DNA from: an uncultured Candidatus Saccharibacteria bacterium
GTDB lineage: Bacteria > Patescibacteriota > Minisyncoccia > Phycocordibacterales > UBA12079
Direction of reading: 5' to 3'
NCBI GenBank assembly: GCA_964459145.1
Contig: CAYWKC010000004.1
Coordinates: 1 to 36,787, forward strand
DNA: 36,787 nucleotides
The position numbers were made by a program, and so were the translations under genes. Below, piece after piece: positions 1-36,787 of this stretch. The notes below the pieces were generated by a model. That model did not search any database. It was not told where the DNA came from and saw nothing but the letters and a program-made list of their open reading frames with translations. Within the stretch, counting starts at the first letter, position 1. Each line of letters starts with the position of its first letter.

Positions 1-1
1 C

Positions 2-373
2 GGCAACGTCGGCATCGGGACGACGAATCCTACCAGCCCTCTATACGTTGTCGGAAATGCTTACTTCACAGCCAATGTCTCAGCCCTCTCTTTTTCTGAC
101 AGAACTCCTTATCCTAAAGACCTCCAGACAGCTTATGCCTCTGTTCTCTCTATGCAAAGATTGCCCGAAGGACAATATGATGAACATAACCAGGAACAGC
201 AATTAGACCACTCTTTATTAACAGACTTTATTAAATCAGGTGAGGGCAGGGATTTGTCTGCGACTGTCTCAGCTCAAAATGAAGTGATTAAGGATTTGAT
301 TAAGAGAAATGAAGAGATGAAAATAAAAAATGAAGAATTAGAAAAAAGGATAACCGAGTTAGAAAACCGCTAA
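2..373 (+). CDS. 3' end of a large fibre/adhesin-like protein (GNVGIGTT repeat, possible divergent intramolecular chaperone, C-terminal coiled coil); truncated by the window edge
   Basis: Frame is open from base 2 (GNVGIGTTNPTSPLYVVGNAYFTANVSALSFSDRT...) and in frame with track ORF 152..373; ends in heptads (NEELEKRITELENR). Confidence 0.7.
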   Translation, partial: GNVGIGTTNPTSPLYVVGNAYFTANVSALSFSDRTPYPKDLQTAYASVLSMQRLPEGQYDEHNQEQQLDHSLLTDFIKSGEGRDLSATVSAQNEVIKDLIKRNEEMKIKNEELEKRITELENR

Positions 374-419
374 GTTTAGAAAAATCATTCTTGGTTTTCT
401 CTAAACTTAGCGGTTTTCT
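361..419 (+). terminator. Long hairpin overlapping the stop codon of the first ORF; probable intrinsic terminator
   Basis: Perfect 20-bp arms AGAAAACCGCTAAGTTTAGA (361-380) / TCTAAACTTAGCGGTTTTCT (400-419), T-rich downstream. Confidence 0.55.
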
Positions 420-429
420 TAGTTTGCTT

Positions 430-747
430 TATCTCTCGCATTTTGAGGAGACCTCCTCTTTTGAAAAAATACGAGAGATATCTTATCAAAAATGCGAGAG
501 ATATTTTCATTCTACCCTTTGTTTTAACCATATAATTTTTTGAATTTTCTCCGCACTAGTATTAGAGCCATATTTTGTGGAAACCACCAAGAAGTAGGAC
601 TGATTTGGGGTGATTAGAAGAGTTTGCCGACATTTTCTCTCAAAAATGCGAGAGATTTTTAGTAAAAAGTATCTGTTTTTGTCTGAAAATTTGGGGCTTT
701 TAGATATCTGTGGTGTAGTTTCAGTTTTTTAGAAAAAAGCGAGAGAT
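430..747. repeat. Five copies of an AAAA(T)GCGAGAGAT-type motif (one inverted, four direct)
   Basis: Copies at 430-446 (minus), 464-480, 486-503, 640-656, 733-747. Confidence 0.75.
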
Positions 748-797
748 TTGTGGCTATGCGATAGCCACAAATTTTGTGGCTATCGCATAGCCATAAA
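746..797. repeat. Two abutting hairpins TTTGTGGCTAT-N3-ATAGCCA(C/T)AAA
   Basis: 746-772 has a perfect 12-bp stem with GCG loop; 773-797 has an 11-bp stem with one G-T and CGC loop; the second unit is nearly the reverse complement of the first. Confidence 0.85.
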
Positions 798-945
798 TTG
801 GGAAAGGGAAATCGCTTCTCCTTTTTGGTTCTTTTTTCTTTTTTGAGTTATCCACGAGATTTGTTATTTTTTTGACAAAAATAATATATAATTAAGTTTG
901 TAATCTATGTTTAATTTAAGTTGAAGTAGTTTTAATTGGTCATTC

Positions 946-2955
946 ATGCTTAATAGTATAATTGAATTTATTCAGAATAGTGTGACAACCGTTATTGGTT
1001 TAGCTGTGGGAGTTTTGGGAGTGGGAGGGAGCAGTGTTCTGAATACTCAGACAGCTAATATCTCTGATACTTTACCAGCTTTGACTGAAGAAGTGAATGC
1101 GGTAGGAGGAGGAGGCGACGGCGAAGCCGTCGCCTCCTCCGACATCCCTGTTGAGACAGAATATTTTGAGCGAACTAATCTTCCTACAGCTGTTTTTACT
1201 CGTCCTACCACTGAAGAAAAAGAAAAAACTATTTCTTCTGAAGAAAACACTCCTGCACTAATTCAAGAAACTGAATTGATCCGTTCAATTAATCCAATTA
1301 AGTCAACTAAAAAATCAAAAGAAGTTGATGTCTCAGTTTTACTTAATGTGGATTTTGATAAGTTCAAACCTAATTTGAAAATCACAAAAATAACTGAAGA
1401 CAACAATAGTTTTTACAGTTCCTATCAGTTTAATTCTTTTGCTATTAGAAATAATGTTTGGCAAGAAGTTGTCAAAGAAAAACAAATTTCCGTTACTAAA
1501 ATTTTCTTGGGGAATCAAGATTTGGGAGATTATCTTTCCAGACAATTAGGAGAAGTGGTTGATAATGAAATTGTCTTTTTGAAAGAAGTTCAGACAATTC
1601 AAAAAGCCAAAACAAACGAAACCGAAGAAATTGTGAAAACTCAATCTCCAACGAAAGCTTCGGACTACAATGCTTTGATAGGTAAAGTTTTAAATGTAGA
1701 AAATGAACAATTTGATAATTATACTTCTCAAAAAACCCACCCTCAAACAACCACTTCCGAAATTTCCACCACCAAGACTACCACCACAGGTGTAGTAGAT
1801 AATGAAGCCCCTCTTATAATTATCCAAGGTAATAACCCAGCCTTAATTCAGCAAGGTAGTAGCTATTCAGATTTAGGCGCTCAAGTTACTGATAACCTTA
1901 GTAATAATTTAGGGGTAGTGATAGGAGGAGAAATGGTTAATACCGAAGAAGAAGGTTCTTACTTTGTCACTTATACTGCTACAGATGAAGCTGGCAATGT
2001 TGCTACGGCCACTCGGGAAGTCATTGTTTATGCTTATGATGTTGTGCCTGAGGTAGAACCTGTTGTAGAAGAAGAAGTGCCAATGATTGTTCCAGAAGTA
2101 GTGGTAGAACCTGAACCGGTAATTGAACCAATTGTGGAAGAAGTTATTGTTCCTGAAGAAACACCAGTAATTTCTCCAGTGGTAGAAGAAGAAATAACAG
2201 ACATCGCTACCACCACAGAAACAATGGTGGCAAAAACTCCTCCTGTAGAATTGATTAATAATTCTCTTAGTTCTACTGAAGTTATGGTGGAAACAGCCAA
2301 CGTGGTTGTGGAGAATGTGGTGGAAGGGGGGAAACAAGCGGGTAAGAAAATTAAGGAAACCGTTGAGGCAGTCAGTGAGGTGACAACAGTTGTGGCAGAA
2401 ACAGTTTCGGAAGTAACCACAGATACTCTGGAACAAGTTTCTGCTGGAATAGAAACAGTGGCCGAAGAAGTTTCTGCTTTGATTAAAAAAGTTAATTTCT
2501 GGGAATTAATAGGAAATGTGAAGTCAGCTTTGCAGGGAGGAACAAAGAAAGTGGAATCGGGTTTACAAGCAAGTATTTCAACTGCGGGTAATGAAGCAGG
2601 TGATATGTTTGAGACGATTGGAAAATTCTTTAGACCTATTACAGAAGGTTTCCAGTCAGGAATAGAAGTTTTGAAAAATGCTCCTAAAAAGGTCTTTGAA
2701 AAAGTTGGTTTAGAAAAAATCATTTATCAAGCTCCTGAAGGGGTCCTTGCTAACATTAGTGATTTTAATAAAAATTCAGATTTGATTGAAGAAGAATATT
2801 TTAAATCTCAAGAAAAAAGTTTTTTCAGTTTTGCTGTGGAAGAAATTAATGCTTTACCAAGTAAGCTTGCTGATAAAATCAGTGATTCATTGTCTGTTTT
2901 GACAGCGACTATTTCAAATACTTTTGATTTTTTCAAAACACACCGCCCTAAGTGA
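946..2955 (+). CDS. Secreted/membrane-anchored surface protein with DUF5011-like Ig domain, Thr-rich and Pro/Glu/Val-rich linkers
   Basis: N-terminal hydrophobic segment; DNEAPLIIIQGNNP...YSDLGAQVTDN...GSYFVTYTATDEAGNVATATREVIV is the DUF5011/HYR-like pattern. Confidence 0.7.
   Translation: MLNSIIEFIQNSVTTVIGLAVGVLGVGGSSVLNTQTANISDTLPALTEEVNAVGGGGDGEAVASSDIPVETEYFERTNLPTAVFTRPTTEEKEKTISSEENTPALIQETELIRSINPIKSTKKSKEVDVSVLLNVDFDKFKPNLKITKITEDNNSFYSSYQFNSFAIRNNVWQEVVKEKQISVTKIFLGNQDLGDYLSRQLGEVVDNEIVFLKEVQTIQKAKTNETEEIVKTQSPTKASDYNALIGKVLNVENEQFDNYTSQKTHPQTTTSEISTTKTTTTGVVDNEAPLIIIQGNNPALIQQGSSYSDLGAQVTDNLSNNLGVVIGGEMVNTEEEGSYFVTYTATDEAGNVATATREVIVYAYDVVPEVEPVVEEEVPMIVPEVVVEPEPVIEPIVEEVIVPEETPVISPVVEEEITDIATTTETMVAKTPPVELINNSLSSTEVMVETANVVVENVVEGGKQAGKKIKETVEAVSEVTTVVAETVSEVTTDTLEQVSAGIETVAEEVSALIKKVNFWELIGNVKSALQGGTKKVESGLQASISTAGNEAGDMFETIGKFFRPITEGFQSGIEVLKNAPKKVFEKVGLEKIIYQAPEGVLANISDFNKNSDLIEEEYFKSQEKSFFSFAVEEINALPSKLADKISDSLSVLTATISNTFDFFKTHRPK
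1108..1140. repeat. 33-bp GC-rich perfect hairpin inside CDS
   Basis: GGAGGAGGCGACGGC-GAA-GCCGTCGCCTCCTCC, 15-bp perfect stem. Confidence 0.9.
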
Positions 2956-2959
2956 ATTA

Positions 2960-3057
2960 ACCCTGTTAAATAAACAAAACAATTTATCAAAAAATATTTA
3001 AAACTTATCATGGAAAAACATTTATTAGAAAAAGAATCAAATCATATTTAACAGGGT
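2960..3057. mobile_element. 98-bp MITE-like element, copy 1
   Basis: Perfect 13-bp terminal inverted repeats ACCCTGTTAAATA / TATTTAACAGGGT; 97/98 identical to 5574-5671. Confidence 0.7.
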
Positions 3058-3059
3058 AA

Positions 3060-4139
3060 ATGGAAAATTTAAAAAAAATTAGAATAGCAATAAATGGATT
3101 TGGGCGGATTGGACGTGTTTTTTTTAGATTAGTTTTTGCAAATTCTGACCTTCAAGTTGTGGCTATCAATGATTTGGCTGATGAAGATAATCTCAAATAT
3201 CTTTTGAAATATGATACTTCTTATGCAAAATGTTCTTTAGACTGTGAAAAAGCTATTCAAGAAGTTCAATTTCTTAGTGAACCAGACCCTCAATATTTGC
3301 CGTGGAAAGATTTAACCATTGATGTTGTTGTAGAAGCTACGGGGGTTTTTAATACTTACCAAAAAGCTAATGCGCATCTTGAAGCTGGAGCAAAAAGAGT
3401 AATTTTAACAGCGCCAGTTAAAGAAAATTCACAAGAAAATCTGGGGAGGTCAGACCTCTCCAAATCTGGGGAGGTCCGATCTCCCGAGATGCCTGATTAT
3501 AATGTATTGGGAAAAACTATTTTGATGGGAATTAACGATGATGAATTAAAAAACTGTCAAATTAGTGCGAATGGTTCTTGTACGACCAATGCGGTTAGCC
3601 CTGTTTTACAAATTCTTGATAGAACTATCGGTGTTAATAAGGCTATTTTAAATACTATCCATTCCTATACTTCTACCCAAAAATTAGTTGACTCACCCAA
3701 CAAAAAAGATTATCGTCGAGGACGAGCGGGAGCGCAAAACATTATTCCCACCAGCACAGGAGCGGCGGTGGCTACAACTTTAGTTATTAAAAGGTTGGCA
3801 GGGAAGTTTGATGGATTAGCTTTAAGAGTTCCAACAGTGTTGGGTTCTTTGGTTGATTTAACTTTTGTTGCAAAAAGAGAAACTAGTTGTGAAGAAATCA
3901 ATTCAATTTTAAAACAAGCCAGTCAAGAAAAAAGATGGCAAGATATTTTTACCACAACCGAAGATTCAATTGTTTCTTCAGATACCATTGGAAACCCCTA
4001 TGCTTCTATCGCGGATTTATCTTTAACTAAAGTTATTGGCGGAGATTTGGTAAAAGTTTTAATATGGTATGATAACGAAATGGGTTATGCTAAAACCCTC
4101 ATTAAACATATTTTGGCTACAAGGGATTATCCCTGTTAA
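3060..4139 (+). CDS. gap: Glyceraldehyde-3-phosphate dehydrogenase (type I)
   Basis: INGFGRIGR NAD-binding motif, GSCTTN catalytic Cys, WYDNEMGY. Confidence 0.97.
   Translation: MENLKKIRIAINGFGRIGRVFFRLVFANSDLQVVAINDLADEDNLKYLLKYDTSYAKCSLDCEKAIQEVQFLSEPDPQYLPWKDLTIDVVVEATGVFNTYQKANAHLEAGAKRVILTAPVKENSQENLGRSDLSKSGEVRSPEMPDYNVLGKTILMGINDDELKNCQISANGSCTTNAVSPVLQILDRTIGVNKAILNTIHSYTSTQKLVDSPNKKDYRRGRAGAQNIIPTSTGAAVATTLVIKRLAGKFDGLALRVPTVLGSLVDLTFVAKRETSCEEINSILKQASQEKRWQDIFTTTEDSIVSSDTIGNPYASIADLSLTKVIGGDLVKVLIWYDNEMGYAKTLIKHILATRDYPC
3437..3490. repeat. Tandem dimer of the GGGAGGTCnGACCTCCC palindrome within gap
   Basis: AAATCTGGGGAGGTC starts at 3437 and at 3462, each followed by a complementary arm. 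Confidence 0.85.
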
Positions 4140-4267
4140 ATGTTTTCAAATTTAGTATAATTTAATTATTAATTAATCTTTAAATTTATTTTGTGTAGCT
4201 GTATAAAATTGTGGAAAAAAATAAATTTGAAATTAAAATTTGTTGCAACAAATTTTATTTAACAGGG
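4131..4267. mobile_element. TIR-bounded element (subtype B) between gap and rpiB
   Basis: CCCTGTTAAAT ... ATTTAACAGGG ends; internal perfect 24-bp palindrome 4234-4257; right ~50 bp resembles the right end of 33751-33881. Confidence 0.65.
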
Positions 4268-4273
4268 TAAATT

Positions 4274-4735
4274 ATGAAAATACTTATTGCTTCTGACCAT
4301 GCTGGGTTTGAATTAAAAAAAGAACTTATTTTATCTTTAACTGAATTGGGCCATGAGGTTGAGGATAAGGGACCTTTTCAATATGTTTCAGATGATGATT
4401 ATCCAGATTTTGTTCTTCCAGTTGCGGAAGAGGTTTCAAAAAATGAAAATATAAAAGCTATTATTCTCGGTGGTTCTGGACAAGGAGAAGCCATTGTAGC
4501 TAATCGTTTTAAAAATGTGAGAGCAGTGGTTTATTATGCTGATAATCCTGATGTTATTAAATTGACGCGTGAACACAATGATTCTAATGTGCTCTCTTTA
4601 GGAGCGAGATTTCTTTCTGTAGAAGAAGCTAAAGAAGCAGTTCAGCTTTGGTTGGAAACGAAATTTTCTGGTGAATCTCGTCATTCGCGTCGTCTCCAAA
4701 AGATAAATTTACTTAGTAACCGGGTTACTAAGTAA
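4274..4735 (+). CDS. rpiB: Ribose-5-phosphate isomerase B
   Basis: IASDHAGFELK, DDDYPDF, GGSGQGE, REHNDSNVLSLGARF, RHSRR. Confidence 0.95.
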   Translation: MKILIASDHAGFELKKELILSLTELGHEVEDKGPFQYVSDDDYPDFVLPVAEEVSKNENIKAIILGGSGQGEAIVANRFKNVRAVVYYADNPDVIKLTREHNDSNVLSLGARFLSVEEAKEAVQLWLETKFSGESRHSRRLQKINLLSNRVTK

Positions 4736-4826
4736 AATGGGGATAAGTCCAAAATAACCAATGTTTACAACATGATAACCACCTAGTTATTTAGTAACCT
4801 TACTTAGTAACCGGGTTACTAAGTAA
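4708..4826. repeat. Two full copies plus a half copy of the palindrome TTACTTAGTAACC-G-GGTTACTAAGTAA
   Basis: 4708-4736 (14-bp arms), 4800-4826 (13-bp arms), half site 4787-4799. Confidence 0.9.
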
Positions 4827-4834
4827 AAAAATAT

Positions 4835-5587
4835 ATGAAAAAAGAGAATTATGTTGCTTCCTCGGCGACCCATCGAAGAGGTGGAGAAAATATAGAAATA
4901 ATACCCGCTATTTTACCCAAAGATTTTGATGAATTGGAACGAAAATTGGCTCTTTTAAAAGATGTTTCTGTAATTTTAGGTGAACAAAAAAAAATGGTTG
5001 TGCAAATGGACATTTGTGATGGTTTATTTGTTGAAACTAAAACTTGGCCATATTGGGAAGGGGATGTTTTGGAAAAGTTAGCCCCTTTTCGTGATGTTTT
5101 TGACTTTGAAATAGATTTATTTGTTCAAAATCCTAAGAGTGCGATTTCAAATTGGCAAGAAATTGGGGCGAAAAGAATTATTTTACATATTGAAAGTTTA
5201 ATTGACCAGTCCCTAAGCGAACTGTTTATAGAATTAGATGTTCAAGCCACTCAATTTGGTTTTTCACTCAATTTGGAGACAGCCACAAAAGGATTAGACC
5301 AATATGTAAGAGATGCAGACTTTTTCCAGTTTATGGGAATCAATAAAATTGGTCATCAGGGAGAAAAATTTAATAAAGGTGTTTTGAAAAAGATAAAAAT
5401 TTTTCGTCAAAATAATCCGGATGTTATAATTTCTGTGGATGGAGGAGTTAATTTGAAAAACAGTCAAGACTTGGTGAAAATGGGTGCTAATCGTCTAGTG
5501 GTTGGTTCAGTTATTTTTGGGAAACATAATGCTGAAGAAATAGTTCAAATAATTAAAAAGTTTAGAAAAATTCACCCTGTTAAATAA
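4835..5587 (+). CDS. rpe: Ribulose-phosphate 3-epimerase
   Basis: IIPAIL, QMDICDGLFV, ISVDGGVN, GANRLVVGSVIF; adjacent to rpiB and transketolase. Confidence 0.88.
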   Translation: MKKENYVASSATHRRGGENIEIIPAILPKDFDELERKLALLKDVSVILGEQKKMVVQMDICDGLFVETKTWPYWEGDVLEKLAPFRDVFDFEIDLFVQNPKSAISNWQEIGAKRIILHIESLIDQSLSELFIELDVQATQFGFSLNLETATKGLDQYVRDADFFQFMGINKIGHQGEKFNKGVLKKIKIFRQNNPDVIISVDGGVNLKNSQDLVKMGANRLVVGSVIFGKHNAEEIVQIIKKFRKIHPVK

Positions 5588-5671
5588 ACAAAACAATTTA
5601 TCAAAAAATATTTAAAACTTATCATGGAAAAACATTTATTAGAAAAAGAATCAAATCATATTTAACAAGGT
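5574..5671. mobile_element. 98-bp MITE-like element, copy 2
   Basis: Identical to 2960-3057 except one G>A in the right TIR; AATT one base outside each end. Confidence 0.7.
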
Positions 5672-5676
5672 AAATT

Positions 5677-6573
5677 ATGGCGATTGACAACAAAAAAATA
5701 ATTAAAGATTTGGAAAAGATAGCGACAACTGTGCGTCAAGAAATAATTGAGATGTTAAGGCAAGCTGGTTCGGGACATACGGCTGGTTCCTTGAGTATGA
5801 CAGAGATTTTTGTAGCGATGTATTTTAATATTTTGAGACATGACCCCCGCAATCCAGATTGGGGAGGAAGAGACCGTTTAATTCTTTCTCATGGACATAC
5901 TTGCCCAGCTTTATATGCGGTGATGGCTGAAGCTGGTTATTTTCCAAAAGATGAATTACAAACATTGCGAAAATTCGGGTCTTCATTACAGGGACATCCA
6001 CACAAGGAATGGTTAAAAGGAATTGAGACGAGTTCTGGTCCTTTAGGATCGGGGCTTTCACAAGCGGTTGGAATGGTTTTGGCAGATAGAATCGATCATT
6101 TTTCTGACTTGGAAGATTTGGACGTCGGGTGTTTAAGTGGTAAGGAAAGAAAATTTTTTTATTGTTTAATGTCTGATGGAGAGATGCAGTGTGGCCAAAC
6201 TTGGGAAGCCCTGATGTTGGCAGGAAAAGAAAAACTTTCTAATTTGATTGCAATTATTGATAGAAACAATATTCAAATCAGTGGAGAAACAGAAAAAGTT
6301 ATGCCTTTAGAACCCTTGCGTGATAAATTAGAGGCTTTTAATTGGCAAGTTTTAGAAATTGACGGGCATAATTTTGAACAGATAATAGGGGCGGTAGCAA
6401 CAGCTAAGAGAACAACAGGATTGCCCTTTGAAGAAAATCGTCCCACAATTATTATTGCTCATACAATTCCGGGAAAGGGTTTTCCAGAATTTGAAAACGA
6501 TTATCATTGGCATGGCAAAGTTCCTGACAAGATTTCTGTTTCTGTAAAATTCACAGAATCCCAACCCTCTTAA
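5677..6573 (+). CDS. Transketolase N-terminal (TPP-binding) subunit
   Basis: GSGHTAGSLS, RDRLILSHGH, LQGHP, SGPLGSGLS, SDGE...DRNN TPP motif, WHGK. Confidence 0.93.
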   Translation: MAIDNKKIIKDLEKIATTVRQEIIEMLRQAGSGHTAGSLSMTEIFVAMYFNILRHDPRNPDWGGRDRLILSHGHTCPALYAVMAEAGYFPKDELQTLRKFGSSLQGHPHKEWLKGIETSSGPLGSGLSQAVGMVLADRIDHFSDLEDLDVGCLSGKERKFFYCLMSDGEMQCGQTWEALMLAGKEKLSNLIAIIDRNNIQISGETEKVMPLEPLRDKLEAFNWQVLEIDGHNFEQIIGAVATAKRTTGLPFEENRPTIIIAHTIPGKGFPEFENDYHWHGKVPDKISVSVKFTESQPS

Positions 6574-6598
6574 TTTCGGGAGGTCCGACCTCTCGAGA
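6574..6598. repeat. GGGAGGTCnGACCTC palindrome directly after the transketolase stop
   Basis: TCGGGAGGTC-C-GACCTCTCGA (6576-6596). Confidence 0.85.
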
Positions 6599-6614
6599 AA
6601 TATATTAAAGGAAT

Positions 6615-7691
6615 ATGAAATTTAAAAAAGGGGAACAAAAAAAAGTTTTCGTAGGTGCTTCGGGTGGAGTAGATTCTTCTACTGCGATGGCTTTATTAAA
6701 AAAACAAGGTTATGCCGTGACAGGTGTTTTCATCAAAGTTTGGCAACCTGATTTTGTAGAATGTCGGTGGAAAGAAGACCGTTTAGATGCGATGCGAGTT
6801 TGCGCATCTTTAGGCGTTGATTTTTTAGATTTGGATTTGGAAAAAGAATATAAGCGAGACGTTTTTGATTATATGGTGGATGAGTATAAAAATGGGAGAA
6901 CTCCTAATCCTGATGTGATGTGCAATAAAAAAATTAAATTCGGGGCTTTTTTAGATTTTGCAAAAAAGACAGGGGCAGATTATATCGCGACTGGTCATTA
7001 TGTTAGGTTACAAGCTGGACAGCTTTTAGCTGGAGTTGATAAAAACAAAGACCAATCATATTTTTTATGGACGCTAACACAAGCACAGCTTAAACATTGT
7101 CTTTTCCCAATTGGTGATTATGAAAAAACGGAAGTTAGACAATTAGCTAAAAAATTTAATCTTCCCACAGCTCAAAAAAAAGATAGCCAAGGTTTGTGTT
7201 TTGTGGGAAAAGTTGATATGAAAGAATTTTTAGAGAGATTTATTCCGCAAAAAAAGGGAGATGTTTTGAACGAAAAAGGAGAAGTAATTGGTCAACACGA
7301 TGGGGTTTTCTTCTACACCATTGGACAAAGACACGGTTTTGAAATTATAAAAAAAGGAACAAATGACAAACCTTATTACATTACTGCAAAAGATTTAGAT
7401 GAAAATACTTTAACGGTTTCAAACAACAAAAAATTTCGGGAGGTTCGACTCCCCGAGATTTTTAGGGGGGTTGAAATTGAGGAAGTAAATTGGATTTTGG
7501 GGAAAAGTCCAAATTTAGATAAGAAGTATCAGGCCAGGATAAGATATAGACAAGTTTTGCAAGATTGTGGTCTGATGGAAAAAAATAATGAAATCTTAAT
7601 TAAGTTTGAAGAAAATCAAAATGTAGCTAAAGGTCAGTCCCTTGTAATCTATGATGGAGAAATTTGTTTGGGAGGAGGAATAATTAGCTAA
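6615..7691 (+). CDS. mnmA: tRNA-specific 2-thiouridylase
   Basis: SGGVDSS, GRTPNPDVMCN, ATGHY, KDQSYFL, DSQGLCF, TIGQRHG, CLGGGII. Confidence 0.97.
   Translation: MKFKKGEQKKVFVGASGGVDSSTAMALLKKQGYAVTGVFIKVWQPDFVECRWKEDRLDAMRVCASLGVDFLDLDLEKEYKRDVFDYMVDEYKNGRTPNPDVMCNKKIKFGAFLDFAKKTGADYIATGHYVRLQAGQLLAGVDKNKDQSYFLWTLTQAQLKHCLFPIGDYEKTEVRQLAKKFNLPTAQKKDSQGLCFVGKVDMKEFLERFIPQKKGDVLNEKGEVIGQHDGVFFYTIGQRHGFEIIKKGTNDKPYYITAKDLDENTLTVSNNKKFREVRLPEIFRGVEIEEVNWILGKSPNLDKKYQARIRYRQVLQDCGLMEKNNEILIKFEENQNVAKGQSLVIYDGEICLGGGIIS
7429..7463. repeat. GGGAGGT-family palindrome within mnmA
   Basis: AAAAATTTCGGGAGGT-TCG-ACTCCCCGAGATTTTT, encodes KFREVRLPEIF. Confidence 0.8.
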
Positions 7692-7732
7692 AGAATTTAA
7701 TCAATAAATGATTACAAGTTTTTAATTACATT

Positions 7733-7741
7733 TGATATAAT
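7733..7741 (+). promoter_or_regulatory. Extended -10 promoter (TGaTATAAT) 6 nt before the ATG
   Basis: TATAAT 7736-7741 preceded by TGn; ATG at 7748. Confidence 0.6.
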
Positions 7742-7747
7742 AAAGAG

Positions 7748-8611
7748 ATGATGACAGAAGAAGACAAACCAATTTATATAATTAAAGCAAGCGGAGAAAA
7801 AGAACCTTTTGAAAATGAAAAACTCAGAAATTCTTTAAGAAAAGCCGGGGCAAGCTCTCAGGTAATTGAAGAAATTGTTGGAGTAATTAGGAAAAAATTA
7901 ATTGATGGGATGACTACTACTGAGATTTATAAAGAGGCCCTTAAGTTGTTAAGAGAGATTGAGGAAGAAATTGTTCCTATCAAATATTCGGTTAGAAGAG
8001 CTGTTATGCAGTTAGGTCCAGACGGTTTTTCTTTTGAGGATTTTATCGGAGCAATGTTTCGGGCTGTTGGTTATAAAGTGCAATTAAGACAGACAATTAG
8101 AGGATTATGTGTGGCTCATGAAATTGATCTTATTGCTCAAAACGATGAGGAAATTTTAATTGGTGAAATAAAATTTCACAATAAACAAGGAATGAAATCA
8201 GATATAAAAATTGTTTTATATGTGAAAGAAAGATTTGACGATTTAATGAAAGGTGAATTTTGGAAAAATATAAAAAAAGATTTAAGGAAAGAACTTTTGT
8301 TAATAACTAACACTAAGTTTACTAGTAAAGCAATTCAGTATGCAGAATGTTATCCTGGGTTGCAATTAATGAGTTGGAATTATCCAGAAGGAGGAAGTCT
8401 ACATAAGTTTATAGAAGAGGCTAAATTATATCCACTAACTTGTTTGGAATCATTAAGTAGTTATGAAAAAAAATTATTTTTGAAAAACAAAATTGTTTTA
8501 TGTCGGGAATTAAAACAAGGAGGAGAGAGGTTATTTAATTTGGTGGGAATTTCTCCAGAAAAAAGGGTAGTAGTTTTAAGAGAAGTAGAACATTTATTAA
8601 CTAAAAAATAA
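7748..8611 (+). CDS. ATP-cone domain protein with restriction-endonuclease-like PD-(D/E)xK domain
   Basis: N-terminal IIKASGEKEPFENEKLRNSL (ATP cone); FEDFIGAMF...GY...HEIDLIA...IGEIKFH...LITNTKFTSKA (Mrr-like fold). Confidence 0.75.
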   Translation: MMTEEDKPIYIIKASGEKEPFENEKLRNSLRKAGASSQVIEEIVGVIRKKLIDGMTTTEIYKEALKLLREIEEEIVPIKYSVRRAVMQLGPDGFSFEDFIGAMFRAVGYKVQLRQTIRGLCVAHEIDLIAQNDEEILIGEIKFHNKQGMKSDIKIVLYVKERFDDLMKGEFWKNIKKDLRKELLLITNTKFTSKAIQYAECYPGLQLMSWNYPEGGSLHKFIEEAKLYPLTCLESLSSYEKKLFLKNKIVLCRELKQGGERLFNLVGISPEKRVVVLREVEHLLTKK

Positions 8612-8619
8612 TCATTAGG

Positions 8620-9171
8620 ATGAGTTACAATTTTATAAAGTTAAAAAAAGATGTTGCTGAAATAGAGAACTGGTTAAAAAAGGAATTTTCTAATATCAGA
8701 ACTGGTTTGGTCTCAATCACGATTTTAGACAATATTAGGGTCGAAAATTACGGCAACTTGACACCGATCAACCAAATAGCTAATCTGACAATAGAAGATG
8801 CAAAAACAATTCGAATTATCCCTTGGGATTCATCTCAAGTTAAAGGAATTGAAAAAGCAATAATAAAGTTCGATTTAGGTGTATCTGTTGCAGTGGATGA
8901 AAAGGGATTAAGATTATCTTTTCCTGAGTTGACTAACGAAAGAAGACAAACTTTTGTCAAAATTGCCAAAGACAAATTAGAACAAGCTAAGGTTTCTTTA
9001 CGAGCCGAACGAGACAAAGTCTGGAATGATATTCAGAATAAAGAAAAAAATAATGAAATTAGTGAAGACGATAAATTTCAATTAAAAGATGAAATGCAAA
9101 AAATTATAGATGAGATAAAAGAAGTGTTAGTCGTATTGTTTGAAAAGAAGGAAAAGGAAATAATAGGGTAA
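8620..9171 (+). CDS. frr: Ribosome recycling factor
   Basis: IRTG, YG...INQIANL, IIPWD, FPELTNERR, ISEDD, KEKEI. Confidence 0.95.
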   Translation: MSYNFIKLKKDVAEIENWLKKEFSNIRTGLVSITILDNIRVENYGNLTPINQIANLTIEDAKTIRIIPWDSSQVKGIEKAIIKFDLGVSVAVDEKGLRLSFPELTNERRQTFVKIAKDKLEQAKVSLRAERDKVWNDIQNKEKNNEISEDDKFQLKDEMQKIIDEIKEVLVVLFEKKEKEIIG

Positions 9172-9190
9172 GGGGTCGGCTGAAAAAATT

Positions 9191-10306
9191 ATGCCAATTT
9201 TGATTTTTATAATAGTTTTAGGAATTCTTATTTTTGTCCATGAATTGGGTCATTTTGTCTTTGCCAAAAAAACAGGAATGTTGGTGGAAGAGTTTGCCAT
9301 TGGTTTTCCTCCCAGAATTTTTAGTTTTCAAAAAGGAGAGACAAAGTATTCTATTGGTCTTATTCCAATTGGTGGTTTTGTCAAAATACATGGAGAAGAT
9401 TATGAAGACAAGGATAAAAGGGATAACCAAAAAGAAAAAGACAAAAATTATCAGAGACGATTTACGAGTAGCCCTAAATGGGCCCAAGCAGTTGTTCTTA
9501 TCGCTGGTGTTTCTTTTAATTTGTTATTGGCTTGGTCTTTTATTTCTATTGGCTTTATGTTGGGGTTGCCTGTTTCAATTAACCAATTTGAAAATGAAGT
9601 TGTTAATGACGTCAGATTGGTCTTAATTAATGTTTTGCCGAAATCTCCAGCTGAACAAGCTGGATTAAAAACAGGCGATATTATTTTATCTTTAGGAGAT
9701 GAAGTAGCTAATGTAGTTCAAAATTTTGAAAGCGCTAAAATAGCAGAGGATTATATTGCTGTTCATGGTAATCAAAAAATTGAAGTCCTCTATAAAAGGA
9801 ATCAAGAGACAATTTTGACCAAACTTACTCCTCAAGAAGGAATAGTAGAAGGAAAACCAGCAATAGGAGTTTCGTTTGGAATGATTGGAATTATTAAATT
9901 TCCAGTAGGGGTTGCTTTTTGGGAAGGTTTAAAGACGACTTACTCATTGACGGTTGCTACTGTTATTGGTTTATTTTATTTTGTAAAAGATTTATTGGTT
10001 GGGTCAGCCGACTTGTCTCAAGTAGCTGGTCCAGTGGGAATTATTTTTATGGTAGGAAATGCCTTTAGTTTTGGTTTTATTTATTTACTTAGCTTTGTAG
10101 CTCTTATTTCTATAAATTTAGCTGTTATAAATTTAATTCCTATTCCAGCTCTTGATGGAGGGCGTTTGTTGTTTGTTTTAATTGAAGCTATCAAGAGGTC
10201 TCCTCTGAAGGCAAAAACTGTTAATGGACTTAATTTTATTGGTTTTGCTTTCTTAATTCTTTTAATGCTGGCTGTCACTTTCAGCGATGTTATTAAGTTT
10301 TTCTAA
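9191..10306 (+). CDS. rseP: RseP-like site-2 (M50) membrane metalloprotease with PDZ domain
   Basis: HELGH, FAIGF, IPIGGFV, SPAEQAGLKTGD, NLIPIPALDGGR. Confidence 0.93.
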   Translation: MPILIFIIVLGILIFVHELGHFVFAKKTGMLVEEFAIGFPPRIFSFQKGETKYSIGLIPIGGFVKIHGEDYEDKDKRDNQKEKDKNYQRRFTSSPKWAQAVVLIAGVSFNLLLAWSFISIGFMLGLPVSINQFENEVVNDVRLVLINVLPKSPAEQAGLKTGDIILSLGDEVANVVQNFESAKIAEDYIAVHGNQKIEVLYKRNQETILTKLTPQEGIVEGKPAIGVSFGMIGIIKFPVGVAFWEGLKTTYSLTVATVIGLFYFVKDLLVGSADLSQVAGPVGIIFMVGNAFSFGFIYLLSFVALISINLAVINLIPIPALDGGRLLFVLIEAIKRSPLKAKTVNGLNFIGFAFLILLMLAVTFSDVIKFF

Positions 10307-10361
10307 TTTTGAGAAGATAAAATCATCAAAGAGAAGGTTAATGTTTATTAGGACAGTTGTT

Positions 10362-10390
10362 TTGACCAAACTGTTGGAATAAGTTATTAT
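10362..10390 (+). promoter_or_regulatory. Sigma70-type promoter for proS
   Basis: TTGACC-17 bp-TATTAT, 7 nt before ATG 10398. Confidence 0.55.
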
Positions 10391-10397
10391 TAGAGTA

Positions 10398-11636
10398 ATG
10401 CGACAAAGTAATTTATTTACAAAAACAAGAAAAGAAGCTCCTAAAGACGAAGTAGCTAAAAATGCTAGATTGCTTATTCAAGCTGGTTTTATAAATAAAG
10501 AAATGGCGGGGGTATATTCTTTTTTACCTTTAGGTCTAAGAGTTTTAGAAAAAATAAAAGATATTATAAGAGACGAGATGAATAAAATGGGGGGGCAAGA
10601 AATTTTAATGACGACTCTCCAAGACAAAGATGCTTGGGAAAGGACGGAGAGATGGGATGACAACAAAGTTGATGATTGGTTTAAAACCGATTTAAAAACG
10701 GGGTCTGAACTTGGTTTAGCTTTTACCCACGAAGAACCTCTCACTCAAATAATGAAAAATTTTATTTCTTCATACAAAGACTTGCCTTGTTTAGTTTATC
10801 AATTTCAAACCAAGTTTAGGAATGAATTAAGAGTTAAATCAGGTCTTCTGAGAGGGAGAGAATTTTTAATGAAAGACCTTTATTCTTTTTCTAAAAACAA
10901 AGAAGAACACGAAAAGTTTTATGAGAAGATGAAAGATGTTTATATGAATATCTTTGGGAGATTAGGTTTTGGTGATAAAACTTACACAACGATTTCGTCG
11001 GGGGGGAGTTTTTCTAAGTATTCTTATGAATTTCAGACCTTAACAGAGGCGGGGGAAGATTTAGTTTATGTTGTTGATGAAGTTAAAAAGATTGCTATAA
11101 ATAAGGATGATTTTAGCGAAGAGATTTTAAAAGATTTTGGATTAGAAAATATAAAAAAAGAAAATTTGACACAAAGAAAATCAATTGAAGTAGGCGATAT
11201 TTATTCTTTAGGGGAAAAATATTCAAAGGCCCTTGGCTTGAGCTATAAAAATGAAAAAGGAAAAGAAAAGTTTGTCTATATGGGTTCTTATGGAATTGGA
11301 GTAACTCGGTTGATGGGAACTATCGTAGAAATTTTTTCAGATGAAAATGGAATTATTTGGCCAGAAGCAGTGGCTCCTTTTCAAATACATTTGTTAAGTT
11401 TAGGGCAAGATAATGAAGCCGATAAAATTTATGAAAAATTGAAGGAAGCTGGAAAAGAGGTTCTTTATGATGATAGAGATGTTAAGGCCGGTGAGAAATT
11501 TGTGGAGGCTGATTTAATTGGTATTCCAATTAGAATTGTGGTGAGTGAAAAAAGTTTGAAAGAGGGAGGGGTAGAATTTAAAAAAAGGAATGAAAAAGTA
11601 ACAAAAATCGTAAAAACGGAGGAGTTGTTTAAATGA
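10398..11636 (+). CDS. proS: Proline--tRNA ligase (short form, no INS editing domain)
   Basis: MRQS, THEE, QTKFRNELR, GLLRGREFLMKDLYSF, MGSYGIGVTRL, GIIWP. Confidence 0.95.
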   Translation: MRQSNLFTKTRKEAPKDEVAKNARLLIQAGFINKEMAGVYSFLPLGLRVLEKIKDIIRDEMNKMGGQEILMTTLQDKDAWERTERWDDNKVDDWFKTDLKTGSELGLAFTHEEPLTQIMKNFISSYKDLPCLVYQFQTKFRNELRVKSGLLRGREFLMKDLYSFSKNKEEHEKFYEKMKDVYMNIFGRLGFGDKTYTTISSGGSFSKYSYEFQTLTEAGEDLVYVVDEVKKIAINKDDFSEEILKDFGLENIKKENLTQRKSIEVGDIYSLGEKYSKALGLSYKNEKGKEKFVYMGSYGIGVTRLMGTIVEIFSDENGIIWPEAVAPFQIHLLSLGQDNEADKIYEKLKEAGKEVLYDDRDVKAGEKFVEADLIGIPIRIVVSEKSLKEGGVEFKKRNEKVTKIVKTEELFK

Positions 11637-11687
11637 TATTAATAGTTTAGTTTAAAGATAATTTACTTTTTGTAGGTATCTAACGGG

Positions 11688-12767
11688 ATGAAAAAAAAGA
11701 ACATCATAGAAAGAATAAAGAAGAAATTTAAGAATTTATTTTCTAATGATATTGGAATTGATTTGGGTACTGCCAATACTCTTGTTTATGTTCGAGGAAG
11801 AGGAATTGTCTTGAACGAACCGACGGTGGTGGCTTTAAATGAAAAAACTGGAAGAGTAGTGGCGGTTGGTCGCCAAGCTCAAAAAATGATTGGGCGAACT
11901 CCTTCACACATAACAGCTGTGAGACCTTTAGTGGAAGGAGTTATTTCTGATTTTGAGATAACAGAAGAAATGATTGCTTACTTGATAAATAAATCACAAG
12001 AAAATTCAAAAAAAATAATTGGTCCGCGAGTTTTGGTTGGTGTTCCTTCGGGCATTACCAATGTAGAAACACGCGCAGTTTATGATGCTGTAAAAAATGC
12101 TGGGGCACGAGAGGTTCATCTGATTGAAGAACCCATGGTCGCAGCTATTGGAGATCGTCTCCCGATTAAAGATGCCGTGGGGAGTGTCATTATTGATATC
12201 GGTGGGGGAAATACAGATATTGCGGTGATTTCTTTGGGTGGAATAGTTAATTCTAAAAATTTAAAAATAGCTGGAGATAGGTTAAATGAAGATATTATTC
12301 AATATGTCAGAAATAAATTTAAGATTTTAATCGGGGAAAAAACAGCGGAACGTTTAAAAATAGATATTGGTTCAGTTTTACCTTTAGATGAGCCATTGGA
12401 AGCTACGATGAGGGGGAGAGATTTAGTAACGGGCTTACCTCGAGAAATAAAAATAAACGATACTCATATACGAAAGGCCATTTCCCAATCACTTGTTTTG
12501 TTATTAGATGCGATTAAAGAAGTCTTAGAAATAACCCCTCCAGAAATAATATCTGATATTTTAAATAGGGGGATTTTCCTTACGGGAGGGGGTTCTCTTC
12601 TTAGACAGTTAGATGTTCTTTTGGGTGAATTGACAAAAGTTCCTGTTCATCTTGTAGATGACCCTCTAACTTCAGTTGCGAGGGGAACGGGAGTAGTCTT
12701 GGAAGAGATGAGCGATTATAAAGAAATTCTTATTTGTGATGAAGATGGTGTTTCTCTCAAAGAATAA
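11688..12767 (+). CDS. mreB: Rod shape-determining protein MreB
   Basis: IGIDLGTANT, LIEEP, DIGGG, LTGGGSLL. Confidence 0.97.
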   Translation: MKKKNIIERIKKKFKNLFSNDIGIDLGTANTLVYVRGRGIVLNEPTVVALNEKTGRVVAVGRQAQKMIGRTPSHITAVRPLVEGVISDFEITEEMIAYLINKSQENSKKIIGPRVLVGVPSGITNVETRAVYDAVKNAGAREVHLIEEPMVAAIGDRLPIKDAVGSVIIDIGGGNTDIAVISLGGIVNSKNLKIAGDRLNEDIIQYVRNKFKILIGEKTAERLKIDIGSVLPLDEPLEATMRGRDLVTGLPREIKINDTHIRKAISQSLVLLLDAIKEVLEITPPEIISDILNRGIFLTGGGSLLRQLDVLLGELTKVPVHLVDDPLTSVARGTGVVLEEMSDYKEILICDEDGVSLKE

Positions 12768-13533
12768 TAAAAGTAGCAAAAAAAAGTTCTTAATTGGATT
12801 TATTGGGTTATTATTGATGGTGGCTTTTTACTTGGGGGGCTTATCTTTTTTAACAGGACCATTACACTATGCTGGAAAACCATTATGGTGGTTAAAAAAT
12901 TATTCTTTTGAAATTGTTTCTAACTTTACAGCCATAATTAAGACAAAAGAAACTTTATCGGAAGAAAATAAAGAATTGAAAATCAAATTGAATCAAATTA
13001 ATTCCCAGTATTTATTTCTCAAAACTTTATCAGAAGAAAATAAAGAATTGAAAAAAATGTTGGGGAGACAGGAAAATAATTATAAATTTATTTTAGCTAA
13101 TGTTTTAGCCAAACCTAATTTATCGCCCTATGATTCTTTGATTTTAGATGTGGGGGAGAATTATGGTGTTAAAAAAGGAGATAAAGTTGTGGTTGATGAT
13201 ACCGTCGTTATCGGCGAGTTGGAAGAAATTTATTCTAAAACAGCCAAGGTTCACTTGTATTCTTTTCCTGGGGAGAGTTTAAATGTAGCCATTGGTTTTA
13301 ATAAAATAGTCGGTATGGCTAAAGGGAAAGGAGGGGGCAATTTTGAAGTAAAATTTCCTAAAGATGTTCTTTTTGAAGAGGGTGATATTGTTGTTCTTCC
13401 CAGCCTAAATTTATTTTTTTTAGGAGTAATTAATAAAATAATAATTACTCCAGAAGATTCTTTACAAACTATTTTATTTAAAATTCCAATTAATATCTTT
13501 GAATTAAAATGGGTTCAAATTTTTCAAGAATAA
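12736..13533 (+). CDS. mreC: Rod shape-determining protein MreC
   Basis: TM helix, coiled coil (EENKELKKML), LILDVGENYGVKKG; follows mreB. Confidence 0.9.
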   Translation: MMKMVFLSKNNKSSKKKFLIGFIGLLLMVAFYLGGLSFLTGPLHYAGKPLWWLKNYSFEIVSNFTAIIKTKETLSEENKELKIKLNQINSQYLFLKTLSEENKELKKMLGRQENNYKFILANVLAKPNLSPYDSLILDVGENYGVKKGDKVVVDDTVVIGELEEIYSKTAKVHLYSFPGESLNVAIGFNKIVGMAKGKGGGNFEVKFPKDVLFEEGDIVVLPSLNLFFLGVINKIIITPEDSLQTILFKIPINIFELKWVQIFQE

Positions 13534-13781
13534 TAGTAGATTTTTGTTTATGTTTTAGTATTTTTATCTTACCTTGGTGGATTTCTCTTTTATTTATGTG
13601 TGGGGCTTTTTTTATTTTTGAATCATTTTATGAAGGTTTGTTTTTAGGTTTAACGGCTGATTTACTCTTTTTTACTTCTCACGAATTATTCTATAATTTA
13701 CCTATTATTTTTTTCTTATCTTTGTTTGCTTTTTTACTAATATCTTTTTTGAAAAAACAATTAAGATTAAATCATCAATAA
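13509..13781 (+). CDS. Small three-TM membrane protein at the mreD position
   Basis: Highly hydrophobic, GLFLGLTADL resembles the MreD GlxxD motif; overlaps mreC and mrdA. Confidence 0.6.
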   Translation: MGSNFSRIIVDFCLCFSIFILPWWISLLFMCGAFFIFESFYEGLFLGLTADLLFFTSHELFYNLPIIFFLSLFAFLLISFLKKQLRLNHQ

Positions 13782-15487
13782 TGTTTTTAAGAAAAAAAAA
13801 ATTATTCCATAGGTTTAAAAGAACTGGAAGAGAAATTACCCCAGATGATATTTTTATTGATTCAAAAAATTTGCCGAGATTTGATGAGGACCAGTTTGAA
13901 GGGAGAATAGAAAAATCTATTTCAAAAAAGATTATTATTTTTGTTGGTTGTTTCTTTATGTTGGTAACTACTGTTTATCTTTTAAAAATAGGAGATTTAC
14001 AGTTGAAAAATGGTAATAAATTTTTGGCAAGAAGCGAAAATAATCATCTTCAACACTCAATTATTTTTGCAGAACGAGGAATCATTTACGACAGGAACAA
14101 TCAAGAGCTTGTTTATAATTCTTCAGAGAAAGAGACTGATCAAGAATTTTTTAAGAGAGAATATTTTGATTATAAGGGGTTGGCCCATATTTTAGGTTAT
14201 GTAAGTTATCCATTAAAGGATAAAAATGGTAATTATTATCAAGATGAGTATCTCGGAAAAAGTGGTATGGAAGAATTTTTCAATGATAAATTAAGCGGTG
14301 AGAACGGTTTAAAAATCATTGAAAAAGATGCTCTCTTTGAGACAAAATCAGAGTCAATTATTCAGCCCCCCCAAAAAGGCGAGAGTGTTTTTCTTTCTAT
14401 TGATATTAGAGTTCAAGAAACACTTTATAAGTTTATCTCTGGATTAGCCAAACAAATTGGTTCTAAAGGTGGGGCAGGGGTGATAATGGATGTGAACAAT
14501 GGTGAAGTTTTGGCCTTAGTCAGTTATCCAGAATATGACCTTGAAATTATGTCTAATAGTAAGGACGAAAATGAAGTCAAAAAATATACAATGGCGAAAG
14601 ATAATCCTTTCCTAAATAGAGTAACTATGGGTCTTTATACCCCAGGGTCTATTGTTAAGCCGTTTTTAGCTATAGCTGCTTTGAATGAAGGTATTATTAG
14701 TCCTAATAAAAAAATATTAAGTACGGGTTCTATTTCTATTCCTAACCCATATTTCCCCAATGAAAGTTCTATTTTTAACGACTGGAAAGCTCACGGTTGG
14801 GTAGATATGAAAGAAGCATTGGCTGTTTCCTCTAATGTCTATTTTTATGCAATTGGAGGTGGATACGAGGGTCAAATTGGTTTAGGTATTGATAAAATTA
14901 ATGAATATATCAAACTTTTTGGTTTTAGCGAAGAAGCGGGGATTGAGGGTTTTTTAGAAGAAAGAGGAATTATTCCTAATCCCGAGTGGAAAAAAAAGAT
15001 GTTTAATGGAGAGGAATGGATGTTGGGAGATACTTACCACACTTCTATTGGGCAATATGGTTTTCAAGTAACCCCTTTACAGATAGTAAGAGCTATAGGT
15101 TCAATTGCTAACAGCGGAAAACTTTTTCGTCCAACTATTGTAAAAAAAGAAAATAATGAAAAAAATTATGAAATTATACCAATTGATGAACAATATTTTC
15201 AAATTGTGCGAGAAGGGATGCGACAAGCGGTGACTGTTGGAACAGGCAAGGGATTAAATTTACCTTTTTTAGATATTTCGGTCAAAACTGGTACTGCTGA
15301 AAGGGGGACTATAAAGGAAAAAGTTAATTCTTGGGTGACGGGTTTTTTTCCGTCTATCAATCCGAGGTTTGCTTTTGCTGTGATGATGGAAGAGGGTCCT
15401 AGTGATAATCAAATTGGGGGTCTTTATGTTATGCGACAATTATTAGAGTGGATGCATCTAAACACCCCTGAATATTTATCATCTTAA
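13781..15487 (+). CDS. mrdA: Penicillin-binding protein 2 (class B)
   Basis: RGIIYDRN, SIVK (SxxK), SSN (SxN), KTG. Confidence 0.93.
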   Translation: MFLRKKKLFHRFKRTGREITPDDIFIDSKNLPRFDEDQFEGRIEKSISKKIIIFVGCFFMLVTTVYLLKIGDLQLKNGNKFLARSENNHLQHSIIFAERGIIYDRNNQELVYNSSEKETDQEFFKREYFDYKGLAHILGYVSYPLKDKNGNYYQDEYLGKSGMEEFFNDKLSGENGLKIIEKDALFETKSESIIQPPQKGESVFLSIDIRVQETLYKFISGLAKQIGSKGGAGVIMDVNNGEVLALVSYPEYDLEIMSNSKDENEVKKYTMAKDNPFLNRVTMGLYTPGSIVKPFLAIAALNEGIISPNKKILSTGSISIPNPYFPNESSIFNDWKAHGWVDMKEALAVSSNVYFYAIGGGYEGQIGLGIDKINEYIKLFGFSEEAGIEGFLEERGIIPNPEWKKKMFNGEEWMLGDTYHTSIGQYGFQVTPLQIVRAIGSIANSGKLFRPTIVKKENNEKNYEIIPIDEQYFQIVREGMRQAVTVGTGKGLNLPFLDISVKTGTAERGTIKEKVNSWVTGFFPSINPRFAFAVMMEEGPSDNQIGGLYVMRQLLEWMHLNTPEYLSS

Positions 15488-15510
15488 ATTTAAAAAAGAG
15501 ATTTTAAGAA

Positions 15511-15555
15511 AAACCTTAAAAAGACAGAAAGTTTTATTTTTAAGGTTTGTTTTTT
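15511..15555 (+). terminator. Possible intrinsic terminator after mrdA
   Basis: 12-bp arms AAACCTTAAAAA / TTTTTAAGGTTT followed by GTTTTTT. Confidence 0.45.
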
Positions 15556-15588
15556 ATTACTATGTATATTAGAATGTAGGGCAAAGAT

Positions 15589-16071
15589 TTGGTAAATAAA
15601 GATATGAACAATGACAGAGAATATCTAACAAAAGAAAAATACGAGGAACTTCAAAAAGAGTTTGAATGGCTTCAATCAGGAAGGCGAAAAGAATTAGCAG
15701 ATAATTTAAGAGAGGCGATGACCTTAGGTGATTTAAGTGAGAATGCAGAATATCACCAAGCCAGAGAAGATCAAGCCAATGTTGAAAAAAGAATAAAGGA
15801 ATTAGAGGTTATCTTAAAAAATGTTGTTATTGTCAAACAAAGTAAATTTGATACTGTTGGTGTGGGAGCAACTATCCTTCTGAAGAAGAAAGGAGAAAGC
15901 GAAAACAAACAGTTTTACATTGTAGGGACCCAAGAAGTAGATATGGAACAAAATAAAATTTCTATAACTTCACCTTTAGTGCAAGCTATGTTAGACAAAA
16001 AAGAGGGTGAATCATTTGCTTTTAAATCACCGAAAGGGATACAAGAATATAAAATAATTAGTATTAAGTAA
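15589..16071 (+). CDS. greA: Transcription elongation factor GreA (true start may be ATG 15604)
   Basis: YLTKE, GDLSENAEY, ISITSPL. Confidence 0.95.
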   Translation: MVNKDMNNDREYLTKEKYEELQKEFEWLQSGRRKELADNLREAMTLGDLSENAEYHQAREDQANVEKRIKELEVILKNVVIVKQSKFDTVGVGATILLKKKGESENKQFYIVGTQEVDMEQNKISITSPLVQAMLDKKEGESFAFKSPKGIQEYKIISIK

Positions 16072-16089
16072 TTATTAATTTTTTTTAAA

Positions 16090-16121
16090 AACTATAAACT
16101 ATTAACTAACAACTATAAACT
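16090..16121. repeat. Heptamer tandem repeat (AACTATA) x ~4.5
   Basis: AACTATA AACTATT AACTAAC AACTATA AACT. Confidence 0.65.
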
Positions 16122-16126
16122 GAATC

Positions 16127-17584
16127 ATGGCATCTTTAGAAGAAATTAGAAAAATAAGACTGGAAAAAAAGAAAAAATTAGAAAACAAAGGCATTAATCC
16201 TTATCCAGCCAAAATCGTTTTTGATGCGACCTTAAAAGAAGTTATTGATAGTTTTAAAGAAGGAAAAAAAATTAGAGTGGTAGGGAGAATAATGTCTCTT
16301 CGTTCACAGGGAGTTTTGATTTTTTTTGATTTATTTGATGGCACAGGAAGTTTCCAAGGACTTCTCAAAAAAGATGAAATTAGTGAGGAAAAATTCAATC
16401 TTTTTGTAGAAACAATTGATATTGGTGATTTTGTTTTGATTGAGGGGAAACTTTTTATAACTGAAAGAGGTCAGCAAACAATAGCTGTTTCTGATTGGAA
16501 GATTGTTGCTAAAAGTTTAAGACCTTTACCAGAGAAGTGGCATGGTTTAAAGGATTCAGAAGAAAGATATAGAAAAAGATATTTAGATTTATTGATGAAT
16601 CCTGAGATTAAAAATCTTTTTATCAAAAAAACAGAATTTTGGAATGTTGCGAGAGAGTTTTTTAAGGCAAAAGGTTTCCTTGAAGTAGAAACACCTATGT
16701 TAGAAATAACTACAGGGGGAGCAGAGGCCCGACCTTTTATTACCCATCATAATGATTTTGATATTGATTTATATTTGAGAATTTCTGTTGGCGAATTATG
16801 GCATAAACGACTGTTAGTGTCTGGTTTTACAAAAACATTTGAAATTGGCAAAATTTTTCGCAATGAGGGAACTAGTGCAGAACATTTACAGGAATTTACT
16901 AATTTAGAGTTTTACTGGGCTTATGCTGATTACAAAGATGGGATGGAATTGGCACAAGAATTATATCGGAAAATAGCTAAAGATGTTTTTGGAACAACCA
17001 AGTTTGAATTGAAACAATATAAATTTGATTTAGCAGATGAATGGATTGAAATTGATTATCAGAGTGAAGTATTAAAACAAACAGGTATTGATGTTTTGAC
17101 TACCAATGAAGAAAAAATGAAAAGCAAGTTAGATGAACTTAAAATAAAGTATGAAGGAGAAAATAGAGAACGTTTGATGGATACTTTATGGAAATATTGT
17201 CGAGAAAAAATTGCTGGCCCAGCTTTTCTTATTAATCATCCTAAGTTAGTAGCTCCTTTAGCCAAAGTTAAAAATGATAATCAGGAGTTGACAGAAAGAT
17301 TTCAAATTATTTTAGCTGGTTCAGAAATAGGCAATGGTTTCTCGGAATTGAACGACCCGCTTGACCAAAAAGAAAGGTTTGAAATACAACAAGCTCTTTT
17401 GAAAAAAGGTGACCTTGAAGCCATGATGCCCGATTGGGAATTTGTAGAAACTTTAGAATACGGTATGCCACCAGCTTGTGGTTTTGGTTTTGGTGAAAGA
17501 TTATTCTGGGTTTTAGCGGGTGTCTCTGCTCGAGAAGGAACTCTCTTCCCCCTAATGCGTTCAAGAGAAGTAGGAAAAGACTAA
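16127..17584 (+). CDS. lysS: Lysine--tRNA ligase (class II)
   Basis: LPEKWHGL, RYRKRYLDL, GGAEARPF, FRNEG, SELNDP, YGMPP. Confidence 0.97.
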   Translation: MASLEEIRKIRLEKKKKLENKGINPYPAKIVFDATLKEVIDSFKEGKKIRVVGRIMSLRSQGVLIFFDLFDGTGSFQGLLKKDEISEEKFNLFVETIDIGDFVLIEGKLFITERGQQTIAVSDWKIVAKSLRPLPEKWHGLKDSEERYRKRYLDLLMNPEIKNLFIKKTEFWNVAREFFKAKGFLEVETPMLEITTGGAEARPFITHHNDFDIDLYLRISVGELWHKRLLVSGFTKTFEIGKIFRNEGTSAEHLQEFTNLEFYWAYADYKDGMELAQELYRKIAKDVFGTTKFELKQYKFDLADEWIEIDYQSEVLKQTGIDVLTTNEEKMKSKLDELKIKYEGENRERLMDTLWKYCREKIAGPAFLINHPKLVAPLAKVKNDNQELTERFQIILAGSEIGNGFSELNDPLDQKERFEIQQALLKKGDLEAMMPDWEFVETLEYGMPPACGFGFGERLFWVLAGVSAREGTLFPLMRSREVGKD

Positions 17585-17598
17585 AAATAGATTAAAAG

Positions 17599-17627
17599 TT
17601 GATTTTGACAAGGTTATTTGGTAGAAT
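17599..17627 (+). promoter_or_regulatory. Sigma70-type promoter for rpsP with extended -10
   Basis: TTGATT-17 bp-TAGAAT with TGn, 6 nt before ATG 17634. Confidence 0.6.
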
Positions 17628-17633
17628 ACGGGC

Positions 17634-18050
17634 ATGTTAAAAATTAGATTACAGAGAGTTGGTAGAAAACATGATCCTTCTTACAGGATTATTTTAGCTG
17701 ACGTCAAACAAGGACCAAAAAGCGGTAAATCTATTGAGAATCTTGGTTCCTATGATGCTAGAAAAGATGTTAAACAAGTAAAGGGAGAAAGAATAAAATA
17801 TTGGATTGACCATGGAGCACAAGTTTCAGATACAGTTCATAATATTTTAGTAAGTGAAAAAGTAGTTGAAGGTAAAAAAATAAATGTTTTACCTAAAAAA
17901 ACTCCAATTAAAAAAGAAGTAAACACAACCCTAAAAGAAGAAAAATCTACTACGGAGGAAATTAAAAATGATAAAGAAAAAGTAAATATCGCAGACAAAG
18001 ATGTGATTGAAGAAACAGAAGAAACACAAAATGAAGAGGAGAAAGTATAA
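17634..18050 (+). CDS. rpsP: 30S ribosomal protein S16 with charged C-terminal extension
   Basis: MLKIRLQRVGRK, IENLGSYD, YWIDHGAQVSDTV. Confidence 0.95.
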   Translation: MLKIRLQRVGRKHDPSYRIILADVKQGPKSGKSIENLGSYDARKDVKQVKGERIKYWIDHGAQVSDTVHNILVSEKVVEGKKINVLPKKTPIKKEVNTTLKEEKSTTEEIKNDKEKVNIADKDVIEETEETQNEEEKV

Positions 18051-18063
18051 ATGTAAATGATAG

Positions 18064-18092
18064 TTGACTTATTTTTACAGATAAAGTAAACT
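18064..18092 (+). promoter_or_regulatory. Candidate sigma70 promoter for rpoBC
   Basis: TTGACT-17 bp-TAAACT. Confidence 0.5.
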
Positions 18093-18274
18093 ACAAGGCA
18101 GTAATTATACGACTTATTGAGTTGTGATATATAGTTCAAAATATTAATATTTACCTCAGAAATACGGTAGGACGTTTTTTGTTGGTATTGTTTTGTCAAT
18201 TTAAAGTTGACTTTTTAAAAAGTTCTTATATTCGCTTTTTATTATTTTATTTCTTTATTTAAGATTAATTTTCT

Positions 18275-21200
18275 ATGAATACACCTAAAAAAAGTAGAGA
18301 GAAGAAATATTTTAAGAAATTTAAAAAATCATTAGTAGAACTCCCCAACTTAGTAGAGTCCCAATTGTCTTCCTATCAAAAATTTGTTGATGGAGGAATT
18401 GAAAGTGTTCTTAAAGAATTTACTCCCATTGAGGACTATTCTGGCAAAAAATTTAAAATGGAGTTTCTTGATTTTGAATTTAAACAACCAGATTATGATG
18501 AGTTTTATGCTAAAGAAAACAAAAAAACATACCAAGCTACTATTAAGGTAAACGTAAAACTAACTAACAAGATATTAAAAATAGAAAAAGAACAAGAGAT
18601 TTTCTTGACTGATTTTCCGATGATGACTGAACATGGCACATTTATTATCAACGGAATTGAAAGAGTTATTGTGCCACAATTATCAAGGTCATTCGGAATG
18701 TTTTTTACGGTTCAAGAACTAAAAGGGAAAAGATATTTTGGGGTTAAAATAATTCCTTATAGAGGGGCTTGGATAGAAATAGATTCGGAACCAGGGGGTC
18801 TTATCTATGTCAAAATAGATAGAAAAAGAAAATTTTTGATTAGTTCTCTTTTAAGAGTAGTTGCTCCAGTGGGGGCTGACTTAACATCTTTGTTTAAGGA
18901 TAAAGAAGCCAAAGAAATTATTCAAAAATCAATTGAAAATGACCCGGCTAAAAATATAGATGAATCTTATATTGAAATTCATCGAAAATTAAGAGATGGA
19001 GAATTAACAACAGCCAGTCATTCAAAAGTATTTGTTGATGGTGTTTTAGATAAGGAAAAGTATGACTTACACGAAGTAGGAAGATTTTATTTTAACAAAA
19101 GATTTGGTAAGTCAATGGATAAAAAAGAGTTGGAAAGAAAGACAATTTCTATTGATGATTTGGTAACGATAGTTGAACATATTGTAGAGTTAAATAGAAC
19201 ACCAGGAGTTCCTGAAGATGATATTGACCACTTGGGGTCAAGAAGATTGCGTTATTTTGGCGAAATGGTCCAACAAAAATTTAGAGTAGGAATGTATCAG
19301 ATAAAAAGGAATATTCAAGATAGGATGTCAATTATTGGGGTGGACGTAACTTTACCGATGCAATTGGTTAATCCTCGTCCTTTACAGGCAAGAATTAAAG
19401 AATTCTTTGCTACCAACCAACTTTCCCAATTTATGTTGCAAGATAATATTTTAGCAGAGTTAGAACATTTAAGAACTGTTTCAGCTTTAGGCCCAGGGGG
19501 ATTGGTTCGAGAAAGAGCTGGTATTGAAGTTCGCGACGTCCATCCTTCTCATTATGGAAGAATTTGTCCTATCCAAACACCAGAAGGTCAAAATATTGGA
19601 TTGATATTACACTTAGCTAATTATGCCAAAGTCAATGACTTCGGAATGGTTGAGACCCCTTATTCTAAAGTTAAAAATGGAAAAGTAACTGGTGAAATAG
19701 TTTATTTAAATGCAGCCGATGAAGAATTATATAATATTGCGGATGCAACAATTAGTTTAAGTGGAGACAGCACTATCAAAGAAAAATTAATAGAAGTGCG
19801 AGTAGGGGGGAGGTTGGGAATAGTAGATAGACAAAAAGTAGATTTTATTGATGTTTCAACTAAACAGGCTTTTTCAGTAGCAACCTCGATGATTCCTTTT
19901 TTGAATCACAATGATGCTAACAGAGCTTTGATGGGGTCTAATATGCAAAAGCAATCAGTGCCTTGTGTTTTACCCGAAGCACCTTTGGTAGCGACTGGAA
20001 TTGAAGAAAAAGCTGCGCGTGATTCTGGACGTTTGGTTATTGCTAAAGAAAGTGGAATTATTTCTTTTGTAGATGCGAGAACCATTAAAGTTAAAAATAA
20101 AAAAGGAGAGGAGGACGAATATAAATTAGTTAATTTCTTAAGAACTAATAGTTTTTCTTCCTTAAGTCATTATCCCCTTGTTAATCTAAACCAAAAAGTA
20201 AAGAAGGGCGATATTTTAGCAGATGTATCTTCCACAGAAAATGGACAAATAGCACTTGGTCAGAATATTTTAGTAGCTTTTATGTCATGGTATGGTTCAA
20301 ATTATGAAGATGCTATTGTTATTTCTGATAGATTGGTCAAGGAAGACAAATTTACCAGTATCTATATTGAAGAATTTGTGGAAGATGTCCGTGATACAAA
20401 GTTGGGAGAAGAAATAACTACTCACGACATTCCCAATGTTGGTGAAGCTAAATTAAAAAACCTAGATGAAGATGGAATTATTAGAATTGGGGCAGAAGTT
20501 AACCAAGGTGATATTTTGGTTGGAAAAATTACACCGAAAGGGGAAACCCAACTGACACCAGAAGAAAGATTATTAAAGTCTATTTTTGGTGAGAAAGCCC
20601 AAGATGTTAAAGATACGTCTTTACGAGTTAAAGGAGGTAAAAGAGGTTTTGTCAAAAGTGTCAAAGTTTTTTCTAGAGATAAAGGTGAGATAAATGAGCC
20701 AGGAGTGATTAAAAGAATTTATGTTGAAGTAGCTCATCTAAGAAACATTTCTGTGGGTGACAAGTTATCTGGCCGACATGGTAACAAAGGAGTTATTTCA
20801 AGAATTCTTCCCCAAGAAGATATGCCTTATATGAAAGATGGCACTCCCATTGATATTATTTTAACTCCATTAGGAGTTCCTTCTCGTATGAATTTAGGAC
20901 AAATTTTAGAATTGCATCTTGGGATGGCAGCTCATTCTCTGAATTATCAAGCCATTGTTCCTCCTTTTGCGGGAGCTACCGAAGAAGAAATTAAAGATGA
21001 GTTGGAAAAAGCTGGTTTTAGTAAAGATGGAACAATGGCACTTTATGATGGATTAACTGGTGAACCTTTTGATCAAAATATTGCTGTGGGTTATATGTAT
21101 ATTCTTAAACTTCACCATATGGTTGAGGACAAGATGCATATGCGTTCTGTTGGTCCTTATTCTCTTATTAATCAACAACCCTTAGGGGGAAAAGCTCAGA

Positions 21201-21436
21201 AAGGAGGGCAACGATTTGGGGAAATGGAAGTTTGGGCTCTTTTGGGGCATGGGACAGCTCATATTTTAAGAGAAGTTTTAACAATAAAATCGGATGATAT
21301 TCTTGGTCGTTCAGCAGCTTTTGACGCTATTGTCAAAGATAGAAAAATACCAGAACCAAATATTCCAGCTTCTTTTAACGTTTTATTAAATAATCTTCGT
21401 GGTTTGGCTTTGGATATAGATTTAAAGAAAAAATAA
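18275..21436 (+). CDS. rpoB: RNA polymerase beta subunit
   Basis: GTFIINGIERV, RDVHPSHYGRICP, GDKLSGRHGNKG, GQRFGEME. Confidence 0.99.
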   Translation: MNTPKKSREKKYFKKFKKSLVELPNLVESQLSSYQKFVDGGIESVLKEFTPIEDYSGKKFKMEFLDFEFKQPDYDEFYAKENKKTYQATIKVNVKLTNKILKIEKEQEIFLTDFPMMTEHGTFIINGIERVIVPQLSRSFGMFFTVQELKGKRYFGVKIIPYRGAWIEIDSEPGGLIYVKIDRKRKFLISSLLRVVAPVGADLTSLFKDKEAKEIIQKSIENDPAKNIDESYIEIHRKLRDGELTTASHSKVFVDGVLDKEKYDLHEVGRFYFNKRFGKSMDKKELERKTISIDDLVTIVEHIVELNRTPGVPEDDIDHLGSRRLRYFGEMVQQKFRVGMYQIKRNIQDRMSIIGVDVTLPMQLVNPRPLQARIKEFFATNQLSQFMLQDNILAELEHLRTVSALGPGGLVRERAGIEVRDVHPSHYGRICPIQTPEGQNIGLILHLANYAKVNDFGMVETPYSKVKNGKVTGEIVYLNAADEELYNIADATISLSGDSTIKEKLIEVRVGGRLGIVDRQKVDFIDVSTKQAFSVATSMIPFLNHNDANRALMGSNMQKQSVPCVLPEAPLVATGIEEKAARDSGRLVIAKESGIISFVDARTIKVKNKKGEEDEYKLVNFLRTNSFSSLSHYPLVNLNQKVKKGDILADVSSTENGQIALGQNILVAFMSWYGSNYEDAIVISDRLVKEDKFTSIYIEEFVEDVRDTKLGEEITTHDIPNVGEAKLKNLDEDGIIRIGAEVNQGDILVGKITPKGETQLTPEERLLKSIFGEKAQDVKDTSLRVKGGKRGFVKSVKVFSRDKGEINEPGVIKRIYVEVAHLRNISVGDKLSGRHGNKGVISRILPQEDMPYMKDGTPIDIILTPLGVPSRMNLGQILELHLGMAAHSLNYQAIVPPFAGATEEEIKDELEKAGFSKDGTMALYDGLTGEPFDQNIAVGYMYILKLHHMVEDKMHMRSVGPYSLINQQPLGGKAQKGGQRFGEMEVWALLGHGTAHILREVLTIKSDDILGRSAAFDAIVKDRKIPEPNIPASFNVLLNNLRGLALDIDLKKK

Positions 21437-21475
21437 AATAATTATATTTAAAATTAAATTAAATCTTAAAATAAT

Positions 21476-24400
21476 ATGTTAGCAAATAATAAAATAGCAA
21501 AAGACAAAGATTTCTACTCAACGGATTTTGATTATATTACTCTTAAATTGGCTTCTCCAGAAAAAATCTTAGAATGGTCACACGGTGAAGTTAAAAAACC
21601 AGAGACGATTAATTATAGAACACAACGAAGTGAAAAAGATGGTCTTTTTGATGAAAAGGTTTTTGGTCCTGATAAAGATTATGAATGTTACTGTGGTAAA
21701 TATAAAGGAATAAGATATAAAGGAATTATTTGTGAAAAATGTGGAGTGGAAATCACGAGGTCAATCGTGCGACGAGATCGTATGGGGCATATAGAATTAG
21801 CTGTTCCGGTTTCTCATATTTGGTTTTTAAAATCAATTCCTTCTCGGATTGGTTTGATTTTAGATATCCCGGCGGCAGATTTAAGAAGGGTTATTTATTT
21901 TGCTGGCTATATAGTAGTGAAAATAAACGAAGATGAAAAAAAGAGAATTTTAAGCGAAGTAGAAATAGAGTATAAAACAAAAGTAAAAAATCTTAAAAGT
22001 AACAAAGATAAAGAAAAGATAAAAGAATTGGTCTCAAATGTGAAAAGAGAAATTGAGGGAATTCAATTAGGGGTCGTTTTTGATGAGATTACTTATAATA
22101 AAAACTCATTAAAATATGGGGCAATGTTTGAAGCTGGAATTGGAGCAGAAGCTATTTATGAAATTTGTAGGCAAATTAATTTAGAAAAGTTGAAGGAAGA
22201 ATTGGAGAAAGATTTGATAAAGGCGGGCTCAATAAAAAGAGTTAAATTAAACAAACGATTAGAGTTAGTTGAGTCATTAATCACCTCAAAAACAAGGCCA
22301 GAATGGATGTTTCTTACGCGGATTCCAGTGATTCCACCAGCTCTTCGTCCCATGGTTGTTTTAGGAGGAGGACGACATGCAACTTCAGATGTAAATGATT
22401 TATACAGAAGAGTTATTAATAGGAATAACCGTCTTAAAAAATTACAAGAAATTAATGCCCCTGATGTTATTCTAAGAAATGAAAAAAGAATTTTACAAGA
22501 AGCGGTTGATTCTTTAATTGATAACTCAATCAAATATACGGGGTCTTCTTCTGTTATGAGTCAGGCACAGAGAAGACCACTTAAATCATTATCTGATAAT
22601 CTAAAAGGGAAACAGGGCTTATTTAGACAAAACCTTTTAGGAAAAAGGGTAGATTACTCAGGTCGTTCGGTTATTGTAGTTGGACCTGATTTAAATTTGG
22701 ATCAATGCGGTTTACCAAAATATATGGCACTTGAGTTGTTTCGGCCTTTTGTTATCTCTAGAATTTTAAAAGATGAATTAGCTCATAATATAAAGTGGGC
22801 AGGAAGGTTAATTGAAGAAGGGGGTCCAGAAGTTTGGGCTATTCTGGAAGATGTCATTAAAGATAAATATGTGTTATTGAATAGAGCTCCAACTTTGCAC
22901 CGTTTAGGAATTCAAGCTTTTCGTCCGCTTTTGATAGAAGGGATGGCTATTCAAGTTCACCCTTTGGTTTGTTCGGCTTTTAATGCTGATTTTGATGGTG
23001 ATATGATGGCCGTGCATGTTCCTTTGACGAGAAAAGCTCAAACTGAAGCAAGGGAAATTATGGCAGCAGATAAAAATATTTTAAAACCAGGAACGGGTCA
23101 CCCAATAGTTGACCCCAAAATGGATATGGCTTTGGGTTGTTATTGGATGACAAAAATTGTTGATGAGGAGAAAAAAGAAAATAAATTTTTCTCAAGTATT
23201 AATGAAGCAATCACAGCTTGTGATTTTGGAGTGATTGGTTATGGAACTCTTATTAAAGTTTTACCATCGGAAAGTCCCAAGTATGCTGAATTTAAGGGAG
23301 AAGTTTTTGAGACAACGGCAGGGAGATTACTTTTTAACAGTATTTTGCCAAAAGATTATCCTTTTATAAATGATAAAGTTGGGAAAAAAGATATTTCTAG
23401 AATAACGAATGATTTAATTAAGAGATACGGAATGAAAAATATTGCGCCTATTTTAGGGAAAATAAAAGATTTTGGTTTTAAATATGCGACAAAATCGGGG
23501 GTTACTTGGGGAATTGATAATATTACTATTCCTGAAAATAAATACGAAATAATTAATTTAGCTAAGGAAAAATCGAGTGGAGTTTGGGCACAATATAATG
23601 AAGGGCTTCTTACTCCAGAAGAGAGACGGAGAAAAAATATAGAAATTTGGCATGCAACTAAAGATGAATTAGGAAATCTTATTCCAGATACATTAGATAA
23701 ACAAGGGTCAGCTTATAATATGTGGATTTCTGGAGCGAGAGGTTCTCTGGGTCAATTTACTCAAATGGCAGGAATGAGGGGCCTTATTCAAAATACAGCG
23801 GGGGAAACGATTGAGACTCCAGTTATTTCTTGTTTAAAGGAAGGTTTGACACCGATTGAATACTTTACCACTACTCATGGTTCACGAAAAGGATTAGCTG
23901 ATACAGCTTTGAATACTTCTAAAGCGGGTTATTTAACGAGAAAATTATTTGATGTCTCTCAAGATGTGGTTATTACAGAAGAAGATTGTGGAACAAATAA
24001 TTATATTACTCTTAGAAAAGAAAAACTTTCAGGAATAGAAATTTCTTTAGCAAGAAATATCAAGGGAAGAGTCTTGGCTAAAAAAATTGAAGATAAAGAT
24101 GGGAAAGTATTGTTTAAGAAAGGACACCTCATCACTACTGATGAGGCAGAGTTAATTGAAAATTTAGAAGTGGAATCGGTAGATGTAAGGTCTCCGATGA
24201 CTTGCTCAACTTTACGTGGAATTTGCCAGAAATGTTATGGAACCGATTTTGGGACAGATGAATTAGTTGATTTAGGCGAGGCTGTTGGAACTATTGCTGC
24301 CCAAGCTATTGGAGAACCAGGAACACAATTGACCATGAGAACCTTCCACACGGGAGGAACTGCTTCTGTGGGAGGAGATATTACACAAGGATTGCCCAGA

Positions 24401-25156
24401 GTAGAAGAAATTTTTGAAAGAAGAATTCCTAAATCCATTGCCACAATTAGCAAAGTAAATGGGATGGTGACCGACATTGATGAAAAAGGAAAAGAAAGAA
24501 AAATAGTTATTATGCCAGATATTGAAAATCGCACAGCCTCAACAAAAGGAAAACAACAAATTATTTATATTATTCCTTATAATAGGACTATTTTAGTGAA
24601 AGTGGGAGATAAAGTAAAAAAAGGTAATTTATTGACAGATGGTTCGGCTGATATTGCGGAATTATTTAAATATGCTGGAAAAGAAAGAACGCAAGAATAT
24701 ATTATCAGGGAAACAATTAAAATCTATGAATTACAAGGAGCTTCTACCTCAAGAAAACATATAGAGGTTATTATAAAACAAATGATGTCTCGGAGAAAAG
24801 TTAAATCGTCAGGTGGAACAACTTTGGCAGTGGGAAGTATTATAGAAGATTTCAAATTGGAAGAAGAAAATAAGAAGGCGAAAAAATTAGGGTTAGAAGA
24901 AGCCAAAGGAGCGAATTTGGTTTTAGGAATCACAGAATCAGCCTTAACTAGAGAAAGTTTTCTTTCCTCGGTTTCTTTCCAAAATACAACCAAGATGTTA
25001 ATTGGAGCCGCACTTAATGGAGCAGAGGATAATTTGGTTGGGTTGAAAGAAAATATTATTGTAGGGAGGTTAGTGCCAGCTGGTTCAGGGTTCAAAAATA
25101 GTAAAAAGTGGAAAATGATACAGGCGGTTGAAGAACCAGAAGGAGAAAGGGAGTAA
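21476..25156 (+). CDS. rpoC: RNA polymerase beta' subunit
   Basis: Zn ribbon CYCGK...CEKC, GKRVDYSGRSVI, NADFDGD, GEPGTQLTMRTFH. Confidence 0.99.
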   Translation: MLANNKIAKDKDFYSTDFDYITLKLASPEKILEWSHGEVKKPETINYRTQRSEKDGLFDEKVFGPDKDYECYCGKYKGIRYKGIICEKCGVEITRSIVRRDRMGHIELAVPVSHIWFLKSIPSRIGLILDIPAADLRRVIYFAGYIVVKINEDEKKRILSEVEIEYKTKVKNLKSNKDKEKIKELVSNVKREIEGIQLGVVFDEITYNKNSLKYGAMFEAGIGAEAIYEICRQINLEKLKEELEKDLIKAGSIKRVKLNKRLELVESLITSKTRPEWMFLTRIPVIPPALRPMVVLGGGRHATSDVNDLYRRVINRNNRLKKLQEINAPDVILRNEKRILQEAVDSLIDNSIKYTGSSSVMSQAQRRPLKSLSDNLKGKQGLFRQNLLGKRVDYSGRSVIVVGPDLNLDQCGLPKYMALELFRPFVISRILKDELAHNIKWAGRLIEEGGPEVWAILEDVIKDKYVLLNRAPTLHRLGIQAFRPLLIEGMAIQVHPLVCSAFNADFDGDMMAVHVPLTRKAQTEAREIMAADKNILKPGTGHPIVDPKMDMALGCYWMTKIVDEEKKENKFFSSINEAITACDFGVIGYGTLIKVLPSESPKYAEFKGEVFETTAGRLLFNSILPKDYPFINDKVGKKDISRITNDLIKRYGMKNIAPILGKIKDFGFKYATKSGVTWGIDNITIPENKYEIINLAKEKSSGVWAQYNEGLLTPEERRRKNIEIWHATKDELGNLIPDTLDKQGSAYNMWISGARGSLGQFTQMAGMRGLIQNTAGETIETPVISCLKEGLTPIEYFTTTHGSRKGLADTALNTSKAGYLTRKLFDVSQDVVITEEDCGTNNYITLRKEKLSGIEISLARNIKGRVLAKKIEDKDGKVLFKKGHLITTDEAELIENLEVESVDVRSPMTCSTLRGICQKCYGTDFGTDELVDLGEAVGTIAAQAIGEPGTQLTMRTFHTGGTASVGGDITQGLPRVEEIFERRIPKSIATISKVNGMVTDIDEKGKERKIVIMPDIENRTASTKGKQQIIYIIPYNRTILVKVGDKVKKGNLLTDGSADIAELFKYAGKERTQEYIIRETIKIYELQGASTSRKHIEVIIKQMMSRRKVKSSGGTTLAVGSIIEDFKLEEENKKAKKLGLEEAKGANLVLGITESALTRESFLSSVSFQNTTKMLIGAALNGAEDNLVGLKENIIVGRLVPAGSGFKNSKKWKMIQAVEEPEGERE

Positions 25157-25157
25157 T

Positions 25158-25280
25158 ATGAAGTCCATAAAGTCTGTAAGGCTCATAAAGTCAAAGGTCT
25201 ATAAAGCCCATAAAGTCAAAAATCGCTTTGCGATTTTTCCAAAAAAAACTTTCGACTTTTGACTTTATAAACTTTAGACT
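25158..25280. repeat. Bipartite degenerate tandem repeat: (ATAAAGTCn)n - hairpin - (GACTTT)n
   Basis: About seven AAAGTC-type units 25158-25218, 9-bp stem 25218-25238, about four ACTTT units 25248-25280. Confidence 0.75.
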
Positions 25281-25290
25281 AATATATATT

Positions 25291-27075
25291 ATGGATAATG
25301 TTGAAAAAATAAAAAACCGTTTAGATATTGTCGATGTTGTCGGTTCTTATATAAAATTAGAAAAAACTGGTTTAAATTTTAAAGCATGTTGTCCTTTCCA
25401 TAACGAAAAAACACCTTCTTTTTTTGTTTCACCGACGAGAGGAACATATAAATGTTTTGGTTGTGGAGAAGGGGGAGATATTTTTTCTTTTGTGGAAAAG
25501 TTTGAGGGGGTTGATTTTAAAGGAGCTTTAAAAATTTTAGCCGAGAAAGCGGGGATAGAGTTAGAAAAAGAAGACCCTAAGAAAGCAAATGAAAGGAAAA
25601 GAATTTACGATGTTTTAGAAAAAGCTACGGTTTATTTTGAAAAAAATTTGAAAGAAAACCTATCAGCTCTTGCTTATTTGGAACAGAGGGGAATAAATAA
25701 TCAGACGATAGAGAAATTTCGGTTAGGATTTGCTAAACCAAATTGGCAAGATTTGTATAATTTTTTAAAAAAAGAAAAATATACTGATTTTGAGATAGAT
25801 AAAGCGGGTTTAATTAAAAAAAAGAACGAAAAAAGCGGTTTTTACGATAGATTTAGAGAAAGAATTATTTTTCCGTTATTTGACAATTCAAATCAAGTTA
25901 TTGCTTTCTCTGGAAGATATTTTGGGAGAGGTGGTGAGCAAGAAGGAACGATAGCTAAGTATTTAAATAGTCCAGAAACAATTTTATTTGATAAATCTAG
26001 CATTCTTCACGGATATAATTTTGCTAAGACCAAGATAAGAAAAAGAGATTTTTCAATTTTAGTGGAGGGGCAAATGGATCTTCTAATGTGCCATCAAAAC
26101 GGTTATGACAATGCAGTGGCTAGTTCAGGAACGGCTTTAAGTCGGAGACACATTGATCTTTTAAAAAAATTATCTCGGAGATTGGTGATTGCTTTTGATG
26201 GAGATAAAGCCGGGTTTTCTTCTGCTTGTCGGGCTACAAAGATTGCTTTATCAGAAGGAATGGAAGTAAGATTAATGGAAATACCCAATGGGCTTGACCC
26301 AGCGGAGTTTATTTTGCAAGATAAATTAGGTTGGCAAAAAGCTCTGAAAGAGGGTAAACATATTGTTGAATTTTACTTAAACAAATTAGTTTTTGAAGTT
26401 AAGGGGGCTTCTAACAAGGTTGTAGATGATAAAATTAAAAGAAAATTAGGTAAAGCTGTTCAAGAAGAAGTCTTGCCTTTTGTAATCTTAATTGAAAGTG
26501 AGATAGAGAAAGCTAATTTTGTAGAAAAGATTGCTAATCAATTAGAAGTTCCAGATAAAGTTATTTGGGAAGAATTGGCAAAAATAAAAAAAATTGCTTT
26601 TTCAATGACTCGCCAGAGTGAAGAAGAGGGGTTTGATAGAAAAAAAAGTTTTGTGAAAAAGTTATCTTTGAAAAAAGACAAAAAAAATAGAAAACAAATA
26701 ATTTTAAGGCAATTGGCAGGCTTATATTGGTGGCAAAAAGATATAAAACAACCAATTTTTGATTTTCAATTATTAAGAAAAAATATAAAAAAAAATATAG
26801 GTAATGATATTTTTAAAAAAATTGAAAAGTTGCCTGAAAAAATAAAGGACGAAATTGTTTTTGAAGTTGAAATTTTATATGGTGATGTTGAAAATATAGA
26901 AGAAAAAATTATAGAATTGCTTAAGAACTTAGAGATTGAATTGTTAAATGAAAAAATCAAAAAAGTTGTTTTTGAACAAAAACAAGCTGAAAAAGAAGGA
27001 AATAGTCGGTTGGCATTAAAAAAATTAGAGATGTATAATCAATTATCAAAACAAAAGAGTCAATTATGTAATTAA
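25291..27075 (+). CDS. dnaG: DNA primase (start placed at ATG 25291, MDNVEKIK)
   Basis: CPFHNEKTPSF...CFGC zinc finger, DRFRERIIFP, KYLNSPET, VEGQMD, FDGDKAG. Confidence 0.96.
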   Translation: MDNVEKIKNRLDIVDVVGSYIKLEKTGLNFKACCPFHNEKTPSFFVSPTRGTYKCFGCGEGGDIFSFVEKFEGVDFKGALKILAEKAGIELEKEDPKKANERKRIYDVLEKATVYFEKNLKENLSALAYLEQRGINNQTIEKFRLGFAKPNWQDLYNFLKKEKYTDFEIDKAGLIKKKNEKSGFYDRFRERIIFPLFDNSNQVIAFSGRYFGRGGEQEGTIAKYLNSPETILFDKSSILHGYNFAKTKIRKRDFSILVEGQMDLLMCHQNGYDNAVASSGTALSRRHIDLLKKLSRRLVIAFDGDKAGFSSACRATKIALSEGMEVRLMEIPNGLDPAEFILQDKLGWQKALKEGKHIVEFYLNKLVFEVKGASNKVVDDKIKRKLGKAVQEEVLPFVILIESEIEKANFVEKIANQLEVPDKVIWEELAKIKKIAFSMTRQSEEEGFDRKKSFVKKLSLKKDKKNRKQIILRQLAGLYWWQKDIKQPIFDFQLLRKNIKKNIGNDIFKKIEKLPEKIKDEIVFEVEILYGDVENIEEKIIELLKNLEIELLNEKIKKVVFEQKQAEKEGNSRLALKKLEMYNQLSKQKSQLCN

Positions 27076-27081
27076 AAAACT

Positions 27082-28368
27082 ATGCCTAAAAAAACCAAGA
27101 AAGAAATAAAAAAGAAATCCTCTAAAAAAATGGTGGTAAAGAAAGGGGTAAAAAAGAAAGAAAGAGATAAAATAACGACGAAGAAAGTCAAAAAAATAAC
27201 CCCGAAGAAGAAAGGGGAAAAGAAATCTATTTTTTCCGAAAAGAAAAAAATTATTGTTAAGAAAAACAAGGAAAAAATAAAACCCAATAAACACTCGGAG
27301 GAAAATAAAAAAAAGATAGAAAGTTTGGTAAAGAGAGGAAAAGAAATGGGATTTGTGACTTTTGATAATATCTTAAAGGAATTTCCTTATGTGGAGAATG
27401 ATTTGTTTTTGTTGGAAGAGGTCTATGAAAATTTTGATAAAATGGGGATTGATGTTCTAGAAAATAAAGAGATTTTAGACTCAAATGCTGAAATGTCATT
27501 GAAGAAGGTGGGAAAATATGACCGAGCTTCACAAGATTCTATTCAAATGTATTTGAAGGAAATTGGAAGATATGAATTATTAACCCAAGCTCAAGAAAAA
27601 TCCTTAGCGCAAAGAATTGAGAAGGGAGATGAAGAAGCCAAAAACTTATTAGCCAGAGCCAACTTAAGATTGGTGGTTTCTATTGCTAAAAAATACATGG
27701 GGAGAAGTTCGGATTTAACTTTGTTAGATTTAATTCAAGAGGGGAGTTTGGGTTTATTTAAAGCGGTTGAAAAATTTGATTGGACAAAAGGATTCAAGTT
27801 TTCTACTTATGCAACTTGGTGGATTAGGCAAGCTATAACACGAGCTTTAGCTGACCAATCTAGAACGATTAGAATTCCTGTGCATATGGTGGAAACCATT
27901 GCTAAATACAAACAAACAGTTAGAAGATTATCTCAGGAGTTGGGGAGGAAACCTCTTCCAGAAGAAATTGCGGTAGAAATGGATTTAACAGTTGATAAGG
28001 TTCATAATATTTTAAGGATAGATAGAAAAATTGTTTCTTTAGAAAATCCAATTGGAGGAGAAGATGGCGACGGGAAGTCAACTTTGGAAGATTTTACTCC
28101 CGATGACAAAATTGATTCTCCAGAACAAAAGGTCTCACAAAGAATTTTAGCCGATCAAGTTAGAGATGTTCTAAATGATTTGACTTTCAAAGAAAAAAAG
28201 ATTTTGGAAATGAGGAATGGAATTGGAGACGGAGTTTATCGGACTTTGGAGGAAGTGGGGAAGGAATTTGGAGTAACCCGAGAACGAATTCGTCAAATTG
28301 AAGCCAAAGCTCACGAAAAAATTAGGCAAAATGAGAAAATAAATCGTCTCAGAGACCTTGATTTTTAA
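27082..28368 (+). CDS. rpoD: Primary sigma factor RpoD/SigA with Lys-rich N-terminal tail
   Basis: [52 protein letters not shown]; follows dnaG. Confidence 0.96.
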
Positions 28369-28371
28369 AAT

Positions 28372-28398
28372 ATCGGAAGAGGTCTGACCTTCTCAGAT
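28372..28398. repeat. Degenerate GAGGTCnGACCT-family palindrome just after the rpoD stop
   Basis: ATCGGAAGAGGTC-T-GACCTTCTCAGAT. Confidence 0.7.
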
Positions 28399-28483
28399 TT
28401 AGTTTTTCAAGATTTTTTAGATATAAATTTTTAAAGTTTTGAGATAAAAATCGAACACCCAATAAATAGGGCTGGTTTAGGGC

Positions 28484-28798
28484 CTAGACAAGAGTATAAT
28501 GGACATTATGACCGGAGGGGGAGGATTGGAGGATTTTGCCTGCTTGTTCTAATTGGTTGAGATAACGGAGAGCAGTGGTGCCAGAGACATTTAAGAGTTT
28601 TTCGACATCCTCACGAGTGATGCCAGTTGGTTTGTCTGCTAAATTACAATTCTGGAGAGCTTGTTGGTGGGCGGTTTCTCTCTGGAGAAATTCTAAAATT
28701 TGTTGTTTGCGTTCCTCGGTTCTTTCAGTGAGGACTTCTTGAGCTTCCTCTTGCAAGTTGTCTAATTCGGCTTTGGGTAAATCAGCAGAGGGGGTGTC
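28484..28798 (-). pseudogene. 5'-truncated winged-HTH (DeoR-like) gene fragment, or a short gene from TTG 28756
   Basis: ITREDVEKLLNVSGTTALRYLNQLEQAGKI wHTH; frame stays open with no ATG up to a TGA at 28799-28801. Confidence 0.55.
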
Positions 28799-28799
28799 T

Positions 28800-28846
28800 C
28801 AATTGGTTGACAATTGGTTGACAATTAAAAAGCATTTGTTTACAAT
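28800..28846 (+). promoter_or_regulatory. Near-consensus sigma70 promoter overlapped by an 11-bp tandem repeat
   Basis: TTGACA (28818-28823)-17 bp-TACAAT (28841-28846); CAATTGGTTGA x2 + CAATT at 28800-28826. Confidence 0.7.
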
Positions 28847-28857
28847 ATAGTTTATAT

Positions 28858-29895
28858 ATGTTGACCAAAGAAAAAATTCTTCAGGAAGTTTATAATAAAG
28901 GCATTATAAAAACTTCTGATTTTATAGAGAGTTTTGGTGTGTCTCGGCAATATGTCTCAAAATTACTCTCCGGATTAGTCGATAAAAATCTCTTAATTAA
29001 GGTTGGTTCAACTCGGTCGGCTTTTTATACAACTGAAGAATTTTTGCAGAAGAATCCAAAATTTGCTCCAAATTCATATTCTAAAACTTTAAATAACAAA
29101 AACTTAGAAGAACACAAAATATTGAATGACATACAAAGGTCTTTTTTGCCAATATCGTCAATTTCTGAAAATGTAAAAAGTATTTTTGAGTATGCCTTTT
29201 CGGAAATGTTAAATAATGCGATAGAACATTCTACTTCAAAAAAAATTAAAATATTTGTTAGTTTGCAAAAAGAGGTGCTTTCTTTTGTGGTTGATGATTT
29301 TGGAATTGGGGTATTCAGAAATATAATGAAAAAGAAAAATCTGAATTCTGAAATAGAAGCGATTCAGGATCTCTTGAAAGGAAAAACAACGACGGCTCCT
29401 AAGCTTCATTCCGGAGAAGGAATCTTTTTTACCTCAAAAGTTGGAGATGAATTTGTGCTTGATAGTTATGGACATCAATTTATTGCGGATAATATTATAA
29501 AAGATATTTTTGTAAAAAAAGTTAAAGGTCAAAAGCAAGGGACAAAAGTTACTTTTAAAATCAATCTAAATGATAAACATCATTTGAATGACATTTTTAA
29601 AAAATATACGAATATTGGGGAAAATAGCGATTATGGTTTTGACAAAACCGAAATAAGAGTTAGGTTGTATCTGTTAGGGGGGGTTCATATATCAAGGTCT
29701 CAAGCTCGTCGTGTTTTATCTGGTTTGGAGAAATTTAAAGTGATTGTTATGGACTATGATAAAGTTCCAACAGTTGGGCAGGCTTTTGCTGATGAAATTT
29801 ATCGTGTATTTAAAAATAAAAAACCTGAGATTGAAATTCAAAATATCAATATGAACGAGACAGTCCAATTTATGGTTGAAAGAGCAAAAAATTAG
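28858..29895 (+). CDS. wHTH + HATPase_c (GHKL) + STAS-like (DUF4325-type) protein
   Basis: GVSRQYVSKLL HTH; EMLNNAIEHS, DFGIG, HSGEGIFFT, GTKV; SRSQARR...VGQAFADEIYRV. Confidence 0.8.
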   Translation: MLTKEKILQEVYNKGIIKTSDFIESFGVSRQYVSKLLSGLVDKNLLIKVGSTRSAFYTTEEFLQKNPKFAPNSYSKTLNNKNLEEHKILNDIQRSFLPISSISENVKSIFEYAFSEMLNNAIEHSTSKKIKIFVSLQKEVLSFVVDDFGIGVFRNIMKKKNLNSEIEAIQDLLKGKTTTAPKLHSGEGIFFTSKVGDEFVLDSYGHQFIADNIIKDIFVKKVKGQKQGTKVTFKINLNDKHHLNDIFKKYTNIGENSDYGFDKTEIRVRLYLLGGVHISRSQARRVLSGLEKFKVIVMDYDKVPTVGQAFADEIYRVFKNKKPEIEIQNINMNETVQFMVERAKN

Positions 29896-29916
29896 GTAAA
29901 AATTTAGGGTTGTATA

Positions 29917-32900
29917 ATGGAAAGCAAGATGTCTACAAAAAAATTTGAAACTGAATATAAAAGGTTAAATCCTCATCAAAAACAGGCAGTAGATGCGGTG
30001 GAGGGGACAGTGATGGTGGTAGCGGGGCCGGGAACTGGCAAAACTCAAATTTTAAGTTTGCGAATTGCGAATATCTTGAAACAAACTGACACCAACCCAG
30101 AAAATATTCTGGCATTAACTTTTACGAATGCGGGGGTATTTGCTATGCGGAAAAGATTGATTGAAATTATTGGAGCAGAGGCCTACCGAGTGAATATTTT
30201 TACTTTTCATAGTTTTTGTGAAGCTTTGGTTAATGAGTTTGGTGAAGAGTATCAAAAAATTGCGGGGGCGAAACTTATTTCACCAGTGGAACAATTACAG
30301 ATAATTGAGGAGATTATTAAGGAAAGTGAGTTTGATAAGTTACGACCTTGGGGGAAGACTTCTACTTATGTAAATAGTTTGCCAACAGTAATAAATAAAT
30401 TAAAACGAGAAAATATCTCGGTAGAAAAATTAAAACAGATTTTATCTGAACAAGAAAAAAATTTTTCTCAGATTGAGGACTTGTATCATACCAAAGGGAA
30501 GTGGGGGGGTCAGATGAAAGGTAAATATAAACAAGAGGAAAAAAATTTGGAGAAGAATAAAGAGGTGGTAATTTTTTATGAAGAATACGAACAGTGGTTG
30601 AGGAAGAAGCAGTTATATGATTTTGATGATGTAATTTTAGAGACAATTCGGGCGATGGAAAATAACCCAGATTTTTTATTAGCATTACAGGAAAAGTATC
30701 AATATATTTTAGTAGACGAGCATCAGGACACTAATGATTCACAGAATAAGATTTTGGAATTGTTGACGAATTTTTTTGAACGACCGAATTTATTTATTGT
30801 GGGAGACGAAAAACAAGCGATTTATCGTTTTCAAGGAGCTTCTTTGGAAAATTTTATGTTTTTTAAAGATAAATATAAGGATGTTTTAATGGTTGGTTTA
30901 GAAGAAAATTATAGGTCTACTCAGAAAATTTTGGATGGGGCTTTGAGTTTGATGAAAAATAATCAGGCATCCGATGCCTCTAAGAACACTTCTCAAGGAG
31001 TTACCCCCCAAGAATCGGGGCGGTTTGGAGGGGTTCCCGAGCTGAAAGCTATGGTAGGCGGGTCAGGAGTAGAAATTTCAGTTTATCCTTTTTCTGAAGA
31101 GGAATTTGAAAAAAGGTTTTTAGCAGAGGATATTCAAAAGAAAATAAAGGCAGGTGTTCCTCTTAATGAAATTGCTATTTTTTATCGTAATAATAGTGAA
31201 GTGCTTGATATTATGAAAGCTTTAGAAAAAGTACAGGTGCCGTTTGTGGTTGAGTCCAAACAAAATATTTTAACGGATGCAGATATTTTAAAAATAATTT
31301 TGATACTTAAAACTGTAAATCGTCTAGGCGATAACATTTGGTTGGGGAAAATGTTGTTTATTGATTTTTTGAAAATTGATAGTTTGGATATTTATAAGTT
31401 GATGTCTTTTAGTCAGAAACAAAAAGTTGGTTTATTTGATTGTCTGATTTCTGAAAAATTTCTCAAAGAAGCTGGTGTCAGTGAGATTAAAAAGTTGGCG
31501 AATTTATATAAAAAAATTGAGGGTTGGAAAAAGACCGCAATGAATAAAGATTTGACGACTTGTTTAGAAGAGATTGTTTACCAGTCAGGTTATTTTGATT
31601 ATTTGTTAAAAGCCGAGGATTCAGCCGAAAGATTACAGAAACTTAATAAGTTTTTTGATGAAGCCAAACAATTTATTCAGGGGAAACAAGGAGCAAGATT
31701 GGCTGACTTTGTAAAATATTTGGAGTTGTTGGAAAATTATCAAGTTCCTCTTAAAACCAAGAGTAATGACCTGTTTAATGGGGTCAGATTGATGACAGCT
31801 CATGGGGCGAAAGGTTTAGAATTTGATGTGGTTTATCTTGTTAATGTGGTGGATAAACATTGGGGGAATAAGATTTCAAAACAGCCATTTAAATTGCCTA
31901 TCCACGGGATTGAGCAAGGAAATGCTGATGAACGGAGGTTGTTTTTTGTGGCGTTGACGAGGGCAAGAAAAGAAGTTATTATGACTTACGCTAAAAAGAA
32001 AATTGATGGGCGGGATCAATTGCCTACACAATTTTTGGCAGAAATTGATGAAAAGTTTCTAAAAGAAAAAGATGTTAAAAAGATAGAACTTGATTTTCTT
32101 AAAAATACTCAGTTGTTAGCGTCAGAGGTAAACAGAGTTAAAATCAATCTTAAAAATAAGGAATATTTGAATCGGTTATTTTTGCAGAGAGGGCTGAATG
32201 CAACCGCAGTGAATAATTATCTGCAATGTCCGTGGTTATATTTTTTCAAAAGTTTGCTAAAAATTCCCACGGCCTATAATAAAAATATGGCTTACGGGAA
32301 TGTGATGCACAAGACTTTAGAAGAATTTTTTGAGAAGGTTCGGCGAGAGCAAAAAACGAGTAAGAAATTATTGGTGGACATTTTTAGAAAAAATGCCGAA
32401 AAAGGTTTTTTGAATGACAGTGATAAACAAGAGGCCTTAGGAAAAGGTGAACGAGCTTTAGCGGGTTGCTATGAGACTTATCATCAAGAATGGAAAAAAG
32501 AAATTTTGAATGAGTTTAATATTAAAGGAATTTTGTTTGAAATTGAAGAGGGTCGAGAAGTCTTTTTGTCTGGTAAATTGGACAAGGTTGAATTATTGGA
32601 AGCTGGGCAAGTCAAAGTGATTGACTATAAAACAGGAAAAGTTAAAAGTCGGGGAGTGATTGAAGGCACTACGAAAGATTCTAACGGAAATTATAAACGG
32701 CAGTTAGTTTTCTATAAATTGCTTTTAGATAGATACAACGAGGAACAATATCAGATGGTAGTGGGAGAAATTGATTTTATTGAACCGAATGAAAGAGGTA
32801 AGTATAAAAAGGAATTATTTGAGATTAGTCGAGAGGAGGTGCAGGCTTTGGAAGAAGTGATTAAAAAGATTTCCAAAGAGATTTTGGAGTTATCGTTTTG

Positions 32901-32961
32901 GGATAAAAAGTGTAATGATAAAAATTGTGAATTTTGCCGGTTGCGAGAGGTGCTGGGGTAA
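29917..32961 (+). CDS. UvrD/PcrA-family SF1 helicase fused to a C-terminal PD-(D/E)xK nuclease
   Basis: AGPGTGKT, LTFTN, VDEHQD, VGDEKQAIYRFQGA, NYRS, TAHGAKGLEF, ERRLFFVALTRA; GKLDKV...IDYKTG. Confidence 0.92.
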   Translation: MESKMSTKKFETEYKRLNPHQKQAVDAVEGTVMVVAGPGTGKTQILSLRIANILKQTDTNPENILALTFTNAGVFAMRKRLIEIIGAEAYRVNIFTFHSFCEALVNEFGEEYQKIAGAKLISPVEQLQIIEEIIKESEFDKLRPWGKTSTYVNSLPTVINKLKRENISVEKLKQILSEQEKNFSQIEDLYHTKGKWGGQMKGKYKQEEKNLEKNKEVVIFYEEYEQWLRKKQLYDFDDVILETIRAMENNPDFLLALQEKYQYILVDEHQDTNDSQNKILELLTNFFERPNLFIVGDEKQAIYRFQGASLENFMFFKDKYKDVLMVGLEENYRSTQKILDGALSLMKNNQASDASKNTSQGVTPQESGRFGGVPELKAMVGGSGVEISVYPFSEEEFEKRFLAEDIQKKIKAGVPLNEIAIFYRNNSEVLDIMKALEKVQVPFVVESKQNILTDADILKIILILKTVNRLGDNIWLGKMLFIDFLKIDSLDIYKLMSFSQKQKVGLFDCLISEKFLKEAGVSEIKKLANLYKKIEGWKKTAMNKDLTTCLEEIVYQSGYFDYLLKAEDSAERLQKLNKFFDEAKQFIQGKQGARLADFVKYLELLENYQVPLKTKSNDLFNGVRLMTAHGAKGLEFDVVYLVNVVDKHWGNKISKQPFKLPIHGIEQGNADERRLFFVALTRARKEVIMTYAKKKIDGRDQLPTQFLAEIDEKFLKEKDVKKIELDFLKNTQLLASEVNRVKINLKNKEYLNRLFLQRGLNATAVNNYLQCPWLYFFKSLLKIPTAYNKNMAYGNVMHKTLEEFFEKVRREQKTSKKLLVDIFRKNAEKGFLNDSDKQEALGKGERALAGCYETYHQEWKKEILNEFNIKGILFEIEEGREVFLSGKLDKVELLEAGQVKVIDYKTGKVKSRGVIEGTTKDSNGNYKRQLVFYKLLLDRYNEEQYQMVVGEIDFIEPNERGKYKKELFEISREEVQALEEVIKKISKEILELSFWDKKCNDKNCEFCRLREVLG

Positions 32962-32970
32962 ATTAGGGTA

Positions 32971-33009
32971 AAAAAAGCCAAAACTCAAAATGTTTCTTTT
33001 GGGTTTTTT
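32971..33009. terminator. Possible bidirectional terminator between convergent genes
   Basis: AAAAAAGCCAAAA ... TTTTGGGTTTTTT, one mismatch, weak stem. Confidence 0.3.
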
Positions 33010-33745
33010 ATTGACCTTGAAGGATGAGATCAATAATAGATTTAACGACGTTGTAAGGTTGAGCGCCATCAATGGGGTAGGTTTTGCCTAATCTGGTTAA
33101 AATAATTGTGTGGGGAGTTCCTCCGGTTGTGCCTGATATTCCTAAAACACCTGCCTCAATTCCACTTTGGTATTCTTGTTTAACTAAATCTAAGATAGAA
33201 TCGTCTTCCAAACAATTTAAAAAATCCTCCTTTTTTAATTTGATGGACACGGCTAATTCTATCAGTTGTTCAGTTACAAATTCTTTTTTCTCACTAAATT
33301 GAGTTTGAAAAATTTTGTCCGACATTTCCCAAAATTTAGCATTCCCCCCTAATTGACCAGCACAGCGAGTAGCAATAGCTTTTTTTTCAGCAGTGGCTCC
33401 ATAAATAGGAAATTGTCTAAAAATCCAAGCTACTTTTCCGTCTTTTCCATAGTTGTCTATTATTTGATGCATGGTTTGGTGAAATATTTTACAAAATGAG
33501 CATTCAAAATCACTGAAATTAATGAAAATTAAATCAGCTTCAGGACTACCCAAAAGATAATCTGTGTTTCTAACACTGACAGATTCAGAAGAAGTTGGAG
33601 AAATTTGCTTGGTGTTGGGGGCAATCTCTTTGTTTTCTATTTTTAATTCACTTTTTTTGTTAGTTGCCATTATTCCCCAAGCGATTAAACCTCCTGCAAT
33701 TAGAATGGCAATGGGTATTAAAAGTTTGTTAGATTGTTCTGGCAT
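33008..33745 (-). CDS. Membrane-anchored DsbA/thioredoxin-fold oxidoreductase
   Basis: N-terminal TM; FSDFECSFC (CxxC), RQFP, GTP, GAQPY. Confidence 0.9.
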   Translation of the reverse strand: MPEQSNKLLIPIAILIAGGLIAWGIMATNKKSELKIENKEIAPNTKQISPTSSESVSVRNTDYLLGSPEADLIFINFSDFECSFCKIFHQTMHQIIDNYGKDGKVAWIFRQFPIYGATAEKKAIATRCAGQLGGNAKFWEMSDKIFQTQFSEKKEFVTEQLIELAVSIKLKKEDFLNCLEDDSILDLVKQEYQSGIEAGVLGISGTTGGTPHTIILTRLGKTYPIDGAQPYNVVKSIIDLILQGQ

Positions 33746-33750
33746 AATTC

Positions 33751-33881
33751 ACCTTGTTAAATATCTTTAAATTCTTTATGATTTATTGATAATTTTTTAT
33801 AAAAGTAACAGAGATATTATATACAAAAATGACGGAAATTTAAAGTTAAAATTTGTTGGAACAAATTTTATTTAACAAGGT
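33751..33881. mobile_element. 131-bp TIR-bounded element (subtype B)
   Basis: Perfect 13-bp TIR ACCTTGTTAAATA / TATTTAACAAGGT; internal 24-bp near-palindrome 33847-33870; AATT one base outside both ends. Confidence 0.7.
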
Positions 33882-33884
33882 AAA

Positions 33885-34475
33885 TTAAAAAGGCAAAGTA
33901 TGAGTGATAGAATTATTTTTTTTCTCTTCCCAATAGGAAGTATCTAAAGGTATCTTTTTTATTTTAGCACCGTCTTTATATTTTAAATAGCCATTTTTTA
34001 AAGCGTAATTATAAATATTTTTGGTAACCCGAACGTCGTCTAAACAATACTGGCGAATTTTTTCTATCTCACCATTTTTCCACCAAGTAATAGCTTTTAA
34101 ACCATTACCACTTTTACCCTCACCTAAAGTGGCAATAGCAACACTATCTAATTTTAATCTTTTACCGATAGAATTTTTAATCTCTTTCAAAATGTCTAGA
34201 CTTTTGATGGTACTTAAATTTCCTGGATAGTGTTTATTTAATAAGGGAATATCAAAATGGTCAGAATTATAGCCAACCAATAAATCGGCTTTTTCTAAAA
34301 TTGGCCAAAGGCGAGCGAAATCATTTTCTAAAAAACTATCATATTTGTCTGTTTTGGAATCGTGAATGCAGACAATAGAAATATCTAACAGAGCAGGGTC
34401 ATTTTTCCCAATATCTTCAAACGTATTTTTTGTTTCAATATCAAAGGTAATTTTCCGCATCAGACTTTTTTTCAT
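33885..34475 (-). CDS. RNase H-like / DEDD 3'-5' exonuclease domain protein (YprB-like; start may be 34460)
   Basis: TFDIET, VGYNSDHFDIP, LDSVA, YCLDDV. Confidence 0.85.
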   Translation of the reverse strand: MKKSLMRKITFDIETKNTFEDIGKNDPALLDISIVCIHDSKTDKYDSFLENDFARLWPILEKADLLVGYNSDHFDIPLLNKHYPGNLSTIKSLDILKEIKNSIGKRLKLDSVAIATLGEGKSGNGLKAITWWKNGEIEKIRQYCLDDVRVTKNIYNYALKNGYLKYKDGAKIKKIPLDTSYWEEKKNNSITHTLPF

Positions 34476-35775
34476 TTTTTATAAAATCAAAGATTTCATT
34501 TTCATCCATTTCTTTCTCTTTGCCTGTTTGTAAATTTTTTAATTTATATTGGCTGTTTTTGACTTCATTTTCACCGATGCAAATAATGTAAAGGATATTT
34601 TTTTTATTAGCCACAGTAATTTGGTCTCCAATTTTCTTATCTGAATAATTAACTGCTACTTTTAATTTTTGTTCTCTTAATTTAGTAGCTAGTTGATTAG
34701 CAGTCTCAAAATATTCAGGGGAGAGGGGACAAAGATATAAATCAGTTTGGGATTGGTATTCAGGTAATAAATTCCTGGTTTCTAAAAAGTCTTGCAAAGT
34801 GACATCTCCCATTCCAAAACCAACGGCTGGAATTTTTTCAATTCCAAAAATGTCTAACAGGTTGTCATAACGTCCACCTCCAAACAGAGCTCGTTTATTA
34901 TCGGGGTTGGTGTCAAAGAATTCAAAGACGATGCCAGTGTAGTAGTCAAAACCACGGGTTAATAAAGTGTCTAATTTAGAAGGAATGTCTTTGTTTTTTA
35001 GTTTTATTTGTAAATCCAAGCATTTTTTGAAATCAAGGTCTTCTCCTGAAATTTTAATAAATTCACCATTGTTTATCTTGTTTTTCAAAATTATTGCACT
35101 CCCTTTTCCTAAAACATCCTCTATTCTTTTGTTATATTCTTTTTCTGATATTTTTCCCAAACGATCAATTATCTTGATAGTTTTTTTGATTTTTTCTTCG
35201 TTCGTCTCGTTTATTATTTTACAAATAGTTCTAGCTAACATTCCTGCATAATTGATTTTAATTACAAAATCCTCATCTTTAGCTCCTAAAGATTTCATAA
35301 TTTTATAACCTAAAGAAATAATTTCTACTTCTGCCTCTAATCCTGCTACTCCAAAGATATCAGCATTCAACTGCCAAAATTCTCTGAGGCGACCTTTTTG
35401 GGGTCTTTCATAACGGAAAAAATTTTGAAGAGAAAACCAACGCAAAGGATAAGTTAACTCTCTTTTTCTTTTCGCCACCATTCGGGCAATACTGGGGGTC
35501 ATTTCTGGTCGCAAGGTAACATCTCTCCCACCACGGTCAATGAAAGAGTAAGTTTGTTCATTCACTATTTCTTCACCTGTTTTGGCTTTATATAATTCTG
35601 TTGGTTCTAAAACAGAAGCGTTGTATTCTTCATAACCAAAACTTTCTGTGACTTGGCGAGCTTTATCAAAAATAAATTTTTGCACAGCCAAATCTTCCGG
35701 ATAAAAATCCCGGGTGCCTTTATATGGGTCTGTGGATACCTGCCTGTCGGCAGGCAGGATTTGTTTTTTCTCCAT
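34441..35775 (-). CDS. hisS: Histidine--tRNA ligase
   Basis: KGTRDFYP, LRPEMT, FRYERPQKGRLREFWQ, RGFDYYTG, GGGRYD. Confidence 0.97.
   Translation of the reverse strand: MEKKQILPADRQVSTDPYKGTRDFYPEDLAVQKFIFDKARQVTESFGYEEYNASVLEPTELYKAKTGEEIVNEQTYSFIDRGGRDVTLRPEMTPSIARMVAKRKRELTYPLRWFSLQNFFRYERPQKGRLREFWQLNADIFGVAGLEAEVEIISLGYKIMKSLGAKDEDFVIKINYAGMLARTICKIINETNEEKIKKTIKIIDRLGKISEKEYNKRIEDVLGKGSAIILKNKINNGEFIKISGEDLDFKKCLDLQIKLKNKDIPSKLDTLLTRGFDYYTGIVFEFFDTNPDNKRALFGGGRYDNLLDIFGIEKIPAVGFGMGDVTLQDFLETRNLLPEYQSQTDLYLCPLSPEYFETANQLATKLREQKLKVAVNYSDKKIGDQITVANKKNILYIICIGENEVKNSQYKLKNLQTGKEKEMDENEIFDFIKNEKKSDAENYL
35739..35758. repeat. 20-bp GC-rich near-palindrome in the hisS 5' end
   Basis: CCTGCCTGTCGGCAGGCAGG, one mismatch; encodes LPADRQ. 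Confidence 0.85.
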
Positions 35776-35784
35776 AGTCTTCTA

Positions 35785-35813
35785 ATTTTAACGGAAATGA
35801 CGAAAAGATACAA
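35785..35813 (-). promoter_or_regulatory. Candidate sigma70 promoter for hisS
   Basis: Minus strand TTGTAT-17 bp-TAAAAT, 9 nt before the ATG. Confidence 0.5.
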
Positions 35814-35904
35814 GGTTGTGTTCAGTTAACCTTATGGGGTGACAAATATGTTAAATTGGGGTGACAAAGGTTAATCATCTTAATTTTAATCATTAAAATA
35901 ATGA

Positions 35905-35950
35905 AATAAGAAAACCGCTCAAACAGAAACGGTTTTCTGTTGAACGGTTT
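35905..35950 (-). terminator. Probable intrinsic terminator of the last gene
   Basis: Imperfect ~17-bp stem AAACCGCTCAAACAGAAA / TTTCTGTTGAACGGTTT just after the stop at 35955; T-rich tail on the minus strand. Confidence 0.55.
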
Positions 35951-35954
35951 GTTT

Positions 35955-36785
35955 TTACTCCACGCCCTCCAAGGCGGGGAGTTTGGCAACGATAGTTGCC
36001 AGGCCCTTATTCTCCAAGATTGATGGAATTTGTCCTGGAGCAAGGCAGTCCACGGAAGCAATCCTCTCCGGGTGATCCAGAAAGAACTCGCGGACAGAAG
36101 GCACCTTGGCCTTCCAGGAATAAACGAGGCTCCAACCAACTCCTCTAGAGCAGTTGGCTGCTCGATAGCCAAACCTTGGGCTATCGAGATCGGTTGTCTC
36201 GTACCAACCGAATTTTTCGGGATACGGGATCTTCCCAAAATCAATCCCGTATAGTTCATTCCACATATCAAGGATGGGGATTCGACCCTCATCCTCGTTC
36301 AGATACATCCAATCCACCCAACGATTTTCCACGGCCATTTTGATCCAGGTGATGACCGCAGCAACCATTGGAACGTCCATATAAACCCACTCTCGGGACA
36401 ATCTTTCGAAGGCCTCTATAAAAGCTTCCTTACTCAAAATTGTTCCTTCTGCCAGTCTGAGGACGACGATGGAAAATCCTTGGTAATAACCAGGATAACC
36501 GACAAAATTGGGAATGTCTCTAGTGGCCATTTCTATATGGCCCCAAAAGAATCTTTCCCCCATGGGATATGAAGTATCGTCCCATGTCTTAAGGTCTCCC
36601 CAAACTGGGGAGTAAACTCCGCACCTTTTCACGATGGCTTGGTGATAACCAAGCCACATGTGGTTTTCATAGTTAGGACCATCAGGACCCAAAGCTGGAG
36701 TCCCAAAAACGAGAATATCCCCTCGTTGAAGATCAAAGGCATCGGCGCTAAATCCGCCGACAACCATCATCATTGCCACAAAAAA
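35955..36785 (-). CDS. Secreted protein, probable permuted papain-like amidase (YiiX/YaeF-like); 5' end probably outside the window
   Basis: Frame open to the window edge; signal-peptide-like end (SADA-F); LQRGDILVF, HQAIV, NCSRGV, LAPGQI in permuted His-then-Cys order. Confidence 0.5.
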   Translation of the reverse strand, partial: FFVAMMMVVGGFSADAFDLQRGDILVFGTPALGPDGPNYENHMWLGYHQAIVKRCGVYSPVWGDLKTWDDTSYPMGERFFWGHIEMATRDIPNFVGYPGYYQGFSIVVLRLAEGTILSKEAFIEAFERLSREWVYMDVPMVAAVITWIKMAVENRWVDWMYLNEDEGRIPILDMWNELYGIDFGKIPYPEKFGWYETTDLDSPRFGYRAANCSRGVGWSLVYSWKAKVPSVREFFLDHPERIASVDCLAPGQIPSILENKGLATIVAKLPALEGVE

Positions 36786-36787
36786 CA

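Follow-up and report, generated by a model that had tools for sequence, protein, structure and literature searches.

Four inverted-repeat elements between genes

The window, by which we mean the whole 36,787-nt stretch, holds four short elements that lie between genes and are bounded by inverted copies of one motif. ACCYTGTTAAAT matched eight times with at most one mismatch, and the matches formed exactly four inverted pairs (2960–2971/3046–3057, 4130–4141/4257–4268, 5574–5585/5660–5671 and 33751–33762/33870–33881); shuffled sequences gave a mean of 1.19 matches and a maximum of 4, none of 100 reaching 8. The four inverted-repeat mini-elements reported in the earlier note were thus borne out, with one correction: the left boundary of copy 2, placed there at 4131, lies at 4130, where the end reads TCCCTG and carries one mismatch. 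The arms of copy 3 (ACCCTG left, CAAGGT right) also differ by one mismatch, and both ends of copy 4 carry the same variant base (ACCTTG/CAAGGT), as had been described. Identities of the neighbouring genes were checked against Pfam.

Copies 1 (2957–3060) and 3 (5571–5674), both on the plus strand, are of the same 98-bp kind and are 98% alike over 107 nt (repeat family D1). Copy 1 is a unit of the form TTA-ACCC...GGGT-AAA, the final A of which is also the A of the gap start codon, and it consists of a left end and the last 23 codons of a GIY-YIG nuclease gene: positions 2988–3056 matched the 84-aa ORFs described below at 74–78% identity over 23 aa (tblastn, E 4e-7 to 1e-6). Copy 3 matched the nuclease gene at 5602–5667; in each of the two copies the match is to the last 22–23 residues of the protein (tblastn, E 1e-6 to 1e-5). 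The rpe stop codon (5585–5587) is inside copy 3, whose right end lies 5 nt before the ATG of the transketolase N-terminal gene. Only a 13-bp terminal stem is predicted for copy 1 (z −2.2).

Copies 2 (4127–4271, plus strand; ends 4130–4141 and 4257–4268) and 4 (33748–33884, plus strand; ends 33751–33762 and 33870–33881) are gene-less three-stem elements that share their right 52 nt at 92% identity (family D5) and the same architecture. Stem 2 is formed by arms at 4142–4153 and 4223–4234 in copy 2 and at about 33763–33774 and 33836–33847 in copy 4; stem 3 is a palindrome, of 22 bp at 4235–4256 in the former and at 33848–33869 in the latter. Their central loops are unlike each other, so the earlier count of three different interiors was fair. 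As single-stranded DNA both were predicted to fold into a three-way junction on either strand (z −4.55 and −5.05 for copy 2, −4.2 on both strands for copy 4). Copy 2 contains the gap stop codon (4137–4139), with 5 nt between its right end and the rpiB ATG. The left end of copy 4 lies 5 nt from the start of a DsbA-like gene (33745, minus strand) and its right end 3 nt from the stop of an RNase H-like gene.

The AATT flanking copies 2 and 4 had been read as either a target duplication or an extension of the ends. Extension is what the relatives support: among 72 full-length elements, ACCC was preceded by TTY (T in 66/72, T in 71/72) and GGGT followed by RAA (A in 70/72, A in 71/72). No consistent direct repeat spoke for duplication, no direct repeat of 2–4 nt being common to more than 36% of the 72 elements.

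A complete element carrying one nuclease gene

The same ends bound units of 285–286 bp on two other contigs of the genome to which the window belongs (G000). These full copies, at C2:2150–2435 and C13:2648–2932, each hold an intact candidate partner gene (C2:2183–2434 and C13:2680–2931) and code only for an 84-aa GIY-YIG nuclease (PF01541 over residues 1–71, E 2.2e-15 and 1.7e-13). Pfam gave no second domain in this ORF and an NCBIfam search no model above the cut-offs; the nearest solved structures were the stand-alone UPF0213 proteins 1ywl and 1zg2 (E 5e-4). The right end of the full unit is itself the last codons and stop of the gene (YLTG-stop). A search for a gene bounded by these ends had been suggested, and this nuclease, on C2 and C13, is the answer. 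The statement that no recombinase or transposase gene is present holds for the window only; elsewhere the genome carries the two intact candidate partner genes.

The window elements are gene-less relatives of a ~290-base element carrying only an 84-residue nuclease gene. The complete form runs from TTYACCCTGTTAAAT to ATTTAACAGGGTRAA, and the one gene inside it, of 84 codons, specifies a GIY-YIG nuclease that stands alone. Copies 1 and 3 would be a newer 98-bp derivative joining the left end to the 3' end of the gene, and copies 2 and 4 are forms in which the gene is absent and all three stems are kept. In their loops, copies 2 and 4 show nothing that detectably resembles the gene (z about −1); their probable descent from a gene-bearing copy is read from the shared ends and stems.

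A three-way junction that includes coding sequence

We assessed the fold by covariation across 74 full-length elements from many phyla and 38 base pairs. Cells were paired in 94.5% of cases, against 24–55% when partners were slid by 1–3 columns, and changes on both sides of a pair occurred in 111 cells, against 27.8 ± 4.1 in shuffles (0/500 reached 111). The covarying fold and the membership of these elements in one family are established. In the predicted structure, the two ends would pair as stem 1, codons 22–25 with the 5' leader as stem 2, and codons 25–28 with codons 77–80 as stem 3, so that the whole unit, coding sequence included, appears constrained to form a three-way junction when single-stranded. 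Covariation was found in nine of the 12 pairs of stem 2, one arm of which is coding. In an alignment of 17 proteins, 16 of them from this subfamily, residues 28 and 78 occurred as Asp-Val (3), Glu-Leu (12) and Glu-Ile (1).

Mismatches of the G-T and A-C types were equally rare (28 and 35), and therefore both strands are equally constrained; judged from the alignment, this symmetry favours a structure acting as DNA rather than RNA, and it hints indirectly at a nuclease that would cut single-stranded DNA only. Under a strict parse, 25 of 37 gene-less copies also folded with a terminal stem closing at least two branches. As for copies 1 and 3, two copies at 98% identity that have neither stem 2 nor stem 3, either the ends alone would be sufficient or conversion may have produced the pair.

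Presence and absence at orthologous junctions

We compared the junctions with those of related genomes (G001–G004), as the earlier note had suggested, and found compact, element-free versions of the sites of copies 1–3 in some genomes of the same genus. The spacer upstream of gap, which holds copy 1, measures 104 bp in G000, 3 bp in G003 and 19 bp in G002; the gap–rpiB spacer, with copy 2, measures 134 bp in G000 and 20, 11 and 13 bp in G003, G002 and G004, and is occupied in G001 by a different, decayed GIY-YIG element. At the site of copy 3, rpe and tkt are 89 bp apart in G000, against an element-free gene overlap of 11–14 nt in G001, G002 and G003. Removing Y-ACCC...GGGT-R in silico restores GAT TAA at the end of gap, as in G003, and at rpe/tkt an 11-nt stop/start overlap, ATGGCGATTGA, like that of G003 (ATGGAGAATAA). 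Where G000 has its full copy on C2, G001 also has a full copy, G002 a derivative of 208 bp and G003 nothing. The four mini-elements are real insertions, polymorphic for presence and absence at orthologous sites.

The site of copy 4 is clean only in G001 (CATAATTTAAATGCTAAAAAGG); in G003 a remnant of ~50 bp keeps one end motif, and G002 has 81 bp that lack ends, so long residence or use by the host is possible there. No single boundary model fits every site, and the available sequences, contigs that break at the repeats, showed neither an intermediate of transposition nor an empty allele within this population.

Position relative to genes and translation signals

None of the 16 elements of G000 lies inside an ORF, and in eight cases one of the ends is no more than 8 nt from a start codon. 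Among the 74 full-length elements, 30 have a co-directional host start 2–12 nt past the right end and one a divergent start at the left end. The family thus has a start-codon bias, and the preference for gene boundaries proposed before holds both in this genome (0/16 in ORFs) and beyond it (30/74 right ends just before a co-directional start).

The distances of 2–5 nt between element and ATG were confirmed for the four window genes (2 for gap; 5 each for rpiB, the transketolase N-terminal gene and the DsbA-like gene), as was the use of the left end as a source of stop codons, gap ending at 4139 in TCCCTGTTAA and rpe at 5587 in ACCCTGTTAAATAA. Of the translation signals that the elements were said to donate, the stop codons therefore stand and a ribosome-binding signal does not: the 3' tail of the 16S rRNA is GGAUUAUUUCAAAU, where the Rfam consensus has GGAUcACCUCCUUu, and a Shine–Dalgarno role for AGGGT/AAGGT is unsupported because this tail holds no CCUCC with which to pair.

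Distribution of the family

A scan for further copies in the genome and its relatives, which the earlier note had called for, found 16 elements at 13 loci in G000 and exact end pairs in 5 of 41 related genomes (reversed control pattern, 0/41). Nuclease homologues of at least 85% identity occurred in G000, G001 and G002 only. G003 had neither such a homologue nor end pairs; G004 and G032 carry end-bounded mini-elements, yet their GIY-YIG genes reach only 41–54% identity. In one-genome-per-species contigs we found 350 relatives; of the best 80 loci, 76 have the left end and 74 the right end (at most 2 mismatches). Hosts include many CPR classes and records labelled Bacteroidales, Desulfobacterales, Aminicenantes and Izemoplasmatales, with 69–90% identity to the query nuclease across phyla; among 5160 database clusters, the best 120 match it at 75–100% identity. 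Decayed and truncated copies are common. The element family has spread across phyla.

Relation to known systems

By analogy, the closest published relative appears to be the family of Ssn nucleases and their hairpin repeats (PMC11893778). As described in the main text of that article, Ssn nucleases bind a hairpin repeat in single-stranded DNA and cut beside it; SsnA of Neisseria meningitidis acts on NTS/SRM hairpin repeats, and a role in restricting transforming DNA is proposed (PMC11893778; Chenal et al., Nat Commun 2025). In the same text the gene-repeat architecture is called IS-like and mobility is put forward as a hypothesis only (PMC11893778). In both families, as far as that description goes, a stand-alone single-domain GIY-YIG nuclease of about 85–95 aa (84 aa here, against some 90–100 aa expected of an Ssn protein) is encoded between inverted repeats that form structures and occur elsewhere in the genome too, chiefly in intergenic DNA. 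A term search of the main text and ten xlsx supplements of PMC11893778 gave no mention of Patescibacteria or CPR. The repeats themselves differ: G000 has no match to the NTS consensus at up to 4 mismatches and no exact dRS3, and the Ssn repeat is described there as a self-contained hairpin of 20–50 nt, whereas in the present elements pairing of the arms spans the gene and also involves coding segments, one end is the last codons of the gene, and the whole is a three-way junction. Our family further differs in its low copy number (16) and in its demonstrated insertion polymorphism, gene-less derivatives and start-codon bias.

REP/REPIN–RAYT and IS200/IS605 ('peel and paste') systems also combine a small gene with flanking inverted structure-forming repeats. 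They resemble the elements described here in having gene-less intergenic repeat units, no target duplication and, probably, recognition of a single-stranded hairpin, but their enzyme is an HUH/Y1 transposase rather than a GIY-YIG hydrolase and their structure a simple hairpin rather than a three-stem junction; both are also cited in PMC11893778. Y1_Tnp (PF01797) had no match in G000, which is 98% complete, in a search whose control was positive in 6 of 14 well-known genomes.

Comparison can also be made with the MITEs found in bacterial transcribed spacers, among them RUP and the Correia elements of Neisseria. The present elements share with them a length of 60–290 bp, terminal inverted repeats, a location between genes and possible effects on the expression of neighbours; they occur in several copies, most of them short and non-coding, their ends are those of a gene-bearing element, and they are present or absent at orthologous sites. 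They differ in having no target-site duplication, in a cognate gene-bearing element of just ~290 bp, and in inner stems whose covariation points to a partner that is structure-specific rather than a DDE transposase. Free-standing GIY-YIG homing endonuclease genes (the Seg proteins of phage T4, the I-TevI type) likewise place a nuclease gene between host genes as a selfish unit. Theirs have a separate DNA-binding domain, have neither inverted ends nor gene-less derivatives, and home into allelic sites, whereas our elements sit at unrelated gene junctions.

Proposed mechanism and alternative explanations

The idea of a non-autonomous mobile family at gene boundaries, raised in the earlier note, is supported by the 16 elements at 13 loci, the empty junctions and the start-codon bias. 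We consider it likely that the copies are non-autonomous members of a very small mobile-DNA family whose movement would be driven by the nuclease. Insertion would occur into very tight gene junctions, most likely at TT|AA and with no duplication of the target. For that reason an element would 'fill' the whole spacer, an interrupted upstream gene would now stop within the end (which offers TAA in two frames), and the outer end would come to lie 2–5 nt from a start codon. By analogy with Ssn nucleases, IS200/IS605 and REP–RAYT, we infer that the ends, folded in single-stranded DNA, are the target recognised by the 84-aa nuclease, which would cut at the border of the element and would act in trans on gene-less copies as well. 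GIY-YIG nucleases hydrolyse DNA, and we know of no joining activity for them; the complete transposition chemistry is therefore missing from this scheme.

More tentatively, and with somewhat less than even confidence, the ~290-bp unit may be a transposable element that is truly autonomous and ranks with the smallest known, its junction being cut by its own nuclease. The 84-residue protein would recognise the three-way junction of its own single-stranded DNA and cut its base, host functions would perform the joining step, and the element and its gene-less copies would move to TTAA-like sites just before start codons. If so, the protein code and the cis-acting structure of a mobile element would share the same bases, and such an element would have spread across bacterial phyla.

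A host-serving system of the Ssn type, rather than a selfish transposon, is an unlikely alternative in which nuclease and repeats would serve to mark single-stranded DNA or to restrict it, such as transforming DNA entering the cell, the repeats having spread by recombination and been retained for that function. The closest published family is described as working so in N. meningitidis in the main text of PMC11893778, some insertions here are old and retained, and the nuclease is encoded by intact, highly conserved ORFs. Sixteen elements are nonetheless few beside the hundreds of NTS copies described for Neisseria, whose NTS and dRS3 repeats have no match here at the thresholds given above; distribution is patchy even within one genus, decayed or truncated copies are common, and 69–90% identity across phyla fits horizontal spread better than a host function. 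We give still less weight to a device acting in operon RNA, an mRNA stem beside the start codon that would be selected as a processing or translation-control site, with mobility secondary. Elements within operons and 2–8 nt before start codons would indeed be co-transcribed, the fold is strongly conserved, and copy 4 has one promoter-like match (10/12) directed at the DsbA-like gene; yet 9/12 promoter-like matches are common in such AT-rich DNA, no Rfam family matched, the same junctions function element-free in relatives, gene-less copies face either way relative to the gene downstream (compare copy 2 with copy 4), and G-U is tolerated no more than A-C (28 against 35), unlike in most RNA structures.

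Two further readings seem to us very improbable. The Xer/dif or integron analogy drawn in the earlier note would make these site-specific recombination cassettes, with dif-like or attC-like sites served by a tyrosine recombinase. GTTAAAT and ATTTAAC do occur in the ends and the genome has two tyrosine recombinase genes (PF00589; C14:15567–16073 and C18:13600–14079), but no end motif lies within 10 kb of either gene, directional cassette arrays are lacking, and the gene between the ends is a GIY-YIG nuclease in 74–76 of the best 80 loci across phyla. The core motifs of attC are laid out in the opposite order to the two in the element ends. The palindromic 12-mers near gene starts might instead be ordinary paired transcription-factor operators flanking promoters, an idea that we find just as hard to credit against the mobile-family reading: one arm is conserved C-terminal coding sequence of the nuclease across phyla, the sites are missing from orthologous junctions in relatives, and the inner stems covary together with the ends.

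The window elements and a small nuclease gene

A motif scan of the window returned eight matches to ACCYTGTTAAAT at up to one mismatch, which form four inverted pairs where the earlier note had placed them (2960–3057, 4130–4268, 5574–5671 and 33751–33881; copies 1 to 4). Shuffled versions of the window held a mean of 1.19 matches, and none of 100 reached eight. Copies 1 and 3 are 98% identical across 107 nt, and the right 52 nt of copies 2 and 4 are 92% identical. In the source Saccharibacteria genome (G000; 578 kb, 23 contigs, about 33% G+C, the window being contig C4) the same end motif has 20 exact and 21 one-mismatch matches, and the genome contains a total of 16 end-bounded elements at 13 loci.

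A search for a gene bounded by the same ends, as the earlier note had proposed, found a GIY-YIG nuclease. Two full elements of the 285–286 bp class, at C2:2150-2435 and C13:2648-2932, each carry an 84-aa ORF that matches Pfam GIY-YIG (E = 2.2e-15 and 1.7e-13); an NCBIfam search of the nuclease gave nothing over cut-offs. The right end of the full element is formed by the last five codons and the stop of this ORF. Using tblastn, the 84-aa ORFs matched window copies 1 and 3 over their last 22–23 residues (E = 4e-7 to 1e-5), and these copies are therefore a left end fused to the 3′ end of the gene. The loops of copies 2 and 4 have no detectable relation to the nuclease ORF, their similarity being not above that of shuffles. 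We conclude that the window elements are real, inserted members of a GIY-YIG mini-element family.

Three more distant GIY-YIG genes were found in G000, two of them with in-frame stops. Two are stand-alone genes with 34–41% identity to the 84-aa protein (C14:12053-12283, and C21:7166-7378 with one in-frame TAA). The third (C17:871-1083, minus strand, one in-frame TAG) lies inside a stretch matching 23S rRNA (locus extract L003:1-1572) and is probably an rRNA-insertion-borne nuclease of a different subfamily.

Occupied and empty sites in related genomes

That the elements are a mobile family with empty sites in relatives is borne out by compact junctions in four related genomes (G001 to G004) and by a patchy distribution, exact end pairs occurring in 5 of 41 related genomes (reversed control pattern, 0 of 41). 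The spacer upstream of gap measures 104 bp in G000, 19 bp in G002 and 3 bp in G003. Between gap and rpiB the distance is 134 bp in G000, 246 bp in G001, which has a decayed GIY-YIG element there, and 11, 20 and 13 bp in G002, G003 and G004. At the rpe/tkt junction, 89 bp in G000 compare with overlaps of 11 nt (G001), 14 nt (G002) and 11 nt (G003), 22 bp with an end-like footprint in G004 and 61 bp in a fifth relative, G005. At the position of copy 4, G001 has a clean site, G003 a remnant of about 50 bp that retains one end motif, and G002 81 bp lacking ends; a copy-4-like element of G001 (L031) was rejected as an orthologue of copy 4, lying about 2.4 kb off the DsbA site. Where G000 has the full copy on C2, G001 likewise has a full copy, G002 has a derivative of 208 bp, and the G003 site is empty. 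Nuclease homologues with at least 85% identity were found in G000, G001 and G002 only; G003 lacks both such homologues and end pairs.

Deleting the unit Y-ACCC...GGGT-R returns GAT TAA to gap, the same ending as in G003, and at rpe/tkt it returns the 11-nt overlap of G003 and G001. This restoration favours the reading that the element inserts into TT|AA without duplicating its target. The earlier note had considered a target duplication from the AATT flanks; none was found, and none of the boundary models with a 16-nt end, an AT duplication or an AATT duplication holds at every window site.

Two sites occupied in G000 hold remnants in relatives: a single ACCCTGTTAAAC flanked on each side by a direct copy of TTTATTTATATAGGGT at G003:C5 ~17247-17276 (L129), and ACCCTGTTAACCCTGTTAAAAAATTAGTATTTAACAGAAT at the rpe/tkt junction of G004 (L029). 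They may stem from decay or be the footprints of an excision. Ten lake-water metagenome runs contain the stretch, with no RNA dataset listed among them. Contigs from four runs break at the repeats (~2989/3024 and 5603/5636), and one covers 3024–5603 with copy 2 present; no contig joint in these runs skips an element, a result that is uninformative on excision as rare variants are dropped in contigs.

Position at gene ends and gene expression

The expected preference for gene boundaries was confirmed. None of the 16 elements of G000 lies inside an ORF, and eight have a start codon at most 8 nt from an end. In a set of 74 full-length elements, the right end is followed within 12 nt by a co-directional host start in 30 cases, the distances peaking at 2 and 4 nt; a single element has a divergent start beside its left end. 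The start-codon bias is real, and may reflect either target choice or the survival of harmless co-transcribed insertions. In the window, where flanking genes were named with Pfam, the proximity to start codons described in the earlier note holds at all four copies, the outer ends lying 2, 5, 5 and 5 nt from the starts of gap, rpiB, the transketolase N-terminal gene and the DsbA-like gene.

The proposal that the ends donate translation signals stands for stop codons and falls for Shine-Dalgarno sites. The gap and rpe ORFs terminate within a left end (at 4139 and 5587), because the end has TAA in two of three frames. The 16S tail of G000 has GGAUUAUUUCAAAU in place of the GGAUcACCUCCUUu of the Rfam consensus; it lacks the CCUCC anti-Shine-Dalgarno, and the ends were rejected as Shine-Dalgarno donors. 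The same 16S rRNA gene (L002/C13 ~1300-2320) carries an insertion of about 890 bp close to its 3′ end, with a 152-aa ORF inside (L002:1676-2134). A scan for promoter donation gave weak consensus matches only, the best (10/12) in copy 4 toward the DsbA-like gene. Both full elements of G000 sit 2 nt past a host TGTGTTATAAT, which resembles an extended -10 box (L001 ~2136-2146, L002 ~2491-2501); in G003, whose C2 site is empty, this box precedes the ATG by 8 nt. At C2 the element therefore sits between promoter and start codon.

The elements change gene ends: stop codons are split, and C-termini are lengthened or truncated. They also occupy the translation initiation region of the core metabolic genes gap, rpiB, rpe and tkt. 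These altered ends bear on gene calling and on ideas about operon expression in the ultra-small genomes of CPR bacteria.

A folded three-way junction

Three stems were read off the sequences, and their pairs were counted in an alignment (A2) of 74 distinct full-length elements. Stem 1, made of the ends, joins columns 1–15 with 287–301, stem 2 columns 16–27 with 108–119, and stem 3 columns 120–130 with 276–286. Paired cells amount to 94.5%, against 24–55% once partners are slid by 1–3 columns. Both sides are altered at 14 pairs (9.6 ± 1.7 shuffled) and in 111 cells (27.8 ± 4.1 shuffled; 0 of 500 shuffles get to 111), counts to be read knowing that kin sequences can beat shuffles without structure and that the structure was derived from the same 74 sequences. 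Evidence that the covariation signal is real comes from the slid controls and from the large number of independent compensatory types.

Nine of the 12 pairs in stem 2 covary even though its 3′ arm codes for K-N-L-K-L. In stem 3 the codon of residue 28 pairs with that of residue 78, and the aligned proteins combine Asp with Val and Glu with Leu at these positions, which clearly illustrates protein sequence being shaped by DNA structure. G-T (28) and A-C (35) mismatches are equally rare, so both strands are under equal constraint, for which a DNA structure is a better fit than an RNA structure. A search of the window and five loci at Rfam gathering thresholds found only rRNA and no family at the elements.

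Of 37 elements in G000 and its relatives that are gene-less or decayed, 25 fold, when strictly parsed, as ssDNA with a terminal stem closing at least two branches, and several of the remaining gene-less elements also give a branched fold with a bulged terminal stem. Copies 2 and 4 take the three-way fold whichever strand is folded (z = -4.2 to -5.05); in copies 1 and 3 only the terminal stem forms (z = -2.2 and +0.25).

The earlier note's link to a Xer or integron-type recombinase was not upheld, as neither of the two tyrosine recombinase genes of G000 is related to the element ends. The Y1 transposase domain (PF01797) has no match in this genome. We infer that movement is most likely driven by the nuclease, which would move the element by way of a folded single-stranded form. 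Nucleases of the GIY-YIG type are not known to act as transposases. If this one does move the units, a GIY-YIG nuclease would underlie a new and extremely small kind of mobile element.

Distribution across phyla and relation to known systems

At E ≤ 1e-5 the nuclease matches at least 5160 database clusters; the 120 best have lengths of 84–108 aa and identities of 75–100%. Using contigs from one genome per species, 350 relatives were confirmed. The best 80 of these loci come from many CPR classes and also from records labelled Bacteroidales, Desulfobacterales, Aminicenantes, Izemoplasmatales and others, with nuclease identities to the query of 69–90%; the left end lies about 30 nt before the ATG in 76 of these 80, and the right end within the last codons of the gene in 74. 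End variants among relatives are matched (..GTCAAAT/ATTTGAC.., ..GTGAAAT/ATTTCAC.., ..TTAAGT/ACTTAA..). The conserved unit is TTY-ACCC...GGGT-RAA, and flanks outside it are unconserved. A 21-mer across the gene 3′ end and right end had no exact match in viral contigs.

The nearest described system is the Ssn family (Chenal et al. 2025, PMC11893778). SsnA, a 94-aa single-domain GIY-YIG nuclease, recognises a hairpin repeat (NTS/SRM) exclusively in ssDNA and cleaves next to it. In many cases the repeats flank the nuclease gene, an architecture that the authors call identical to an insertion sequence and liken to IS200/IS605 and REP, with mobility hypothesised only. Compared with the Ssn system, the present element has a different repeat sequence (the NTS is absent from G000), its arms pair across the gene and into the coding sequence, and insertion polymorphism and gene-less derivatives are documented. 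Nuclease-driven movement, if true, would give the Ssn family a selfish origin, which PMC11893778 puts forward only as a hypothesis. Nucleases acting on ssDNA with structure and sequence specificity are of interest as laboratory tools. A full-text literature search returned no description of the present element in bacteria; in the passages retrieved, PMC7290515 reports GIY-YIG genes borne by introns of a virus, and PMC12455944 merely includes a GIY-YIG protein in its list of genes transferred from Patescibacteria.

Other repeats and genes nearby

The rpiB/rpe spacer is 99 bp in the window against 7–27 bp in relatives, and is filled by a doublet of 28–29 bp palindromes with core CTTAGTAACCGGGTTACTAAG (4708-4735 and 4800-4827), the first of which provides the last codons and stop of rpiB. 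This REP-like palindrome has nine copies in G000 at up to two mismatches. A GC-rich palindrome of 17–20 bp, of GGGAGGTCNGAYCTCCC type, lies in tandem and in frame within the gap coding sequence (3444-3460, 3469-3485) and again in the spacer behind the transketolase-N gene (6578-6594), with eight copies in G000 at up to two mismatches. With the GIY-YIG mini-elements, three mini-element kinds therefore share one pentose-phosphate operon. Elsewhere in G000, two of the REP-like palindromes (C18:13275-13325) lie about 280 bp from one of the two tyrosine recombinase genes (C18:13600-14079). The transketolase gene of the window (5677-6573, 298 aa) encodes the N-terminal, thiamine diphosphate half only, and the next gene (6615-7691) is MnmA-like rather than the C-terminal half.
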